The position numbers and the translations under genes are program-made. A stretch of DNA of 37,548 nt from an uncultured Syntrophus sp. (GTDB taxonomy: Bacteria > Desulfobacterota > Syntrophia > Syntrophales > UBA5619): assembly GCA_964403345.1 (NCBI GenBank), contig CAYOGU010000001.1, positions 1 through 37,548 of the forward strand. The letters are read 5' to 3'. The notes under the pieces were generated by a model. The model worked only from the letters and a program-made list of their open reading frames with translations, had not been told where the DNA came from and did no database searches. Each line of letters opens with the position of its first letter. Positions within the stretch are counted from its first letter, which is position 1. Of the stretch, positions 1 through 37,548 are shown piece by piece.

Positions 1-174
1 CGAGGTGCCCGATCCCGGCGAAGGCCTCCCGCACATGGAGGACATCCTCCCCCGCCGGCATCCTCCCCGTCCTGCCCGAGCCCCCTCGCTTCAGGCCTTT
101 AACAGGCGGGCCGAAGCCTCCCCGCTGTCGGGGGGGCGGGGGTTCGGCCCGCACTCCCCGACAGTGGCCGCCCG

Positions 175-1323
175 TCAGTATTTGCAGTTGTCCTGGAAGG
201 TTTCCCACATCGCGATGAAGTTCTCCACGGGAACGTCGTCCTGGACGTTATGGACGGTGGAGAAGACGAACCCGCCGCCCGGTGCGAAGGTGTCGATGAG
301 CCGCTTCGTCTCGTCCCGGACCTGCTGGGGCGTGCCGTTGGGCAGGGTCGCCTGGGTGTTGATCCCGCCTCCCCAGAAGACGATGTCCTTCCCGAACTCT
401 TTCTTGAGCCGCTCGGGTTCCATGTTCGTTGCTGCGATCTGGACGGGGTTGAGGATGTCGTAGCCCGCATCGATGATGTCCGGCAGGATGTCGTAGACCG
501 ACCCGCAGGTATGGAGCATGATTTTGACGTCCTGTTTGGACTTGATGTGGGCGTTGAGCTTTTTGTGGCAGGGCATCATCATCTCCCGGATCAGCTTCGG
601 AGAGACGAAGGTGCCGCGCTGGGTGCCGAAATCGTCTGGCTCGGCGGTGGTGTCGATCAGGCCGCCGTAGACCTCGAAGATGTTGTCGTAGTACTCTATT
701 TTCTTCTCAAGCAGTTTCTCCATGAAGGGGATGCACCGTTCCGGTTCGGCCACGAGCATGGCCAGCCAGTTCTCGAACCCCCAGACGAGGGGCCCGGTCT
801 GGAGGAAGCCGTTGCCGAAGACCTCGGTAATCATGGTGGCATAACCGGCCTTTCGGTAGTCCTCGAGCTCCTTGCGATCCTCCTTGGCGAACTTCTCCGG
901 CACGGGCCAAACGAACGCCTGGTCCTCTTCGGCGCTTTCCGAATTCTTGAGGACCGTGTCGTAGAGGTCGAAGTAGAGGGCCTTCTGCTTGGGCATCCGG
1001 TAGAGGGTGCCCCATTCGTTCCTCGCGTAGTAGCTCTCGTCGTCTTCCCATTTCTTGGAATAGGGATTGGGGGGCTTGATGGGCTTGAGCCTGGGATTGC
1101 GCACGTCACACTTCAGCAGATCCAGCACCCGGTCCGAGGCATAGACGACCTGGTAGGGCAGGCTGCAGATTTCCAGCTTGTCCTCCTTGATGCCGAAATA
1201 ATCCAGCAGTTTCAAGTAGAAATACTTGGTGAACTTGCAGCAGTGGCCGGACCCGAGGTCCAGGGGGATGCGGTCGGGTTCCCTGTGATTCAGGGCGCAC
1301 AGCACTCTTTCACGTGAATTCAT
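175..1323 (-). CDS. URO-D (uroporphyrinogen decarboxylase) family, MtaA/MtbA-like corrinoid-dependent methyltransferase (candidate substrate:corrinoid MT I)
   Basis: 382-aa ORF. ATG at 1323 is preceded by TAGGAGG. Contains 'REPDRIPLDLG' and 'LHTCGS...ILNPVQ' (H-x-C-G zinc-type motif), typical of URO-D-like methyltransferases. Lies 11 nt downstream of a corrinoid protein gene. Confidence 0.8.
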   Translation of the reverse strand: MNSRERVLCALNHREPDRIPLDLGSGHCCKFTKYFYLKLLDYFGIKEDKLEICSLPYQVVYASDRVLDLLKCDVRNPRLKPIKPPNPYSKKWEDDESYYARNEWGTLYRMPKQKALYFDLYDTVLKNSESAEEDQAFVWPVPEKFAKEDRKELEDYRKAGYATMITEVFGNGFLQTGPLVWGFENWLAMLVAEPERCIPFMEKLLEKKIEYYDNIFEVYGGLIDTTAEPDDFGTQRGTFVSPKLIREMMMPCHKKLNAHIKSKQDVKIMLHTCGSVYDILPDIIDAGYDILNPVQIAATNMEPERLKKEFGKDIVFWGGGINTQATLPNGTPQQVRDETKRLIDTFAPGGGFVFSTVHNVQDDVPVENFIAMWETFQDNCKY

Positions 1324-1334
1324 GAACGGTCCTC

Positions 1335-1976
1335 CTAGTTGAGACGTTTATTCAGTTCTTTGGCCTTGCTCGCGGCCGTGGCCGCGTCCGCCGCAAATCC
1401 GTCGGCTCCGATGGAATCGACAAAGTTCTGGGTGATGGGGGCCCCGCCCACCATGACCTTCACCTGGCTCCTCACCCCTGCGGCGATGAAGGCGCCGAGC
1501 GTCTCCTTCACGGCCGGCATGGTCGTGGTCAGGAGGGCCGAAATTCCCAAGACCTTGCAGTCGGGGTTGGCCTTGATCGCCTCGATGAACGTTTCGGCCT
1601 TCACATCCACGCCCAGGTCGATCACTTCGAACCCCTGGCTCTCGACCATCATGGCGACGAGATTCTTGCCGATGTCGTGCAGGTCCCCCGCCACGGTTCC
1701 GATGATGAACTTGCCGATCGTGGCACCGGTTTCGCCAACCAGCTGCGGCCTCAATGTCTCCAGACCCTTTTTCATGGCCCGGGCAGCGACGAGCATTTCC
1801 GGCACGTAAATCTGACCGGCCTTGAATTTTTCGCCGACAGCCCCCATGGTGTCGATCATTCCCTGCAAAATCTCCAAGGGCTTCAGGCCATCCCCGATGG
1901 CCGCCCCGATCAGGTCCTGAACATTCTTCCCCTTGCCAGATTCAATGGCTGCAGCAATCTCCTGGATTTTGGACAT
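1335..1976 (-). CDS. Corrinoid (cobalamin-binding) methyl-carrier protein, MtaC/MtbC/MttC-like
   Basis: 213 aa. Helical cap plus B12-binding Rossmann domain with 'GTVAGDLHDIGKNLV' (D-x-H-x2-G), 'SALLTTT' and 'GGAP'. RBS GGGAGAAAAAACAG precedes the ATG at 1976. Confidence 0.9.
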   Translation of the reverse strand: MSKIQEIAAAIESGKGKNVQDLIGAAIGDGLKPLEILQGMIDTMGAVGEKFKAGQIYVPEMLVAARAMKKGLETLRPQLVGETGATIGKFIIGTVAGDLHDIGKNLVAMMVESQGFEVIDLGVDVKAETFIEAIKANPDCKVLGISALLTTTMPAVKETLGAFIAAGVRSQVKVMVGGAPITQNFVDSIGADGFAADAATAASKAKELNKRLN

Positions 1977-2031
1977 CTGTTTTTTCTCCCTTTCTCTATT
2001 GAGTGGTTATGGCGGACTTCTTCGAAATCCC

Positions 2032-2066
2032 CTGCCCTGGCATAAACGGGCAACATCCCAGGGCAG
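2032..2066 (-). other. Intercistronic hairpin between the DUF1638 and corrinoid protein genes
   Basis: CTGCCCTGG-(17 nt)-CCAGGGCAG, a 9-bp perfect stem with only a weak U-rich tail (GGGAUUUCG) on the minus strand. Confidence 0.35.
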
Positions 2067-2075
2067 CCGCACACA

Positions 2076-2756
2076 TTAAAAAAACATCTCCTGCTTGAAG
2101 GCCTCGCCTGACTCGAGGCGGACGAATTTATCCCCCTCATAGGGTCCCTGAACAATCTCGCGGAAGTAATCGAGGCTGCCCGGGATCTCCTCATACCGCT
2201 TCTTCAGGGCATCGGCGTTCTGGATCGCCCGCGCCCTCAGCGGCGCCATCTCTTCCACGCCCGTATCGATCAGGGCGATATGGGTGTAATGTTTGAACTC
2301 CTCCTCCAGGACCCACTCCGCCGTCTCACGGTCGAACCTGGCGGCGTTCTCTTCGAGAATGCCCAGGGGATCCTTCTTCTCCGCGATCCAGCCGGGAGTC
2401 AGGTAATAGGTCCCCGGCTTCTGACGGAACACTTCCTGATAGCGGGAGGGCGATCCAAGAAACAGGGCAATGCAGTCGTGGCAGCGGGGGATAATGAGTC
2501 CCTGCCGACGCGCCGTGACGCCGACCACGCCATTGGAACACAGGCCGTACCCCAGGACGATCCGGGATGCCTCCTGCGCCGCCTGGTCGACCTTCTCCTG
2601 GAGCTGGCCCAAGAGCCGCGTTGGCGTCCGGTGGAGGGCCTGGTCGAGGTAGACGACCTCCACATCTTCCCCTGTCTCCGCCCGAACCCGCTCCAGCTCC
2701 GGTTCCATGACGCGGCATGCGATGACGACCCGCCTGCCGATGTTCGCATTCCTCAT
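2076..2756 (-). CDS. DUF1638-like protein (uncharacterised family that recurrently neighbours corrinoid methyltransferase genes)
   Basis: 226 aa. N-terminus 'VVIACRVMEPELERV' and overall size resemble DUF1638 as I remember it. Family assignment is from memory and was not searched. RBS GGGAGAAGGG. Confidence 0.55.
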   Translation of the reverse strand: MRNANIGRRVVIACRVMEPELERVRAETGEDVEVVYLDQALHRTPTRLLGQLQEKVDQAAQEASRIVLGYGLCSNGVVGVTARRQGLIIPRCHDCIALFLGSPSRYQEVFRQKPGTYYLTPGWIAEKKDPLGILEENAARFDRETAEWVLEEEFKHYTHIALIDTGVEEMAPLRARAIQNADALKKRYEEIPGSLDYFREIVQGPYEGDKFVRLESGEAFKQEMFF

Positions 2757-2831
2757 GGCCCTTCTCCCTATCCGGATTCCCAGGCTCTCCTTCCCTCGGC
2801 GTTCGTGACCGGGGGATGGAGAGCCTGAACA

Positions 2832-4163
2832 TCAGAAGATGTGGTTCGGTATCCACGTAACGATATCGGGGAATAGGCACATGAGGATGACCCCAATGAC
2901 CTGCATGACCATGAACGGAATGGTCGCCCAGTACAGCTCGCTGATCGGGATCGGGATCTTCTGCTGCTGCGCCACCCCCTTGACGTAAAAGGCCGCATAG
3001 GAGAAGGGCGGCGACAGGTAGGAGATCTGGATCATCACGGCGAACATGACCCCGAACCAGAGGGGATCAAATCCCATCGCGTTGATGATGGGGGTGAAAA
3101 CGGGGATGCCGATGAGGAGCATCCCGTAGCAGTCGATGAACATCCCCATGATGTAGAGGATGAAGAAGATCAGCGAAACGATCACCCAGGGGTTGACGTT
3201 CAGGCCGCTGACGATGCTGTTGATCGCATCGCCTCCGCCGAGTCCCAGGAATACAGCCGTGAACATCGTGGCGCCCAGGATGATGAACATGATCATCGAA
3301 GTCGTCTTGACCGTCAGGTAGCAGCACTCCTTGGTCACTTTCCAGTTGAGTTTCTTGTTGTAGATGGCGACTGCCATGGCGCCGCAGCAGCCGAGGGCCG
3401 CCGCCTCCGTCGGCGTCGCGGCGCCCACCAGAATGGTTCCCAGGACCAGAAGGATCAGGATGGAGGTGGGCAGGACCGACTTGAAGAACATGTACCACTT
3501 CTGCGTACGACTGTACTTGGCCGCCTCGGACGGATCGATGGCCGGTGCGCTCTCAGGCTTGGTGACGATCTTCCAGATGATGTAGACCAAATAGAGAACC
3601 GACAGGGTCAGCCCGGAGCCGATGCCGCCGGCGAAGAGCTTGCCGATTGAAATCTGGGCCTGGGCTCCGTAGATGACCAGGATGATACTCGGCGGGATGA
3701 GGGTCCCCAGGCAACCGGCCGCCATGATCGTGCCGGCCGCGAGCTTTGCGTCGTACTTGCACTTGTGCATGGCAGGCAGGGCCAGGATCGTCATCAGGGT
3801 GATCGAAGCACCGATGATGCCGCTCGCCGCGGCCAGCAGCGTGCAGATGACGACCGTCGTGATCGCGATGCCTCCCCGCAGGGGGCCGAAGATGACGTAC
3901 ATGGAATCGAAGAGGTCGTCGGCCGCTCCCGACCTCTCGAGCATGGCCCCCATGAAGATGAACAGGGGAATCGACGTGTAGACGATGTTCGTCCCGATGC
4001 TCGTCGTGGTCCGGACGAAGAGGTTCAGGGCAGCGGGGTTTCCCCATACCGTCGCCGCGGAGATGCAGGCCAGCCCGCCCAGGGTGAAGGCCAGGGGGTG
4101 GCCGCTCAGAAGGACGATCAGAAAAAGGACGCCGACAATGGCAAGGGTTTCCAGCGGTGTCAT
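2832..4163 (-). CDS. TRAP transporter large permease, DctM family
   Basis: 443 aa, highly hydrophobic multi-TM protein. The ATG overlaps the stop of the upstream small permease gene (ATGA coupling at 4160-4163). About 12 TM segments, typical DctM length. Confidence 0.9.
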   Translation of the reverse strand: MTPLETLAIVGVLFLIVLLSGHPLAFTLGGLACISAATVWGNPAALNLFVRTTTSIGTNIVYTSIPLFIFMGAMLERSGAADDLFDSMYVIFGPLRGGIAITTVVICTLLAAASGIIGASITLMTILALPAMHKCKYDAKLAAGTIMAAGCLGTLIPPSIILVIYGAQAQISIGKLFAGGIGSGLTLSVLYLVYIIWKIVTKPESAPAIDPSEAAKYSRTQKWYMFFKSVLPTSILILLVLGTILVGAATPTEAAALGCCGAMAVAIYNKKLNWKVTKECCYLTVKTTSMIMFIILGATMFTAVFLGLGGGDAINSIVSGLNVNPWVIVSLIFFILYIMGMFIDCYGMLLIGIPVFTPIINAMGFDPLWFGVMFAVMIQISYLSPPFSYAAFYVKGVAQQQKIPIPISELYWATIPFMVMQVIGVILMCLFPDIVTWIPNHIF

Positions 4164-4675
4164 AGTTCTACCCCCTTGGTGACGTAGACGAGATCACGGA
4201 TCCATTTCGCCAGCCCCTGCAAGAGCAGGAGGAGATAGCTGACCGCGAAGATGACCTTCAGGGGATACAGGGGGGGCGCCCACATGCTGAAGGTGGTCTC
4301 CCGGATGCCGACCGAGTAGATCGCGTTCCCGCCCATCTTCCAGACCATGACGCCGGCAAAGACGAAGAAGACCGTGGTAAAGAAGAAGAGATCAAAATAG
4401 GCTTTCCACTTCTTGGAAAGGCTGTTGTAGAAGACGTCCGTGCGGACGTGGTTGCTCTCCTTGAGCACCCAGGCCCCGCCCATCATGAAGAAGGCGCCGA
4501 AGAGCATGGCCGCCAGCTCCCAGCTCCAGTCCGTGGGCTTCTGGATGACGTAACGGAGAATCGATTCCCCGGTCTCCAGAACGATGATGGGCAGGACCAG
4601 CATGCTGAAAAGTTTCCCGGCCCAGACGCTCAAGGAATCGATTCCTTTTAGCAGTTTGTCGATTTTTGCAATCAT
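4160..4675 (-). CDS. TRAP transporter small permease, DctQ family
   Basis: About 171 aa with 4 predicted TM helices, located between the dctP-like and dctM-like genes. The ORF track starts at a GTG at 4684, only 2 nt after AAGGAG. I prefer the ATG at 4675 (11-nt spacing). The start is uncertain by 9 nt. Confidence 0.8.
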   Translation of the reverse strand: MIAKIDKLLKGIDSLSVWAGKLFSMLVLPIIVLETGESILRYVIQKPTDWSWELAAMLFGAFFMMGGAWVLKESNHVRTDVFYNSLSKKWKAYFDLFFFTTVFFVFAGVMVWKMGGNAIYSVGIRETTFSMWAPPLYPLKVIFAVSYLLLLLQGLAKWIRDLVYVTKGVEL

Positions 4676-4773
4676 GGCTTTCACGACTCCTTATCCCGTT
4701 CGAAGGGTGCAGCCGTCCGCTCATCACGACGGCTGCACCCTCAGGCACTCCGACTCGTTCGACCGAGAACCGG

Positions 4774-5865
4774 TTACTTGTACGTCCCGGGCTTGAATCC
4801 CATCTGCTGCTCCGGCGTCAGGCCGTCACCCCACCACGCAGCCATGGTTTTGTAGGGGTACCAGACTTCCATGAATTTGTAGATCGAATTGTAGGTTTCC
4901 GCCGTAAGGCCGCCGTACTTCTTGATGTCCTCCTGCTCGATGGCGTACATCTGCTTGCGCAGTTCGATGAACGGCGCCTTGTCCATCCGCGAGAACTGCA
5001 TCTTCTTCTTCGCTGCCAGATCGCGCATGGCCACGGCGCTCAGGTACTGGCTCTTGGTCCAGTGCTGGTGCTCGCGGGCCTTGAAGGCCAATTCCACGAC
5101 GGTCTGGATGTCCTGGGGCAGCTTGGCCCAAGCGCTCTTGTTGACCACGACGGTCGTGATGAAATGTCCGTTCCAGAAGTCCGGGAAGATCCCGTGCTTG
5201 GCAATGTCGGTCAGGCCGAGGCCCTCGTTGTACTTGAGGTGTCCGAATTCGGCCGCATCCACGGTGCCGGTCTGGAGGCCCGTGAACACCTCTTCAAGCG
5301 GCAGCGTGATACCGGCCACGCCGTACTTGGCCAGGAGCCGGGGATCGGAGGTCCGCATTTTCCTGCCCTTCATCTCGGCAAGGCTCTTGTAGGGTTTGTT
5401 CGCCATCATGACCTCGGTTCCCCAGATCTCCACGGCCAGGAGCTTGAGGTTCATCTTGTCGAAGGCCTTCTGGAGCAGGTTCCATCCGCCGAACTCATAG
5501 ACCCAGACCCACCGGTCATGGGCGTCGAGTCCAAGCCCCATCGTGGACAGGGGCAGGAAGGCGTACTCCACGCCCTTTGCGTAGACCGGCCAGCTTGAGT
5601 GCATCTCGAAGACGCCGTCGCCGCAGGCCTGAAAGGCCTCCAGGCTGGGGGCGAAGGTCCCGTTCGGGCTGACCTTGATCTGGAGCCTTCCGCCGGTGGC
5701 CTTCATGATGTCCTCGGCCGTCTGCGTGTTCTGCGCGAAATCGGAATGGGCGTTGCTGTGAATGACCTGCATCCGCCACGTCCACTGGGGCGACGCCGAC
5801 CAAGCGACCGAAGCAAAACAAAGCGCCGTCAGTAAAGCCACGAGAAACAACCCCTTCATTTTCAT
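4774..5865 (-). CDS. TRAP transporter substrate-binding protein, DctP family (Sec signal peptide)
   Basis: 363 aa. Signal peptide 'MKMKGLFLVALLTALCFASVAWSA'. 'KGRKMRTSD' matches the DctP-family G-x-K-x-R strand that carries the carboxylate-binding Arg. RBS GAAGGAGG. Confidence 0.85.
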   Translation of the reverse strand: MKMKGLFLVALLTALCFASVAWSASPQWTWRMQVIHSNAHSDFAQNTQTAEDIMKATGGRLQIKVSPNGTFAPSLEAFQACGDGVFEMHSSWPVYAKGVEYAFLPLSTMGLGLDAHDRWVWVYEFGGWNLLQKAFDKMNLKLLAVEIWGTEVMMANKPYKSLAEMKGRKMRTSDPRLLAKYGVAGITLPLEEVFTGLQTGTVDAAEFGHLKYNEGLGLTDIAKHGIFPDFWNGHFITTVVVNKSAWAKLPQDIQTVVELAFKAREHQHWTKSQYLSAVAMRDLAAKKKMQFSRMDKAPFIELRKQMYAIEQEDIKKYGGLTAETYNSIYKFMEVWYPYKTMAAWWGDGLTPEQQMGFKPGTYK

Positions 5866-6006
5866 GCCACATCCTCCTTCATTCTGTGAAAATCACTTAT
5901 GATCCCAACCGATGCCGGATCATCCCTTGGTCTTCATCGCAACCGATGAGATTCCAGCGCAACCTGGAAAGAGGCCCGCAGGCCGCCCTCGTTCACGTCG
6001 CGCAAC

Positions 6007-7782
6007 TTAACGGAGCAGATCCCGGCAGAGCCTCGCCGCAGCCGGTGCATCGTAGGAAGTGCCGTCGGCGCCGATCTGCGCGGCAAAAGCCGGCGTCACG
6101 GGAGCGCCTCCCACGATGATCTTGACGACATCCCGAAGACCCTCGGACTTGAGGGCATCGATCGTATTCTTCATCTCGATCATCGTCGTGGTCAGCAGGG
6201 CGCTCATCGCCAGGATATCCGGCTTTCGGTTCCTGACCGCCTGGATGAACTTCTCCGTGCTCACCGATACCCCCAGGTCCTCCACCTGGAACCCCTGCCC
6301 TTGGAGAACCATCAACACCAGGTTCTTGCCGATGTCATGCAGGTCCCCATGCACGGTCCCGATCACGACCTTTCCAAGCGGCCGGGCCTCCCCCTTGCCG
6401 GCCAGGATCGGCTTGAAGTGGTCCAGCGCCTCGGACATGGCCCGCGCCGCGATCATCATCTCGGGGATATAGATCTGACCGTTCTGGAACATTTCGCCGG
6501 CGACGGTGATGGCCGGGATCATCCCCCGGCACACGACCTCCCCTGCCGCCATGCCGCCGTCGATCTCCCGCTGCATCATGTCGATCAGCTTGGGAACGTC
6601 GTCGGCGATGAGGGACTCCGCGTAAGCCTCCACATCCAGCCCCGTCTTCACCTTCGTCGTCTCGCTCCTGCGGATCTTCGTCTGGGAAGTCCAGATCTTC
6701 CCTTTGACCCCTCCTTCCTCCAGACGGATCGGGTACTTCCCGAATTCATAGGCCGCATCGAGCAGGGCCCTCATGTTTTTCACGGGAACGTAGTCAGTGA
6801 TGGAGTTTGAAGAGGCCACCATGTAGCCGCCGCCCGGAGCGATCGTCCGTATACGCTCATAGACCTCGGCCCGGACATCCTCGGGTGTCCCCAGCGTCAG
6901 GGTCGAATCGAGGTTGATGTTGCCGATCAGGCAGAGTTTCTTCCCCCACCGCTTCTTCACCTCGACGATGTTCATGGCGTTGGGCTGGACAGGATTGAAA
7001 CCGTGGAATCCGCAGTCGATCAGGTCATCCATTACCTCGGTGCAGTCGCCGTCGCTGTGCAGGACAAAGCCAATTCCTTTCTCCCGGCAGATCCGGCCCA
7101 TCTTCTGGTACCAGGGGAAAACATGCTTGCGCAGATATTTGGGATGAACCAGAAGCCCCGTGTTGAAGGCGATGTCGTCGGGGTTGATCACGGCCCCCAC
7201 GCAGGGGTGTTCGATGACCCGCAGGAAGGTCTGGTACTGGATCTCACCGATCTTGTTGATGATCGCCGCCACCAGTTCCTCATCCTGTTCCAAGGCGTTG
7301 AAAAAGGTCTCGGCCCCCATGTACATCCAGGCCGGGGTATAGATCTTTCCCAAGAGGAGAATCGCCTTCATCCCCTTGGGAAGGATTCGGTCGAAGACGC
7401 TCCACTTCGACAGGTCGAAATTGTCCGCCTTGGGCCAGTCATATTTCTCGAACTTCTCCCAGCTCGTGATGACCCCTTCATGGGTATACGCCCACTCCCG
7501 GGAAACCCTGTCCCCATACTCGGTGCGAACGCCTTCGCCTTTCAGCGTCATCCCTTCCGGCGCCCGGACCGGCTCCAGGATGCCGGAGGAAGAGGTCACG
7601 AAATCAAAACCCGCCTCATACCAGAAATCCACGTAGTCTTGCAGGGTCCTGATCTGCCTCCCCAGGAACGCCTCTTTGGGTCTCTGGTCCACGTGCCAGT
7701 CTCCCAGGGGCACCCGGTCGGGCTCCTCGCAGTGGAGAGCCGTCATGTACCTCTCGAAATCCGGCTTCGGTTCTCTGCCCAT
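6007..7782 (-). CDS. Fusion protein: N-terminal URO-D-like methyltransferase domain plus C-terminal corrinoid-binding domain
   Basis: The ORF is open to 7920, but the ATG at 7782 has a GGGAGGCAAGG RBS and begins the URO-D-like 'EEPDRVPLGDWH'. The C-terminal ~215 aa carry 'GTVHGDLHDIGKNLV', 'SALLTTT' and 'GGAP', as in the stand-alone corrinoid protein at 1335-1976. Confidence 0.8.
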   Translation of the reverse strand: MGREPKPDFERYMTALHCEEPDRVPLGDWHVDQRPKEAFLGRQIRTLQDYVDFWYEAGFDFVTSSSGILEPVRAPEGMTLKGEGVRTEYGDRVSREWAYTHEGVITSWEKFEKYDWPKADNFDLSKWSVFDRILPKGMKAILLLGKIYTPAWMYMGAETFFNALEQDEELVAAIINKIGEIQYQTFLRVIEHPCVGAVINPDDIAFNTGLLVHPKYLRKHVFPWYQKMGRICREKGIGFVLHSDGDCTEVMDDLIDCGFHGFNPVQPNAMNIVEVKKRWGKKLCLIGNINLDSTLTLGTPEDVRAEVYERIRTIAPGGGYMVASSNSITDYVPVKNMRALLDAAYEFGKYPIRLEEGGVKGKIWTSQTKIRRSETTKVKTGLDVEAYAESLIADDVPKLIDMMQREIDGGMAAGEVVCRGMIPAITVAGEMFQNGQIYIPEMMIAARAMSEALDHFKPILAGKGEARPLGKVVIGTVHGDLHDIGKNLVLMVLQGQGFQVEDLGVSVSTEKFIQAVRNRKPDILAMSALLTTTMIEMKNTIDALKSEGLRDVVKIIVGGAPVTPAFAAQIGADGTSYDAPAAARLCRDLLR

Positions 7783-7828
7783 CCTTGCCTCCCGTTCCCC
7801 TCTTCGATTCGTCCAGGCTCGGTTGATT

Positions 7829-8623
7829 CTATTCGATGCGACCTTCCCGAAATGCGCCGATGTACTCCATGCAGAAGTCGTCCTTGCCGGCAACCATGGT
7901 GACGGCCTTGAGCATGGCAAAGAGCTGCTTGTCCGTGGGATCGATGATCGCCGAATCCAACCCCATGGTGATCGCGGCAGCCAGAAACGCCCGGTTGACC
8001 AGTTTTCTCGCAGGAAGGCCGTAGGAAACGTTCGTCAGGCCGCAGACCGTGTGGACGCCGGGAAAGCGATTCATGATCCTGCTGATCGCCTTGAGGGTTT
8101 CGCTGGCCGACTGGGGATTGGTCGAGAGGGGATAGACCAGGGGATCAATGAGGATGTCGTCCAGGGGGACCCCCGCGCCGGTGAGCCTCTCCACCAGCCG
8201 TCCGGCCATCTCGACCTTGAGTTCGGCCGTCTCGGCCATCGCCTCCTCGGCCTGGCACAGGGCGATGATCTTGGTCTTGAATTCCACCACCAGCGGCAGG
8301 ATCCCTCCGAGCCGCGAGGGCTCCAGGGTGATGGAGTTGATGATCGGAGTCCTCTTGACCAGAGGCAGCATCGCCTTGATCACCTCCGGATCGGGGCTAT
8401 CGATGGAGAGGGGCAGGTCCGTCACCTCCTGGACGGCCTCCACGATCCATTTGAGCTTTTCGGCCTCCTCGCCGACAAAGGTCCCGGCATTCACATCGAT
8501 GTAATGGGAGCCGGCCTCGGTCTGGGCCTTGGCCTCTGCCTGTATAAACGCCCTGTCCCCCGCAGCGATGGCCTGGGCAATGGATTTCCGCGAGGCATTG
8601 ATCCTCTCAGCAATGATCAGCAT
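7829..8623 (-). CDS. Methyltetrahydrofolate:corrinoid methyltransferase (pterin-binding, MeTr/AcsE/MtrH-like; candidate MT II)
   Basis: 264 aa starting at 'MLIIAERINASR' (ATG 8623, RBS AAAGGAGGAGA). Pterin-binding barrel motifs 'IDVNAG', 'LSIDS', 'INSITL' and 'GLTNVSYGLP'. Confidence 0.85.
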   Translation of the reverse strand: MLIIAERINASRKSIAQAIAAGDRAFIQAEAKAQTEAGSHYIDVNAGTFVGEEAEKLKWIVEAVQEVTDLPLSIDSPDPEVIKAMLPLVKRTPIINSITLEPSRLGGILPLVVEFKTKIIALCQAEEAMAETAELKVEMAGRLVERLTGAGVPLDDILIDPLVYPLSTNPQSASETLKAISRIMNRFPGVHTVCGLTNVSYGLPARKLVNRAFLAAAITMGLDSAIIDPTDKQLFAMLKAVTMVAGKDDFCMEYIGAFREGRIE

Positions 8624-8727
8624 GGTGTCTCCTCCTTTTTTGTTGAAAACCCCAAGGGGTGCCGTGTACGGAGGCCGGGTATTCCGGATCGCTGGAGGAC
8701 CACCGACCACCGTCGCACGGCTTTGGC

Positions 8728-10290
8728 TCACTCTTTTTTCTTCCCTGTGGCTTCCCCGCTTCTCGATCTTCCGGCCGTGTGATCCTTTCCCGAATAGAAG
8801 TTGATCCAGGAAGAACTCTGGTAGAGATCCCAGTTGCAGGGGGGAATGCTGCGCCCGTCCAGCATCCTCTCCTGACCGTACCGTTTCAGCCGGGCATAGG
8901 CCGTCACATAGATGCATCGCCTCTTGCCCGGATGGACCTCGCACCAGCCGTCGCGGCTCCCGCCGCAGGCCCCGTTCCGCTGGTTTTTCGGACAGCGCGA
9001 CATGGGACAGACATAGGCCGCATCGGGCAGGGCGCAATCCCCGCAGTTCAGGCAGCCGTAGAGGAGAAACTTGGCGAGGTGCTCGATCCCGGCGAAGGGG
9101 GCCTCCAGGGCCGTCCCCCCGATCCGGCTGCTCAGGGCCTGCATGGGGCCGTAGAGGCCTCGTCCGGGCTCGAACAGAAGTCCGTGACAGACGCGCGACA
9201 GGCGGTAGACGAAATCGACCGGGGCGTCGAGGGGCCTCCCCCGGCGGGCCGTGGGACAATCGGTATTGAGGCCCGTCTTGGAGTCCCGTTCGTAGTAGTA
9301 GAAGCCGTCCGGCTGGGGATAGTCGAAATGGCGGACCAGGTCGGGCCAGTTGGGGCTCAGGGCCTCCCCCTGTTCGATGATGGCCTCCACTTGGTCATAG
9401 CGGAGGTTGTGCCCGCCGATGTGGACGCCGGAAAAGCCCATCCCCTTCAGGATCGCGTACATCCGCGCGGCCCTGAGGATCCGTGCCCCTTCCCCCTTGT
9501 CGGCAGCCTCCCGCTCCCGGTCCAGATCGGCCAGGAGCTGGTCGGTGACGACGCAGCCGGGGAATCGGTTCTGATGCATCAACTTGGCCACGCCGAAGGA
9601 GAGGACGAAGAGGTTCCCTACCAGGGGGACATCCAGACCGTTTTGCCTCATGAACCGGACCAACTCGTGGTATTTCCGGGCGTCGTAGCCCAACTGGGTG
9701 ACGACGAAGGCCGCCCCGGCGGCGATCTTCTTTTTCAGTTTGAAGTACTGGACCATCGTTTCCGCTTCGGTCGCCTTGAAAGGCGAGACGGCCGCACCGG
9801 CGAAAAAGTGGCTGGGGCTGAGCCGGATCGGTCCCTTGGGTCCGGGGTACTCGTGTCCGCGGTTCATCGACCCGATCAGATCGAGGGTCTGGATGGGGTC
9901 GAGGTCGAAGACCGGTTTGGGTCTTCCCTGAAAACCGGTCACGGGATAATCGCCGCTCATGACCAGCAGGTTCCTCACCCCTGCCCGGTCGAGAGCGTAA
10001 AGTTCGGACTCGATCTGATTGCGGTTCTTGTCCTTGCAGGTGAAGTGGACGAGAGGTTCGATGCCGAGCTGCAGGATTTCGGCGCCTAGGCAGCCGGCCA
10101 GGATCGCGGGGTTGCCGCCGGGATTGTCCGTGATCGTCAGGGCATGGACTTTCCCACCCTGGATAGCTTGTCGGGCGCTCTCGAGGGCCTTCTCCTGATC
10201 CTTCTCCCGGGCTCCCCTTCCCGGAATCAACTCCCAGGTCACCGACAGGGTCGCCGGGTCCATGAGCGAGGTCTTGAAACGGTTCTCCAT
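8728..10290 (-). CDS. metF: Methylenetetrahydrofolate reductase with fused C-terminal MetV-type Cys-rich (MTHFR_C) domain
   Basis: About 520 aa from the ATG at 10290 (RBS GGAGGAAGGAAGG). The N-terminal MTHFR barrel contains 'HFTCKD' and 'NLLVMSGDYP'. The C-terminal 'CLNCGDCALPDAAYVCPMSRCPKNQRNGACGGS..WCEV' matches the CPK..NG.CGG signature of MetV/MTHFR_C. Confidence 0.85.
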   Translation of the reverse strand: MENRFKTSLMDPATLSVTWELIPGRGAREKDQEKALESARQAIQGGKVHALTITDNPGGNPAILAGCLGAEILQLGIEPLVHFTCKDKNRNQIESELYALDRAGVRNLLVMSGDYPVTGFQGRPKPVFDLDPIQTLDLIGSMNRGHEYPGPKGPIRLSPSHFFAGAAVSPFKATEAETMVQYFKLKKKIAAGAAFVVTQLGYDARKYHELVRFMRQNGLDVPLVGNLFVLSFGVAKLMHQNRFPGCVVTDQLLADLDREREAADKGEGARILRAARMYAILKGMGFSGVHIGGHNLRYDQVEAIIEQGEALSPNWPDLVRHFDYPQPDGFYYYERDSKTGLNTDCPTARRGRPLDAPVDFVYRLSRVCHGLLFEPGRGLYGPMQALSSRIGGTALEAPFAGIEHLAKFLLYGCLNCGDCALPDAAYVCPMSRCPKNQRNGACGGSRDGWCEVHPGKRRCIYVTAYARLKRYGQERMLDGRSIPPCNWDLYQSSSWINFYSGKDHTAGRSRSGEATGKKKE

Positions 10291-10348
10291 GAATCCCCCC
10301 CTTCCTTCCTCCCGCACGTCCATAGGGCCGTGCGGGAGGGTCCGATCC

Positions 10349-11236
10349 CTATCTGACGCCGGATGCGAGTTTAGCCGCCTTGAGGGTGTTCATCATCAAC
10401 ATCGTGATCGTCATCGGCCCCACGCCGCCGGGAACCGGCGTAATGAAGGAAGCCTTCTGGCGGACTGCCTCGAAGTCCACATCCCCCACGAGCTTCGCTT
10501 TCCCCTCTGAGGTCACCCCGATCCGGTTGACCCCCACGTCGATCACGACCGCCCCTTCCTTGACCATGTCCGCCGTCACCGCATTGGGCCTCCCGGCCGC
10601 CACGATCAGGATGTCGGCCCGGCGCGTATGGGACGCCGTGTCCCGGGTCCCCGTGTGGCAGACCGTCACCGTCGCGTTCGCCCCGGCCTGCTTCTGGAGA
10701 AGAATGTTGGCGATCGGTTTCCCCACGATGTTCGACCGGCCCACGACCACGACCTCGGCCCCGTCGGTCTTCACGCCGGAGCGGATCAGAAGCTGCTGGA
10801 TCCCCGCCGGGGTGCAGGGCAGATAATCGGCCTGCCCGATCACCATCTTCCCCACGTTGACGGGATGGAACCCGTCCACGTCCTTTTTCGGATCGATGGC
10901 GTAGAGGACCTTGGTCTCGTCGATCTGCCGGGGCAACGGGAGCTGGACGAGGATCCCGTGGATCTTCTCGTCCCGGTTGCACCGTTCAATCAGGGCCAGG
11001 AGTTCGCCCTCGGTGGTTTCTTCCGGAAGGTTTTCCTGTACGGAATGGAAACCGATCTCCTTGGCCGTCCTCTGTTTGCCCGCCACGTAGCTCATCGAAG
11101 CGGGGTTCTTTCCCACCAGGATGGTCGCCAGTCCCGGAACCACGCCGCATCGTTGCTTGAGGCTGGCCGTTTCCCCGGTCAATTCCTCACGGATCTGCCG
11201 GGCCACCTCGGTGCCGCTGATCAGCTTTGCCGTCAT
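10349..11236 (-). CDS. folD: Bifunctional methylene-THF dehydrogenase / methenyl-THF cyclohydrolase
   Basis: 295 aa. Contains 'GILVQLPLP', 'DVDGFHPVNVG' and 'VVVGRSNIVGKPIANILL', all classic FolD motifs. Confidence 0.95.
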   Translation of the reverse strand: MTAKLISGTEVARQIREELTGETASLKQRCGVVPGLATILVGKNPASMSYVAGKQRTAKEIGFHSVQENLPEETTEGELLALIERCNRDEKIHGILVQLPLPRQIDETKVLYAIDPKKDVDGFHPVNVGKMVIGQADYLPCTPAGIQQLLIRSGVKTDGAEVVVVGRSNIVGKPIANILLQKQAGANATVTVCHTGTRDTASHTRRADILIVAAGRPNAVTADMVKEGAVVIDVGVNRIGVTSEGKAKLVGDVDFEAVRQKASFITPVPGGVGPMTITMLMMNTLKAAKLASGVR

Positions 11237-11254
11237 GATGCTGCCTCCTTGACC

Positions 11255-13030
11255 TTAGAAGAGTCCCCGGACCCGGCCTGTCTCCACATCAACGTCGACC
11301 CGGCGGTAGGCGGGATCGGACGCCGTCCCCGGCATCAGTTTGATTTCCCCCGCCACCGGGACGAGGAACTTCGCTCCCCCGTAGATGAGGATGTCCCGGA
11401 TGGGGAGGGTCCAGTTCCTCGGCCGCCCCTTGAGGGCCGGATCGTGGGTGAGGCTCAGGTGCGTCTTGACCATGCAGGTGGTAAAATCCTGAAACATTGG
11501 ATCGGCCTCGAACCGCTCGGCCTTGTCCAGAGCGGCCGGCGAATAGGTGACGTAGTCGGCCCCGTAGATCTCCTGGGCGATCTTTTCGATCCGTCCGCGC
11601 AACGGAAGTTTCTGATCGTAAAGGAACCGGAAGGTGTTCTCCTGTTCGCAGGCCTCGACCACGGCATCGGCCAGTTCGAGGGCCCCCTCGCCGCCCTTGA
11701 GCCAATGTTCGGAGAGGGCGACCCTGGCTCCCGCCTGCTCGCCCAGGCGGCGCAACAGCTTGACTTCCTCCTTCGTGTCCGTATGAAAGCTGTTGATGCA
11801 GACCACCGGGCTGATCCCCGCCTTCTTGACGGTCTCGATATGGGCCAAGAGGTTCTCGAAGCCCTTCTCGAGGAGTGAAAGGTTCTCCGTCGTGTAGGCG
11901 GGATCGAGCTTCTTGCCCGGAGCGACCTTCGGCCCGCCGCCGTGCATCTTGAGCGCCCGGATCGTGGCGACGATCACGGCGCAGCTCGGGACGAGGCCGC
12001 TCAAGCGGCACTTGATGTTCCAGAATTTCTCAAACCCGATATCGGCCCCGAAGCCGCTTTCCGTCACATGGTAATCGGTCAGCTTGAGGGCCACGCGGTC
12101 GGCGATGATCGAATTCTGACCGACGGCGATGTTGGCGAAAGGACCGGCATGGACGAAGACCGGCTGGCCTTCGATGGTCTGAAGGAGGTTGGGGTTGATC
12201 GCCTTGACCATCCAGGCGGTCATCGCACCGGCCACATCCAGATCGGAGGTGGTCACCGGCTCGCCCCATCGGTTGTAGGCCACGACGATCCGCCCCATCC
12301 GTTCGCGCAGATCCTTGATCCCCGTTGCGATGGAGAGGATGGCCATGATCTCGGAGCTGACGGTGATGGCGAAGCCCGAACTCATCATGAAGCCATCCAT
12401 CCTGCCTCCCAGGCCGATCACGATGTCCCGGAGGGCCTGGGCGCAAAAATCGATCACCCATTTCATCTGGACGTTCCGGGGATCGATGTCGAGCCGTTTG
12501 AGGTTCTTGGATGCGAGCACGGCGTCGTTGTAGTTGGCCTCGTGCTGCATCCGCGACGTGAGGGCGACCATCGCCAGGTTGTGGGCGCTCGACACGCAGT
12601 CGATGTCGCCGGTGAGCCCCAGGGAAAAGGGGGTGAGCGGGATGCACTGGGCGAGCCCTCCGCCCGCGGCGCTCCCCTTGATGTTGAACGTGGGTCCTCC
12701 CGACGGCTGGCGGATCGCCCCGCTGACCTTCTTTTTCCTTTTGGCCAAGCCCTGCACCAGCCCCATGACGGTTGTGCTCTTCCCCTCTCCGAGGGGAGTG
12801 GGGGTGACCGCCGTCACGTCGATGTATTTTCCGTTCGGTCTGTTCTCCAGGCGATGGAGCACCTTCAGGAAGTCCACCTTGCCGATGTGATGTCCCATCG
12901 GGATCAATTCGTCTCCCTGGATCCCGGTCTCATCCGCCAATTCGAAGATTTTCTTCATGTGCCTTTCGGCCGCCTCGGCGATCTGCCAGTCCTGCAACTT
13001 TCTCGGATCCATTTCCGTACGCTCGAACAT
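11255..13030 (-). CDS. fhs: Formate-tetrahydrofolate ligase
   Basis: 591 aa. Contains '[16 protein letters not shown]' (FTHFS P-loop). Length and overall pattern are typical. RBS AAGGAGG lies 7 nt before the ATG at 13030. Confidence 0.95.
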
Positions 13031-13101
13031 CCTTTTACCTCCTTGCTACAACCGATCCTCGTCGGTTGGACGATTCGTGCAACCCAACCATTCCACTCCA
13101 C

Positions 13102-13896
13102 TTACTCCAGTCGCCCCTTTCGGTAGGCGACAATATAACCCAAACAGGACTCGTCCCGGCCGGTAATCAATTCCCCCGCCTTGAGTGTGGCAAAGAGCTG
13201 CCGGTCCGTCGGATCGATGATCGCCGAGTCCAGCCCCCGGTCCATGGCCGCCGCGAGGAAGGTCCGGTTGATCAGGGAACGCACAGGAAGGCCGTAGGAA
13301 ACCGTACTCAGACAACAGATCGTATGCACCCCCTTGAAGCAGCCCATGATCCGACTGATGGCCTCGAGGGTGGCCCTGGCGGACTGCTGATTGGTGGACA
13401 GGGAGTAGACCAGCGGGTCGATGTAGAGGTCCCCCGGCTGGATGCCGGCAGCGGTGATTTTTTCGATAAGCATGGTCGCAATTCCCACCTTGGCGTCTGC
13501 CGTCTCGGCGGGACTATTCTCGGCCTGACAGGAGGCGACCAGTTTCGCCCGATAATCGATCGCCAGGGAGAGAATCCCCTCCATGCGTCCCTTTTCGAGG
13601 GTCACGGCGTTAATCATCGGTCGATGCTTGACGATGGGGAGGACTTCCCTGAGCACCGCCGGATCGCGGCTGTCCAGACACAGGGGAAGATCTGTGACCT
13701 CCTGGACCGCATCGATCACCCAGCGGAGGTGCACCGCCTCGTTCCGGCCGAATATCGCCGCGTTGAGATTGAGGTAGTCGGCCCCGGAGGCCTCCTGGTC
13801 ACGCGCCTCGCCATGGATGAATTCCCGGTTACGGCTGGCGATCGCCTGGGCGATGTAGCGCCGCGTGGCGTCGATCCTGTCGGCGATGATCAGCAT
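13102..13896 (-). CDS. Second methyl-THF:corrinoid methyltransferase paralog (pterin-binding domain)
   Basis: 264 aa, collinear without gaps with the 7829-8623 product (for example 'AVQEVTDLPL', 'IDPLVY', 'LDSAIIDPTD'). It reads 'CLSTVSYGLP' where the paralog has 'GLTNVSYGLP'. Confidence 0.8.
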   Translation of the reverse strand: MLIIADRIDATRRYIAQAIASRNREFIHGEARDQEASGADYLNLNAAIFGRNEAVHLRWVIDAVQEVTDLPLCLDSRDPAVLREVLPIVKHRPMINAVTLEKGRMEGILSLAIDYRAKLVASCQAENSPAETADAKVGIATMLIEKITAAGIQPGDLYIDPLVYSLSTNQQSARATLEAISRIMGCFKGVHTICCLSTVSYGLPVRSLINRTFLAAAMDRGLDSAIIDPTDRQLFATLKAGELITGRDESCLGYIVAYRKGRLE

Positions 13897-14242
13897 GATC
13901 CGTCCCGTTCCTCCTTCGCCCCGGAACAGGCAAAGAGCATGCCGGAAAGAAGGGCAGGAGGATATTTATAATTGCCAATTATTCCAATGCGTCTCGAAGG
14001 AACGACAGATACCCGGATGGAGCGGTACACCTTTTCGTGCACCGAACGGGACAGCCCCGACGAACCGGTTCTTCCCCGGGGAGGGGAATCCATGGGCCGC
14101 TGCCGGACCGGCGGTGCTTCAGGGATGCAGAGGGGGGATCGGGGATGGAGGAGCGAGGGGAACGGCCATATATTCTGCCGGACCGCGGCGGACGGGCACT
14201 CGGAGGAGCGGGCCGCGCAGGTCCCCCAGGAAAGGGGGAAAG

Positions 14243-14277
14243 GCCCCGCCCTGCATCCCTCTGCCGCAGAGCGGGGC
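14243..14277 (-). terminator. Candidate terminator after the 53-aa membrane protein ORF
   Basis: On the minus strand: GCCCCGC-(21 nt with inner CTCTG/CAGAG stem)-GCGGGGC, followed by CTTTCCCCCTTTCC. The stem is short and the loop long. Confidence 0.3.
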
Positions 14278-14285
14278 AATAGGCA

Positions 14286-14447
14286 CTAGCTGTCGATCGT
14301 CACGGCATCTTTCTTCTCGTGATATTCGGGCAACACGTTCTTCCAGCCCTTGATGCTGGCGTAGACGACAAAGCCGATGACGGCGATGACGACGCCGAAG
14401 CCGATGACCAGAAGGATGTTGTGCGGAATAGTGAACATCTGGGTCAT
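14286..14447 (-). CDS. Small single-pass membrane protein (53 aa), absent from the supplied ORF track
   Basis: My own translation of the minus strand gives AAGGAGAGTACACC-ATG, then MTQMFTIPHNILLVIGFGVVIAVIGFVVYASIKGWKNVLPEYHEKKDAVTIDS-TAG. It has a strong RBS at 6-nt spacing and one clear TM helix. It falls below the track's apparent ~60-aa cut-off. Confidence 0.55.
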   Translation of the reverse strand: MTQMFTIPHNILLVIGFGVVIAVIGFVVYASIKGWKNVLPEYHEKKDAVTIDS

Positions 14448-14504
14448 GGTGTACTCTCCTTCACGATGGATTCCGGTCGAAGATCTTGCGACCGGACCCG
14501 AAAG

Positions 14505-14966
14505 TTATATCCGGACGGTCCTCACCTGGGGGTTGGCCTTCCCGATCCCCCGGATGATCCCGTCCAATGTTTCGTCCCTGCGGTAGCAGAACAGGTAGCC
14601 GCTCTCGCGGGACAACTTGAATTTGACAAAACCGAACCCGCCGGAAAAACGGGACCCCTCGATGGCGCGGATCTGCCCGGCCGGGACCGTCAGACGCCGC
14701 CGGAAGCTCCTGAAAACCACCTGTCCCTCGGCGTCCAGGGAAACGGCGGTGAAAAGGCCCAGGGACCAGTACCAGGTGTAGCCGTAGAAAAAGGCGACCA
14801 TCGCGGCGTACCACCAGTCCCCCCTGAGCCACCCGTCCTGGAACTTCTGGACGATCAGGGGGACGGTGCCTACGGTCCACAGGGCCATGACCCCGTAGAA
14901 GATCGCCACATAGGGCGCCGGGGCATGAAACACCTTGGTTCTGTCCTTCTCCTGCCCCGATCGCAT
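14505..14966 (-). CDS. Hypothetical membrane protein (2 TM helices plus beta-rich C-terminal domain)
   Basis: The ORF is open to 15047, but the first 27 codons read through an 18-bp perfect palindrome, so I start at the ATG at 14966 ('MRSGQEKD'). No family was recognised. The C-terminal part loosely resembles bacterial PH-like domains. Confidence 0.5.
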   Translation of the reverse strand: MRSGQEKDRTKVFHAPAPYVAIFYGVMALWTVGTVPLIVQKFQDGWLRGDWWYAAMVAFFYGYTWYWSLGLFTAVSLDAEGQVVFRSFRRRLTVPAGQIRAIEGSRFSGGFGFVKFKLSRESGYLFCYRRDETLDGIIRGIGKANPQVRTVRI

Positions 14967-14984
14967 GGCCCGCCTTTTTCCCGA

Positions 14985-15024
14985 GGCGGATTCGGCGGCG
15001 GGCCGACCCGCCGCCGAATCCGCC
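14985..15024. repeat. 18-bp perfect inverted repeat with 4-nt loop
   Basis: GGCGGATTCGGCGGCGGG-CCGA-CCCGCCGCCGAATCCGCC, lying between the dctM-like stop (15058) and the next gene start (14966). Confidence 0.9.
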
Positions 15025-15057
15025 GTTGCTTCCCGACGACCTCTCACCGGCCCCTTG

Positions 15058-16374
15058 TCAGCTCCTGAAGAGATACTTGGGCGCCAAGAGGATAATGTCC
15101 GGGATGTACATGCACATCACCAGCCCCAGGAACTGCAGCCCCAGGAACGGGAAGGCCGACTTCCAGACATCCACCGTGGAGACCTCGGGCGGAGAAACGC
15201 TCTTGAGGTAGAAGAGCGACATCCCGAAGGGCGGCGTCAGGAAGGACATCTGCAGGTTCACGGCGATCAGGACCCCGAACCAGATCGGGTCGAAGCCGAG
15301 CTGCCGGATGATGGGCCCGAAGAGGGGGATGATCAGCATGAGGATCCCGACCCAGTCCACGAAGCAGCCCAGGAAGATCACGATTCCCATCATGATCCAG
15401 ATGACGACCCACCTGTTGAGGCCCGATCCCACGAGCATGACGTTGACGAAATCCCCGCCGCCCACCATGATGTAGAGGGCGATGAAGATGTTCGCCCCGA
15501 ACATGGTCCACATGACCATCCCGGTGGCCTTGATCGTGTTGACCGCGGCCTGGACCGTGTCCTTCCAGCTCAGGCGGCGCTTGATGACCCCGATGAGCCA
15601 GGCCCCGAGGCACCCGACGCCGGCCGCCTCGGTCGGGGCTGCGACGCCGATGACGATCGTCCCCAGGACCAGGAAGATCAGCATCCCGCCCGGGATGATC
15701 GGCAGGGCGACCCGGAACAGGCCGGCCCAGTCCAGACGTTCCTCCTTCGGGACGGGCGGACCCATTTTTGGGTTGATGTAGCAACGGATCGTGATGTAGA
15801 GGATGTAGAGCGCCGAGAGCAGGAAGCCCGGCAGGAAGGCCCCGGCGTAGAGCTGGCCGATGGAGGAATTGTCCACCATCCCGTAGACGATCAGCATGAC
15901 GGACGGGGGGATCAGGATCCCCAGGGTCCCGCCGGCCAGGATGCCGCCCAAAGCCAGAAGCTTGTCGTACTTGCGGTTCAGCATCTGGGGCAGGGCGATC
16001 ATGCCCATGGTGACCTCGGTGGCCCCCACGACGCCGGCCATGGCGGCCATCATGGTGCAGGCCGCGATCGTCGCCGTGGCCACGCCGCCCTTGAGCCAGC
16101 CGAGCCAGTGGTAGACCATCATGTAGATGTCCTCGATGATCCCGCTCCGCTCGAGGAGGTTCGCCATCAGGATGAACAGCGGAATGGCGTCCAGGAGGTA
16201 GTTGGTCATGAGTCCGAAGATCCGCGTCGGAACGATGTTGACAGCCTCCGGGCCCTGGAAGAAGGCGGTGAAGACGATGCCCACGAACCCGGTGGAAAAG
16301 GCCACCGGCAGGCCCAGGAACATGACCAACACCATGCTGCCGAAGATGAGTATGGTAATCCATTCGATGCTCAT
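15058..16374 (-). CDS. TRAP transporter large permease, DctM family (second system)
   Basis: 438 aa, polytopic, clearly a paralog of the 2832-4163 product (for example 'IPLFILMANLLERSG' against 'IPLFIFMGAMLERSG'). ATGA overlap with the upstream dctQ-like gene. Confidence 0.9.
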   Translation of the reverse strand: MSIEWITILIFGSMVLVMFLGLPVAFSTGFVGIVFTAFFQGPEAVNIVPTRIFGLMTNYLLDAIPLFILMANLLERSGIIEDIYMMVYHWLGWLKGGVATATIAACTMMAAMAGVVGATEVTMGMIALPQMLNRKYDKLLALGGILAGGTLGILIPPSVMLIVYGMVDNSSIGQLYAGAFLPGFLLSALYILYITIRCYINPKMGPPVPKEERLDWAGLFRVALPIIPGGMLIFLVLGTIVIGVAAPTEAAGVGCLGAWLIGVIKRRLSWKDTVQAAVNTIKATGMVMWTMFGANIFIALYIMVGGGDFVNVMLVGSGLNRWVVIWIMMGIVIFLGCFVDWVGILMLIIPLFGPIIRQLGFDPIWFGVLIAVNLQMSFLTPPFGMSLFYLKSVSPPEVSTVDVWKSAFPFLGLQFLGLVMCMYIPDIILLAPKYLFRS

Positions 16375-16916
16375 TTAAATTCCCTCCCTGTAAAGGCCAT
16401 GTGGGCGTCCCGGATGGTCCAGACGATGCCCTGCAGGAGGAGCAGCACCCCGCCGACGGGCATCAGGATCTTGACGGGATAGAGGGGAGGGGCCCAGTCC
16501 GTGAAGGAGGCCTCGCCGGGGATCTCGATCCCCAAAAAGGTGTTCCCCGCGGTCATCCACTGGGAGCTCCAGTAGAACTGCCAGGAGGTCCAGATGTAGA
16601 CCAGAACGAAGATATAGAAGAATACGGCGGTGACCAGGTCCATGACCGCCTTGGTCCGGGGGCTGCGCGTCGCGTAGATCACGTCGACCCGCACATGGGC
16701 CCGCCAGTAGTGGGCCACGCCCACGACCATGACGTAGTACATGGCGAACAGGGAGTACATCAGCTCATGGCCCCAGTTCGTCGGCATGCCGAAGACGTAG
16801 CGCATGATCACCTCGAAGGAGATCACGACCACGCAGACCAGCGAAATATAAGCCATCATCTTGCCAACGAAGAGGTTGGTCTTTTCGACGGCCATCATAA
16901 AGGTTCTCAAGTCCAT
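16371..16916 (-). CDS. TRAP transporter small permease, DctQ family (second system)
   Basis: 181 aa with 4 TM helices. Shares 'PPLYPVKI' with the first DctQ-like protein. Its position between the dctP-like and dctM-like genes fits. Confidence 0.85.
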   Translation of the reverse strand: MDLRTFMMAVEKTNLFVGKMMAYISLVCVVVISFEVIMRYVFGMPTNWGHELMYSLFAMYYVMVVGVAHYWRAHVRVDVIYATRSPRTKAVMDLVTAVFFYIFVLVYIWTSWQFYWSSQWMTAGNTFLGIEIPGEASFTDWAPPLYPVKILMPVGGVLLLLQGIVWTIRDAHMAFTGREFK

Positions 16917-17100
16917 GGTTCAGCCTTTCCAAGCGAATTCTTCGACGGCCCCTCTGCCTCGGGCCGTCCGACGGTCTCTCACGCTCTCCCTGCGTCCCCA
17001 GGGGATTGCGGCGATGCAGCGTGATCCCAAAATCCCAGAGTGATGGGTAAAAGGGACTCCTCGAAGGGCGAGGCCGGCCCTTCCCCTGAAGGCCGCGTTT

Positions 17101-17131
17101 AAAAAAGGCGGGGGGAGGGACTCCCCCCGCC
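17101..17131 (-). terminator. Rho-independent terminator/attenuator after the Tat-type dctP-like gene
   Basis: The minus strand reads GGCGGGGGGAG-TCC-CTCCCCCCGCC followed by TTTTTTAAA. The stem is an 11-bp perfect GC-rich pairing that begins 10 nt after the TAG stop at 17142-17144. Confidence 0.75.
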
Positions 17132-17141
17132 CGGAACGGAT

Positions 17142-18293
17142 CTAGAAGGTGATCTTCTTGCCGTTGCGGTCCACCATGTCCTTGTCGGAGTAGTAGCCGA
17201 CCTTGATGGACTTCATGAACTCCCACTGGGACTTGAAGGCCTTCATCGCCAGCGGGTCCTTCTTGGCCCAGGTCACCCAGAGCTCGGGGGCGAACTTCTG
17301 GAACTTCTCGATGTCCGACTCCTTCAGGCGGATGATCTCGCAACCCTTGGCCAGGTACTTGGGAATCGCCTCGAGGTCGGCCTTCTGGTTCCCGGTGTAG
17401 TGGTCAACGGAGTGCCAGGCCACGGCCGCTTCGACCAGATCCTGGAGGTGCTTGGGAAGGGCCTTCCACTTGTTCATGTTGACCTCGATGCTCATCAAGT
17501 CGACGGGCTGGTGGAGGCACGGGGTGGAGGGGGGGCCGATGATGATGTACTTGGCGATCTCGGCGAACCCCAGGTTGTAGTTGACGGCCCAGCCCACGAA
17601 GTCGGCGGCGTCGATGACCCCCTTCTCCAGGGCCGGATAGACCTCCCCGCCCGGCAGGAGGACCGTGGAGACGCCGGCGGCGCGGTAGATGTCCGCGATG
17701 ATCCCGCCCGGGTAGCGGATCTTCTTGCCTTTGAAGTCCTCGAAGGAGCGGATGGGCTTCTTGGAGTGGATCAGGTTGTCGTCATGCTGGATCGGCCCCA
17801 GGTACATCAGGTTGTGCTTGCCGTAGGCCTCGCGGGCGATTTCCCGGCCGCCCAAGACATAGTACCAGGTGTCCCACTGGTCGGGGCGGTCCAGGGCGAA
17901 GGGGTAGGAGGACAGGAAGGTGCAGGCAGGGACCTTCCCGGGCCAGTAAACGTCGAAGCTGTGGTAGGCGTCGAAAACGCCCGCCTTGACGGCGTCGAAC
18001 ATCTCGAAGGTCCCGACGATCGCGCCCGCGGGCAGGCCTTCGATCGTCAGCTTGCCCTCGGTCATCTCGCCGACCTTGGCGCAGAACTTCTTGAACAGGT
18101 CGAACCCGACCGTCCCGGCGTCCCAGCAGGTCTGCATCTTCCATTTGATCGGAGCCGCTGCGGAAAGGCGCATCACACCGGGAAATCCCATGACCCCCGC
18201 CGCGGTTCCTGCCGCGACCGCGGCGGTCTTTAAAAAGGTACGTCTTGACTTGGTCTCCTTAGGTGATTTGACCTTCTTCGCTTCCTTACTCAT
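17142..18293 (-). CDS. TRAP transporter substrate-binding protein, DctP family, with twin-arginine (Tat) signal
   Basis: 'SRRTFLKTAAVAAGTAAG' is a consensus S-R-R-x-F-L-K Tat motif. 'KGKKIRYPGG' carries the DctP-family carboxylate-binding Arg. The track starts at a TTG at 18299, whereas the ATG at 18293 sits 7 nt after AAGGAGG. Confidence 0.85.
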   Translation of the reverse strand: MSKEAKKVKSPKETKSRRTFLKTAAVAAGTAAGVMGFPGVMRLSAAAPIKWKMQTCWDAGTVGFDLFKKFCAKVGEMTEGKLTIEGLPAGAIVGTFEMFDAVKAGVFDAYHSFDVYWPGKVPACTFLSSYPFALDRPDQWDTWYYVLGGREIAREAYGKHNLMYLGPIQHDDNLIHSKKPIRSFEDFKGKKIRYPGGIIADIYRAAGVSTVLLPGGEVYPALEKGVIDAADFVGWAVNYNLGFAEIAKYIIIGPPSTPCLHQPVDLMSIEVNMNKWKALPKHLQDLVEAAVAWHSVDHYTGNQKADLEAIPKYLAKGCEIIRLKESDIEKFQKFAPELWVTWAKKDPLAMKAFKSQWEFMKSIKVGYYSDKDMVDRNGKKITF

Positions 18294-18541
18294 TAGCAAT
18301 CCTCCTTGTTAAATGGGTTTAAAAGGACCCGACCGCCCACCTGATGATGCCCGGTCAGGACAGACATAAACTCACTCCATGGAAAGTACTGCTTTTAGAG
18401 ATAAAACGCCTTGTTCGGTCACCTCGCCTTGATCAGCCGTTTTACAGGATGGAACCCCTTGGTCCCTTAGCATCCCGGTCCGAGGCTGTCAATAAGAAAA
18501 AAACCCTCCTTTCATTCTTGCCTTTCTTCTGGTCCGTGCCC

Positions 18542-18586
18542 CCTTCCCCGGCCCTTGCGCCGTGCAGGCGCGGGAGCCGGGGAAGG
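18542..18586 (-). other. Stable GC hairpin immediately after the glcF-like stop codon
   Basis: CCTTCCCCGGC...GCCGGGGAAGG (11-bp perfect stem) with an inner GCGCC/GGCGC stem. There is no adjacent U-tract, so it is not a canonical intrinsic terminator. Confidence 0.4.
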
Positions 18587-18592
18587 CAACGG

Positions 18593-19891
18593 TCATTTGC
18601 TGTTCGCCAGGGCCGCCTGGAGGAGCTCCACCGGATGCATGGTCCTCATCCCCCGGGCCGGATCCAGGTGGTTGGAAATGGTCACGTTGCACCCCGGGCA
18701 GCAGGTGGCCACCACCTGGGCCTTGGTGCTGTTGATGTTGTCGATCTTGCGCTTGGTGATCTTGGCCGAGATCTCGCCGTGCTCCACCTGGAAGGAGCCG
18801 CCGCCGCCGCAGCAGTCGTTGGCCCCGGGCATCTCGACGTACTCGACGCCGGGGATCGACTTGAGGATATTCCTCGGCTGGGCGCTGATCTTCTGCCCCT
18901 TCACCAGGTGGCAGGGGTCGTGATAGGTCACGCGGAGCTTCTGCCCGTTCTCGCCGAGCTTGGGCAGCCAGTCCTTGTGCGCGTCGATGAAGACGGTCAC
19001 GTCCTGGGTCTTGGAAGCCAGGAGCTCCGCCTTCTTGATCTCCTCGTCCGTCACCTTCTCCCCAAGTTCCCGGAGGTCCTTGAGCAGGTTGGTGTACTCG
19101 TTCTTCAGGGCCGCACCGCAGGTCCCGCAGTCGACCAGGACCGCGTCCACGTCCCCCCGGGCGAAGAGTTTCAAGGTCTCACGGATGATCTCGACCGAGG
19201 TTTCCCGGTCGCCGGAGAGGAAGATCGGCAGGCCGCAGCAGCCCTGGTCCTTGGGGATGATCACCTCGACCCCCATCCGGGACAGGACGTCGACCACGGC
19301 GTTGCCGATGCTGCCGAAGACGAAGTTCGTCGCGCAGCCGTGGAAGTAGAGAACCTTTGCCTTGGCCTTGCCGCTCTTCGGGGCGACCACCTCCGGAACC
19401 GTGTCGGAGAAGGCCTTCTTGTTGAAGGGCGGGATGCGGTCGACCGAAAGGGCTCCGGCCTTGAGCTTTCTCTCGATCCAGGGGCCGCTGAAGTTCCGGC
19501 GCGCCCACCCGCCCAAAGCAGCGGACTTGGACATGAGCCAGCGGTTCGCCAGGACCCGGAACATCAGGCTCTTCCTCCAGTCGATCCCGTATTTCTGCTT
19601 CGCCCGCCAGCGGATGCCGGAGAAGAGATGGTCCCCGTGCACGCCGCTCGGACAGTTGGCGACGCAGGAGCCGCAGAGCAGACAGGTCGAGAAGAAGGCC
19701 TCCTTGACCTGTTCGCTCAGATCGAGCTTTCCCTCCGCCAGCGACCGGGAGAGCTGGACCTTGCCGCGGGGGCTGGCCACCTCCAGGAGCTCCTCCTTGT
19801 AAACCGGGCAGTGGGCCAGGCACAAACCGCATTTGACGCAATGATAGATATTTTCACCTGTCTGGTTGCTGAGCAATTTTTTGTCTTCCAT
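18593..19891 (-). CDS. Fe-S subunit, GlcF-like (two 4Fe-4S ferredoxin motifs plus two CCG domains)
   Basis: 432 aa. Contains 'CVKCGLCLAHCP', 'CLLCGSCVANCP', 'CCGLP' and 'CCGGGG', which is the GlcF/HdrD-like architecture. Confidence 0.8.
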   Translation of the reverse strand: MEDKKLLSNQTGENIYHCVKCGLCLAHCPVYKEELLEVASPRGKVQLSRSLAEGKLDLSEQVKEAFFSTCLLCGSCVANCPSGVHGDHLFSGIRWRAKQKYGIDWRKSLMFRVLANRWLMSKSAALGGWARRNFSGPWIERKLKAGALSVDRIPPFNKKAFSDTVPEVVAPKSGKAKAKVLYFHGCATNFVFGSIGNAVVDVLSRMGVEVIIPKDQGCCGLPIFLSGDRETSVEIIRETLKLFARGDVDAVLVDCGTCGAALKNEYTNLLKDLRELGEKVTDEEIKKAELLASKTQDVTVFIDAHKDWLPKLGENGQKLRVTYHDPCHLVKGQKISAQPRNILKSIPGVEYVEMPGANDCCGGGGSFQVEHGEISAKITKRKIDNINSTKAQVVATCCPGCNVTISNHLDPARGMRTMHPVELLQAALANSK

Positions 19892-19918
19892 AGATTGCCT
19901 CTACCTCTCTTTCCTAAG

Positions 19919-20042
19919 CAGGCTGTTGAAAACCGCCTATCTGCGGCGTTTCCCTCATCCTTCGCCGTTCAACGTACCGGATCGTACGCCTCACGGCCCA
20001 GGATTTCGGGGGCCTTGCATCCGGGCCTTTTTGAACAGCCTG
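19919..20042. repeat. About 124-bp extragenic element bounded by terminal inverted repeats
   Basis: CAGGCTGTTGAAAA (19919-19932) pairs with TTTTGAACAGCCTG (20029-20042), 13 of 14 complementary. There is an internal CGTAC-CGGATC-GTACG hairpin. It sits in the 183-bp gap between the glcE-like and glcF-like genes. Confidence 0.6.
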
Positions 20043-20074
20043 TAACGGAGCCCTATTCCATAGGCTCTAGCGCC

Positions 20075-21442
20075 TCAGACGCCGGCCACAAACCGGCCGG
20101 GATTCAGGATTCCCGATGGATCCAGCTTCTCCTTCAGGCGGCGGACCAGAACCGCATCGCTGCGGGTCTTTCCCCATACGCTGAGTTTCTCCTTGATCGC
20201 CCGCGGGGCCTTCTGGACGACGAGGTTGCCGCCCTGTTTCACCGATTCCGCAGTGAGACGCTCCACCAGCGATGCGACCGATGCCGCCTTGGCCGCCGTG
20301 TCCGCACCCAGGGGAAGCGCTGCATACAGCAGGCCGTTGCCGGCCCGGCAGGTCAAGGCGCCTTCCAGAGAGGCCTCCTTGAGGGCCGCCTCGAAGGCCG
20401 TCACCATCTCAGGCACCTTGGACAGAACGAAATTGGATTTGAGGACCACCAGGTTGGGTGAGGCTTTGGCCAGGGTCCCGGCCAGATCCCCGTAGGCCGT
20501 CCAGAAATCGCGGTGCGCCTGGTCCTTGAGCGTGACCACGTCCAGCGCCCCGCCTTTGCGGCCCAGGTCGCCAAGTTCCGTGACCTGGCGCGCCACCGCC
20601 TCCTCGATCCCTTCCAGGCCGATCGCCGCCACGTAGGACCCCTTCAAGCCGGCGGAAGCCTTGAAGGCGGAGGCCGTCTTGGCGTTCATCAGTTCCATCG
20701 AGGCGGGGAAGAACTTGGAGTGGAGGAGCATCTTGAGATAGGCAGCGGCTTCGTTCAGGGTGCCGAAGGGGATCAGGAGCGTCGCCTCGGCGTCCGGCTT
20801 GGGATAGATCCGGAAGACGACCTCGCAGAGGATCCCCAGGGCGCCCATGGAGCCGATCATCATCTTGGTCATGTCGTAGCCGGCCACGTTCTTCACGGCC
20901 TTGCCGCCCGAAACGACGATATCCCCGTTGGGCATGACGGTCTTGACCCCGAGGATGACATCCCGCGCGGCCCCGTAGATGAAACGTTTCGGGCCGCTGT
21001 CGTTGGTCGCCACGATTCCGCCGATGGTCGCCTCCTGGGAGTAGGGAGGATCCAGGGGGATAAAATACCCCCTCCCCTCTCCCGCCAGCTTCTGCTGAAC
21101 CTCTGCCAGCGTCAGGCCGCACTCCACACCCACGGTCAGGTTGGCGATGTCGTAGTCGGCATAGCGCTTCAGCCTCCGGGTCGAAAGGAGGATATCCGCC
21201 TTCTTCTTGGGAATGCCGCCCAGGCCCATCTTGGTCCCGCTCCCCATCGGAACGACGGACAGCTTTTCGGCGTTGGCGCAGGCGAGGACTTTCGATACCT
21301 CTTCGATCGTCCCGGGAGCGACGAACAGGCCGGGAGCATCCCCATCCACCGCGTAGGCCTTGAGCTTTTCCGGATCTTCGATCACATTGGCCTCGCCGAC
21401 AATGGCCTTCATTTTCGAAGCCAATTTATCATAGTTGGACAT
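20075..21442 (-). CDS. FAD-binding oxidase subunit, GlcE-like
   Basis: 455 aa. PCMH-type FAD-binding domain ('VVPMGSGTKMGLGG'). Located between the GlcD-like and GlcF-like genes. Confidence 0.75.
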   Translation of the reverse strand: MSNYDKLASKMKAIVGEANVIEDPEKLKAYAVDGDAPGLFVAPGTIEEVSKVLACANAEKLSVVPMGSGTKMGLGGIPKKKADILLSTRRLKRYADYDIANLTVGVECGLTLAEVQQKLAGEGRGYFIPLDPPYSQEATIGGIVATNDSGPKRFIYGAARDVILGVKTVMPNGDIVVSGGKAVKNVAGYDMTKMMIGSMGALGILCEVVFRIYPKPDAEATLLIPFGTLNEAAAYLKMLLHSKFFPASMELMNAKTASAFKASAGLKGSYVAAIGLEGIEEAVARQVTELGDLGRKGGALDVVTLKDQAHRDFWTAYGDLAGTLAKASPNLVVLKSNFVLSKVPEMVTAFEAALKEASLEGALTCRAGNGLLYAALPLGADTAAKAASVASLVERLTAESVKQGGNLVVQKAPRAIKEKLSVWGKTRSDAVLVRRLKEKLDPSGILNPGRFVAGV

Positions 21443-21463
21443 ACCGTTATCTCCTTTCCTCGA

Positions 21464-22852
21464 TCAGGCCGCCTTTTCCGCCGGGAGCAGTTTTCCGGGG
21501 TTGTAGACTCCATCCGGGTCAAAGGCCAGTTTCACATTCCGCATCGCGGCAAGGTCCTGCGGGCTGAAAATAAAGGGCATCCCCTTGAGCTTCTCGACGC
21601 CGATGCCGTGCTCGCCGCTGATCGTCCCGCCCATCTTGGCGCAGATCTCCATGATCTCGAAGGCCGCCTTGTGCACCCGTTCCAGTTCGTCGGCGTCCCT
21701 CTGGTCGAAGAGGATGAGCGGATGGAGGTTTCCGTCCCCCGCATGGAAGACGTTGGCGATGGGGAGGTTGTACTTCTTGCCGATCTCGACCACCTTGGCC
21801 AGGGCCTCGGGAAGCCGGGTCCTGGGCACGGTCGGGTCGTTGACCAGATAGTTGGGACGGAGCCGTCCGACGGCCCCGAAGGCCCCCTTGCGGCCCGCCC
21901 AGATCTTGTCCCGCTCGGCGTCGGTCTTCGCCACGCGAACCTCGCGGACTTTGTTCTGTTTGCAGATGGCGACCACCTGATCGATCAGCCGGTCCATGCC
22001 GTCCTTGAGGCCGTCCAGCTCGATCAGGAGGATCGACGCGGCGTCCTCGGGAAGCCCCACGTGGTAGGCCGCCTCGACCGCTTTGATCGTCAGGTTGTCC
22101 ATCATCTCCAGCGTCGTGGGGATCATCCCGGCCTTGACGATGTCCGAGACGGTGTTGGCGCCATCGGCGATCGTGTCATAGATGGCCAGCATCGTCTTGA
22201 CCGCCTCGGTCTTCGGCATCATCCGGAGGACGAGCTTCGTCACCATCCCGAGCGTTCCCTCCGAACCGACCAGCAGGCCCGGAAAATCGAACCCCGGGTT
22301 GTCGAGAGACTTGCCGCCGATCTCGACCACCTGCCCGTCATAGAGGACCAACTCGGCGCCGAGGATGTGGTTGCTCGTCACGCCGTATTTGAAGCAGTGG
22401 GCGCCGCCGGCGTTCTCCCCAACGTTTCCGGCGATGGTCGTCGCTTTCTCGCTGGAGGGGTCCGGGTGGTAGAGGAAGCCGTACTTGCCAATCTCGCCCT
22501 TGATGTCCAGGGTGATGGCCCCCGGCTCCACGACGACCCGCTGGTTGTCCACATCGATTTCCAGGATCCGGTTCATCCGGGTGAAAAGCAGGGCAATCCC
22601 GCCTTCGGTGGGAGAACTGCCGCCGCTGAGGTTCGTCCCGGCGCCCCTGGCGACCACGGGGATCCCGTTGTCGTGGGCGAATTTGACGACCTTGGAGACC
22701 TCTTCCGTCGAGCTGGGCATGACGATGCACAGCGGCCTTCCGGGGTTGAGGGAGGCGTCGTAGCCGTAGAGCTGAAGCTCCATCTCCGAGGCCATGACAT
22801 CCTCTTTCCCGACGATCTTCGCCAGCTCCTGGATGACTTGATTGCGTTCCAT
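21464..22852 (-). CDS. FAD-linked oxidase, GlcD-like (glycolate / D-2-hydroxyacid dehydrogenase catalytic subunit)
   Basis: 'VVARGAGTNLSGGSSP' and C-terminal 'GTISGEHGIGVEK'. The ORF is open to 22921, but the ATG at 22852 follows GAAAGGAG. Confidence 0.8.
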   Translation of the reverse strand: MERNQVIQELAKIVGKEDVMASEMELQLYGYDASLNPGRPLCIVMPSSTEEVSKVVKFAHDNGIPVVARGAGTNLSGGSSPTEGGIALLFTRMNRILEIDVDNQRVVVEPGAITLDIKGEIGKYGFLYHPDPSSEKATTIAGNVGENAGGAHCFKYGVTSNHILGAELVLYDGQVVEIGGKSLDNPGFDFPGLLVGSEGTLGMVTKLVLRMMPKTEAVKTMLAIYDTIADGANTVSDIVKAGMIPTTLEMMDNLTIKAVEAAYHVGLPEDAASILLIELDGLKDGMDRLIDQVVAICKQNKVREVRVAKTDAERDKIWAGRKGAFGAVGRLRPNYLVNDPTVPRTRLPEALAKVVEIGKKYNLPIANVFHAGDGNLHPLILFDQRDADELERVHKAAFEIMEICAKMGGTISGEHGIGVEKLKGMPFIFSPQDLAAMRNVKLAFDPDGVYNPGKLLPAEKAA

Positions 22853-22920
22853 AACTTGACTCCTTTCAACGACCCGGACCGCATCTTCCCTTGGAAGCGG
22901 TTGAGGCGTCGCTTGAAACA

Positions 22921-22957
22921 AAGCGAAGCAATCCCGAAAAAGGCGATTGCTTCGCTT
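22921..22957 (-). terminator. Hairpin (13-bp perfect stem) between the citE-like and glcD-like genes; candidate terminator or processing site
   Basis: AAGCGAAGCAATC-(11 nt)-GATTGCTTCGCTT. On the minus strand it is followed by TGTTTCAAG, a short and imperfect U-tract. Confidence 0.4.
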
Positions 22958-23095
22958 ATGGTTCCGTCAGTGTTTGATCAGCTTGATCAGCATAAATCTG
23001 TTTTGGTTGCGTTGAAAGTTTACTTCATGAATTCCTGTTCGCTTTCCATATGTTCCACAGTCTTATGCCGACTGTTCCCTTCCCGCAGTTCCCTC

Positions 23096-23989
23096 TTACT
23101 TCTTCCGGAGGGCCTCCATGTCCTTGATCTCCTTTTCCTGGGACAGGATCGTCCGGGCGTTGTCGTAGACCGGCGTGTCGACCATCTTGCCCTTGTAGGA
23201 AACGGCGGCTTTGCCCATCGCAAGCCCTTCTTTCTCGAAGACGTCCACAACGCCGGCGGCCCATTCGACCTGCGCCGGGGTCGGCCGGTAGAGACGGTTG
23301 GAGGGTTCGACCTGGGTGGGATGGATCAGCATCCTGCCCTCGTAACCCATCTGGCGGCCTTCCATGACGCTCTTCTCGAAGGCCGGGATGTTCGCGAAAT
23401 CGACGAAGGGGCAGTCGATGGCGATGCAGCCGGCGGCGCGGGCGGCCACGGCGGTGTAGTACCGGCCGTAGAGCTGCTCGGTGGCCTCGGTCGTCAGGTC
23501 CACGCGCATATCCTTGCAGTAGTCGACGGCGCCAAAGATCAGCGAGCAGACGCGTTTGCTGGCCGTGGCGGATGCATAGGCGTTGATCATGCCCTTGGCC
23601 GTCTCGATCAGGAGCTGGATCGCGATGCTGCCCACCTGCAGGCCGCGCCGTCTCTCGAGTTCTTCGAGCTTCCAGTCGAGCCTCTTGACGTCGTCGGGAT
23701 GGCCGGTCTTGGCCAGGCACACGCCGTGGAGCCCCTCATGGACGATCGCCTCGAGGTCGTCGTTGGTCAGCAGGGTTTCCCAGTTGTTGATGCGGGAGAA
23801 GACCTTTGCGCCGCCCTTGCCGGCATGCTTCAGGTTCGCGGCGATGATCTCGCGAGCCTTTGCTTTCTCGGAGGGGGGAACGGAATCCTCCAGATCCAGG
23901 GTAATGATGTCGGCCGGGACTTCCGGGGCCTTGCCGACGAATTTCTCGTTGTTGCCGGGAACATAGAAAACGGACCTCATGACTGCCAT
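23096..23989 (-). CDS. HpcH/HpaI-CitE family CoA-ester lyase (malyl-/citramalyl-/citryl-CoA lyase-like)
   Basis: 297 aa. Contains 'VFYVPGNNEKF' and 'ITLDLEDSVPP', which are CitE-family N-terminal motifs. RBS AAAGGAG. Confidence 0.8.
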   Translation of the reverse strand: MAVMRSVFYVPGNNEKFVGKAPEVPADIITLDLEDSVPPSEKAKAREIIAANLKHAGKGGAKVFSRINNWETLLTNDDLEAIVHEGLHGVCLAKTGHPDDVKRLDWKLEELERRRGLQVGSIAIQLLIETAKGMINAYASATASKRVCSLIFGAVDYCKDMRVDLTTEATEQLYGRYYTAVAARAAGCIAIDCPFVDFANIPAFEKSVMEGRQMGYEGRMLIHPTQVEPSNRLYRPTPAQVEWAAGVVDVFEKEGLAMGKAAVSYKGKMVDTPVYDNARTILSQEKEIKDMEALRKK

Positions 23990-24017
23990 AATCGTATCTC
24001 CTTTCTCGCTTGGGGGG

Positions 24018-24932
24018 TTATTTGACCCTGAGTTTGCCCTGCTGTTTGAACTCCCTGAGTTTCCCCGGGATCTCGTTGGGATTGTCCACCACGATGATTC
24101 CCGCTTCCCTGAGCCGCGTGATCTTGTCTTGAGTCGAACCGCTGCCTCGCTCCACGATGGCGCTGGCGTGGGAGAACTTCATCCCGGCTGGCGCCCAGGC
24201 ACCGGACACGTAGATGATGATCGGCTTGGTGAACTTGCCGGACTTCACCAACTGGGCCGCCTCCTCTTCGTGGGAGCCGCCCATCTCGCCGAAGATGGCC
24301 ATGACATCCGTATCAGGGTCTTCCTGGTACAGGGGCAGAACGTCGGCAAAGGACATGCCCGTCACCGGCTCGGTCCCCACATGGAGGACCGTGCTGACGC
24401 CGAAACCCGCCTGGGCGATGACGTAGGGAAGGGTTCCCGACTGACCGCCGCTGCGGGAGATGACCCCCACATGGCCCGGCACGAAGTGCCGGTTGGCAAA
24501 CTCGACCGAACCGCCCAGCCATCCCAATACGCCCACACCCGGGGCGTTGACCCCGATGGAGCCCGGTCCCAGGAGCTTGGCCCCCTTCTGTTTCGCGTAG
24601 GCGACCATCTCCAGGATGTCGAAGAGGGGAACGCGCTCGACGGGCATGACAAGCCACTTGACGTCCGAATCCAAGGCCTCGAGGACGGCGTCCTTCAGAC
24701 CGGTCCCAGGGATGAAGGTCACGGAGACATCGAACAGACCGTGGTTCTTTACCGCGTCCCTGACTGTATTGTACACGGGGATCCCGTCCACTTCCTCGCC
24801 GCCGCGGCCAGGCGTAACGCCGGCGACGACGTTCGTCCCCATGCGCCGCATGAACTTGGCGCGCATGGAACCTTCCCGGCCCGTAATCCCCTGAATCACC
24901 ACTTTCGTTGACTTTGTCAGCAAGATAGCCAT
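24018..24932 (-). CDS. NDP-forming acyl-CoA synthetase alpha subunit, SucD-like
   Basis: Aligns by eye along its length with E. coli SucD ('TKVVIQGITGREG', 'GVTPGRGG', 'GVISRSG', 'KFSHASAIV' with the phospho-His). ATG at 24932 follows AAGGTGG. The upstream extension to 25043 overlaps the neighbouring gene. Confidence 0.85.
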   Translation of the reverse strand: MAILLTKSTKVVIQGITGREGSMRAKFMRRMGTNVVAGVTPGRGGEEVDGIPVYNTVRDAVKNHGLFDVSVTFIPGTGLKDAVLEALDSDVKWLVMPVERVPLFDILEMVAYAKQKGAKLLGPGSIGVNAPGVGVLGWLGGSVEFANRHFVPGHVGVISRSGGQSGTLPYVIAQAGFGVSTVLHVGTEPVTGMSFADVLPLYQEDPDTDVMAIFGEMGGSHEEEAAQLVKSGKFTKPIIIYVSGAWAPAGMKFSHASAIVERGSGSTQDKITRLREAGIIVVDNPNEIPGKLREFKQQGKLRVK

Positions 24933-24951
24933 ATTTTCACCACCTTCTTGG

Positions 24952-25227
24952 TTAGGATATTCCGTGCTTCTTACGGTACTCGTCCAGCCCCGGGATCGGC
25001 GCCTCGATCTTGATGGCCCCTTTTCCCCTGAACCCGCACTCATATTCGCATGCCAGGCACTCCGTCCCGAGCCGCTTGGCGTCCCCTTCCACGACGGGTT
25101 TGCCGTCTTTCAGGACCAATATCCCCCGAGCGTAGGTCTTGCAGGCCGCGATGCAGGCCTTGGACTCACATGCTGCGCATTTGCTGTCATCGATGATGAC
25201 CTTGATCGTCTGTTCCTGAAACTCCAT
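24952..25227 (-). CDS. Small Cys-rich ferredoxin-like protein inserted between the synthetase subunits
   Basis: 91 aa. Strong RBS AAAGGAGG. Seven Cys arranged as C-x2-C-x4-C-x3-C ... C-x2-C-x3-C, which is not the canonical C-x2-C-x2-C-x3-CP pattern. Confidence 0.6.
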   Translation of the reverse strand: MEFQEQTIKVIIDDSKCAACESKACIAACKTYARGILVLKDGKPVVEGDAKRLGTECLACEYECGFRGKGAIKIEAPIPGLDEYRKKHGIS

Positions 25228-25239
25228 GGGTGGCCTCCT

Positions 25240-26499
25240 TTACCCTTTCTTCTGCTGTTCTTTCTTGTATTCGAGAACCATCTCCTTCATCTCCGCGGCG
25301 AGCCCGACCGTGTCATAGACACGTTCGCCGCCGTAGATCCGGATCCGGGCGTTGAGATCCTTCGTCCCTTCCCTCAGGATTTCCAAGGACTCCTTCTCCT
25401 TGTTGCCCGCCAGGAGCAGCATGACCGGGAAGCCGGGATATTTGGGCAGTTCCTCCCTCAGGGCCTTGACGACGCCGTGGGCATGGTGCCACTGTTCCTG
25501 ATTGGCGGCCATGAATCCGCCCAGCATGTAGCCATCAATGCCAGGCTGGGAGAAGACGAGCTTGGCCGCGCGGTAGACCTTGGAGGCAGGGGGGTTGCCG
25601 CTCGTATCGGCGAAGTCGGGGACCCGGAGGCCCTGCTTGTTGAGGCCGTCGACGCCGAGCATGGCGCCACCGCCGCCCATGCCGTGATAACCGATCGTCC
25701 CGAAGCACTCCCCCTTGATCTGGTTGTTCATCTCGGCGAAGTAGCAGGTCCCACGGAGATCCTTCTCCTCCACCCACCAGGCGATCTTGTCCAGCTCCGT
25801 GGGGGGCGTTCCCGACTCGCGGGCCACCTCGATCCCCAGTTCGGGATGGCGGATGGCGGAGGAGTCGTCGATGGAAAGCCGGCAGTCGCTGGCCAGGACC
25901 TTGCCGTCCTTGGTGACGACCATGGGGTTGATCTCGATGAGGCGGCAACCGAAATTCTTGAAGGTTTCGTACAGTCCGACCAGGAGGCGGGCGACCTGGG
26001 TGATGTGTGCGCTGGGAACCCTGACCTTGTTGGCGAGGTTGAGGGCGTCGTAGATCTTGAAGCCGCGGATGACATCGATGTTCATCATGGCGATCTTGTC
26101 GCCGGGGACCGATTCGATGTCCATGCCGCCCTCGGTGGAGAACATGAAGACGGGGCAGCGGGCGTCGGCCTGGGCGTTCACAACGATACCCGCATAGTAT
26201 TCCCGGTCGATGGCCAGCTTCTCCTCGACCAGGACCTTCTCCACCAGGTAACCCTTGATCGTGGCCCCCAGGAGGGCGGCCGCCTGTTTCTCAGCCTCGG
26301 CAGGGGTATCGGCAAACTTTACGCCGCCCGCCTTCCCGCGGCCGCCGGTCCAGATCTGGACCTTGATGACAACGGGTTTTCCCAGTTTTTCTGCAATCTT
26401 TCTGGCTTCTTCCGGGGTCTTGGCGACAGCCCCTTCGGGGATCGGCATCTTGGCAATCTTGAACAACGCTTTACCCTCATGCTCATTTAAACGAGCCAT
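25240..26499 (-). CDS. NDP-forming acyl-CoA synthetase beta subunit (ATP-grasp), SucC-like
   Basis: 419 aa. 'LNEHEGKALF', 'VVIKVQIWTGGRGKAGGVKF' and 'YAGIV' resemble the SucC N-terminal ATP-grasp. The C-terminal ligase-CoA region is divergent ('DFADTSGNPP' where SucC has 'NFLDVGGGA'). RBS TAGGAGG. Confidence 0.8.
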   Translation of the reverse strand: MARLNEHEGKALFKIAKMPIPEGAVAKTPEEARKIAEKLGKPVVIKVQIWTGGRGKAGGVKFADTPAEAEKQAAALLGATIKGYLVEKVLVEEKLAIDREYYAGIVVNAQADARCPVFMFSTEGGMDIESVPGDKIAMMNIDVIRGFKIYDALNLANKVRVPSAHITQVARLLVGLYETFKNFGCRLIEINPMVVTKDGKVLASDCRLSIDDSSAIRHPELGIEVARESGTPPTELDKIAWWVEEKDLRGTCYFAEMNNQIKGECFGTIGYHGMGGGGAMLGVDGLNKQGLRVPDFADTSGNPPASKVYRAAKLVFSQPGIDGYMLGGFMAANQEQWHHAHGVVKALREELPKYPGFPVMLLLAGNKEKESLEILREGTKDLNARIRIYGGERVYDTVGLAAEMKEMVLEYKKEQQKKG

Positions 26500-26745
26500 A
26501 CCTACCTCCTAAGACGTTCGATTGTTTCAATTTTCCATCCGATTGCTCGGATTGCTTCCGCGCAGACTTTTCGACCTCCCCTGCCCCGGGCCGTTCACCC
26601 CTGGGACCGTTCCGGTGCAACAAAAGGTGTAATAAAAAATGAAGGGAAGGCTAAATTTTTAACAGACGGGTTTTGAGATGTCAATACGAAACCCCTTTCT
26701 CCGATTTCATCGGGCTGGGACCTGGTCGGCCTTTGGGTGGAGCGT

Positions 26746-26760
26746 ATCTGGTTACCAGAT
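26746..26760. promoter_or_regulatory. Palindrome ATCTGGT-T-ACCAGAT abutting the -12 element (candidate operator at the predicted transcription start)
   Basis: 7-bp perfect arms with a 1-nt spacer, lying within 2 nt downstream (in the minus sense) of the TTGC -12 box. Confidence 0.35.
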
Positions 26761-26761
26761 A

Positions 26762-26776
26762 GCAATATGGGTGCCA
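26762..26776 (-). promoter_or_regulatory. Sigma-54 (-24/-12) promoter
   Basis: The minus strand reads TTGGCACCCATATTGCT, that is TGGCAC-N5-TTGC with exact GG/GC spacing. It sits about 260 nt upstream of the sucC-like ATG at 26499, in an AT-rich gap. Confidence 0.75.
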
Positions 26777-26833
26777 ATAGGTGAAACAACTCGGGCTTTT
26801 CACTGAAAAGGAACTTAGATTTTTCTCTTTGAA

Positions 26834-26846
26834 TATCAAGATATTG
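26834..26846. promoter_or_regulatory. IHF-type bending site
   Basis: TATCAAGATATTG matches WATCAANNNNTTR exactly. It lies between the sigma-54 core promoter and the upstream palindromes. Confidence 0.45.
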
Positions 26847-26924
26847 ACAATGCAAGAGGGGAAAGGACGACCGTTTGCAGGGCGGAACGGCTTCAGGGGA
26901 ATCACCTGCCCGGAGGGCCAAAAA

Positions 26925-26939
26925 GTGCGGATATCGCAC
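26925..26939. promoter_or_regulatory. Candidate enhancer-binding-protein site 1 (GTGC-N7-GCAC)
   Basis: aGTGCGGATATCGCACt. The arms AGTGCG and CGCACT are perfect reverse complements. About 150 bp upstream of the -24 element. Confidence 0.5.
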
Positions 26940-26992
26940 TGGATGCCTCATCGGTCCGAGGGATCAAGGCCACTGCTCGTAGAAAGGCGGAT

Positions 26993-27007
26993 GTGCGTAT
27001 CAAGCAC
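26993..27007. promoter_or_regulatory. Candidate enhancer-binding-protein site 2 (GTGC-N7-GCAC)
   Basis: atGTGCGTATCAAGCACat, with complementary arms ATGTGC and GCACAT. Confidence 0.5.
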
Positions 27008-27012
27008 ATATT

Positions 27013-27027
27013 GTGCTTTTGCGGCAC
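27013..27027. promoter_or_regulatory. Candidate enhancer-binding-protein site 3 (GTGC-N7-GCAC)
   Basis: tGTGCTTTTGCGGCACa, with complementary arms TGTGC and GCACA. Its start is 20 bp (two helical turns) from the start of site 2. Confidence 0.5.
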
Positions 27028-27147
27028 ACCCAAGAGACTCCTCGCCGGGACCTCCCGGGATTCAGGGGGACCACGGGGAGAGTCAAAGATCCCGATGACA
27101 ATCGGACGGTGCAGACCGCCTGCAATGCGCTCCCCATTCCCCCGCAC

Positions 27148-27762
27148 TTACCGGGATGCGGCCAGGTATCCCTTGGCCAGGGCCGTATTCACATGGACCA
27201 CCCCTCGGTTCATTTCCCGGAGGGGATAGTCGTCGGTGATCGCCGGCAGGGCGTCGGCGTCGGCCTGATTCCGGATGACCGAGCCGGCCGGACAGTAACG
27301 GCGGTCGGCGACGCGGACCCCCATCAGGATCACGCCGGGCTCGATCACGCAGCCCCGGCCCACCTCGGACCGGAACACCAGGCTCTTCATCCCGACGAAG
27401 GTGTCGTCCAGGACGACGGCCGGACCGTGGATCTGGACCTGGTGGGCGAGAGAGACCCGGTTGCCCACGTACACGGCGTAAAAAGCCCCGGCCACCTCGC
27501 GCAGATTCTTCTCCACGGGCTTCCCTTTCAACTCGGTTTCGAGGGCGTGGATGACCACGCCGTCCTGGATGTTCGAGTCGTCGCCGATGTGGAGCGGTTG
27601 CCCCTCGTCGCCGCGCACGGAGGCCGTCGGGGCCACCATCACGTTCTTTCCCAGACGGACGTTCCCGATCACCGCCGCCAGGGGGTGCACATAGGCCGTC
27701 GGATCAATCTGAGGCGCCGTCACCGTCGGGGAGAAGTCCGTGGCCACATTCTTTTCAATCAT
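27148..27762 (-). CDS. Gamma-class carbonic anhydrase (Cam-type, left-handed beta-helix)
   Basis: 204 aa. Hexapeptide repeats with the three metal His in Cam-like spacing ('VVIHALE', 'AHQVQIHG'). Confidence 0.7.
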   Translation of the reverse strand: MIEKNVATDFSPTVTAPQIDPTAYVHPLAAVIGNVRLGKNVMVAPTASVRGDEGQPLHIGDDSNIQDGVVIHALETELKGKPVEKNLREVAGAFYAVYVGNRVSLAHQVQIHGPAVVLDDTFVGMKSLVFRSEVGRGCVIEPGVILMGVRVADRRYCPAGSVIRNQADADALPAITDDYPLREMNRGVVHVNTALAKGYLAASR

Positions 27763-27816
27763 CGATCCACCTCCATTCCCAAGATATTCTCTCCGTCCCG
27801 GCCAGGGGGCCCGGCC

Positions 27817-28425
27817 TCAGGCACGCGCCCTCCTGACGAGTTCCTCCCAGAGTTCCAAAACAGCCCGGCGGGTCTGTTCGATCGGACCGTCGTTGCGGAC
27901 AACCCGGTCCGCCCAGGGGACTTTTTCATCGATGGGCATCTGCGAGGCCAAGCGGGCCTCGGCCTCTTCGCGGCTCCAGCCGTTGCGCTCCATCAGCCTC
28001 CGGATCTGCTCCTCCTGAGGGATATGGACCAGGAGGACCCAATCGACCCGATCCCGAAGTCCCGCTTCGACGAGCAGCGGAATGTCGGACAGAACCACGG
28101 CCTCCGGCCGTTCCCTCCGAATCCGGTCGATCCTCGCCTCCCATTCGGCCAGGACGGCCGGATGGACCAGACGGTTGAGGAGGGCGAGCTTTTCGTGATC
28201 GGCAAAGACGATGGCACCGAGCCTGCGGCGGTCGATCGTCCGGTCCTCGCCGAGGATCCCCTCTCCGAAATGCTCGACGATCGCCTTCCAGACCGGCCGT
28301 CCCGGCGCCTCAACGTCGTGGGCGATCTCGTCGAAATCAATGACGATCGCCCCCAGTTCTGCAAGCATCCGGGCGACGGTCGATTTGCCGCTGGCGATCC
28401 CGCCTGTCAGGCCCACATTCAACAT
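27817..28425 (-). CDS. coaE: Dephospho-CoA kinase
   Basis: 202 aa. N-terminal 'GLTGGIASGKST' P-loop and typical CoaE length. Confidence 0.9.
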   Translation of the reverse strand: MLNVGLTGGIASGKSTVARMLAELGAIVIDFDEIAHDVEAPGRPVWKAIVEHFGEGILGEDRTIDRRRLGAIVFADHEKLALLNRLVHPAVLAEWEARIDRIRRERPEAVVLSDIPLLVEAGLRDRVDWVLLVHIPQEEQIRRLMERNGWSREEAEARLASQMPIDEKVPWADRVVRNDGPIEQTRRAVLELWEELVRRARA

Positions 28426-28443
28426 CTTTCCCTTTTATCACCC

Positions 28444-28617
28444 TGAGAATCGGATCACCGGCAGCGCGCATTGGAGATTTTTCGGGCACCCTGTCCCCGC
28501 AGCACAGCGACCGCAAAGACGACTGTTTGAGCGCGGAGCGCGAGTTTCGTCTTTGCAGCGAAGCGAGGAGGCACAGGGTCGAAAAAGGTCCAGCGCGCAA
28601 AGGGATCCGTATTCTCA
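28444..28617. repeat. About 175-bp long imperfect palindrome (MITE/REP-like element or structured RNA)
   Basis: Nested complementary segments: TGAGAATCGGATC/GATCCGTATTCTCA, TTTTTCG/CGAAAAA, ACCCTGT/ACAGGGT and GCAAAGACGA/TCGTCTTTGC (10-bp perfect, 28513-28522 with 28547-28556). It lies between coaX and coaE. Confidence 0.65.
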
Positions 28618-28635
28618 ATTTGCAGCAAGACCCCT

Positions 28636-29415
28636 TCAAGAGGAGGGATCTGTCCGGTTCCGCATGAAGATGATCCGGAGTCCCTCGAGGGTCAACATCT
28701 CATCGACCTGATCGATCTGCTTGGCCTCGCCGGCGATCACCTTCGCCAGGCCGCCGGTCGCGATCACGAGGGGGTCTGTGCCGGCCTCGGCCTTCATCCG
28801 CCCCACGATCCCGTCCACGAGGCCCGCATAGCCGTACATGATCCCGGCCTGCATGCCGCTCACCGTATCCTTCGTGATCACGAGCCGGGGCTTGCTGAAC
28901 TCCACCCTCGGGAGCTTCGAGGCCCGAGTGAAGAGGGCCTCGCTCGATATCATGATCCCCGGGGCGATGCAGCCCCCCATGTATTCCCCTTTCGGCGAGA
29001 CGTAGTCGAAGGTCGTGGCCGTGCCGAAATCGACGATGATCAGGGACCGGCGATGTTTCTCGTATGCGGCCACGGCATTGACGATCCGGTCCGCCCCCAC
29101 CTCCCGGGGGTTGTCGTAGAAGATCGGCATCCCCGTCTTGATGCCCGGTCCCACGATAAGCGGCGTGATGCCGAAGTACCGCTGGCAGAGGGGCTCCAGG
29201 ATATTGAGCATCGGCGGGACGACGCAGGAGATGATGATGTCCCGGATGGCCTTCGAACTGATCCGGCTGTTCTTGTAAAGGTTCAGGATCAGCATCCCGT
29301 ACTCGTCGACGGTATGGTCGATGACCGTCCGGATCCGCCAGTCGTGGACCAGGTCCTGGCCGTCGTAAAGCCCCAGGACCGTGTTCGTATTCCCCACATC
29401 GATGACCAGAAGCAT
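28636..29415 (-). CDS. coaX: Type III pantothenate kinase
   Basis: '[17 protein letters not shown]' and 'GADR' motifs. ATG at 29415 follows AAGGAG at 7 nt. The track's GTG at 29445 has no usable RBS spacing. Confidence 0.85.
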
Positions 29416-29452
29416 CTCCCCACTCCTTAAGCGGTGACTCGGCACCTCACCT

Positions 29453-30295
29453 TCATTTCAGGATCGTGGCGTCGCCCGCCGTGATCCTCCTGAGGCCCCC
29501 CGCGGCGTCCGTCAGAAGGAGCGCCCCGTCCCGGTCGATCCCCGAGACCCGGCCTTCCTGGAGTTCCTCCCGGAAGAGGATCCGGACGGACTTCCCCACC
29601 ATCCCGGATCGGGCGAGCCAGGCTTCCCGGACCGTTGCGAAGCCCTGCCCCAAATAGAGACGGTACCATCTCTCGAAATGGCGGCACAGGGCAAAGGCCA
29701 CATCCGGGCGGCTATGGGTTCGTCCCGCCTCCTCCCTGAGCGACGTAGCGCTCGCGCGATGCGCGGGATCGAAGCGGTCCCGGGGGATGTTCACGTTCAG
29801 CCCGATCCCCACGACGAGGGCCCCGAGGCCCCCTTTCTCCATCCTGGCCTCGGCCAGGATCCCGCAGACCTTCCGCCCCCGGATCTGGACGTCGTTGGGC
29901 CACTTGAGCCCCACGCCCGCAATGCCCAGATCGGCGATCATTTCGGCGACGGCGACCCCCGCCATGAGGGTGACCTGGGCGGCATCCGCCAGTGCGATGG
30001 CCGGTCGCAGGATGACGGAAAGGTAGAGATTCAAACCGGGGGGCGACTGCCAGACCCGCTGCAACCGTCCTCTTCCCGCGCTCTGGGACTCGGCGATCAC
30101 CAAAGTCCCCTCGGGCGCCCCTTCCCGGACGAGTCCCACGGCCAGGCGGTTCGTCGAATCCACCGTCGGATAATGGCGGATCTGCCAGGCGATCTCGCCT
30201 CCGGCCAGCCGCGCCTGCAGCGCCTGCGCGTCGAACGCGTCCCCTTCGCCTCTTACTTCAGAAGGAGGGTCTTGCCCTGAATGGTCAATCCCCAT
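29453..30295 (-). CDS. birA: Biotin-[acetyl-CoA-carboxylase] ligase (group I, no obvious N-terminal HTH)
   Basis: Contains '[14 protein letters not shown]' (the BirA GRGRxGRxW loop) and 'KWPNDV'. The start is ambiguous: the ATG at 30385 would add 30 low-complexity residues. Confidence 0.8.
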
Positions 30296-30390
30296 GATGC
30301 GGCACCCATCCTGCCGAAAAGATCCCTTTGCCAAATCGAAAGATGTCCTGAGCGTGGGGGAAGACGGTCTTCCGACCGGGCCCATTCTTT

Positions 30391-31260
30391 TCAGCCGGAC
30401 GCCCCGGGAGAAGGGGGCCTCACCTCGGTCACGTTGAGGGAGATGTCCGCCGCAGGCGCGGAATGGGTGAGGGCCCCCACGGAGATCAGATCGACCCCCG
30501 TCTCGGCCACCCCCCGCACCCTCTCCAGGGTCATGTTGCCCGATGCCTCCAGGGGGACCTTCCCGGCGACGCGTCGGACCGCCCGGGCCGTCTCATCGAG
30601 TCCCATGTTGTCCAGAAGGACCGCATCCGCCCCGGCGGCAAGGGCCTCCTCCAAGCCGGCCAGGTCGCGCACCTCGACCTCGATCTTCAGCGTATGGGGG
30701 ATCCGTTCGCGGACGCGCCGCACCGCCACGCCGATCCCGCCGGCCGCGGTGATGTGGTTGTCCTTGATCAGGACGCCGTCGTAGAGGGCAAAGCGGTGGT
30801 TTGCGCCCCCACCCGCCCGGACGGCGTATTTGTCGAGGATCCGCAGGCCCGGCATCGTCTTCCGGGTGTCCAGGATCCTCGCCTGGGTCCCCGCGACGGC
30901 ATCCGCGTAGCGCCGGGTCATCGTGGCGATCCCGCACATCCGCTGGAGGAGGTTCAGGGCCACCCTTTCGGCGGTCAGGATGGAAGCGAGACGTCCCGAG
31001 ACCTCCGCCAGGGGTTCCCCCCTGTCCACCCGCTCCCCGTCCTTTCTGCAGGCCCTGAAGGTCAGGGTGGAATCGAGGGCATGGAAGACCTCCCCAAAGA
31101 CGTCGATCCCGGCCAGGACCAGAGGCTCTTTGGCCGTGGCCCGGGCGAGCCCCTGCTCGTCGCCGACAAGTGCGGCGGAGGTGGTGACGTCCCCGGCCCC
31201 GATGTCCTCATCGAGGGCCCTTCGGATCAGCTTGTCCAGGACCTGTTTCGACAGGTTCAT
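30391..31260 (-). CDS. nadC: Nicotinate-nucleotide diphosphorylase (carboxylating)
   Basis: 289 aa from 'MNLSKQVLDKLIRRALDEDIGAGDVT'. Contains 'ILDTRKT' and 'LLDNM' motifs. The upstream part of the ORF (to 31422) overlaps the valS 3' end. Confidence 0.9.
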   Translation of the reverse strand: MNLSKQVLDKLIRRALDEDIGAGDVTTSAALVGDEQGLARATAKEPLVLAGIDVFGEVFHALDSTLTFRACRKDGERVDRGEPLAEVSGRLASILTAERVALNLLQRMCGIATMTRRYADAVAGTQARILDTRKTMPGLRILDKYAVRAGGGANHRFALYDGVLIKDNHITAAGGIGVAVRRVRERIPHTLKIEVEVRDLAGLEEALAAGADAVLLDNMGLDETARAVRRVAGKVPLEASGNMTLERVRGVAETGVDLISVGALTHSAPAADISLNVTEVRPPSPGASG

Positions 31261-31267
31261 ATCGGCC

Positions 31268-33928
<2,661 letters not shown>

Positions 33929-33976
33929 GCGTTCTCTCCATTCAACACGTCGATTTTCCTACCATCTAAGAGGCCT

Positions 33977-34005
33977 TCCATATCTTCATCCCCTTTTGAA
34001 GTCAA
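33977..34005 (-). promoter_or_regulatory. Candidate sigma-70-type promoter for valS
   Basis: The minus strand reads TTGACT-N17-TATGGA, ending about 45 nt upstream of the valS ATG. The -10 matches only 4 of 6 positions. Confidence 0.3.
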
Positions 34006-34065
34006 GAAAATTCCCCCTCCGGACCCCTTCACGCCGCTTGGTCCGTTGTCGAGGCGGCGGGACAT

Positions 34066-35049
34066 TCAGCTGGCTCGACGGGGACCCGCCTCCTCATGAG
34101 CACCCCGGTCCCAGCGGTCCCCCGCCAGGAAGGGGGCGATCCGCCCGGCCGCCTCGTCGGCATCCTCCGGCGCGATCCAGAGGATCTCCGGGTCGGCGGC
34201 AAACCAGGTCTTCTGCCGCTTGGCATAACGGTAGGTATCGCGCTTGATCCCTTCGACCGCCCCGTCTAGATCCACCTTTCCCGCCAGATGGGCCAGGATG
34301 TGCCGATACCCCAGGGACTGCATGGGCTTGAGGGAGCCGTCGTAGCCCCTTGCCAGGAGCTGCCGGACCTCATCGACGAAGCCCGCGGCGATCATCGCGT
34401 CGGTCCTGGCCGCGATCCGCGCCTGGAGGGTCCCCCGCTCGGGCGCAAGACCGATCTTGAGGACCTCGTAGGGCCGCTCCTGGAAACGGTGTCCCTCCTG
34501 ATGCTCCACGATCGAGCGGCCCGTCAGCTCCAAGACCTCCAGGGCGCGGATGATCCGGATCCCGTCGTGGGGATGGATTCGCGCGGCGGCCCAGGCGTCC
34601 CGGAGCCGGAGTTTCTCGTAGAGGTGCTCTTTCCCGAACCGCTTCATCTCGTCCTTCAGGGTCCTCCGCAGGGCCTCATCGGCCCCGGGGCCGTGGATCA
34701 GCCCCCCCAGAAGGGCCCGGATGTAAAGGCCCGTGCCGCCCACGACGAAAACGGGGGTCCCCCCTTTCCGAAGGCGGTCCACTGCCTCGCGGGCCAGGAC
34801 GAGATACCTCGAAGCGTCGAAGGGCTCGTCGGGATCGACCACATCGATCAGGTGGTGGGGGACGGTCCGCTGGATTTCCCGGGAGGGCTTGGCCGTGCCG
34901 ATGTCCATCCCCCGGTAGACCTGCATCGAATCGGCGCTGACGATCTCGGCGTGCCACCGGCCGGCCAGATCCACGGCCATGGCTGTCTTGCCGGCGCCGG
35001 TCGGTCCGACCAGGACGACCAGGCGGGGTTTTTCCGTGGCGGCGCTCAT
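34066..35049 (-). CDS. miaA: tRNA dimethylallyltransferase
   Basis: 327 aa. 'LVVLVGPTGAGKTAMAVDLA' P-loop and 'IVSADSMQVYRGMDIGTAKP'. Confidence 0.9.
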   Translation of the reverse strand: MSAATEKPRLVVLVGPTGAGKTAMAVDLAGRWHAEIVSADSMQVYRGMDIGTAKPSREIQRTVPHHLIDVVDPDEPFDASRYLVLAREAVDRLRKGGTPVFVVGGTGLYIRALLGGLIHGPGADEALRRTLKDEMKRFGKEHLYEKLRLRDAWAAARIHPHDGIRIIRALEVLELTGRSIVEHQEGHRFQERPYEVLKIGLAPERGTLQARIAARTDAMIAAGFVDEVRQLLARGYDGSLKPMQSLGYRHILAHLAGKVDLDGAVEGIKRDTYRYAKRQKTWFAADPEILWIAPEDADEAAGRIAPFLAGDRWDRGAHEEAGPRRAS

Positions 35050-35057
35050 GGCTGGCC

Positions 35058-36923
35058 CTACCTCCTCTTGAACATCCGTTCCAGATCGGCCAACGGGATG
35101 TGGATGGCCAGGGGCCGTCCATGGGGGCAGGTGGCGGAGTGGGGCAGGGCGTCCAGATCCTTGAGGAGTGCGGCCGCCTCCTGAGGACTCAGGCTGCGGT
35201 TGGCCTTGATCGCCCCGCGGCAGGCCAGGGCCGTGTGGATCTTCTCCCTCCGATCATCGAGGGACTGGCCGCGGTCCGTTTCGGAACAGTCGGCGATCAG
35301 ATCGAGGACCAGCGTCCTGGCCTCGGCCGGGGGCCAGAAGGCGGGAACGGACTTGACGACGACGGAATCCCCGCCGAAGGGCTCGACCTCCAGGCCGGCC
35401 TCTCCCAGGATCGGGGCGGCATCGGTCAGGAAGGCGCAATCCCGCGGGGGAAGGCTCACCACCTCGGGCAGGAGGAGGCGCTGGCCGATCCCCCAGCCCA
35501 CGGCCGTCCGCCGCTGGAGCCTCTCGAAGAGGATCCTTTCGTGGGCCGCGTGCTGATCGACGAGGGTGATCCCCTCGGCACCGGCCAGGATCAGGTAGGT
35601 CCCGGCCGCCTGTCCCAGGTAGGTCAGGGCGGATAAACCGGCCCCCGGCTCCGATCCCTCGATACGCGGAGCGCCGGGGACCGGCCGTGCCTCCCGTTTT
35701 GTCTCCGCCGCCCGCCTCGCATCTTCCGCCCCTTCCCCGTTGCCGGGGGCGGCAGACGGAGCAGGAGGGGCGGGGAAAACCGTCCCGGGCGGCGAAACGG
35801 ACGCTGCGAAAAAGAGCTTCCGGGTCCCCGACGAGACCCGGTAACGCTTCAGGGCCTCCTCGATGCGATCGCCGTAGGCCGCCGTCCCGGCCTGGGGCGC
35901 TGCACCGGAACTTGACGGACTTCCCGGCGCCGGGGCCGACCCGATGGCGGCGACCACGGCCTCGACGACGAGGCCGTAAATCTCCCGGGGGTTCCTGAAG
36001 CGGACCTCCATCTTGGTGGGGTGGACATTCACGTCCACGTCCTCCGGCGCCACCTCCAGGGCCAGGACGACCGCCGGATAGCGCCTCGGCTCGATCAGAC
36101 GCCGGTAGGCGGTCATGACGGCGTGATTCAGGAGGTAGTCTTTCACGAACCGGCCGTTCGCGTAGAGATAGATATGGGCGGTGCCGGAGCGGGTGAACTC
36201 GGGCCGGGAGACGAACCCGCGGAGTGTCGCGCCGTCCCTCTGGCCCGCCACCGGGACCATCTGACTCTGAAAATCGGGCCCCAAGACAAGGGCGATCCGT
36301 TCGGAGATGTCCTGGACGGCCGGGATGCTCAGGAGCTGTCGGGTGGGGGAGGAGACCCGGATCCGGACGCCGCCCTGGAGGAGGGCCAGGCGGGTGATCG
36401 CATCGAGGCAGTACCCCTGCTCGGTCGCCTCGCTCTTGAGGAACTTCCGGCGGACAGGGACCGGATCGAAGATCCGGCTGACGAGGACCGAGGTGCCGAC
36501 GGGGCAGCCCGCGTCGGAAAGCTCCAGGACCTTCCCCCCCTCGACCACCATCCGGATCCCCGCGGGCGACGGGGCGCGCCGGGTCAGCATCTCCACCCGG
36601 GCGATCGAGGCGATGCTGGCCAGGGCCTCGCCGCGGAATCCGAAGGACCGGACCTGGTAGATCTCCTCGAATGTGCCGATCTTGCTCGTGGCGTAACGGG
36701 CGAAGGCCAGGCGCACATCCTCGGCGACGATCCCCTCCCCGTTGTCGGCCACGCGGATGGATTGACAGCCGCCCTTCTCCAGTTCCACGACGACTTCCGT
36801 GGCGCCGGCGTCCAGGGCGTTTTCCATGAGCTCCTTCACAATGGAGGCCGGCCGCTCGACCACTTCGCCCGCGGCGATTCGATGGGTCAGGGTTTCCGGC
36901 AGGACTGCGATTCTACCTGGCAA
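35058..36923 (-). CDS. mutL: DNA mismatch repair protein MutL
   Basis: 621 aa. GHKL ATPase motifs 'VVKELMENALDAGA' and 'DNGEGI', plus a C-terminal dimerisation domain. TTG start at 36923 is preceded by GGGAGGAG. Confidence 0.9.
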   Translation of the reverse strand: MPGRIAVLPETLTHRIAAGEVVERPASIVKELMENALDAGATEVVVELEKGGCQSIRVADNGEGIVAEDVRLAFARYATSKIGTFEEIYQVRSFGFRGEALASIASIARVEMLTRRAPSPAGIRMVVEGGKVLELSDAGCPVGTSVLVSRIFDPVPVRRKFLKSEATEQGYCLDAITRLALLQGGVRIRVSSPTRQLLSIPAVQDISERIALVLGPDFQSQMVPVAGQRDGATLRGFVSRPEFTRSGTAHIYLYANGRFVKDYLLNHAVMTAYRRLIEPRRYPAVVLALEVAPEDVDVNVHPTKMEVRFRNPREIYGLVVEAVVAAIGSAPAPGSPSSSGAAPQAGTAAYGDRIEEALKRYRVSSGTRKLFFAASVSPPGTVFPAPPAPSAAPGNGEGAEDARRAAETKREARPVPGAPRIEGSEPGAGLSALTYLGQAAGTYLILAGAEGITLVDQHAAHERILFERLQRRTAVGWGIGQRLLLPEVVSLPPRDCAFLTDAAPILGEAGLEVEPFGGDSVVVKSVPAFWPPAEARTLVLDLIADCSETDRGQSLDDRREKIHTALACRGAIKANRSLSPQEAAALLKDLDALPHSATCPHGRPLAIHIPLADLERMFKRR

Positions 36924-37003
36924 TGCTTCTCCTCCCGAGGTCCTGGGATGTCCGGATATCCGATTTCCCCGAACGCCGGATATCCCTCCCCTCCCCGCGG
37001 ATT

Positions 37004-37548
37004 CTACCTGCGGTAGCCTGCGTGCTCCAGATATTCCTGAAGGGCGATCTGCCAGGGGGGCAGGGCCTTGCCGGTCTGGGCAAAGAACTTACGGCCGCTC
37101 AGGACGCTCCAGGCTCCGTGGGGCACCGCTCCCGACCGCTCCGCGGAGCGGATCGGTCGGACGGTCACGTCGCACCGTCCCGAATAGTGCAGGGCCTTGC
37201 AGGCCAGCTCGTAGAGGCTGCAACGGCCCCGGTTGGCCACATGGAAGATCCCCCTGTGTCCGCCTTCGACCAGTACCCGGACCGCGGCCGCCAGATCGCT
37301 GCTGGAGGTTGGGGAGCCGATCCGGTCCTCGGCGGCCTCCAGATCCTTGGCGTTTTTGGCCTTCTCCAGGATGTCCCGGACGAGGTTCCCGCCATGCCGT
37401 CCGAAGAGCCAGGCCGTCCGGATCAGGAGGTAGGGCTCGGCGAAGGCCTGGAGAAACCGCTCGCCTTCCAGCCTGGAGGCGCCGTAGACGCCCAAAGGCG
37501 CCGGCTCGTCCTCCTCCTGATAGGGAGTCTCCTTCCGCCCATCGAAGA
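37004..37548 (-). CDS. dTDP-4-dehydrorhamnose reductase-like SDR (RmlD family), 5'-truncated by the window edge
   Basis: The reading frame stays open to the window end ('FDGRKETPYQEEDEPAPLGVYGASRLEGE...'). The RmlD-like motif reads Y-x3-R here rather than the usual Y-x3-K. Confidence 0.6.
   Translation of the reverse strand, partial: FDGRKETPYQEEDEPAPLGVYGASRLEGERFLQAFAEPYLLIRTAWLFGRHGGNLVRDILEKAKNAKDLEAAEDRIGSPTSSSDLAAAVRVLVEGGHRGIFHVANRGRCSLYELACKALHYSGRCDVTVRPIRSAERSGAVPHGAWSVLSGRKFFAQTGKALPPWQIALQEYLEHAGYRR

Follow-up and report, generated by a model that had tools for sequence, protein, structure and literature searches.

A run of 12 genes in a 37,548-nucleotide stretch of DNA from an uncultured Syntrophus sp. 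(hereafter the window) probably encodes a catabolic system with which a Syntrophales-like deltaproteobacterium harvests methyl groups. Judged by sequence comparison with its relatives, the cluster is not one unit but a mosaic whose three modules differ in evolutionary history.

In the pathway we propose, the DctP1Q1M1 TRAP transporter would import a methylated small carboxylic acid, and a UroD-superfamily methyltransferase, for which UroD382 acting with CP213 is the main candidate, would methylate the Co(I) of its partner corrinoid protein; in the 591-aa fusion the methyl acceptor would be the protein's own C-terminal corrinoid domain. Both pterin-binding MT II enzymes would hand the methyl group of CH3-Co(III) to tetrahydrofolate (THF), and MetF::MetV, FolD and Fhs would oxidise CH3-THF as far as formate, Fhs yielding one ATP and the formate and reducing equivalents presumably passing to a syntrophic partner. 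We infer the direction of flux, the pairing of UroD proteins with substrates and the substrate itself; the same genes could work in the reductive direction. An earlier sequence-only reading had seen here a full set from import to formate, and the gene content does suffice to bring the methyl group of an imported anion, by way of Co-CH3 and CH3-THF, to formate, except that Pfam and NCBIfam searches of the window found no RACo/RamA reductive activase. In relatives this ATP-dependent enzyme (RACo) adjoins DUF1638.

Gene content and order of the cluster

Open reading frames, Pfam and NCBIfam agree on all 12 genes and on their minus-strand order as first described, with small boundary corrections only (Table 1). 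A start of the fusion at 7920 was rejected in favour of ∼7782, since about 120 homologues from Syntrophales and Deltaproteobacteria MAGs (68-93% identical) measure 587-614 aa. A 476-aa ORF overlapping metFV was likewise rejected as MT II-1, which is the 264-aa frame at 7829-8623; MT II-2 is its paralogue (57% identity). The genes are co-directional with intergenic gaps of at most 141 nt, no strong terminator was found inside the cluster, and the arrangement is operon-like. Because independent contigs (L015-L019 and L024) repeat the order, it is not a product of chance; the MetF::MetV fusion also occurs in L015 and L018, and a 53-kb contig from JGI matches over 15.9 kb at 99.96% identity.

Table 1. 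Features of the cluster and of the region upstream of it (positions in the window).
Feature	Position	Strand	Basis
UroD-superfamily methyltransferase UroD382, 382 aa, candidate MT I of TRAP cassette	175..1323	-	Pfam PF01208 URO-D, E 7e-22
Corrinoid protein CP213, 213 aa	1335..1976	-	Pfam B12-binding + B12-binding_2
DUF1638 protein, 226 aa, putative accessory	2076..2756	-	Pfam E 2e-43
TRAP large permease DctM1	2832..4163	-	Pfam DctM full length; TIGR00786 293 bits (cut-off 268)
TRAP small permease DctQ1	4160..4684	-	Pfam DctQ
TRAP solute-binding protein DctP1, 363 aa	4774..5865	-	Pfam DctP
UroD::corrinoid-protein fusion, 591 aa, CmuA-like architecture	6007..7782	-	URO-D + B12-binding_2 + B12-binding
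MT II-1, methyl-corrinoid:THF methyltransferase, 264 aa	7829..8623	-	Pterin_bind; NF005719 316.7 bits (cut-off 259)
MetF::MetV fusion, 531 aa, methylene-THF reductase	8728..10323	-	MTHFR + DUF5981 domains (Pfam)
FolD	10349..11236	-	Both THF_DHG_CYH domains, E 1e-41 to 1e-67
Fhs, formate-THF ligase	11255..13030	-	FTHFS E 3.5e-226; NF010032 1088 bits (cut-off 938)
MT II-2, 264 aa	13102..13896	-	NF005719 267.5 bits (cut-off 259)
Two small predicted membrane ORFs, 53 + 153 aa	14286..14966	-	Read from sequence; called and conserved in L018-L020
Second TRAP DctP2Q2M2, lactate/2-hydroxy-acid type	15058..18299	-	Pfam
GlcF/LdhH-like, GlcE-like, GlcD-like, CitE/malyl-CoA-lyase-like, SucD-like, SucC-like	18593..26499	-	Pfam + NCBIfam; conserved unit
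Sigma-54 promoter consensus TGGCACCCATATTGCT, upstream of SucC-like gene	26761..26776	-	Perfect match

Three modules and a cassette shared across phyla

The C1 branch (MT II-2, Fhs, FolD and MetF::MetV) forms one module. The second, MT II-1 with the 591-aa fusion, is vertically inherited within the Syntrophales-like lineage, and in every examined relative with enough flanking sequence the fusion/MT II is linked to a TRAP transporter (L001, L002/3, L010, L012, L015-L020). The third, DctP1QM with CP213 and UroD382, recurs in Desulfofustis glycolicus and a Desulfitobacterium MAG, its proteins being 61-73% identical there. In sister contigs whose fusion is 82-84% identical, the same slot holds another TRAP (binding protein 24-25% identical) and other UroD and corrinoid genes. 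The hard-wired single system of the sequence-only reading gives way to a three-module mosaic.

TRAP, CP213 and UroD382 are co-inherited across phyla. In tblastn local alignments, identities to D. glycolicus and the Desulfitobacterium MAG, respectively, are 69% and 63% for DctP1, 70% and 62% for DctM1, 69% and 72% for the UroD382 orthologues, and 67% and 66% for CP213 (66-67% to the cassette CP of L103 and L105); global MAFFT alignment with the MAG gives 61% for DctP1 and 73% for UroD382. MT II and DUF1638 accompany the cassette in both, RACo only in D. glycolicus. Because DctP1, CP and UroD are so alike across phyla while the DUF1638 beside these cassettes is only 32-38% identical, the cassette stands out as horizontally shared; DUF1638, at 81-83% identity to the sister-contig copies, is vertically inherited here. 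The D. glycolicus DUF1638 is fused to a hydantoinase_A-type ATPase. Moorella glycerini has only the TRAP genes in common with this module, one contig (L107) carries three tandem TRAP-CP-UroD cassettes, and an operon in L016 reads DctQM-GntR/FCD-UroD336-CP-LarA, LarA being a 2-hydroxy-acid racemase family. A TRAP importer among corrinoid methyltransferase genes had been thought unusual; by these comparisons the linkage is recurrent and cross-phylum, seen in the Syntrophales-like lineage, D. glycolicus, M. glycerini, the Desulfitobacterium MAG and the three-cassette contig.

This recurrence bears on a reading without demethylation, in which Fhs-FolD-MetFV-MT II would be the methyl branch of a (reverse) Wood-Ljungdahl or a methyl-donating route and the UroD and corrinoid proteins would methylate an imported acceptor, or the TRAP would be an unrelated neighbour. 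Every THF enzyme is reversible, the adjacency of the modules is partly lineage-specific, and each of the two MT II proteins scores above the threshold of the 'methyltetrahydrofolate:corrinoid/iron-sulfur protein methyltransferase' model. We nevertheless regard it as very improbable: CODH/ACS and CFeSP genes are absent from the window, the partner corrinoid proteins are of the MtaC/MtgC type and not AcsCD, and, without functional coupling, it is hard to see why TRAP, CP and UroD should occur together, with congruent identities, in three phylum-level lineages.

Candidate methyltransferases

The earlier assignment of the MT I candidates to the UroD and not the MttB type is borne out: both belong to the UroD superfamily and the window has no MttB-family gene. 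UroD382 scores 53 bits against the NCBIfam MtaA/CmuA model (cut-off 235), its AF2 model (pLDDT 95) has the UroD/MtaA fold, and its orthologues in Desulfitobacterium hafniense are 70-71% identical. Residues H271-x-C273, H358, C29 and D231 are invariant, and the His-x-Cys...His set is a candidate Zn-binding site with the predicted role of polarising the leaving group. CP213 carries the DxHxxG motif (GDLHDIG).

An alternative is an S-methyl donor, the TRAP importing a methylthio-acid (3-methylthiopropionate, methylthioacetate) or DMSP and a Zn-type UroD demethylating it to the mercapto-acid as MtsA/MtpA do. The His-x-Cys aligns with the MtaA Zn ligands (with His358 also invariant), UroD336 of sister contigs has the full HxC...C motif, two methyltransferase sets would fit a stepwise DMSP to MMPA to mercaptopropionate route, and Kountz and Balskus connected many clusters of the MtaA-like kind with methyl-sulfur metabolism (PMC10418091). 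However, both UroD proteins score far under the cut-offs of the models for MtaA/CmuA and MtbA (53 bits vs 235), the Cys ligands are missing from the fusion ('HSDG', 'SSNS'), sulfur-metabolism genes are absent from the window and from L103-L105, and the fold subgroup of DctP1 binds an alpha-oxygen via a cation, which a 3-thioether does not offer. S-methyl acids are possible substrates, though we hold them improbable.

Binding protein, upstream genes and substrate class

The DctP-family carboxylate-binding Arg of the sequence-only reading ('KGRKMRT') is R171, invariant in 41 family members and aligned with the Arg of 4pe3, 7ug8 and the TTHA0766-like DctP2. The DctP1 family is small (90 hits), with E206 and D229 also invariant. 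Foldseek matches its AF2 model (pLDDT 88.5) best to TTHA0766 lactate/Ca, TakP, 7ug8 and 4pet; the top structures cover lactate/Ca, pyruvate, ketovalerate/Ca and TakP. Mapped by motif spacing, without a superposed model, 'DAAEF' (E206) and 'PD229' fit the pattern of the TakP cation site (Arg177, Gln156, Glu214, Trp215 carbonyl, Glu240; PMC1839085). DctP1 thus appears to retain the cation-site motif of the TakP/lactate subgroup, binders of 2-oxo/2-hydroxy monocarboxylates. The fold does not fix the ligand class, because identity to solved binding proteins is only ∼22% and COG4663, to which DctP1 belongs, also includes an aromatic-acid transporter. A DctP1-clade member at 44% identity retains the DctP1 motifs and adjoins FAD-oxidase/CCG/ETF, Ldh_2, Fe-ADH and FGGY genes, not corrinoid genes.

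Directly upstream lie the second TRAP and a glycolate-type module, which, like the cation-dependent subgroup of DctP1, were absent from the first reading. The TRAP2/GlcDEF-like/CitE-like/SucCD-like set resembles an anaerobic glycolate/malyl-CoA route. DctP2 matches the lactate-binding TTHA0766 of T. thermophilus at E 3e-140, and at over 15 loci its TRAP is found together with glc-like genes. The two small membrane ORFs matched no Pfam or NCBIfam model; TGGCACCCATATTGCT is the sole zero-mismatch sigma-54 match in the window. Synteny is kept in L024, L027, L043, L057 and L085, and adjacency of the glycolate module to the C1/methyltransferase genes is confined to a single lineage (DctP2 at least ∼79% identical), so that it could be inherited synteny and not functional coupling. 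Elsewhere the glycolate module stands alone (L046, L047, L064, L097), as does the methyltransferase core (L001, L002, L010), and no glc genes lie within 10 kb of the cross-phylum cassettes L103-L105.

Methoxylated aromatic acids (of vanillate, syringate, methoxybenzoate or ferulate type) would make the cluster a phenyl-methyl-ether O-demethylase, its UroD proteins serving as MT I in the manner of MtvB, OdmB or Dhaf4610 and the ring being degraded elsewhere. A UroD-superfamily MT I, a corrinoid protein and a pterin MT II are the canonical bacterial O-demethylase set (PMC13222342; PMC3727330). D. hafniense, with its UroD382 orthologues, is known to O-demethylate and has many operons of this type. 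Immediately to the left of the window are a PocR/AraC regulator and a second CP-MFS-UroD-CP set, and JGI labels the DctP1 family 'mannitol/chloroaromatic compound' TRAP. Yet UroD382 and the fusion fall outside the OdmB/MtvB/CdmB clade (profile E vs CdmB 0.31, and only 8e-4 for the fusion), lignin-aromatic binding proteins (TarP, 7nte) rank far below 2-oxo/2-hydroxy-acid binders for DctP1 (7nte at Foldseek rank 40) and are not in its phmmer list, and ring-degradation genes are absent from the window. Such acids are possible but rather unlikely substrates, the upstream glycolate-type module with its second TRAP and the DctP1 subgroup moving the odds towards small 2-oxy-substituted acids.

Our tentative preference is for 2-methoxy short-chain acids, e.g. 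methoxyacetate, which would yield glycolate for processing by the adjacent module via glyoxylate and malyl-CoA. Of the O- and S-methyl organic acids suggested earlier, the methoxyacetate type is thus favoured and the aromatic acids lose ground, and we uphold the caution that the substrate cannot be read from sequence. Cleavage of an aliphatic methyl ether involves a much poorer leaving group than phenolate, and we know of no characterised enzyme of such kind that performs it. Cultured DctP1 carriers include D. glycolicus, a glycolate specialist according to a work cited in PMC8092247, and M. glycerini; another strain of the latter's genus, Moorella sp. HUC22-1, ferments glyoxylate via malyl-CoA (PMC8092247).

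Comparison with known systems

We found no published description of a TRAP-corrinoid methyltransferase linkage: the enzyme kinds are already known, while the transporter-linked cassette and its substrate are not yet described. The domain layout of the fusion, with URO-D and corrinoid domains in one chain, is CmuA-like, with 'LHSDG' at the place of 'LHICG' in MtaA. A corrinoid system beside THF-oxidation genes has a precedent in MtgBCD and MetF2 of Ruegeria (PMC12478193).

Organization of the gene cluster

ORF, Pfam and NCBIfam calls recovered all 12 genes listed in the sequence-only reading, in the same order and all on the minus strand (see table). No two neighbours are more than 141 nt apart, and terminator prediction gave no strong site inside the string. 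The start of the UroD::corrinoid fusion gene was placed near 7782 rather than at a TTG at 7920, because about 120 homologues are 587-614 aa long, and MT II-1 (MT II, the pterin-binding, THF-side methyltransferase) is the C-terminal 264 aa of a longer ORF. Pairwise identity is 57% for the two MT II proteins and 51% for the corrinoid domains, but only 26% for the UroD domains. Among named genomes, the nearest matches to the window proteins are in MAGs that carry the labels Syntrophales, Deltaproteobacteria or Thermodesulfobacteriota, and the rest of the window holds housekeeping genes.

Features of the cluster and of the region upstream of it (positions in the window)
Feature	Position	Strand	Remark
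UroD-type methyltransferase (UroD382)	175-1323	-	382 aa
Corrinoid protein CP213	1335-1976	-	
DUF1638	2076-2756	-	
DctM (TRAP1)	2832-4163	-	
DctQ (TRAP1)	4160-4684	-	
DctP (TRAP1)	4774-5865	-	
UroD::corrinoid fusion	start near 7782	-	591 aa
MT II-1, pterin-binding	7829-8623	-	264 aa
MetF::MetV fusion	8728-10323	-	
FolD	10349-11236	-	
Fhs	11255-13030	-	
MT II-2	13102-13896	-	
Small conserved membrane ORF	14286-14447	-	53 aa; hydrophobic stretches
Small conserved membrane ORF	14505-14966	-	153 aa; hydrophobic stretches
TRAP2 (DctP2Q2M2)	15058-18299	-	
GlcF/LdhH-like Fe-S protein, then GlcE-like and GlcD-like flavoproteins	beyond TRAP2, before 26499	-	
CitE/HpcH (malyl-CoA-lyase-like), then SucD/SucC-like CoA ligase pair	ends 26499	-	
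Sigma-54 promoter	26761-26776	-	perfect consensus

Both MT II proteins pass the NCBIfam cut-off of 259 bits for methyl-THF:corrinoid methyltransferases (PRK07535/AcsE-like), MT II-1 with 316.7 and MT II-2 with 267.5 bits. All three activities of the THF C1 branch are encoded (MTHFR with DUF5981, both FolD domains, and FTHFS); Fhs exceeds its equivalog cut-off, and FolD and MetF fall short of theirs, yet give strong Pfam matches. The 37.5-kb window contains no ATP-dependent reductive activase (RACo/RamA), which is present in the related contigs L002, L016, L018 and L103, and so does not hold a complete corrinoid methyltransferase system with an activase of its own. Pfam and NCBIfam searches detected no MttB-family or CODH/ACS genes in the window. 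No Rfam family was matched there either, hence no cobalamin riboswitch, and no sigma-54 site was found immediately upstream of MT II-2.

A 53-kb JGI contig (Ga0116238_10001175) matches the window at 99.96% over 15.9 kb. The two differ only by a 2-nt shift and back-shift in dctM1 (3577-3585), altering three residues, and by a 2-nt deletion at 5905 between dctP1 and the fusion gene; these are assembly or population variants, and the reading frames are intact.

The UroD methyltransferases and corrinoid domains

AlphaFold models UroD382 as a confident UroD TIM barrel (pLDDT 95), for which Foldseek returned only generic UroD and MtaA matches; a single-sequence search of the PDB gave no match. Its His271-x-Cys273 aligns with the Zn ligands of MtaA, and His358, Cys29 and Asp231 are also invariant, with H358 standing in for the second Cys of the putative H-x-C...C Zn motif. 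The fusion reads 'LHSDG...SSNS' where MtaA has 'LHICG...PGCG', that is, H-S-D without the Cys of the Zn motif. Its domain order (URO-D, B12-binding_2, B12-binding) is that of CmuA, a likeness of architecture that does not imply orthology. Both CP213 and the fusion carry a B12-binding_2 cap, a Rossmann B12-binding domain and the DxHxxG motif as GDLHDIG (MtaC/MtbC/MtgC type), and their corrinoid domains score under every equivalog cut-off, placing them in no substrate-specific subfamily.

Neither UroD protein scores into the MtaA/CmuA family TIGR01463 (UroD382 53.5 and fusion 53.1 bits, against a cut-off of 235.4), and neither falls in the OdmB/MtvB/VdmB/MtoB/CdmB clade, for which CdmB stood as the sole solved structure. 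UroD382 is equally far from MtaA (profile E 0.009) and CdmB (profile E 0.31), and the fusion matches CdmB at E 8e-4 over its C-terminal third only. A methoxy-aromatic acid, which the O-demethylase-like set of components would accommodate, is an unlikely substrate for proteins placed outside this clade.

The orthologue of UroD382 in Desulfitobacterium hafniense DCB-2 (ACL22642, 71% identical) was considered as the characterised O-demethylase Dhaf4610; we judge this unlikely because UroD382 lacks similarity to the OdmB/CdmB clade, and no mapping from ACL to Dhaf numbers was found in the paper supplements. A related contig, L106, is identical to the ACL22642 locus over 8487-12025 and holds an MT II-CP-UroD382 operon (CP, corrinoid protein) with sigma-54/PAS activator and MFS genes nearby. 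Its only DctP, encoded on the opposite strand, is a 248-aa fragment, perhaps the remnant of a decayed TRAP linkage.

The TRAP solute-binding protein

TRAP1 has all the parts of a DctPQM transporter, a solute-binding protein (SBP; PF03480) and small (PF04290) and large (PF06808) permeases, and DctM1 scores 293 bits against TIGR00786 (cut-off 268). The DctP1 family is small (90 matches at E<1e-20), and all members examined, down to about 50% identity, adjoin corrinoid and UroD genes.

The best Foldseek matches of the DctP1 model (pLDDT 88.5) were TTHA0766 (lactate/Ca), BB0280, TakP (2-oxo acid/Na), 7ug8 (ketovalerate/Ca), and 4pet and 5cm6, which we take to be pyruvate complexes. The top 16 matches all belong to the TakP/TTHA0766 subgroup, although identity is only about 22%. 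The arginine of 'KGRKMRT', to which the sequence-only reading had assigned carboxylate binding, is R171; it is unchanged in all 41 sequences aligned and shares its alignment position with an Arg in 4pe3, 7ug8 and DctP2. In TakP, Arg177 pairs with the ligand carboxylate, which is linked to the 2-oxo oxygen by a cation whose protein ligands are Gln156, Glu214, the Trp215 carbonyl and Glu240 (PMC1839085). DctP1 has an invariant E206 in the motif 'DAAEF', 35 residues past R171 and identical in 7ug8, and its invariant D229 lies at the position expected for TakP Glu240, as judged from motif spacing, not superposition. From this spacing, again not a superposition, we expect the ligand to carry an oxygen at position 2 besides its carboxylate. 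DctP1 probably falls in the fold subgroup of TakP of R. sphaeroides and TTHA0766 of T. thermophilus (TM 0.77-0.86), and has the carboxylate Arg and an 'AAE[WF]' motif of putative cation ligands; it stands apart from both in a small clade of its own, whose genes are linked to those of corrinoid methyltransferases.

A mosaic of modules

We mapped 21 window proteins on 102 related loci with tblastn and read the called-gene tables of 15 contigs, from which three modules could be told apart. The string [MT II-2]-Fhs-FolD-MetFV-MT II-1-fusion is kept in the window's lineage (fusion 82-93% identical), and the MT II-fusion pair adjoins a TRAP operon in every relative with enough flanking sequence. In contigs L002, L003, L010, L018 and L019, however, the SBP of that TRAP is only 24-25% identical to DctP1, and its companions are a second fusion paralogue of 640-647 aa, an MtaA-like UroD336 (HxC...C), CP212, DUF1638 and a divergent RACo.

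The module of DctP1Q1M1, CP213 and UroD382 also occurs in Desulfofustis glycolicus, whose DctP1 orthologue is WP_073378957, and in a Desulfitobacterium MAG, with congruent tblastn identities (DctP1 69/63%, DctM 70/62%, UroD382 69/72% and CP 67/66%, respectively). Moorella glycerini has only the TRAP genes in common (DctP1 71%, DctM 67%, DctQ 56%), next to a UroD of the fusion-like 'HSDG' type. The window's DUF1638 is 81-83% identical to sister contigs and only 32-38% to cassette copies elsewhere. The window is therefore a mosaic, in which a horizontally shared cassette has replaced the resident TRAP and UroD genes beside a vertically inherited core.

Fusion paralogues of 637-647 aa were located at 14922-16865 of L018, 15050-16972 of L002 and 8336-10249 of L016, and are 33-35% identical to the fusion. 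Pfam detects only their B12 domains; the N-terminus ('H-C-D-G-E') has diverged strongly from other UroD-like domains and is 32% identical to its relative UroD372 in contig L107. In D. glycolicus (L103; FQXS01000037, 14425-17289), DUF1638 and an ATPase of the hydantoinase_A type (ASKHA) form one fused protein beside DUF6951 and RACo, and the hydantoinase_A and DUF6951 pair is also present in the Desulfitobacterium MAG. This hints at a role for DUF1638 in an ATP-dependent step, for example corrinoid activation or loading.

More distant relatives of DctP1 were found at 50-54% identity in L107 and at 44% in L108. L107 (JGI Ga0210003_1000082, 41-16524) carries three tandem DctPQM TRAPs, two of them each followed by a CP and a UroD methyltransferase, with an MttB and corrinoid pair between the cassettes, and may be read as an array of transporter-tagged demethylation cassettes. 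The L108 relative, which keeps the R171, E206 and D229-type motifs, has no corrinoid genes nearby; it lies instead among genes for a 2-hydroxy-acid dehydrogenase set (FAD-oxidase/CCG/ETF), Ldh_2, Fe-ADH and an FGGY kinase. In the sister contig L016, an operon at 13156-18309 (minus strand) runs from DctQM through a GntR/FCD regulator, UroD336 (HxC...C) and CP212 to a LarA-type (Lar_N) protein. It ties a TRAP/corrinoid cassette to the LarA family, whose members are racemases of 2-hydroxy acids.

The neighbouring glycolate-type module

Upstream of the cluster, a 1.1-kb stretch between dctM2 and MT II-2 holds the two small membrane ORFs, which have no Pfam or NCBIfam matches and are also called in contigs L018-L020. 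Beyond it lies a unit (15058-26776) that looks like a syntrophic glycolate/malyl-CoA pathway. DctP2 is close to the lactate-binding TTHA0766 of Thermus (E 3e-140), and the matches in this module all miss their equivalog cut-offs (among them GlcD 500 versus 568, GlcE 159 versus 284, GlcF 167 versus 333), so that 'glycolate' is our best guess and D-lactate or another 2-hydroxy acid is an alternative. Anaerobic conversion of glycolate through glyoxylate and malyl-CoA to malate is described for Syntrophobotulus glycolicus and for Moorella sp. HUC22-1, a strain other than M. glycerini that ferments glyoxylate via malyl-CoA (PMC8092247). The GlcDEF-like, CitE-like and SucCD-like genes of the window fit this route, with a 2-hydroxy-acid TRAP in addition.

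This module and TRAP2 stay closely together in more than 15 metagenome loci, often alone and without methyltransferases, for which reason we assign TRAP2 to the glc-like genes and rejected it as part of the methyltransferase system. Adjacency of the module to the C1/methyltransferase string is confined to the lineage (L016-L019, L024, L027, L043, L057, L085). Between dctP2 and dctQ2, a strong 12-bp GC-rich hairpin followed by a T-run (17106-17132, minus strand) may be an intra-operon attenuator that raises the level of binding-protein mRNA. On the other side, to the left of window position 1, the parent contig L020 (15980-21092) encodes a PocR/AraC regulator, CP235, an MFS transporter, UroD386 and CP211, a further corrinoid methyltransferase set whose carrier is thus of the MFS and not the TRAP type; UroD386 (HTCG...AHN) is 28% identical to UroD382.

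Proposed pathway and substrate

Given the gene functions and conserved linkages documented here, demethylation to formate is the best-supported reading; direction of flux, pairing of enzymes with substrates and the substrate itself are deduced, and a pathway running in reverse, or an unrelated role, is very improbable. TRAP1 would take up a methylated carboxylate, a UroD enzyme would transfer its methyl group to Co(I) of a corrinoid partner, and MT II would pass it from the corrinoid to THF. MetFV, FolD and Fhs would then convert CH3-THF to formate and ATP, with formate and reducing equivalents going to a partner, as expected of a Syntrophales-like organism.

As to what is demethylated, we tentatively propose 2-methoxy short-chain acids, for example methoxyacetate, which would yield glycolate. 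The SBP subgroup and cation-site motifs of DctP1 favour this class, as do the 2-hydroxy-acid context of L108 (the nearest non-corrinoid DctP1 relative), the TRAP-GntR/FCD-UroD336-CP-LarA operon of L016 and the conserved glycolate-type module next door. So do two carriers of DctP1, M. glycerini and D. glycolicus, the latter a glycolate specialist according to an entry in the reference list of PMC8092247. A further point is that activation of an aliphatic ether oxygen would call for a Zn site, in the way that methanol is activated by Zn in MtaB. A last argument comes from the physiology of Acetobacterium, which, as Schuppert and Schink reportedly found in 1990, ferments methoxyacetate to glycolate and acetate; we know of no enzymes assigned to this fermentation. 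Against a 2-methoxy acid, the modules may lie together by inheritance and not for a functional reason, glc genes are missing from the surroundings of the cross-phylum cassettes, and the SBP fold subgroup does not fix the ligand.

A more speculative step, which we regard as rather unlikely, is that DctP1-CP-UroD382 and its tandem paralogues would be the first enzyme family identified for anaerobic corrinoid cleavage of 2-hydroxy acids carrying an aliphatic methyl ether, such as methoxyacetate and 2-methoxypropionate. In such a system the cation-dependent TRAP SBP would recognise a 2-alkoxy-carboxylate and the putative Zn site of UroD would activate the ether oxygen; the methyl group would be oxidized to formate via THF with ATP formed at Fhs, and glycolate would pass through glyoxylate to malyl-CoA via the adjacent module. 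If so, the cassette would permit fully syntrophic growth in this organism.

Novelty and significance

Corrinoid methyltransferase systems set which methylated compounds anaerobes convert to acetate, formate or, via partners, methane, and we know of no substrate for most clades of the UroD superfamily. The literature that we covered, incompletely, on TRAP transporters with corrinoid proteins, O-demethylases or DUF1638, and on methoxyacetate, Syntrophales methyltransferases and anaerobic DMSP/MMPA corrinoid systems, gave no account of this cassette. New are the modular, cross-phylum combination of TRAP, corrinoid protein and UroD, at times in tandem arrays, and its insertion beside a fusion-type MT I (substrate:corrinoid methyltransferase) and a full CH3-THF-to-formate branch; the substrate class is likely non-aromatic, which would also be new.

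These results define a discrete transporter-tagged cassette with an SBP family of about 90 sequences, and the cultured carriers D. glycolicus DSM 9705 and M. glycerini mean that a ligand screen on a single soluble protein could directly test for its substrate. An aliphatic 2-methoxy acid as substrate would supply the missing enzymology of methoxyacetate fermentation and open a new way for methyl groups to enter syntrophic and methanogenic food webs.

Comparison with known systems

The window's cluster resembles the three-component O-demethylases in its UroD-superfamily MT I, MtaC-like CP and THF-dependent MT II. In MtvABC of Moorella thermoacetica, OdmABD/VdmB of Acetobacterium dehalogenans and Dhaf4610-4612 of D. 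hafniense the methyl group ends as CH3-THF, and an ATP-dependent activase is also present (PMC13222342, PMC3727330). Unlike these systems, the cluster has UroD proteins outside the OdmB/MtvB/CdmB clade, a TRAP importer in the cassette, one MT I fused to a corrinoid domain and MetFV-FolD-Fhs in the same gene string, and its substrate is probably no phenyl methyl ether. The mlp gene clusters of Kountz and Balskus were rejected as the same system, their paper naming neither TRAP nor DUF1638.

In the chloromethane pathway of Methylobacterium and Hyphomicrobium, CmuB is a pterin-type MT II and the cmu clusters include THF-oxidation genes (metF2, folD, purU). CmuA joins an N-terminal UroD-type methyltransferase to a C-terminal corrinoid domain (PMC13222342), the same architecture as the 591-aa fusion. 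The fusion, however, reaches only 53 bits against an mtaA_cmuA cut-off of 235 and lacks the HxC Zn motif; the window has Fhs in place of PurU, the host is anaerobic, and the TRAP implies a charged substrate rather than a gas.

Corrinoid demethylation of an imported zwitterion or anion, as proposed for the window, is carried out by MtgBCD/MetF2 of Ruegeria pomeroyi and MtgABC of D. hafniense; in R. pomeroyi, glycine betaine demethylation yields CH3-THF for a dedicated MetF paralogue encoded alongside (PMC12478193). Their MT I belongs to the MttB superfamily, absent from the window, and their transporter is a BCCT instead of a TRAP. The MtpCAP operon of Methanosarcina acetivorans, for methylthiopropionate, combines a UroD-type methyltransferase, a CP and a dedicated transporter for a methylated carboxylic acid, but there the transporter is MFS, the acceptor is coenzyme M rather than THF, and sequence similarity is weak. 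An S-methyl acid substrate for the window's cluster is improbable in our estimation. By analogy, the cluster would work like the bacterial O-demethylases, with an architecture and C1 linkage like those of Cmu and MtgBCD-MetF2 (PMC13222342, PMC12478193).

Follow-up and report, generated by a model that had tools for sequence, protein, structure and literature searches.

Two adjoining catabolic operons as the best reading of a 24-gene array from an uncultured Syntrophales lineage

Results

Layout of the gene array

The window, the whole 37.5-kb stretch of DNA analysed, carries 24 minus-strand coding sequences from position 26499 down to 175, as a previous sequence-only reading had stated. This count requires the inclusion of a 91-aa Cys-rich ORF (25227-24952) and a 53-aa membrane ORF (14447-14286), both of which are kept in relatives and are annotated as genes on the JGI contig Ga0377239_000028. 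None of the 10 longest plus-strand ORFs within the array gave a Pfam match. Start codons were revised for SucD (24932), the second pterin methyltransferase (8626) and a fusion protein (7782), the last now comprising 591 aa and matching its 120 best homologues. Domain and family searches left the earlier gene assignments essentially unchanged.

The gaps had been described as mostly below 100 nt, which is accurate for 16 of the 23 (from 26499 onwards 12, 19, 28, 174, 21, 183, 293, 225, -4, 10, 57, 389, 71, 18, 25, 101, 46, 141, 89, -4, 75, 99 and 11 nt). Structured spacers are indeed present: those between CitE and GlcD, GlcE and GlcF, and GlcF and DctP2 fold better than 200 of 200 shuffles (z of -3.1 to -3.6), and a hairpin lies between DctP2 and DctQ2. 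The recognisable genes elsewhere in the window, among them gamma-carbonic-anhydrase-like, CoaE, CoaX, BirA, NadC, ValS, MiaA and MutL genes, are also on the minus strand, and the GC skew is uniformly negative. Hence, the common orientation is a property of the entire 37.5 kb rather than of the array, and the shared strand alone carries little information on whether the array is a unit.

Unit A: CoA ligase, lyase, 2-hydroxyacid dehydrogenase and TRAP importer

Two putative promoter elements precede the first part of the array (unit A, 26.7-14.3 kb), both on the minus strand, as are all features below unless noted otherwise. A sigma70-type promoter of the SucC operon is located at 26655..26684 (TTGACA-N18-AAAAAT, here read as TTGACA-N17-TAAAAA), and 13 of 15 loci, distant ones with 56-67% identity among them, have kept a TTGACA and, after it, a TGTTA(A/T)AA-like box in front of SucC. 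About 265 nt upstream of SucC, a sigma54-type -24/-12 element (TGGCACCCATATTGC, 26761..26776) matches the consensus exactly; it occupies the equal position in five loci (L006, L004, L010, L080, L101), is absent from three (L001, L003, L012) and, judged by its sequence, may act as a promoter.

The SucC-like beta subunit of an NDP-forming dicarboxylate-CoA ligase (25240..26499; Pfam ATP-grasp_2, 6e-52) is separated from its SucD-like alpha subunit (24018..24932), recognised by CoA-binding and ligase-CoA domain matches, by the 91-aa protein (24952..25227). This ferredoxin-like, Cys-rich protein (CxxCx4Cx3C...CxxCx3C) gave no match in the Pfam search and has only 194 homologues, every one from uncultured Thermodesulfobacteriota; it is kept at every one of the 19 loci with a SucC/SucD pair. 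The top PDB matches of the SucC-like protein are succinyl-CoA synthetase and citryl-CoA synthetase, and it falls under the NCBIfam cut-offs for succinate-CoA ligase and malate-CoA ligase alike (160 bits against the malate-CoA ligase beta model, cut-off 604). We propose that it is part of a malyl-CoA synthetase/malate thiokinase. The neighbouring CitE/HpcH-family acyl-CoA lyase (23096..23989; PF03328, 2e-37) is proposed to be a malyl-CoA lyase, its top PDB match being malyl-CoA/beta-methylmalyl-CoA lyase 5ugr (1e-35), followed by CLYBL. It remains below every NCBIfam equivalog cut-off (82 bits against 500 required for malyl-CoA lyase) and also matches the models for citrate lyase beta and citramalyl-CoA lyase.

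A GlcDEF-like 2-hydroxyacid dehydrogenase follows (18593..22921), composed of a GlcD-like (22921-21464), a GlcE-like (21442-20075) and a GlcF-like Fe-S/CCG subunit (19891-18593). The three-subunit architecture equals that of E. coli GlcDEF, but the proteins score under the equivalog cut-offs, and the top-scoring model for the GlcF-like subunit is LdhH, an L-lactate dehydrogenase subunit.

The TRAP importer of this unit (TRAP2) has a solute-binding protein, DctP2 (17142..18299), of the TTHA0766 type (PDB 2zzv, E = 3e-140), with orthologues in 80 species loci. It is 58-60% identical to Thermus TTHA0766, a specific calcium-lactate binder that binds lactate and not glycolate. Directly 3' of DctP2, the spacer to DctQ2 carries a strong hairpin and T-run (17106..17132; a 12-bp stem with 10 GC pairs, then TTTTTT), possibly an attenuator or terminator. 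The membrane subunits DctQ2 (16916-16371) and DctM2 (16374-15058) are followed by two small, conserved membrane proteins (14286..14966), neither of which gave a match in the Pfam search and both of which are genes on the JGI contig: a 153-aa protein (14966-14505, in an ORF reaching 15047), found 3' of DctM2 in 53 of 80 loci, and the 53-aa protein, tm53, downstream of which no terminator was found. At L011 and L057/L059, other corrinoid-methyltransferase genes adjoin TRAP2, which hints at a recurrent association.

Unit B: corrinoid and folate methyl transfer with a second TRAP importer

The 389-nt spacer behind tm53 contains a putative sigma54 -24/-12 promoter (GGCAT-N5-TTGC, 13929..13944), 33 nt upstream of the next gene, of which the GG and TTGC are invariant across five genomes while the remainder of the spacer has diverged. 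Further upstream lies an activator-like repeat, GGTGCAC-N5-GGTGCA (14027..14055), with invariant columns in the window, L001, L002, L004 and L005. Both elements are also found in L103, giving six genomes altogether.

Unit B (14.05-0.18 kb) opens with a pterin-binding methyl-tetrahydrofolate (THF):corrinoid methyltransferase, MT II-a (13102..13896; Pfam Pterin_bind), followed by Fhs (13030-11255), FolD (11236-10349) and MetF (10323-8728), which is fused to a DUF5981/MetV-like C-terminal domain. A second copy, MT II-b (7829..8626), is 57% identical to the first; at 316.7 and 267.5 bits for copies b and a, both exceed the NCBIfam PRK07535 cut-off of 259 bits. In other genomes MT II-b always precedes the gene for the 591-aa fusion (6007..7782), which joins a URO-D-family methyltransferase (MT I) to a corrinoid-binding module with cap and B12 domain (DxHxxG at residue 526 of the 637-aa ORF). 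The architecture resembles that of CmuA, and the 2776 homologues are uncharacterised throughout. Compared with MtaA, the zinc Cys ligands are substituted (HxD for HxC, SSNS for GCG), and this lack of thiol-type ligands argues against S-methyl donors.

TRAP1 (2832..5865) consists of DctP1 (5865-4774), DctQ1 (4684-4160) and DctM1 (4163-2832), and its orthologues lie 3' of the fusion gene in L081-L086, L090 and L100. The solved relatives of DctP1 are binders of small 2-oxo/2-hydroxy-monocarboxylates (4pe3, 7ug8, 2zzv, 4pet, 2hzk), a set common to the matches of DctP1 and DctP2. The two importers had been taken for clear paralogs that arose by duplication within the island. However, with identities of 30% for DctP, 34% for DctQ and 38% for DctM, against the 58-60% between DctP2 and TTHA0766, duplication in situ is unsupported.

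The array ends with a DUF1638 protein (2076..2756; PF07796, 2e-43), whose family has, in other bacteria, a genetic link to the reactivation of corrinoid (B12) (PMC5764234, PMC12478193), a stand-alone corrinoid protein (1335..1976; cap and B12-binding domain, DxHxxG at residue 98) and a second, stand-alone URO-D-family MT I (175..1323), which retains the HxC motif and has 97% identity in L081. Positions 1..90 on the plus strand probably, though not with certainty, encode the 3' end of a RACo-type corrinoid reductive activase gene convergent to the array; only a short PHMED motif matches there and no stop codon was identified. In L081, L103 and L104 a convergent Fer2-RACo gene lies right past the array end.

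Distribution of the two units

The linkage of the two modules recurs in relatives, but in one Syntrophales lineage only; elsewhere each occurs alone. Only 5 of 50 informative species loci, all with a DctP2 identity of at least 86.7%, have folate genes downstream of TRAP2, and one additional 430-kb contig has the same two-unit arrangement and the same ValS...CoaE flank. As the adjacency is confined to a lineage that also has this housekeeping flank in common, it represents a single evolutionary event. It has been kept in relatives whose proteins diverged to 50-70% identity (GlcE 67%, MT II-a 63-65%, the 153-aa protein 49-61%), which could reflect selection for linkage.

The unit A block recurs in many Thermodesulfobacteriota, where SucC, the Cys-rich protein, SucD and CitE accompany DctP2QM, usually together with GlcDEF; among the 46 loci with at least 9 kb upstream, 15 carry the triplet and 23 carry GlcD. 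At L012 the block from SucC to tm53 sits between unrelated housekeeping genes, and at L047 it includes a GntR/FCD regulator, of the family of GlcC and LldR. In L086/L090, L097, L098/L099 and L100, a core of MT II, fusion, TRAP and DUF1638 genes, in some cases with RACo, is found in the absence of both folate and glycolate genes and comes with a sigma54 activator and a sigma54 promoter of its own.

Discussion

Unit A probably takes up and oxidises glycolate. Transcribed from the sigma70-type promoter, it would provide a TTHA0766-type importer for a small 2-hydroxy acid, glycolate being the likeliest candidate, which the GlcDEF-like FAD/Fe-S dehydrogenase would convert to glyoxylate. The CitE-family lyase would then join glyoxylate and acetyl-CoA to malyl-CoA, and the SucCD-like ligase, with the Cys-rich protein as an extra subunit, would release malate with formation of ATP. 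A malyl-CoA pathway is documented biochemically in anaerobic glycolate/glyoxylate degraders, and the pair of lyase and thiokinase matches this route (PMC6313629, PMC8092247). Because the GlcDEF-, SucCD- and CitE-like proteins all fall under the equivalog cut-offs, and lactate is the ligand of the closest characterised relative of DctP2, we infer glycolate and malyl-CoA from context.

Unit B is best read as an operon for vitamin-B12-dependent demethylation and folate one-carbon metabolism. From the sigma54 promoter and its upstream activator site, a set of proteins would be expressed in which TRAP1 would import a methylated carboxylate, the two URO-D-type methyltransferases place its methyl group onto a Co(I)-corrinoid, and the two pterin-binding enzymes hand it to THF. 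MetF, FolD and Fhs could then oxidise the methyl group to formate, yielding one ATP, while DUF1638 and the convergent RACo activase may maintain corrinoid activity.

For unit A, a lactate operon appears doubtful, though several features are in line with it. TTHA0766-type uptake would then supply a GlcDEF-like D-lactate dehydrogenase, and SucCD/CitE would act on another acyl-CoA, e.g. citramalyl-CoA or citryl-CoA, in agreement with the lactate specificity of TTHA0766, the LdhH match of the GlcF-like subunit and the citrate lyase beta and citramalyl-CoA lyase matches of the CitE-like protein. E. coli GlcDEF also oxidises D-lactate, and about one third of the loci with TRAP2 and GlcD are without SucCD/CitE nearby. 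However, pyruvate catabolism requires no CoA-ester lyase or ligase, the ligase, Cys-rich protein and lyase genes stay with TRAP2 also at loci that have no GlcDEF next to them (L043, L047), and both the top solved relative of the lyase and the fit to the anaerobic glycolate route point to malyl-CoA. Integration of both units into one pathway, as the sequence-only reading had suggested for methoxyacetate, is unlikely. TRAP1 would import an O-methylated 2-hydroxy acid, with the methyl group passing via the corrinoid system to THF and Fhs/FolD/MetF and the resulting glycolate entering unit A; in that case the whole island would function as a single unit and gain two ATP at the substrate level. Such chemistry has a precedent in Acetobacterium, which O-demethylates methoxyacetate to glycolate (Schuppert & Schink 1990, as cited in PMC8048578). 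The solved relatives shared by DctP1 and DctP2 are weakly compatible with this coupling, and the location of DctP1 orthologues (76-80% identity) directly 3' of a D-lactate-dehydrogenase-like FAD/CCG pair in L089 and L094, the altered zinc ligands of the fusion and the adjacency maintained across appreciable divergence also speak for it. On the other hand, this adjacency is one event, and synteny gives no support beyond common ancestry. L100 (DctP1 90% and fusion ~80% identity, with its own regulator), L086 and L090 carry fusion/DctP1 with neither glycolate nor folate genes within 10 kb, and at L098 fusion orthologues of ~80% identity are paired with unrelated TRAP types. An importer and a sigma70-type promoter of its own would be superfluous for unit A if glycolate arose inside the cell, and we know of no natural abundance of methoxyacetate.

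A serine-cycle-like assimilation of methylene-THF, with glyoxylate regenerated by malate thiokinase and malyl-CoA lyase in the manner of aerobic methylotrophs, is scarcely credible. The ligase and lyase superfamilies do occur with THF enzymes within 26 kb, but Fhs, FolD and MetF are not beside SucCD/CitE, as had been stated, but ~10 kb away, with GlcDEF, TRAP2 and two membrane proteins between them. The cycle is disfavoured because many genomes keep SucCD/CitE together with GlcDEF and a TRAP importer but have no C1 genes nearby, the scores lie far under the cut-offs, and glyA, serine-glyoxylate aminotransferase, hydroxypyruvate reductase, glycerate kinase and PEP carboxylase were all absent from the window. 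The carbonic-anhydrase-like gene, previously noted just upstream, is part of the housekeeping flank with CoaE and CoaX, and in L012 it is not kept beside the module. The relatives, Syntrophales and other Thermodesulfobacteriota, are strict anaerobes. It is also very unlikely that unit B runs from formate via methyl-THF to an imported acceptor, or that its folate genes are a housekeeping methyl branch with no dedicated methyltransferase link. Each of the folate and corrinoid methyl-transfer reactions can run both ways, the methyltransferase-TRAP core exists elsewhere without adjacent folate genes, and L080 has Fhs-FolD-MetF without MT II-a. In six genomes, however, a pterin methyltransferase heads the folate genes behind the conserved sigma54 promoter, and from MT II-a to the last gene the gaps are at most 141 nt. 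Moreover, TRAP systems are importers, and sets of MT I, corrinoid protein, MT II and activase are typical of catabolic demethylases.

Of the readings proposed earlier, the one with two catabolic modules, each for a different acid, agrees best with the data, since each unit has its own promoter of a different sigma class, each occurs alone in many genomes, and adjacency is found in one closely related lineage only. Transcription may continue past the end of unit A into unit B. With moderate confidence, we regard the array as two independently promoted catabolic operons that became neighbours in one uncultured Syntrophales lineage and were kept so, with unit A degrading glycolate via malyl-CoA and unit B serving corrinoid-dependent demethylation, the methyl group being oxidised to formate.

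Gene order and strand

ORF listing and profile searches confirm the 24 coding sequences of the array proposed in the sequence-only reading; they run unbroken on the minus strand from 26499 to 175. The two smallest are conserved in relatives and have also been called as genes on a JGI contig that is related. As had been stated, the gaps are mostly below 100 nt (16 of 23, once three start codons had been corrected). The co-directionality itself says less than was supposed: all 24 genes lie on the minus strand, but so does every other recognisable gene of the window, namely those for a gamma-carbonic-anhydrase-like protein, CoaE, CoaX, BirA, NadC, ValS, MiaA and MutL, and the GC skew is negative throughout. 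Hence, the shared strand is a feature of the chromosome arm and not a signature of the array.

A 1170-aa antisense ORF (20513-24025, plus strand) and nine other long plus-strand ORFs overlap real genes. None of the ten longest plus-strand ORFs in the array region has a Pfam match, and long ORFs of this kind are typical artefacts of high G+C content. Two further ORFs, of 129 aa (13890-14279) and 118 aa (26595-26951), were rejected as genes, having no family match and overlapping conserved promoter regions. The window contains no tRNAs. The G+C content is 58-64% in the array (1-27000) and 64-70% in the adjoining housekeeping genes (27000-37548); as no mobile-element genes were seen in the window, this contrast is only a weak hint of a different history of the catabolic region.

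Unit A: ligase, lyase, dehydrogenase and transporter

The first part of the array, unit A, begins in transcription order with genes for a SucC-like protein (26499-25240), a 91-aa Cys-rich, ferredoxin-like protein (25227-24952), a SucD-like protein (24932-24018) and a CitE/HpcH-family lyase (23989-23096), all on the minus strand like the genes that follow. The ligase is a SucCD-superfamily enzyme that satisfies the cut-offs for neither succinate nor malate: the SucC-like protein reaches 233 bits with the succinate-CoA ligase model (cut-off 370) and 160.6 bits with PRK14046, the malate-CoA ligase MtkA (cut-off 604), short of equivalog level. The lyase has the HpcH_HpaI fold (PF03328, 128.9 bits against 25), and its best solved relative is the malyl-CoA/beta-methylmalyl-CoA lyase 5ugr, while it stays below equivalog level for both NF041626 (82.5 against 500 bits) and citE (185.7 against 443 bits). 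Wherever SucC and SucD occur as a pair (19 loci), the gene of the Cys-rich protein separates them. The protein has no Pfam family; its 194 homologues in 5.8 billion proteins all belong to uncultured Thermodesulfobacteriota, with no cultured glycolate degrader among these matches. As an Fe-S subunit of an NDP-forming CoA ligase, it would be unusual.

The lyase is followed by GlcD-, GlcE- and GlcF-like subunits (22921-18593), which show the FAD / FAD / Fe-S-CCG architecture of a three-subunit dehydrogenase and miss the NCBIfam equivalog cut-offs (500 against 568, 159 against 284 and 167 against 333 bits, respectively). The subunits come in the order known from Escherichia coli GlcDEF: first the FAD-linked oxidase, then the other FAD-binding subunit, and last the Fe-S/CCG subunit. 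Unlike in E. coli, the GlcE-like subunit has 455 aa with a full FAD-oxidase C-terminal domain, and GlcC-, GlcB- and GlcA-type genes are absent. No regulator gene was found within the array. One related locus, L047, carries a GntR/FCD regulator, the family of GlcC and LldR, inside the corresponding block.

The transporter of unit A, DctP2, DctQ2 and DctM2 (18299-15058; TRAP2), and that of unit B (TRAP1) are both complete TRAP-T sets, with Pfam matches of DctP, DctQ and DctM above the gathering scores and 293 and 318 bits for the two DctM proteins with TIGR00786 (cut-off 268). DctP2 is 58-60% identical to TTHA0766 of Thermus thermophilus (PDB 2zzv) over the whole mature protein (E = 3e-140) and is thus of the TTHA0766 type by close sequence similarity, while DctP1 of unit B matches TTHA0766 at E = 1e-21 only. 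The two systems share 30-38% identity with each other, less than DctP2 shares with the Thermus protein, which speaks against their earlier interpretation as products of a duplication within the island. Downstream of DctM2 lie genes for membrane proteins of 153 and 53 aa (14966-14286), neither with a Pfam match. The 153-aa protein follows DctM2 in 53 of 80 loci, and both proteins may be accessory subunits of this transporter type. By eye, the larger one has two predicted membrane helices and a soluble domain; the smaller one is a single-helix protein.

TTHA0766 has calcium-lactate as its ligand and selects against pyruvate, acetate and beta-hydroxybutyrate. For the transporter and the dehydrogenase, the main rival substrate is lactate. 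However, a lyase and an NDP-forming ligase make little sense after lactate, since pyruvate needs neither; these genomic partners of DctP2 point to a C2 acid instead. They match the ATP-forming anaerobic malyl-CoA pathway, and we therefore read unit A as a putative system for glycolate or glyoxylate oxidation, in which glycolate (or glyoxylate) would be taken up and turned into malate with formation of ATP. Descriptions of this pathway exist for Syntrophobotulus glycolicus and Moorella sp. HUC22-1, and it is assumed for Desulfofustis glycolicus (PMC6313629, PMC8092247, citing Friedrich & Schink and Sakai et al.). Unit A shares with it a predicted glycolate dehydrogenase, malyl-CoA lyase and ATP-forming malyl-CoA synthetase, and a host that is a syntroph-type anaerobe. 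It differs in the extra conserved Cys-rich subunit of the ligase and in uptake through a TTHA0766-type TRAP transporter; moreover, the known pathway is defined biochemically. The literature searched yielded neither a gene-level description of the pathway nor a paper on a glycolate cluster of Syntrophales, and malyl-CoA enzymes go unmentioned in the genome paper of S. glycolicus. Genes for malic enzyme and pyruvate:ferredoxin oxidoreductase are absent from the window.

Unit B: two methyl-transfer sets with folate genes and a second transporter

Unit B continues on the same strand with pterin methyltransferase a (13896-13102), Fhs, FolD and MetF (13030-8728), pterin methyltransferase b (8626-7829), a fusion of a URO-D methyltransferase with a corrinoid module (7782-6007), DctP1, DctQ1 and DctM1 (5865-2832), a DUF1638 protein (2756-2076), a corrinoid protein (1976-1335) and, as the last gene, a second URO-D methyltransferase (1323-175). 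Two complete methyl-transfer sets are encoded. They comprise two methyl-donor-side enzymes (MT I) of the URO-D family (PF01208, 78.4 and 63.4 bits, cut-off 23.9; 26% mutual identity), two corrinoid modules with cap, B12-binding domain and DxHxxG motif (51% mutual identity), and two pterin-binding enzymes (MT II; PRK07535, 316.7 and 267.5 bits, cut-off 259; 57% mutual identity). Fhs, FolD and MetF take methyl-THF to formate with formation of ATP. MetF is fused to a DUF5981 'MTHFR C-terminal' (MetV-like) domain in one 531-aa protein (8728-10323, minus strand), and the same fusion occurs on a related JGI contig.

The URO-D and corrinoid fusion has the domain order of CmuA (URO-D, B12-binding_2, B12-binding), yet reaches only 53.1 bits with the mtaA_cmuA model TIGR01463 (cut-off 235.4) and thus falls outside this subfamily. 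Aligned to 4ay7, it lacks the MtaA-type zinc site, with H-S-D in place of H-I-C and SSNS in place of PGCG. The stand-alone MT I (175-1323, minus strand) keeps only the His-x-Cys half of the site (HTCG), where the fused one has HSDG, and the methyl donors activated by the two are probably of different kinds. S-methyl donors (MMPA, methyl-CoM) were considered, as URO-D enzymes include CoM methyltransferases. They are disfavoured: the failure of the fusion with the MtaA/CmuA model and its missing zinc Cys ligands argue against such donors and against membership in either family. The 2776 homologues of the fusion carry generic names only, and no paper on TRAP-linked corrinoid methyltransferases was found in the literature.

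DUF1638 has been tied genetically to B12 reactivation together with RamA-like proteins (PMC5764234, PMC12478193). In three related loci (L081, L103 and L104), a convergent gene for an Fer2-RACo activase directly follows the last gene of the array; our window ends at this position, where the trace is weak and limited to a short motif match.

The presence of a TRAP importer within the operon suggests that the methyl donor is anionic and probably carboxylated. The solved relatives of DctP1 are binders of small 2-oxo and 2-hydroxy acids, matched at E = 1e-21 only. Orthologues of DctP1 with 76-80% identity were found in a different cluster in loci L087 and L089 (4432-5505 and 8140-9204). This context suggests a small hydroxy acid as substrate of TRAP1, without being decisive; the several candidates for the methyl donor of unit B include a small alkoxy acid. 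The cluster in L087 and L089 contains a DeoR regulator, an FGGY kinase, a flavin reductase, an FAD/CCG (D-lactate-dehydrogenase-like) pair, a DmpFG-like aldolase/dehydrogenase, and a glycyl radical enzyme of the glycerol/diol-dehydratase type with its activase.

Several known systems resemble unit B. It shares URO-D MT I, DxHxxG corrinoid protein and pterin-binding MT II with the three-component O-demethylases of Moorella (MtvABC), Acetobacterium (Odm) and Desulfitobacterium, which work with a RACo/RamA activase; in relatives, an activase gene lies near the set. Unlike in these systems, one of the two MT I enzymes forms a single protein with its corrinoid module, the set is coupled to a TRAP importer and to DUF1638, and it sits behind Fhs-FolD-MetF under a predicted sigma54 promoter. 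The cmu clusters of Methylobacterium and Hyphomicrobium combine cmuA and cmuB with metF2-folD-purU. They have in common with unit B the methyltransferase-corrinoid fusion, its pterin methyltransferase partner and the neighbouring MetF and FolD; unit B has Fhs for PurU, its host is anaerobic, and its TRAP importer implies a charged carboxylate as substrate and not a gas as for CmuA. As in the roseobacter set for split methionine synthase and glycine-betaine demethylation (MtgC, RamA-like protein, DUF1638), DUF1638 adjoins the corrinoid protein and, in relatives, co-occurs with a RamA/RACo-type activase. The roseobacter MT I, however, is of the MttB/MtgB family and serves methionine synthesis, whereas that of unit B is of the URO-D type in a catabolic context.

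Spacers and predicted promoters

The spacers described earlier as structured are indeed so. Of the four long spacers that were folded, the three at 22922-23095, 19892-20074 and 18300-18592 (minus strand, all in unit A) are more stable than all 200 shuffled versions, with z of -3.6, -3.2 and -3.1; they may serve in processing, stabilisation or termination. The fourth carries a 12-bp GC-rich hairpin with a T-run (17106-17132, minus strand) directly 3' of the DctP2 stop codon and before DctQ2, which looks like the usual device for producing the binding protein in excess over the membrane subunits. Rfam gave nothing at gathering thresholds in the window, and at E <= 1 only two implausible eukaryotic matches, so that no riboswitch from this collection accounts for the long spacers.

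The 389-nt spacer before pterin methyltransferase a is almost fully diverged among five genomes except for two elements, a sigma54 -24/-12 motif (13944-13929, minus strand) and, ~90 nt upstream of it, a GGTGCAC-N5-GGTGCA repeat (~14027-14055, minus strand). Both are also present in L103, a contig with the full array. The window has no gene for a cognate enhancer-binding protein. Upstream of SucC, TTGACA followed by a TGTTA(A/T)AA-like box is kept in 13 of 15 loci, distant ones included. An exact sigma54 consensus (26776-26762) lies 90 nt further upstream of this sigma70-type box; it is common to the closest relatives only and was rejected as the main promoter. The unlike, conserved motifs before SucC and before pterin methyltransferase a argue that the array is transcribed in two or more units that use different sigma factors, if these predicted promoters function as such.

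Distribution and modularity of the two units

Scanning species-representative genomes for DctP2 yielded 80 loci, nearly all from metagenome-assembled Thermodesulfobacteriota, onto which all proteins of the window were mapped. The Fhs of the window has no exact match in the genome collection, which places its own contig outside it. The closest loci belong to Syntrophales/Syntrophaceae of anaerobic reactors (L001 AnMBR.bin353, L002 UBA5619, L005 UBA6112), and the nearest one, L006, is 90-97% identical at the amino-acid level from SucC through GlcF. The conserved core is DctP2-DctQ2-DctM2 with the 153-aa protein (53 of 80 loci). Upstream sequence of 9 kb or more was available for 46 loci, of which 23 have a GlcD orthologue and 15 the SucC/SucD/CitE triplet. 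Of the 50 loci that extend 7 kb or more downstream, only L001, L002, L004, L005 and L080 have folate genes after the TRAP2 block, and the DctP2 identity of these five is at least 86.7%. A 430-kb JGI contig contains the complete array in the same order and with the same ValS-NadC-BirA-CoaX-CoaE flank, which indicates that the cases of adjacency represent one ancestral arrangement. In L012 (DctP2 84%, SucC 86%), the block from SucC to the 53-aa protein is intact and flanked by TrmO, a cation/proton exchanger, methionine aminopeptidase and MlaE/ABC genes.

For the reverse test, the neighbourhoods (+/-10 kb) of DctP1 and of the fusion protein were inspected. The recurrent core of unit B consists of pterin methyltransferase b, the fusion, a TRAP transporter, and then a further B12 protein or a URO-D and corrinoid pair, together with DUF1638; a RACo activase is frequent as well. 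A sigma54 activator of its own accompanies the core in L086/L090, L097, L098/L099 and L100, with a predicted sigma54 promoter in addition in L086 and L100, and no folate or glycolate genes lie within 10 kb in any of these loci. DctP1 and the fusion of L100 are 90% and ~80% identical to ours, the same divergence as in the full-array contig L103, and in L098 a fusion orthologue of ~80% identity is paired with a different TRAP type. In L098 (15050-16972), L099 and L100 (15459-16733), a second fusion-like protein, 33% identical to the first and with a very weak URO-D match, replaces the stand-alone URO-D and corrinoid pair; it has 640 aa in L098 and L099, while the version in L100, a locus with several seemingly fragmented genes, is called with 424 aa.

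Other methyltransferase genes adjoin TRAP2 in L011 (a convergent corrinoid-methyltransferase cluster that also encodes a PocR/AraC regulator and an MFS transporter) and in L057/L059 (an esterase, then an MT II-b-like gene). In genomes rich in corrinoid-methyltransferase clusters, such an adjacency may arise by chance.

Relationship between the two units

Three explanations for the linkage had been put forward. The best supported is that the array combines two modules for different acids, as they occur separately and have separate predicted promoters. A serine-cycle-like arrangement finds no support in the ligase and lyase scores, far below the cut-offs for malate-CoA ligase and malyl-CoA lyase, or in the distribution of the modules; glyA, sga, hprA, gck and ppc are absent among the 32 genes of the window. 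The third explanation couples both units through methoxyacetate. This coupling has a biochemical precedent (Schuppert & Schink 1990, as listed in PMC8048578), and the hints on DctP1 do not contradict it, but the linkage traces to a single event in evolution, an importer and a predicted promoter of its own serve unit A, and near-identical methyltransferase/TRAP1 modules occur with no unit A nearby. We consider this coupling unlikely. The modules were found side by side again in relatives, but in one ancestral arrangement, and elsewhere they are apart; beyond shared ancestry, the physical link lends no support to an integrated pathway.

If the island nevertheless encoded one pathway by which a syntroph degrades methoxyacetate or a related small O-methylated 2-hydroxy acid, which we judge improbable, the TRAP-fed fusion of CmuA-like architecture would transfer the methyl group to THF, the methyl group would yield one ATP via formyl-THF synthetase, and the glycolate a further one via a novel malyl-CoA synthetase containing an Fe-S subunit. 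More broadly, the ~2800 TRAP-coupled methyltransferase-corrinoid fusions of Thermodesulfobacteriota would then form an unrecognised class of 'methylated carboxylate' demethylases.

Both units are variations on systems of a known type. Unusual are the conserved Cys-rich ligase subunit, the two conserved membrane proteins attached to TRAP2 and the large uncharacterised family of TRAP-coupled methyltransferase-corrinoid fusions. That the adjacency of the units is not evidence of a joint pathway calls for caution where pathways are deduced from strand and adjacency alone. If our interpretation of unit A is correct, it would be a candidate gene set for anaerobic glycolate oxidation via malyl-CoA, a route known from enzyme assays since the 1990s; it would add an unexpected conserved Fe-S-type ligase subunit to this route and place it in abundant Syntrophales of digesters and sediments and their relatives. 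The fusion family of unit B, with its 2776 homologues, could be a hidden source of formate/H2 for methanogens from methylated organic acids.

Follow-up and report, generated by a model that had tools for sequence, protein, structure and literature searches.

The stretch of DNA analysed here (the window; 37,548 nucleotides from an uncultured Syntrophus sp.) carries on its minus strand a gene run, at positions 14505-26776, that codes for a ligase, a ferredoxin-like protein (Fd), a lyase, GlcD-, GlcE- and GlcF-like proteins and the TRAP proteins DctPQM. It is probably a catabolic operon under sigma-54 control, with a small 2-hydroxy-monocarboxylate, most likely glycolate, as its substrate. We give about even chances to the reading that it encodes a malyl-CoA route from the 2-hydroxyacid (glycolate, perhaps also lactate) to malate and ATP. 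The build is similar to that of the E. coli glc operon, except that here an ATP-conserving enzyme pair would replace malate synthase. The ligase is unusual in having a putative iron-sulfur subunit of its own.

In the proposed route the acid would be imported by the Tat-exported TRAP system and converted to glyoxylate by the GlcDEF-like flavo-iron-sulfur dehydrogenase. The short CitE-like lyase would then join glyoxylate and acetyl-CoA to (S)-malyl-CoA, and the three-part ligase would use malyl-CoA, ADP and Pi to give malate, ATP and CoA via its conserved phospho-histidine. Regeneration of acetyl-CoA would fall to malic enzyme, or to malate dehydrogenase (MDH) and oxaloacetate decarboxylase (OAD), together with PFOR, all encoded elsewhere; overall, glyoxylate would be oxidised to two CO2. 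These substrates and reaction directions are those that we infer. Biochemical work on S. glycolicus and Moorella documents a sequence of glycolate, glyoxylate, malyl-CoA and malate (+ATP), leading on to pyruvate and acetyl-CoA (PMC8092247, PMC6313629), and the chemistry proposed here is the same as that by which S. glycolicus and Moorella sp. HUC22-1 reportedly form ATP from malyl-CoA.

Operon layout and regulatory elements

The ten genes from the SucC-like to the TRAP genes that had been described as one co-directional run are all present on the minus strand, with Pfam matches for each except the Cys-rich ORF. The features are, in the direction of transcription:

26991-27017, no strand assigned: overlapping inverted repeats with GCACA / TGTGC half-sites (read in the sequence and by scan)
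26761-26776, minus: sigma-54 type -24/-12 promoter element, TGGCAC-N5-TTGCT (TGGCACCCATATTGCT; motif match)
25240-26499, minus: ligase beta subunit LigB, SucC-like, 419 aa (Pfam ATP-grasp_2, E 6e-52)
24952-25227, minus: ferredoxin-like 7-Cys protein, 91 aa, CxxCx4Cx3C ... CxxCx3C (ORF and homologue alignment)
24018-24932, minus: ligase alpha subunit LigA, SucD-like, 304 aa (Pfam CoA_binding, Ligase_CoA, Succ_CoA_lig)
23096-23989, minus: CitE/HpcH-type beta-hydroxyacyl-CoA lyase, 297 aa (Pfam HpcH_HpaI, E 2e-37)
21464-22921, minus: GlcD-like FAD-dependent D-2-hydroxyacid dehydrogenase subunit (Pfam FAD_binding_4, FAD-oxidase_C)
20075-21442, minus: GlcE-like second FAD-binding (PCMH-type) subunit, 455 aa (Pfam FAD_binding_4, FAD-oxidase_C)
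18593-19891, minus: GlcF-like Fe-S subunit, 2x[4Fe-4S] motif region and two CCG domains (Pfam CCG x2, Fer4_8)
17142-18299, minus: TRAP solute-binding protein, DctP family, Tat signal (Pfam DctP, E 8e-40)
17106-17132, minus: strong hairpin of 12 pairs (10 G-C), then a T-run (terminator-like scan)
16371-16916, minus: TRAP small membrane subunit DctQ (Pfam DctQ, E 4e-17)
15058-16374, minus: TRAP large membrane subunit DctM (Pfam DctM, E 2e-82)
14505-15047, minus: conserved small membrane protein (homologues in relatives; start codon uncertain, Met codon at 14966)

One sigma-54 motif precedes the genes, which follow each other closely. The Fd gene lies 12 nt past the LigB stop and 19 nt ahead of the LigA start, and the end of dctQ shares 4 nt with the beginning of dctM. 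Position 24932 (MAILLTK) is the most likely start of the SucD-like gene; the portion of its 341-aa ORF that lies upstream overlaps the Fd gene. Probable start codons are the ATG at 22852 for GlcD and the one at 18293 for dctP, and the DctM frame was corrected to 15058-16374 from an ORF at 15044-16363. The cluster also reaches past position 17142, where it had been taken to begin, since the membrane ORF at 14505-15047 accompanies TRAP genes in relatives. This ORF has no Pfam match; its homologues (32-55% identity; L002, L009, L053, L069, L073, L075, L080, L082) sit beside the cluster's TRAP or GntR genes. Taken as a set, the cluster proteins named in the original prediction reach none of the NCBIfam equivalog cut-offs, and because of this the protein names used here are to be read as describing architecture, not orthology. 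A methyltransferase/THF C1 block is found directly downstream of the operon.

The promoter element, 262 nt 5' of the ligase beta start codon, is the only exact sigma-54 match in the window (~0.05 expected by chance, from shuffles). In 14 related loci, each from the clade of at least 86% LigB identity, the ligase gene is likewise preceded by this motif, at a distance of 125-306 nt; most relatives have a GntR/FCD regulator in its place. The window encodes no enhancer-binding protein. Sigma-54 control, which had been proposed earlier, is predicted from the motif and, like the linkage to TRAP genes, is specific to this clade. The inverted repeats, which lie some 230 nt further upstream than the -24 element, may tentatively be regarded as an activator binding site; their conservation is weak (TGTGC-N7-GCACA at a similar distance in L007 and L020 only). 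The hairpin directly 3' of the dctP stop codon is probably an intra-operon attenuator or stabiliser.

Ligase and lyase

LigB combines an N-terminal ATP-grasp domain with a citryl-CoA-synthetase-like C-terminal domain (motif DTSGNPPASKVYRA) and has a weak Pfam Citrate_bind match. It scores 233 bits against the NCBIfam SucC model (cut-off 370) and 160.6 bits against the MtkA model (cut-off 604); its PDB matches are T. aquaticus SucC (213 bits) and H. thermophilus CcsA (147 bits), and with CcsA it shares the C-terminal domain segments GNPPAxKxY and PPTE...D.RG. A neighbour-joining tree places the LigB clade apart from SucC and as sister to ACL-type ligases. The expectation of a malate thiokinase-like enzyme is not supported: by these comparisons the ligase is an orthologue of neither Mtk nor SucCD and belongs to a 'DTSGNPPA' clade, a sister branch of ATP-citrate-lyase-like enzymes. 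That sister clade is made up of fused LigB proteins encoded alongside a Citrate_synt-type lyase, aconitase and Iso_dh (L087, L090). The two subfamilies differ in a motif, L[IL]AGNKE in HpcH-type and RLGGN in ACL-type ligases. NCBI names some homologues 'acetate--CoA ligase family protein'.

LigA consists of a CoA-binding domain and the phospho-histidine loop SHASAIV. Its score against the SucD model is 265 bits (NCBIfam cut-off 336), and its best PDB match is A. pernix SCS-alpha (also 265 bits). The segment KFSHASAIV, correctly recognised beforehand as a phospho-His context, aligns with the phospho-histidine motif RMGHAGAII of that protein, histidine on histidine.

Between the two subunit genes, the 91-aa Cys-rich ORF has no match in Pfam or NCBIfam. 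Its seven Cys are invariant in 21 homologues, as is G54 at the position of an eighth Cys. An AF2 model (pLDDT 71) finds its best fold matches among small Fe-S ferredoxins (1siz, probability 0.99, E 0.03), and the protein probably binds Fe-S clusters. In relatives (P0241, P0243, P0245, P0255) Fd forms an 8-Cys domain at the C-terminus of the beta subunit, and because of this fusion we assign it to the ligase and not to the oxidase, as a putative third ligase subunit. The extra Fe-S subunit noticed earlier is present, but would be part of the ligase.

Among NCBIfam models the lyase scores highest with CitE, which describes the citryl-thioester lyase subunit (186 bits, cut-off 443), then with RipC (129 bits) and haloarchaeal Mcl (82 bits), all below cut-off; PDB scores are 126 bits for Mcl 5ugr, 120 for CLYBL and 113 for D. 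radiodurans CitE. Residues D32, E34, D35, R66, E129, D156 and D272 line up with the residues that serve catalysis and metal binding in R. sphaeroides MCL (PMC3832036). The lyase keeps all seven but does not have the MCL-specific insertion. The reaction would be glyoxylate + acetyl-CoA <-> malyl-CoA.

Oxidase, importer and conserved neighbourhood

The GlcD-like subunit scores 500 bits against TIGR00387 glcD (cut-off 568). Its best PDB match is 9QGZ (320 bits), followed by LctD (271 bits); a full-text search for the 9QGZ code pointed to a single microbiology paper (PMC12724367), which reportedly deals with an FAD-dependent D-lactate dehydrogenase of an isopod gut microbiome. The GlcE-like subunit reaches 159 bits with the GlcE model (cut-off 284), and the GlcF-like subunit 286 bits with the C-terminal part of LdhH, 186 with GlpC and 167 with GlcF, all below cut-off. 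Any electron acceptor of the latter would be a predicted one.

Tat export of the binding protein agrees with the motif SRRTFLK, read directly in the sequence. DctP is close to T. thermophilus TTHA0766 (2ZZV; 471 bits, E 3e-140; 58% identity overall, 60% in the mature part), a structurally characterised Ca2+/L-lactate-binding protein, and KGKKIRYPGG, which includes the carboxylate-clamping segment pointed out earlier, aligns with KGVKLRVPGG. Judged by this similarity, DctP is of the monocarboxylate (lactate/pyruvate) type and not a tricarboxylate binder. Glycolate, the candidate ligand of the original prediction, is a predicted one; the structurally characterised protein closest to DctP binds L-lactate. 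DctM exceeds the TIGR00786 cut-off (318 against 268 bits). The TRAP importer is present as described, its linkage to the core being a trait of the clade.

The ligase-Fd-ligase-lyase core was found in at least 591 matching stretches in GTDB species genomes. Among 86 related loci, LigB is present in 86, Fd in 83, LigA in 80 and the lyase, adjoining the ligase, in 77. Of the 38 non-redundant loci with at least 5 kb of flank on both sides, 30 have a GlcD-like gene no more than 5 kb from the core, and 26 have it within 1.5 kb, which supports one conserved unit of core and GlcDEF-like oxidase. Recurrent neighbours of the core, in different lineages, are PFOR (9-10 loci), OAD alpha/beta (6-7), MDH (5; above its NCBIfam cut-off) and malic enzyme (2), none of them encoded in the window. 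Glyoxylate-reductase-like 2-hydroxyacid dehydrogenases and BhcA-like class-V aminotransferases occur in 8 loci each, LarA-type racemases in 7, and an Fmt-like gene follows the lyase in 37; aminotransferase, Fmt-like and LarA genes are absent from the window. One locus (L006) encodes glyoxylate carboligase (759 bits, best match), hydroxypyruvate isomerase (above cut-off) and a GlxR-like protein. Citrate-synthase-like lyase and isocitrate dehydrogenase were found in 0/86 loci and an aconitase-family match in only one (24-29% identity). The GntR regulators of relatives match the LldR and PdhR models slightly better than the GlcC model.

Carriers are uncultured bacteria of syntrophic and sulfate-reducer types, mostly MAGs of Syntrophales, Syntrophobacterales, Syntrophorhabdales and Desulfatiglandales, in keeping with a substrate that is oxidised only where hydrogen is removed or sulfate is available; the best 80 of the at least 591 loci are all from MAGs, with no isolate carrying a close homologue among them. 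The core also occurs in Nitrospirota MAGs, stands alone in Bathyarchaeia, and is found as an HpcH-type core in other contexts, with PrpD and a FrdA-like protein (L091) or a MaoC hydratase (L042).

Weighing the proposed malyl-CoA route

The recurrent glyoxylate, malate and pyruvate enzymes around the conserved unit support the conversion of glyoxylate and acetyl-CoA via malyl-CoA to malate and ATP. TRAP systems are importers, so the oxidase would make its 2-oxoacid in the cell and the lyase would have to consume it. The seven lyase residues and the LigA phospho-histidine also speak for the route, as does the absence from all 86 loci of the citrate-synthase-like lyase and isocitrate dehydrogenase seen beside the sister ligases. 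The glycolate route first suggested is partly supported, by comparative genomics, while ligase and lyase similarities lie elsewhere: the CcsA-like segments, the ACL-like sister clade, the low MtkA score and the CitE-best lyase lacking the MCL insertion all count against it. So do the signs of lactate in DctP, in the solved relatives of GlcD and in the LarA-type racemases, the Bathyarchaeia, L091 and L042 contexts, the lack in the window of enzymes leading from malate to acetyl-CoA, the origin of all the best 80 loci in MAGs, and the Fmt-like gene, which has no place in the scheme. Alternative substrates had appropriately been flagged from the start; citrate and lactate are carried here as rivals.

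The CcsA-like segments, the ACL-like sister clade and the CitE-best lyase would suit a two-enzyme ATP-citrate lyase of new composition, which we regard as unlikely. Ligase and Fd would act as citryl-CoA synthetase and the CitE-like protein, replacing the citrate-synthase-fold CCL, as citryl-CoA lyase, to split citrate into acetyl-CoA and oxaloacetate or, in reverse, to serve as an ATP-yielding citrate synthase; GlcDEF and TRAP would merely be an adjoining 2-hydroxyacid module. The weak Citrate_bind match, the MDH and oxaloacetate decarboxylase beside several cores and the Nitrospirota and solitary Bathyarchaeia cores agree with this. It leaves the dominant GlcDEF-like partners and the glyoxylate-specific enzymes unexplained, however, and is at odds with the lack of citrate-synthase-like lyase and isocitrate dehydrogenase in the 86 loci, where only one aconitase-family match occurs, the subfamily motif difference, the monocarboxylate-type DctP and a citE score far below cut-off. 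DctP itself, the 9QGZ and LctD matches and the LarA-like racemases point to lactate, as do PFOR, the LldR/PdhR-like regulators and the acetate--CoA ligase label. In a lactate-utilisation operon, TRAP would import L-lactate, racemised where LarA is present, for a GlcDEF-like D-lactate dehydrogenase yielding pyruvate, and the ligase would conserve energy from a pyruvate-derived CoA ester. That ester could be acetyl-CoA itself, the ligase then being an ADP-forming acetate-CoA ligase, or citramalyl-CoA made by the lyase from pyruvate and acetyl-CoA. We hold this reading to be quite improbable. A C-C lyase would be superfluous, yet the lyase is the most constant ligase partner; citramalate would lead nowhere metabolically, and genes for processing it do not recur in related loci. 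MDH, OAD, malic enzyme, glyoxylate carboligase, the glyoxylate-reductase-like protein and the aminotransferase would go unexplained, and glycolate was not among the ligands tried on TTHA0766 in the published characterisation found. In E. coli, transporters and oxidases commonly accept lactate as well as glycolate, which tells against a lactate-only reading; with dual substrates, the lactate and glycolate readings may both be partly true.

Several relatives combine class-V aminotransferase, hydroxypyruvate/glyoxylate-reductase-like dehydrogenase, MDH, Fmt-like folate enzyme and ligase/lyase, resembling the methylotroph serine-cycle cluster sga-hpr-mtk-mcl. The core could accordingly run in reverse, consuming ATP, from malate via malyl-CoA to acetyl-CoA and glyoxylate, the latter going to glycine (aminotransferase) or glycolate (GlcDEF-like enzyme or glyoxylate reductase), for C1/C2 assimilation or with glyoxylate as electron sink. 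The downstream C1 block would suit this reading, which we consider very unlikely: relatives do not keep the block in synteny with the cluster, the window has none of the aminotransferase, Fmt-like or LarA genes, and the operon's importer for monocarboxylic 2-hydroxyacids implies that the oxidase supplies glyoxylate rather than consumes it.

Gene organization, promoter and distribution of the cluster

The window has a G+C content of ~60-69% and nearly all its genes are encoded by the minus strand. Ten closely spaced genes, found from position 26499 down to 15058, are followed by an eleventh ORF for a small membrane protein. Three of them code for the proposed parts of a ligase, named here LigB, Fd and LigA; together with the lyase gene they form the core, and the genes of a GlcDEF-like oxidase and of a TRAP importer follow downstream.

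Features of the gene run (window coordinates)
25240-26499, minus strand: LigB, SucC-like ATP-grasp protein (beta subunit), 419 aa
24952-25227, minus strand: Fd, Cys-rich, ferredoxin-like ORF of 91 aa
24018-24932, minus strand: LigA, SucD-like protein (alpha subunit)
23096-23989, minus strand: CitE/HpcH lyase
21464-22921, minus strand: GlcD-like subunit (probable start at 22852)
20075-21442, minus strand: GlcE-like subunit
18593-19891, minus strand: GlcF-like subunit
17142-18299, minus strand: DctP, with Tat signal SRRTFLK
17106-17132, minus strand: hairpin of 12 bp (10 G-C pairs) followed by a T-run, between the dctP stop codon, which it adjoins, and dctQ
16371-16916, minus strand: DctQ
15058-16374, minus strand: DctM
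14505-15047, minus strand: small predicted membrane protein (eleventh ORF), without Pfam or NCBIfam match

The intergenic gaps in the ligase-lyase block are 12, 19 and 28 nt. The hairpin may keep the mRNA of the binding protein in excess over that of the membrane subunits. In eight other loci the cluster likewise encodes, beside its TRAP or GntR genes, a homologue of the eleventh ORF product (32-55% identity). All proteins of the cluster are below the NCBIfam equivalog cut-offs, apart from matches as generic TRAP components, and an exact-sequence look-up of LigB matched no record.

A sigma-54 element (TGGCACCCATATTGCT; 26761-26776, minus strand) precedes LigB. The window has no other exact match, with ~0.05 expected by chance. 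The motif (TGGCAC-N5-TTGCT, with the −24 GG and −12 GC correctly spaced) is kept upstream of LigB in 14 related loci, all within a clade of at least 86% LigB identity. No AAA+ sigma-54 activator was identified among the scanned ORFs of the window and the cognate activator may be encoded elsewhere. Assignment of an upstream palindrome as activator site stays tentative because the palindrome recurs in only 2 of 17 close loci. Most relatives of the cluster carry a GntR/FCD regulator, as the Escherichia coli glc operon does with its activator GlcC, whereas the clade of the window has the sigma-54 promoter in its place. These regulators score close together, and always below cut-off, with the LldR (157 bits), PdhR (145 bits) and GlcC (114 bits) models. 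A search of the whole window at Rfam gathering thresholds matched no RNA family, and thus no riboswitch was found either ahead of the cluster or in the gap of 1.1 kb that follows dctM.

The genes upstream of the run have housekeeping functions (hexapeptide-repeat protein, CoaE, CoaX, BirA, NadC, ValRS, MiaA, MutL). Downstream, the segment 175-13896 (minus strand) is occupied by a block of genes for corrinoid-dependent methyl transfer and tetrahydrofolate C1 metabolism, which includes a second DctPQM TRAP system of its own. Its methyl-transfer genes code for a URO-D-type methyltransferase, a B12-binding corrinoid protein, a DUF1638 protein, a fusion of URO-D and B12-binding domains and two pterin-binding methyltransferases, and its C1 genes for MTHFR with DUF5981, FolD and formate-THF ligase. 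The block looks like an O-/N-demethylase-type system supplying methyl groups to the methyl branch. In relatives, this block and the glc-like cluster are not syntenic.

LigB has thousands of metagenome homologues, the closest named ones being from Syntrophobacterales, Syntrophales and "Syntrophaceae PtaU1.Bin231" metagenome-assembled genomes (MAGs). A scan of one genome per GTDB species identified at least 591 relatives. The best 80 of these, which were retained, are 56-98% identical and all come from MAGs, mostly of Thermodesulfobacteriota (Syntrophales, Syntrophobacterales, Syntrophorhabdales, Desulfatiglandales, Desulfarculaceae, Desulfobacterales) and, in a few cases, of Nitrospirota and Chloroflexi. 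Locus L007 ("Deltaproteobacteria bacterium bin.454") shares 98% identity with the window. Genes missing from individual loci are mostly accounted for by contig ends.

Gene content of the 86 related loci with an HpcH-type core (loci carrying the gene/loci compared)
LigB: 86/86
Fd: 83/86
LigA: 80/86
Lyase: 77/86
GlcD/E-like: 59/86
GlcF-like: 43/86
Fmt-like formyltransferase, directly 3' of the lyase gene: 37/86
GntR/FCD regulator: 35/86
DctP: 27/86
PFOR: 9-10/86
Glyoxylate-reductase-like dehydrogenase: 8/86
Class-V aminotransferase: 8/86
OAD alpha/beta: 6-7/86
LarA-like racemase: 7/86
MDH: 5/86
Malic enzyme: 2/86

In the 38 non-redundant loci whose flanks extend for 5 kb or more on each side, a GlcD-like gene lies within 5 kb of the core in 30 and within 1.5 kb in 26. 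In locus L004 the core is found with a divergent TRAP system, a fused GlcDE, GlcF and PFOR, and in L005 (Desulfatiglandaceae) with OAD alpha/beta, MDH, GntR and GlcDEF. In L006 the core is accompanied by a glycerate-kinase-type MOFRL protein, a GlxR-like protein and malic enzyme, as well as by hydroxypyruvate isomerase (above cut-off) and glyoxylate carboligase (759 bits, well ahead of any other model).

A search of the window for Fmt-like, LarA-like and class-V aminotransferase genes found none. The Fmt-like paralogue of the relatives (~303 aa, Formyl_trans_N and Formyl_trans_C domains; for example at L035:7633-8544, L016:13459-14397 and L057:13459-14382) scores 182 bits with the fmt model (cut-off 201.5) and has a role in none of the schemes proposed here. 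The LarA-type Ni-pincer 2-hydroxyacid racemases (L028, L031, L032, L063, L064, L075, L077) score below cut-off with both the lactate racemase (347 bits) and the malate racemase (294 bits) models. Their gene is often found beside a branched-chain-type ABC transporter adjoining the core, a neighbourhood which hints that chiral 2-hydroxyacids also feed the oxidase. Cores without GlcDEF are found in a Bathyarchaeia MAG (L088:7694-11361, GCA_038852285.1; LigB, a 92-aa Fd, LigA and HpcH lyase, preceded by a ThiS-like gene) and in L091:1974-6684 (core followed by a PrpD/MmgE-family protein, a cupin, DUF1847 and a FrdA-like flavoprotein). The core may thus serve other hydroxy-di- or tricarboxylates in other lineages.

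The proposed three-part ligase and its lyase partner

LigB has an ATP-grasp domain, and LigA a CoA-binding domain and a phospho-histidine loop (Pfam). The phospho-histidine context proposed for the SucD-like subunit in the original prediction is borne out by alignment of the histidine in SHASAIV of LigA with that in MGHAGAII of archaeal SCS-alpha. The pair scores below the cut-offs of the SucCD models (SucC on LigB, 233.3 bits for a cut-off of 370; SucD on LigA, 265.4 for 336) and the MtkA model NF010647 gives only 160.6 bits on LigB (cut-off 604). The N-terminal half of LigB is similar to Thermus SucC. Its C-terminal domain has a weak Citrate_bind match and no Ligase_CoA match (Pfam), and the C-terminal half shares with Hydrogenobacter CcsA (6HXQ_B) the GNPPAxKxY motif and a PPTE...D.RG insertion that are missing from SucC.

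A rough neighbour-joining tree places LigB outside the SucC group, in a clade featuring the "DTSGNPPA" motif. One branch of the clade holds LigB and its HpcH-associated relatives, including a Bathyarchaeia protein of 50% identity, and the other the LigB-related proteins P0249 and P0250. The two branches, called HpcH-type and ACL-type, differ in a motif (L[IL]AGNKE versus RLGGN). The genes of P0250 and of P0405, a close relative of P0249, adjoin a Citrate_synt-type lyase that is separate from or fused to LigA (L087, L090), and genes of an HD protein, aconitase and an isocitrate/isopropylmalate-type dehydrogenase (Iso_dh) are nearby. This neighbourhood is an ACL/CCS-CCL context. In these two loci (L087:8001-11324, L090:8001-11269) LigB has a Cys-degenerate ferredoxin-like C-terminal extension and is encoded beside LigA and the citrate-synthase-type lyase, the fusion of the latter two being in L090, the P0249 cluster of Planctomycetota origin. 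Both are ACL/CCS-CCL-like systems carrying a relic of the Fd domain.

Fd has seven invariant cysteines (CxxCx4Cx3C ... CxxCx3C) and an invariant glycine at the position of the first cysteine of the canonical second motif. It thus differs from canonical 2x[4Fe-4S] ferredoxins (eight cysteines in two CxxCxxCxxxC motifs) in cysteine number and spacing, and it has no Pfam match. Its AF2 model is of moderate quality (pLDDT 71) with weak resemblance to small [3Fe-4S]/[4Fe-4S] ferredoxins (E 0.03, TM 0.48-0.61). The Fd gene separates the genes of the beta and alpha subunits in 83 of 86 loci. An exhaustive search of representative proteins identified relatives (38-51% identity) with the domain fused to the C-terminus of LigB and retaining eight cysteines (P0241, P0243, P0245, P0255); there are Cys-degenerate versions too (P0249, P0250). 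This fusion and the gene position argue that Fd belongs to the ligase rather than to the oxidase. We give a small chance to a bolder reading of the whole, namely that Fd is a true Fe-S subunit making substrate-level phosphorylation redox-sensitive and that the HpcH-type core is an unrecognised third form of the ACL/CCS-CCL system, with relics in the ACL-type enzymes of Planctomycetota. Fd could, for example, let the ferredoxin/hydrogen poise of a syntroph control the turnover of malyl-CoA or citryl-CoA. The third form would cover the HpcH-type core (ligase, Fd and CitE-like lyase) found from Thermodesulfobacteriota to Bathyarchaeia.

The lyase residues D32, E34, D35, R66, E129, D156 and D272 align with D42, E44, D45, R76, E141, D168 and D299 of Rhodobacter sphaeroides malyl-CoA lyase (MCL), whose catalytic and metal-binding set comprises a catalytic Arg and Asp and an Mg2+-binding Glu and Asp (PMC3832036). 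The MCL-specific insertion of ~30-40 residues after beta-strand 6 is missing, and the alignments with 4L9Y and 5UGR gap or split there. Alignments with CLYBL and with Deinococcus radiodurans CitE extend over its full length. Its best NCBIfam model is citE (186 bits, cut-off 443), while the haloarchaeal Mcl model gives 82.5 (cut-off 500). Sequence alone does not tell apart glyoxylate, pyruvate and oxaloacetate as its oxoacid.

The oxidase and the importer

The three oxidase genes are consecutive and reproduce the GlcDEF architecture (Pfam), with two FAD-binding PCMH-type subunits and one subunit with 2x[4Fe-4S] and 2xCCG. Their NCBIfam scores are 500 for GlcD (cut-off 568), 159 for GlcE (284) and 167 for GlcF (333). 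Among solved structures, those closest to GlcD are 9QGZ and LctD, enzymes of the D-lactate type. Entry 9QGZ is deposited as "glycolate oxidase", and a full-text search links its code to one microbiology paper, whose subject is a FAD-dependent D-lactate dehydrogenase of an isopod gut microbiome.

The TRAP set is complete (DctP, DctQ and DctM by Pfam; TIGR00786 above cut-off). DctP aligns with Thermus thermophilus TTHA0766 (471 bits, 58-60% identity), and the conserved Arg in its KGKKIRYPGG segment matches that of TTHA0766, in agreement with the carboxylate-clamping residue assigned earlier to KGKKIRY. TTHA0766 binds L-lactate via Ca2+. The eLACCO1 biosensor built on it has a Kd of 4.1 µM for L-lactate and 120 µM for D-lactate, and its Tyr80Phe mutation decreases lactate affinity; glycolate is not mentioned in the biosensor papers searched. 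The kinship with TTHA0766 thus points to a lactate-like 2-hydroxy-monocarboxylate as ligand, and it is the gene context that suggests glycolate. The Tat signal, Arg and Tyr of the TTHA0766/TakP group, whose members bind lactate or 2-oxo-monocarboxylates in a cation-mediated manner, appear retained in the window DctP, whereas a second DctP type, 28-49% identical, serves the same cluster in other lineages.

The candidate pathway, its rivals and known systems

The original prediction was that the cluster oxidizes glycolate by way of malyl-CoA. A 2-hydroxyacid, most probably glycolate, would be imported and oxidized to glyoxylate, which would condense with acetyl-CoA to malyl-CoA; cleavage of the thioester with ADP would then yield malate and ATP. 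The direction is deduced from the presence of an importer. This remains the best-supported reading and we consider that it has an even chance of being correct. It is supported by the close and widely seen linkage between the core and GlcDEF-like genes, by the repeated presence of enzymes that would recycle malate to acetyl-CoA, and by glyoxylate-specific enzymes near the core. What weighs against it is the relationship of the ligase to citrate-activating enzymes, the lactate-type binding protein together with the LarA racemases, and the presence of HpcH-type cores in other settings (next to PrpD and an FrdA-like protein in L091, next to a MaoC hydratase in L042 and, in Bathyarchaeia, with none of these neighbours).

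The kinship of the ligase is the basis of an ACL-like alternative operating through citryl-CoA, for which the CCS/ACL type of the LigB C-terminal domain and the Citrate_synt, aconitase and Iso_dh neighbours of the sister clade also speak. However, the partner lyase is of HpcH/CitE type, no homologue of the citrate-synthase-like lyase (CCL) or of IDH was found in the 86 HpcH-type loci, and aconitase is represented there by a single weak family match, so that we hold this alternative to be unlikely, if worth keeping in view. A pathway centred on lactate, with which the binding protein and the racemases would agree, is in our judgement doubtful. Operation in reverse, as in the serine cycle, is very improbable: the side-by-side ligase and lyase genes recall that system, and the importer indicates the opposite direction. 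D-malate as substrate finds no support in a binding protein of the monocarboxylate type. Succinate, that is a true succinyl-CoA synthetase, is ruled out by the model scores, the tree position and the constant lyase partner. Itaconate/citramalate was considered as well; itaconate requires a hydratase, which is absent here, a MaoC-type gene being found solely in L042.

The enzymes of the anaerobic malyl-CoA pathway are glycolate dehydrogenase, malyl-CoA lyase, an ATP-forming malyl-CoA synthetase, malic enzyme and PFOR. Activities of this route of glycolate/glyoxylate oxidation were reported for Syntrophobotulus glycolicus and Moorella sp. HUC22-1. The reaction order and ATP-yielding thioester cleavage predicted for the cluster are identical, the required enzymes are encoded in or beside clusters of the window type in different lineages, and carriers of the cluster are, like those isolates, strict anaerobes of syntrophic or sulfate-reducer type. 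The pathway was defined by enzyme activities in Firmicutes while the cluster carriers are uncultured Thermodesulfobacteriota; no genes assigned to it were found in the searchable literature.

The E. coli glc operon consists of glcDEFGBA and the gene of the GntR/FCD activator GlcC. It resembles the cluster in combining a three-subunit GlcDEF-type oxidase, condensation of glyoxylate with acetyl-CoA and an uptake system in one unit. A CoA-ester lyase and an ADP-forming ligase take the place of malate synthase G in the cluster, so that the thioester energy would be retained as ATP. A TRAP importer replaces the GlcA permease, and all subunits are below the E. coli equivalog cut-offs. MtkAB and Mcl of the methylotroph serine cycle are likewise a SucCD-superfamily ligase and a CitE-superfamily lyase encoded side by side, with the same substrates (malate, malyl-CoA) as proposed for the cluster and the opposite direction. 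However, the ligase of the cluster belongs to a different clade and has a ferredoxin-like third subunit, and the lyase lacks the insertion found in Mcl. Hydrogenobacter CcsAB and Ccl, and AclAB, share the two-step ligase and lyase logic and are the closest relatives of the LigB C-terminal domain (common GNPPA and PPTE segments). Their lyase has the citrate-synthase fold instead of the CitE/HpcH TIM-barrel fold; the cluster differs also by its Cys-complete Fd subunit, its other subfamily motif and the absence of adjacent TCA-cycle genes. Relative to two-subunit SucCD, the ligase has the additional invariant 7-Cys component, fused to the beta subunit in relatives. By these tests the cluster is placed outside the Mtk, SucCD and MCL equivalog families, and its oxidase scores below the cut-offs of the E. 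coli GlcDEF family.

We found in the searchable literature no description of the cluster (including searches on CCS with CitE and on Olavius symbionts), of a ferredoxin-like subunit or domain in a SucCD/ACL-superfamily ligase, or of a CCS-type ligase paired with a CitE-type lyase. To our knowledge neither an Fe-S subunit built into a ligase of this superfamily nor an exchange of lyase partner, of CitE fold in one clade and of citrate-synthase fold in its sister, has been described. Both are relevant to the evolution of ATP-citrate lyase, whatever the substrate. From in silico evidence throughout, the cluster stands as a coherent candidate that is widely conserved and amenable to experiment.

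Among the substances exuded by algae and other autotrophs, glycolate is a major one. What becomes of it under anaerobic conditions is documented in only a handful of isolates, with the malyl-CoA route known as enzyme activities only (PMC6313629). If the glycolate reading is true, the cluster provides candidate genes for this route and extends the predicted anaerobic glycolate oxidizers to hundreds of uncultured Syntrophales, Syntrophobacterales, Syntrophorhabdales and Desulfatiglandales species inhabiting digesters, aquifers and sediments. It would also be a natural "ATP-conserving malate synthase" module for pathway engineering.

Two further gene arrangements were observed in relatives. Five loci (L049-L051, L055, L067) have a second, divergent module upstream of GntR that codes for a GlcD-like protein, a GlcF-like protein, GcvH (above the NCBIfam cut-off), another GlcF-like protein, a membrane protein faintly matching QmoC and a LplA-type lipoate-protein ligase; it may be a lipoyl-carrier-linked oxidoreductase system. 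In clusters of Desulfobacterales type (L004, L069, L072, L078, L080, L081, L083, L085, L086), genes of a MTH1187-family thiamine-binding-like protein (95 aa) and of a SAM-dependent methyltransferase are positioned between the lyase/Fmt-like genes and the fused GlcD-GlcE.

Follow-up and report, generated by a model that had tools for sequence, protein, structure and literature searches.

A conserved small gene separating the beta and alpha genes of an acyl-CoA synthetase in an uncultured Syntrophus appears to encode an iron-sulfur module

SCS, citryl-CoA synthetase and ATP-citrate lyase belong to the textbook enzymes, their structures have been solved many times, and none of them is known to carry a metal cluster. 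The ligase reaction (acid + CoA + NTP <-> acyl-CoA + NDP + Pi), which proceeds via a histidine of the alpha subunit, needs no electrons. The window, that is, the whole stretch of 37,548 nucleotides from an uncultured Syntrophus sp. that was analysed here, raises the question of why a small cysteine-rich ORF should lie between the beta and alpha genes of such an enzyme; the first-pass annotation of this DNA had proposed a third, metal- or Fe-S-binding subunit. The features of the locus are given below, from the 5' side of the cluster onwards.

26655..26684, (-) strand: promoter-like TTGACA-18-AAAAAT, about 155 nt 5' of the beta gene in a 650-nt intergenic region, from a consensus scan only
25240..26499, (-) strand: beta, 419 aa, the large (ATP-grasp) subunit of an NDP-forming acyl-CoA synthetase resembling SucC/CcsA (Pfam ATP-grasp_2, E 6e-52)
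25234..25238, (-) strand: Shine-Dalgarno GGAGG of the small gene, read in the sequence, with a spacer of 6 nt to the ATG at 25227
24952..25227, (-) strand: small seven-Cys gene, proposed 'gamma' subunit, 91 aa, an ORF read from the sequence
24018..24932, (-) strand: alpha, the CoA-binding phosphohistidine subunit, 304 aa (Pfam CoA_binding, E 3e-21, and Ligase_CoA)
23096..23989, (-) strand: CitE/HpcH_HpaI-type acyl-CoA lyase (malyl-/citramalyl-/citryl-CoA lyase-like), 297 aa (Pfam HpcH_HpaI, E 2e-37)
21464-22921, (-) strand: GlcD, 2-hydroxyacid (glycolate) dehydrogenase gene, context
20075-21442, (-) strand: GlcE-like, 2-hydroxyacid (glycolate) dehydrogenase gene, context
18593-19891, (-) strand: GlcF-like (CCG and Fer4_8), 2-hydroxyacid (glycolate) dehydrogenase gene, context
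15058..18299, (-) strand: TRAP transporter genes DctP, DctQ and DctM, context

The 91-aa frame, its two short flanking gaps, its ribosome-binding site and its seven-Cys spacing, all described in the first-pass annotation, were confirmed on the sequence. The gap between the beta stop codon TAA (25240-25242) and the small ORF is 12 nt, and that between the small ORF and the alpha ATG at 24932 (MAILLTK...) is 19 nt; this ATG was taken as the alpha start, the mechanical ORF list running alpha out to 25043. At the Shine-Dalgarno preceding the small gene, AAAGGAGG extends into the beta stop codon, and alpha has a ribosome-binding site of its own (GGTGG, 7 nt 5' of its start). The small gene is predicted to share a transcript with beta and alpha, and its translation is probably coupled to theirs. 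Its cysteines are arranged as C17-x2-C20-x4-C25-x3-C29 ... C57-x2-C60-x3-C64. An Rfam scan of the whole window yielded no match.

The SucCD-type features, namely an ATP-grasp beta, a CoA-binding alpha and a phosphohistidine loop, were all found in the synthetase. The best solved-structure match of beta was the SCS beta subunit 3ufx_B (213 bits), followed by the CCS large subunit 6hxq_B (147 bits), while alpha matched 2yv2_A best (265 bits) and keeps the catalytic His (SHASA, aligned to GHAGA of 2yv2_A and 2yv1_A). SucCD (Thermus aquaticus 3UFX, E. coli 2SCU) is the best sequence and fold match for both subunits and has the same alpha/beta genes, ATP-grasp beta and CoA-binding alpha with its catalytic His, but no characterised SucCD enzyme is known to have a third Fe-S subunit or domain, whereas the window enzyme has the ferredoxin-like (Fd) module and a paired acyl-CoA lyase gene. 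The NCBIfam equivalog cutoffs for succinate--CoA ligase were missed by beta (233 vs 370 bits) and by the SucD-like alpha (265 vs 336 bits), as was the cutoff for malate-CoA ligase beta (161 vs 604 bits). CcsAB with Ccl from Hydrogenobacter thermophilus (6HXQ/6HXP) shares the gene order beta, alpha, lyase, and a weak Pfam Citrate_bind match of the window beta is a further likeness to CcsAB and ATP-citrate lyase. However, by the bit scores above the window beta is closer to SCS than to 6hxq_B, the lyase gene adjacent in the window is CitE-type instead of Ccl-type, and the Fd domain is missing from H. thermophilus CcsA, whose 429-residue chain aligns over the beta part only. In ACLY the domain order is beta-linker-alpha-CCL, which is mirrored by the gene order beta-(Fd)-alpha-lyase.

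The CitE-type lyase gene, which the first-pass annotation did not include, lies 28 nt after alpha, and its best solved-structure matches were 5ugr (malyl-CoA/beta-methylmalyl-CoA lyase) and 5vxc (CLYBL). The window synthetase is predicted to act together with this lyase. Because a TRAP transporter and GlcDEF accompany the two enzymes, the most likely pathway would be an anaerobic breakdown of glycolate/glyoxylate by the malyl-CoA route (glyoxylate + acetyl-CoA -> malyl-CoA -> malate + ATP), with citrate or citramalate as alternative substrates of the synthetase. Malate thiokinase MtkAB and malyl-CoA lyase of the serine cycle likewise combine an SCS-like ligase with a neighbouring gene for a CitE-superfamily lyase, and the GlcDEF and TRAP transporter genes of the window fit an MtkAB-type route from glycolate through glyoxylate and malyl-CoA to malate and ATP; we know of no Fe-S subunit reported for MtkAB. 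The malyl-CoA pathway has been described for the anaerobic glycolate/glyoxylate degraders Desulfofustis, Syntrophobotulus and Moorella (PMC6313629, PMC8092247), and a Desulfofustis MAG (L070) was among the loci with the cluster.

Homologues of the small protein numbered 194 (identity 65-93%), and a relative was carried by 270 species genomes. In the assembly index the window's own small protein turned up on 2-kb contigs only, and its beta protein had no entry. Since the ORF was also intact in 84 of the 84 related loci, with a median dN/dS of 0.085, sequence comparison indicates that it is a real gene under selection. The first-pass annotation had called for a check of whether the small gene is conserved between sucC-like and sucD-like genes, and this order was indeed kept: beta, small gene and alpha followed one another in every one of 85 loci, as far as the contigs reach, with alpha directly after the small gene in all of them. 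At distant loci the small protein was 67-76% identical, compared with 55-66% for beta and alpha. The CitE-type lyase gene adjoined alpha in nearly all the related loci, and GlcDEF was often found downstream of the core cluster but was missing near some loci.

In other lineages the module is covalently joined to beta. These natural fusions are proteins of 470-541 aa in which ATP-grasp_2 and Citrate_bind are joined by a copy of the small-protein domain at the C-terminus; those of 510-535 aa formed more than 100 protein clusters from several phyla, their hosts being Zixibacteria, Acidobacteriota, Anaerolineae, KSB1 and others. All eight cysteines were invariant in 49 fusion sequences. Between the window beta and the beta portion of one fusion, P0257, identity was 45% (311 bits), and between the small ORF and the C-terminal domain of P0257 it was 40%; a conserved C-terminal helix, PGLDEYRKK, is common to the small protein and the fusions. 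The AlphaFold2 model of P0257 was confident (pLDDT 90, pTM 0.83; Fd domain pLDDT 83-96), and in a Foldseek search of this model against the PDB the matches covered the beta part only, with none for the Fd module. In Bathyarchaeia and Bacillota, stand-alone eight-Cys relatives occupy the place between beta and alpha, and in distant relatives the start of the small gene overlaps the end of beta. Next to the fused relatives lie alpha and a 258-aa protein scoring above the NCBIfam cutoffs for citryl-CoA lyase, with aconitase and IDH beyond them; a Ccl-type citryl-CoA lyase was adjacent in two fused loci (L086 and L089) and in a split one (L092). In other clades the neighbours of the module and of beta/alpha were methylaspartate-pathway genes.

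Both the gene adjacency (85/85 loci) and the fusion (>100 clusters) that would mark a stoichiometric third synthetase subunit were found. Because the partner lyase varies (CitE- or citryl-CoA-lyase-type) and some loci have no GlcDEF close by, the comparison of loci indicates that the module goes with the synthetase and not with the dehydrogenase. An electron hand-off to the neighbouring GlcDEF, suggested in the first-pass annotation, is not supported by these data, given that the module stays with beta/alpha where no GlcD is nearby or where the neighbours are citryl-CoA lyase, aconitase, IDH or methylaspartate genes. A dedicated ferredoxin for GlcDEF was rejected for the same independence of the association. 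The small protein would dock at the C-terminal end of beta, since it is covalently fused there in other lineages.

The iron-sulfur character of the module was clearer in its relatives than in the window protein, for which Fer4_11, Fer4_7 and Fer4_2 all remained below threshold (Fer4_11 16.2 bits vs a cutoff of 26.2); none of the Fer4 families of Pfam and NCBIfam scored above threshold, and a PDB sequence search with the profile of the small-protein family gave no significant match. Motif 1 (CxxCxxxxCxxxC) is complete in the window protein and resembles the Fer4_11/NrfC type, while motif 2 reads GxxCxxCxxxC, with a Gly (G54) at the first Cys position, as across its subclade. In an alignment of 23 sequences (A1) six cysteines were invariant and C25 nearly so, and in one of 50 sequences (A2) C20, C29, C57, C60 and C64 were invariant and C17 and C25 were conserved in at least 90%. 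The eight-Cys relatives display the spacing CxxCxxxxCxxxC ... CxxCxxCxxxC, which is the dicluster ferredoxin signature, with all eight cysteines invariant at a mean identity of 38%, and 10 of 29 had Fer4 Pfam matches (Fer4_9 and related families, E <= 1e-3, best 1e-7). The window family aligned with the eight-Cys family in hhalign with a probability of 99.9%, G54 falling opposite a Cys; the eight ligands of 2x[4Fe-4S] ferredoxins are present in the fused and distant relatives, and seven cysteines in the window protein. An AlphaFold2 model of the small protein alone (pLDDT 77) matched in Foldseek almost exclusively Fe-S ferredoxin-like domains, among them those of ABCE1, RNA polymerase subunit D, HdrA and 3Fe-4S ferredoxins, all of them weak matches (E >= 0.17, TM 0.45-0.6).

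The ancestral module would have held two [4Fe-4S] clusters on its eight cysteines. The Cys-to-Gly change at the start of motif 2 suggests, at the level of sequence, one 4-Cys and one 3-Cys cluster in the window subclade: the fully Cys-ligated cluster is predicted on C17, C20, C25 and C64 (the last by analogy with clostridial ferredoxins), and the other, on C57, C60 and C29, would be either of the [3Fe-4S] type or a [4Fe-4S] cluster completed by a ligand other than Cys. A search for a compensating Cys in the seven-Cys clade found no universally conserved Cys in beta and none at all in alpha, the window alpha having zero; the second cluster may accordingly be modified or missing altogether. The 7Fe ([3Fe-4S][4Fe-4S]) and 3Fe ferredoxins (P. 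furiosus Fd 1SIZ, R. palustris 4ID8) also have seven cysteines and one incomplete motif, and the window protein matched 3Fe-type ferredoxins in Foldseek with a TM of ~0.6 normalised to the target. However, in classical 3Fe sites it is the second Cys of CxxCxxC that is missing, whereas the window protein has Gly for the first Cys in motif 2, and these ferredoxins are free electron carriers, unlike the proposed synthetase-bound module.

The reading that we favour, with more confidence than doubt, is that the small protein is a ferredoxin-fold Fe-S protein and an obligate, most likely non-catalytic 'gamma' subunit of a distinct SucCD/CcsAB-type clade, which would comprise NDP-forming acyl-CoA synthetases, chiefly those of anaerobes. 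The third metal- or Fe-S subunit of the first-pass annotation is supported by gene order, fusions, invariant cysteines and ferredoxin affinity, apart from its electron hand-off to GlcDEF. The module would be structural or redox/O2-sensing, tying the assembly or activity of the enzyme to reduced, anoxic conditions; a purely structural or sensing role is taken as the default, and redox gating by the small protein is possible. Precedents for non-catalytic Fe-S domains are ABCE1 and archaeal RNA polymerase subunit D. The N-terminal domain of the former and the latter place a dicluster-type ferredoxin fold on enzyme chemistry that involves no electrons, as we propose for the module, and both were among the top Foldseek matches (6zvj_1 and 2pa8_D), although these were weak (E 0.2-0.3) and the host proteins are unrelated, so that the analogy would be a functional one.

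An anaerobe branch of the SCS-like family thus appears to carry a previously undescribed iron-sulfur module. No family or structure for it was found in Pfam, NCBIfam or the solved structures, and the literature searched on SCS-, CCS- and Mtk-like enzymes described no Fe-S subunit or domain, in agreement with the earlier remark that the arrangement was not recognised from characterised systems. Hundreds of anaerobic bacteria and archaea appear to conserve this ferredoxin-like module, under a gene of its own or in a beta fusion, and such genes are currently annotated as 'succinyl-CoA synthetase beta' or 'hypothetical protein'. Its presence implies an undescribed layer of structure, regulation or electron coupling in the malyl-CoA route of glycolate/glyoxylate degradation with substrate-level ATP synthesis, in citrate cleavage and synthesis, and possibly in citramalate metabolism.

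A bolder proposal, which we hold only tentatively and think has perhaps a modest chance of being right, is that the dicluster module is an ancestral and functional redox element of one entire branch of the SCS/CCS/ACL superfamily in anaerobes, which either gates C-C cleavage or formation or passes electrons to a partner enzyme. If so, these 'redox-inert' ligases would be redox-controlled or redox-coupled machines, and the beta-linker-alpha junction of ATP-citrate lyase would sit at the position of the module. In the gating version, the redox state of ferredoxin would control the ATP-coupled routes through citryl-, malyl- or citramalyl-CoA, rTCA-type citrate cleavage among them.

Two cubane clusters 10-12 A apart are a typical electron wire, and the eight-Cys dicluster is the classical module of this kind. 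The small protein might accordingly be read as an electron-transfer subunit whose two clusters wire the synthetase complex to a redox partner (2-oxoacid:ferredoxin oxidoreductase, aldehyde:ferredoxin oxidoreductase, GlcDEF or a soluble ferredoxin), with a redox-coupled reaction being carried out or gated. The anaerobic hosts are rich in ferredoxin-dependent enzymes, GlcDEF is frequently close by, a PFOR was found near the cluster in L001, an aldehyde:ferredoxin oxidoreductase gene comes straight after alpha in L071, and L079 has no CitE match. We nevertheless consider this reading unlikely: beta-Fd-alpha has no constant redox partner across clades, its neighbours ranging from CitE and Ccl to aconitase, IDH and methylaspartate-pathway genes; neither the ligase nor the lyase reaction transfers electrons; and the loss of a cluster ligand in the window subclade is a poor fit to a conserved wire, although 3Fe clusters do transfer electrons.

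A Zn-binding or disulfide-stabilised adaptor, Cys-rich but with no Fe-S cluster, would account for a window protein that has seven cysteines only and stays under the Fer4 thresholds, and many small Cys-rich proteins bind Zn. This is very unlikely, and the structural Zn site of the first-pass annotation has become less plausible with it, as the wider family combines the eight-Cys dicluster spacing with significant Fer4 matches, the fold matches are Fe-S domains and no zinc ribbons, and the distribution is biased to anaerobes. We find it equally hard to believe that the protein is a free soluble ferredoxin, encoded in the operon by chance as a carrier for GlcDEF or PFOR and not bound to the synthetase. 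Its small size, its ferredoxin-like Cys motifs and the GlcDEF-like genes downstream in the window are what such a carrier would present, but the covalent fusions to beta, the constant placement of its gene after beta and before alpha, in archaea as in bacteria and irrespective of nearby oxidoreductases, and the C-terminal helix shared with the fusions all speak against it. That the ORF is spurious, an untranslated spacer between the subunit genes of a GC-rich genome (the window has 62% GC and many long spurious ORFs), is ruled out by the conservation data (low dN/dS, no disrupted copy) and countered also by the strong Shine-Dalgarno, the archaeal and Bacillota homologues, the fusions, and the detection of a probable homologue by proteomics.

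This probable homologue of the small ORF is the hypothetical protein ACL21111 of Desulfitobacterium hafniense DCB-2, which is encoded between SCS-like beta and alpha genes adjoining CitE (PMC9888536). It was detected in the D. hafniense proteome and was upregulated 5-11 fold together with the SCS-like beta and alpha, with no function assigned (PMC9888536). A cultured organism therefore appears to express the same operon, which makes a direct test possible.

Every plausible gene of the window lies on the minus strand, where the small gene forms a tight series with the subunit genes of an NDP-forming acyl-CoA synthetase and a lyase gene, separated by gaps of 12, 19 and 28 nt:

25240-26499, minus strand, beta subunit gene (419 aa, ATP-grasp_2)
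24952-25227, minus strand, small gene (91-aa ORF)
24018-24932, minus strand, alpha subunit gene (304 aa, CoA_binding and Ligase_CoA)
23096-23989, minus strand, CitE/HpcH_HpaI lyase gene, downstream of alpha

The first-pass annotation had placed the small gene between the subunit genes with 12- and 19-nt gaps, and had read the Cys spacing from the sequence; coordinates and spacing were both in agreement, the pattern with residue numbers being C17-x2-C20-x4-C25-x3-C29 ... C57-x2-C60-x3-C64. A GGAGG was located 6 nt 5' of the small-gene ATG, and AAAGGAGG overlaps the stop codon of beta. The mechanical ORF list runs alpha to 25043; the ATG at 24932 (MAILLTK), preceded by a separate GGTGG site, is its true start. 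The genes for GlcD, GlcE-like and GlcF-like (CCG/Fer4_8) proteins and a TRAP transporter are found 3' of the synthetase/CitE cluster; just 3' of the TRAP DctM gene, a 180-aa ORF (14505-15047, minus strand) showed coding-like codon usage and no Pfam match. The 650-nt intergenic region 5' of beta (26500-27147) has one promoter-like site (26684-26655), gave no Rfam match and may contain regulatory elements of the operon.

A search of 5.8 billion proteins recovered 194 homologues of the small protein (91-96 aa, 65-93% identity), none with a precomputed Pfam domain, and in a 23-sequence alignment six Cys were invariant and C25 nearly so. Scanning one genome per species, relatives were detected in 270 genomes from Syntrophales, Syntrophorhabdales, Desulfatiglandaceae, Desulfofustis, Desulfohalobiaceae and Nitrospirota MAGs. 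Synteny was counted in 85 loci, scoring beta and CitE where the contig extends far enough. The small gene is conserved between beta and alpha in related genomes: alpha follows it in all the loci (n = 85/85), beta lies 5' in every locus whose contig extends there, and CitE comes after alpha in all but two of the sufficiently long ones. The ORF was intact in 84/84 loci, with a median dN/dS of 0.085 against the window, and conservation in the most distant loci was 67-76% for the small protein versus 55-66% for beta and alpha. The small gene is a real gene under selection.

Searched with a profile, 1.84 billion representatives yielded 136 relatives, many of them proteins of 470-541 aa with the domain at the C-terminus, composed according to Pfam of a SucC/CcsA-like beta subunit (ATP-grasp_2, Citrate_bind) and an appended ferredoxin-like (Fd) domain. 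One fusion used as query retrieved at least 120 clusters, 510-535 aa long and originating from Zixibacteria, Acidobacteriota, Gemmatimonadota, Anaerolineae, KSB1 and Cloacimonetes, annotated as 'succinyl-CoA synthetase beta' or 'ATP-grasp domain protein'; the eight Cys of the appended domain were all invariant in 49 of them. The window beta shared 45% identity (311 bits) with the beta part of P0257, a natural fusion, far above its best solved SCS match (213 bits) and the H. thermophilus CCS (147 bits), and the small ORF shared 40% identity with the C-terminal domain of P0257. The pair thus matches the two parts of the fusion, indicating that the window carries a split form of the beta-Fd unit. 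The AlphaFold2 model of P0257 (pLDDT 90, pTM 0.83; Fd domain pLDDT 83-96) fits a fixed, docked domain; when compared with the PDB using Foldseek, only its beta part aligned (~405-425 columns), the Fd module appearing in no solved structure. These fusions are the decisive evidence linking the Fd module to the synthetase. On a Cloacimonetes-like contig (L087/L088, 8001-9572) a beta-Fd fusion was located between carboxyltransferase and Tex genes, with no adjoining alpha or lyase gene.

The more remote stand-alone relatives (mean identity 38%) have eight Cys, all invariant, and are also found between beta and alpha, their starts overlapping the beta end. The beta-Fd-alpha series was followed by CitE in a Bathyarchaeia genome, by CitE and a PrpD-family gene on a JGI metagenome contig, and by a Ccl-type lyase in a Bacillota MAG, flanked there by class I fumarase/mesaconase-like genes and methylaspartate ammonia-lyase. 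The fused loci carried beta-Fd, alpha, a 258-aa protein above the NCBIfam citryl-CoA lyase cutoffs, and aconitase, with isocitrate dehydrogenase next in L086. These neighbours, across fused and split clades, indicate a conserved unit of beta, Fd, alpha and an acyl-CoA lyase (CitE- or Ccl-type). A conserved 177-aa protein with a weak HDIG-domain match (24.5 bits, cutoff 27.6) follows the Ccl-type lyase in two fused-beta loci (L086, 11301-11834; L089, 11391-11924). A Desulfohalobiaceae MAG (L071, 6763-9421) has unusually long gaps around the small gene (~250 and ~150 nt), and alpha is followed by aldehyde:ferredoxin oxidoreductase and an NAD_binding_2/11 dehydrogenase, with no CitE; no CitE match was found in L079 either. 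In the distant relative L001 (13289-15871), a single 860-aa protein unites the GlcD-like and GlcE-like FAD-binding proteins, and GlcF-like and PFOR genes follow.

Motif 1 of the small protein (CxxCxxxxCxxxC) has Fer4_11/NrfC-type spacing, and motif 2 is a canonical CxxCxxCxxxC in most relatives. The first motif-2 Cys is Gly throughout the window subclade (84/84 loci); a few representatives have Asp or Ala there, with Asp in P0127, P0138 and P0159 (DTECLACE and similar). In P0126 and P0167 the second is Asp (CIEDLGCE, CTEDMTCQ), a pattern reminiscent of the P. furiosus ferredoxin cluster and other Asp-ligated or convertible 3Fe/4Fe clusters. hhalign matched the window subfamily to the 8-Cys subfamily with 99.9% probability, G54 standing opposite the first motif-2 Cys. 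The window protein fell below threshold for Fer4 models; Fer4-family matches were obtained for 10/29 distant members (E down to 1e-7). Its stand-alone AlphaFold2 model was moderate (pLDDT 77), with a ferredoxin-like strand/helix alternation, and gave weak Foldseek matches (E >= 0.17), nearly all to Fe-S ferredoxin-like domains, including HdrA, archaeal RNA polymerase subunit D, ABCE1 and 3Fe-4S ferredoxins. We infer that the small protein binds Fe-S clusters. By analogy with clostridial ferredoxins, C17, C20, C25 and C64 presumably ligate one [4Fe-4S] cluster, and the second would rest on three Cys only (C57, C60, C29), as a [3Fe-4S] cluster or one with a non-Cys ligand; beta has no conserved Cys to replace the lost fourth ligand, and alpha lacks Cys entirely.

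Fixed placement, beta fusions and invariant Cys lend good comparative-genomic support to the third, Fe-S subunit of the synthetase that had been suggested. The small protein would be a stoichiometric subunit docked at the C-terminal region of beta. The alpha catalytic His is conserved, and since ligase and lyase chemistry is electron-free and a conserved redox partner is lacking, the Fd module most likely serves a structural or redox/O2-sensing role. These same points weigh against an electron wire, which is a serious rival; the ferredoxin-dependent oxidoreductase after alpha in L071 offers a lead for electron transfer. The more specific hand-off to GlcDEF proposed in the first-pass annotation found no support, as some close loci have no adjacent GlcD (formyltransferase, FolD/MTHFR, 2-hydroxyacid dehydrogenase or OadA-like carboxylase genes are found instead) and the neighbours in distant clades are entirely different. 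A structural Zn site, also raised there, is unlikely because of the dicluster signature, and redox gating, a further suggestion of that annotation, may occur.

Neither an Fe-S subunit nor an Fe-S domain was found described for SCS-, CCS- or Mtk-like synthetases in full-text literature searches; the Fd-bearing variant is widespread, so far unannotated, and testable in a cultured organism. The nearest record was the Desulfitobacterium hafniense DCB-2 proteome, in which an operon for CitE, SCS-like alpha, a 'hypothetical protein' (ACL21111) and SCS-like beta (ACL21109-12) adjoins malic enzyme ACL21108 (PMC9888536). All five proteins were detected, co-upregulated 11-30 fold on pyruvate only versus pyruvate/fumarate, and 5-14 fold versus other respiratory conditions; its authors could assign no function to ACL21111 nor infer the substrates (PMC9888536). 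Because this gene order is identical to the beta/small gene/alpha/CitE order of the window, ACL21111 is likely homologous to the small protein.

The window beta and alpha scored below the NCBIfam equivalog cutoffs for succinate- and malate-CoA ligase alike, and its CitE-like protein was most similar, among solved structures, to malyl-CoA/beta-methylmalyl-CoA lyase and CLYBL. For the conserved beta/Fd/alpha/lyase unit, hydroxy di- or tricarboxylates (malate, citrate or citramalate, for example) are the likely substrates. TRAP uptake and GlcDEF, taken together with the CitE-like protein, make the window compatible with the malyl-CoA pathway of anaerobic glycolate/glyoxylate degradation, reported in Desulfofustis glycolicus, Syntrophobotulus glycolicus and Moorella, in which malyl-CoA yields malate and ATP (PMC6313629, PMC8092247). 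One related locus (L070) belongs to a Desulfofustis MAG.

The region 175-13896 holds two corrinoid methyltransferase-type gene sets and, from 8728 on, the methyl branch of the Wood-Ljungdahl pathway:

175-1323, minus strand, URO-D/MtaA-like
1335-1976, minus strand, B12-binding protein
2076-2756, minus strand, DUF1638
2832-5865, minus strand, second TRAP transporter
6007-7920, minus strand, URO-D and B12-binding fusion (637 aa)
8728-10323, minus strand, MTHFR with DUF5981 C-terminus
10349-11236, minus strand, FolD
11255-13030, minus strand, FTHFS
13102-13896, minus strand, pterin-binding protein

THF genes also adjoin beta-Fd-alpha-CitE elsewhere (FolD/MTHFR in L041; formyltransferase in L001, L028 and L057), and glyoxylate and C1 metabolism may be linked.
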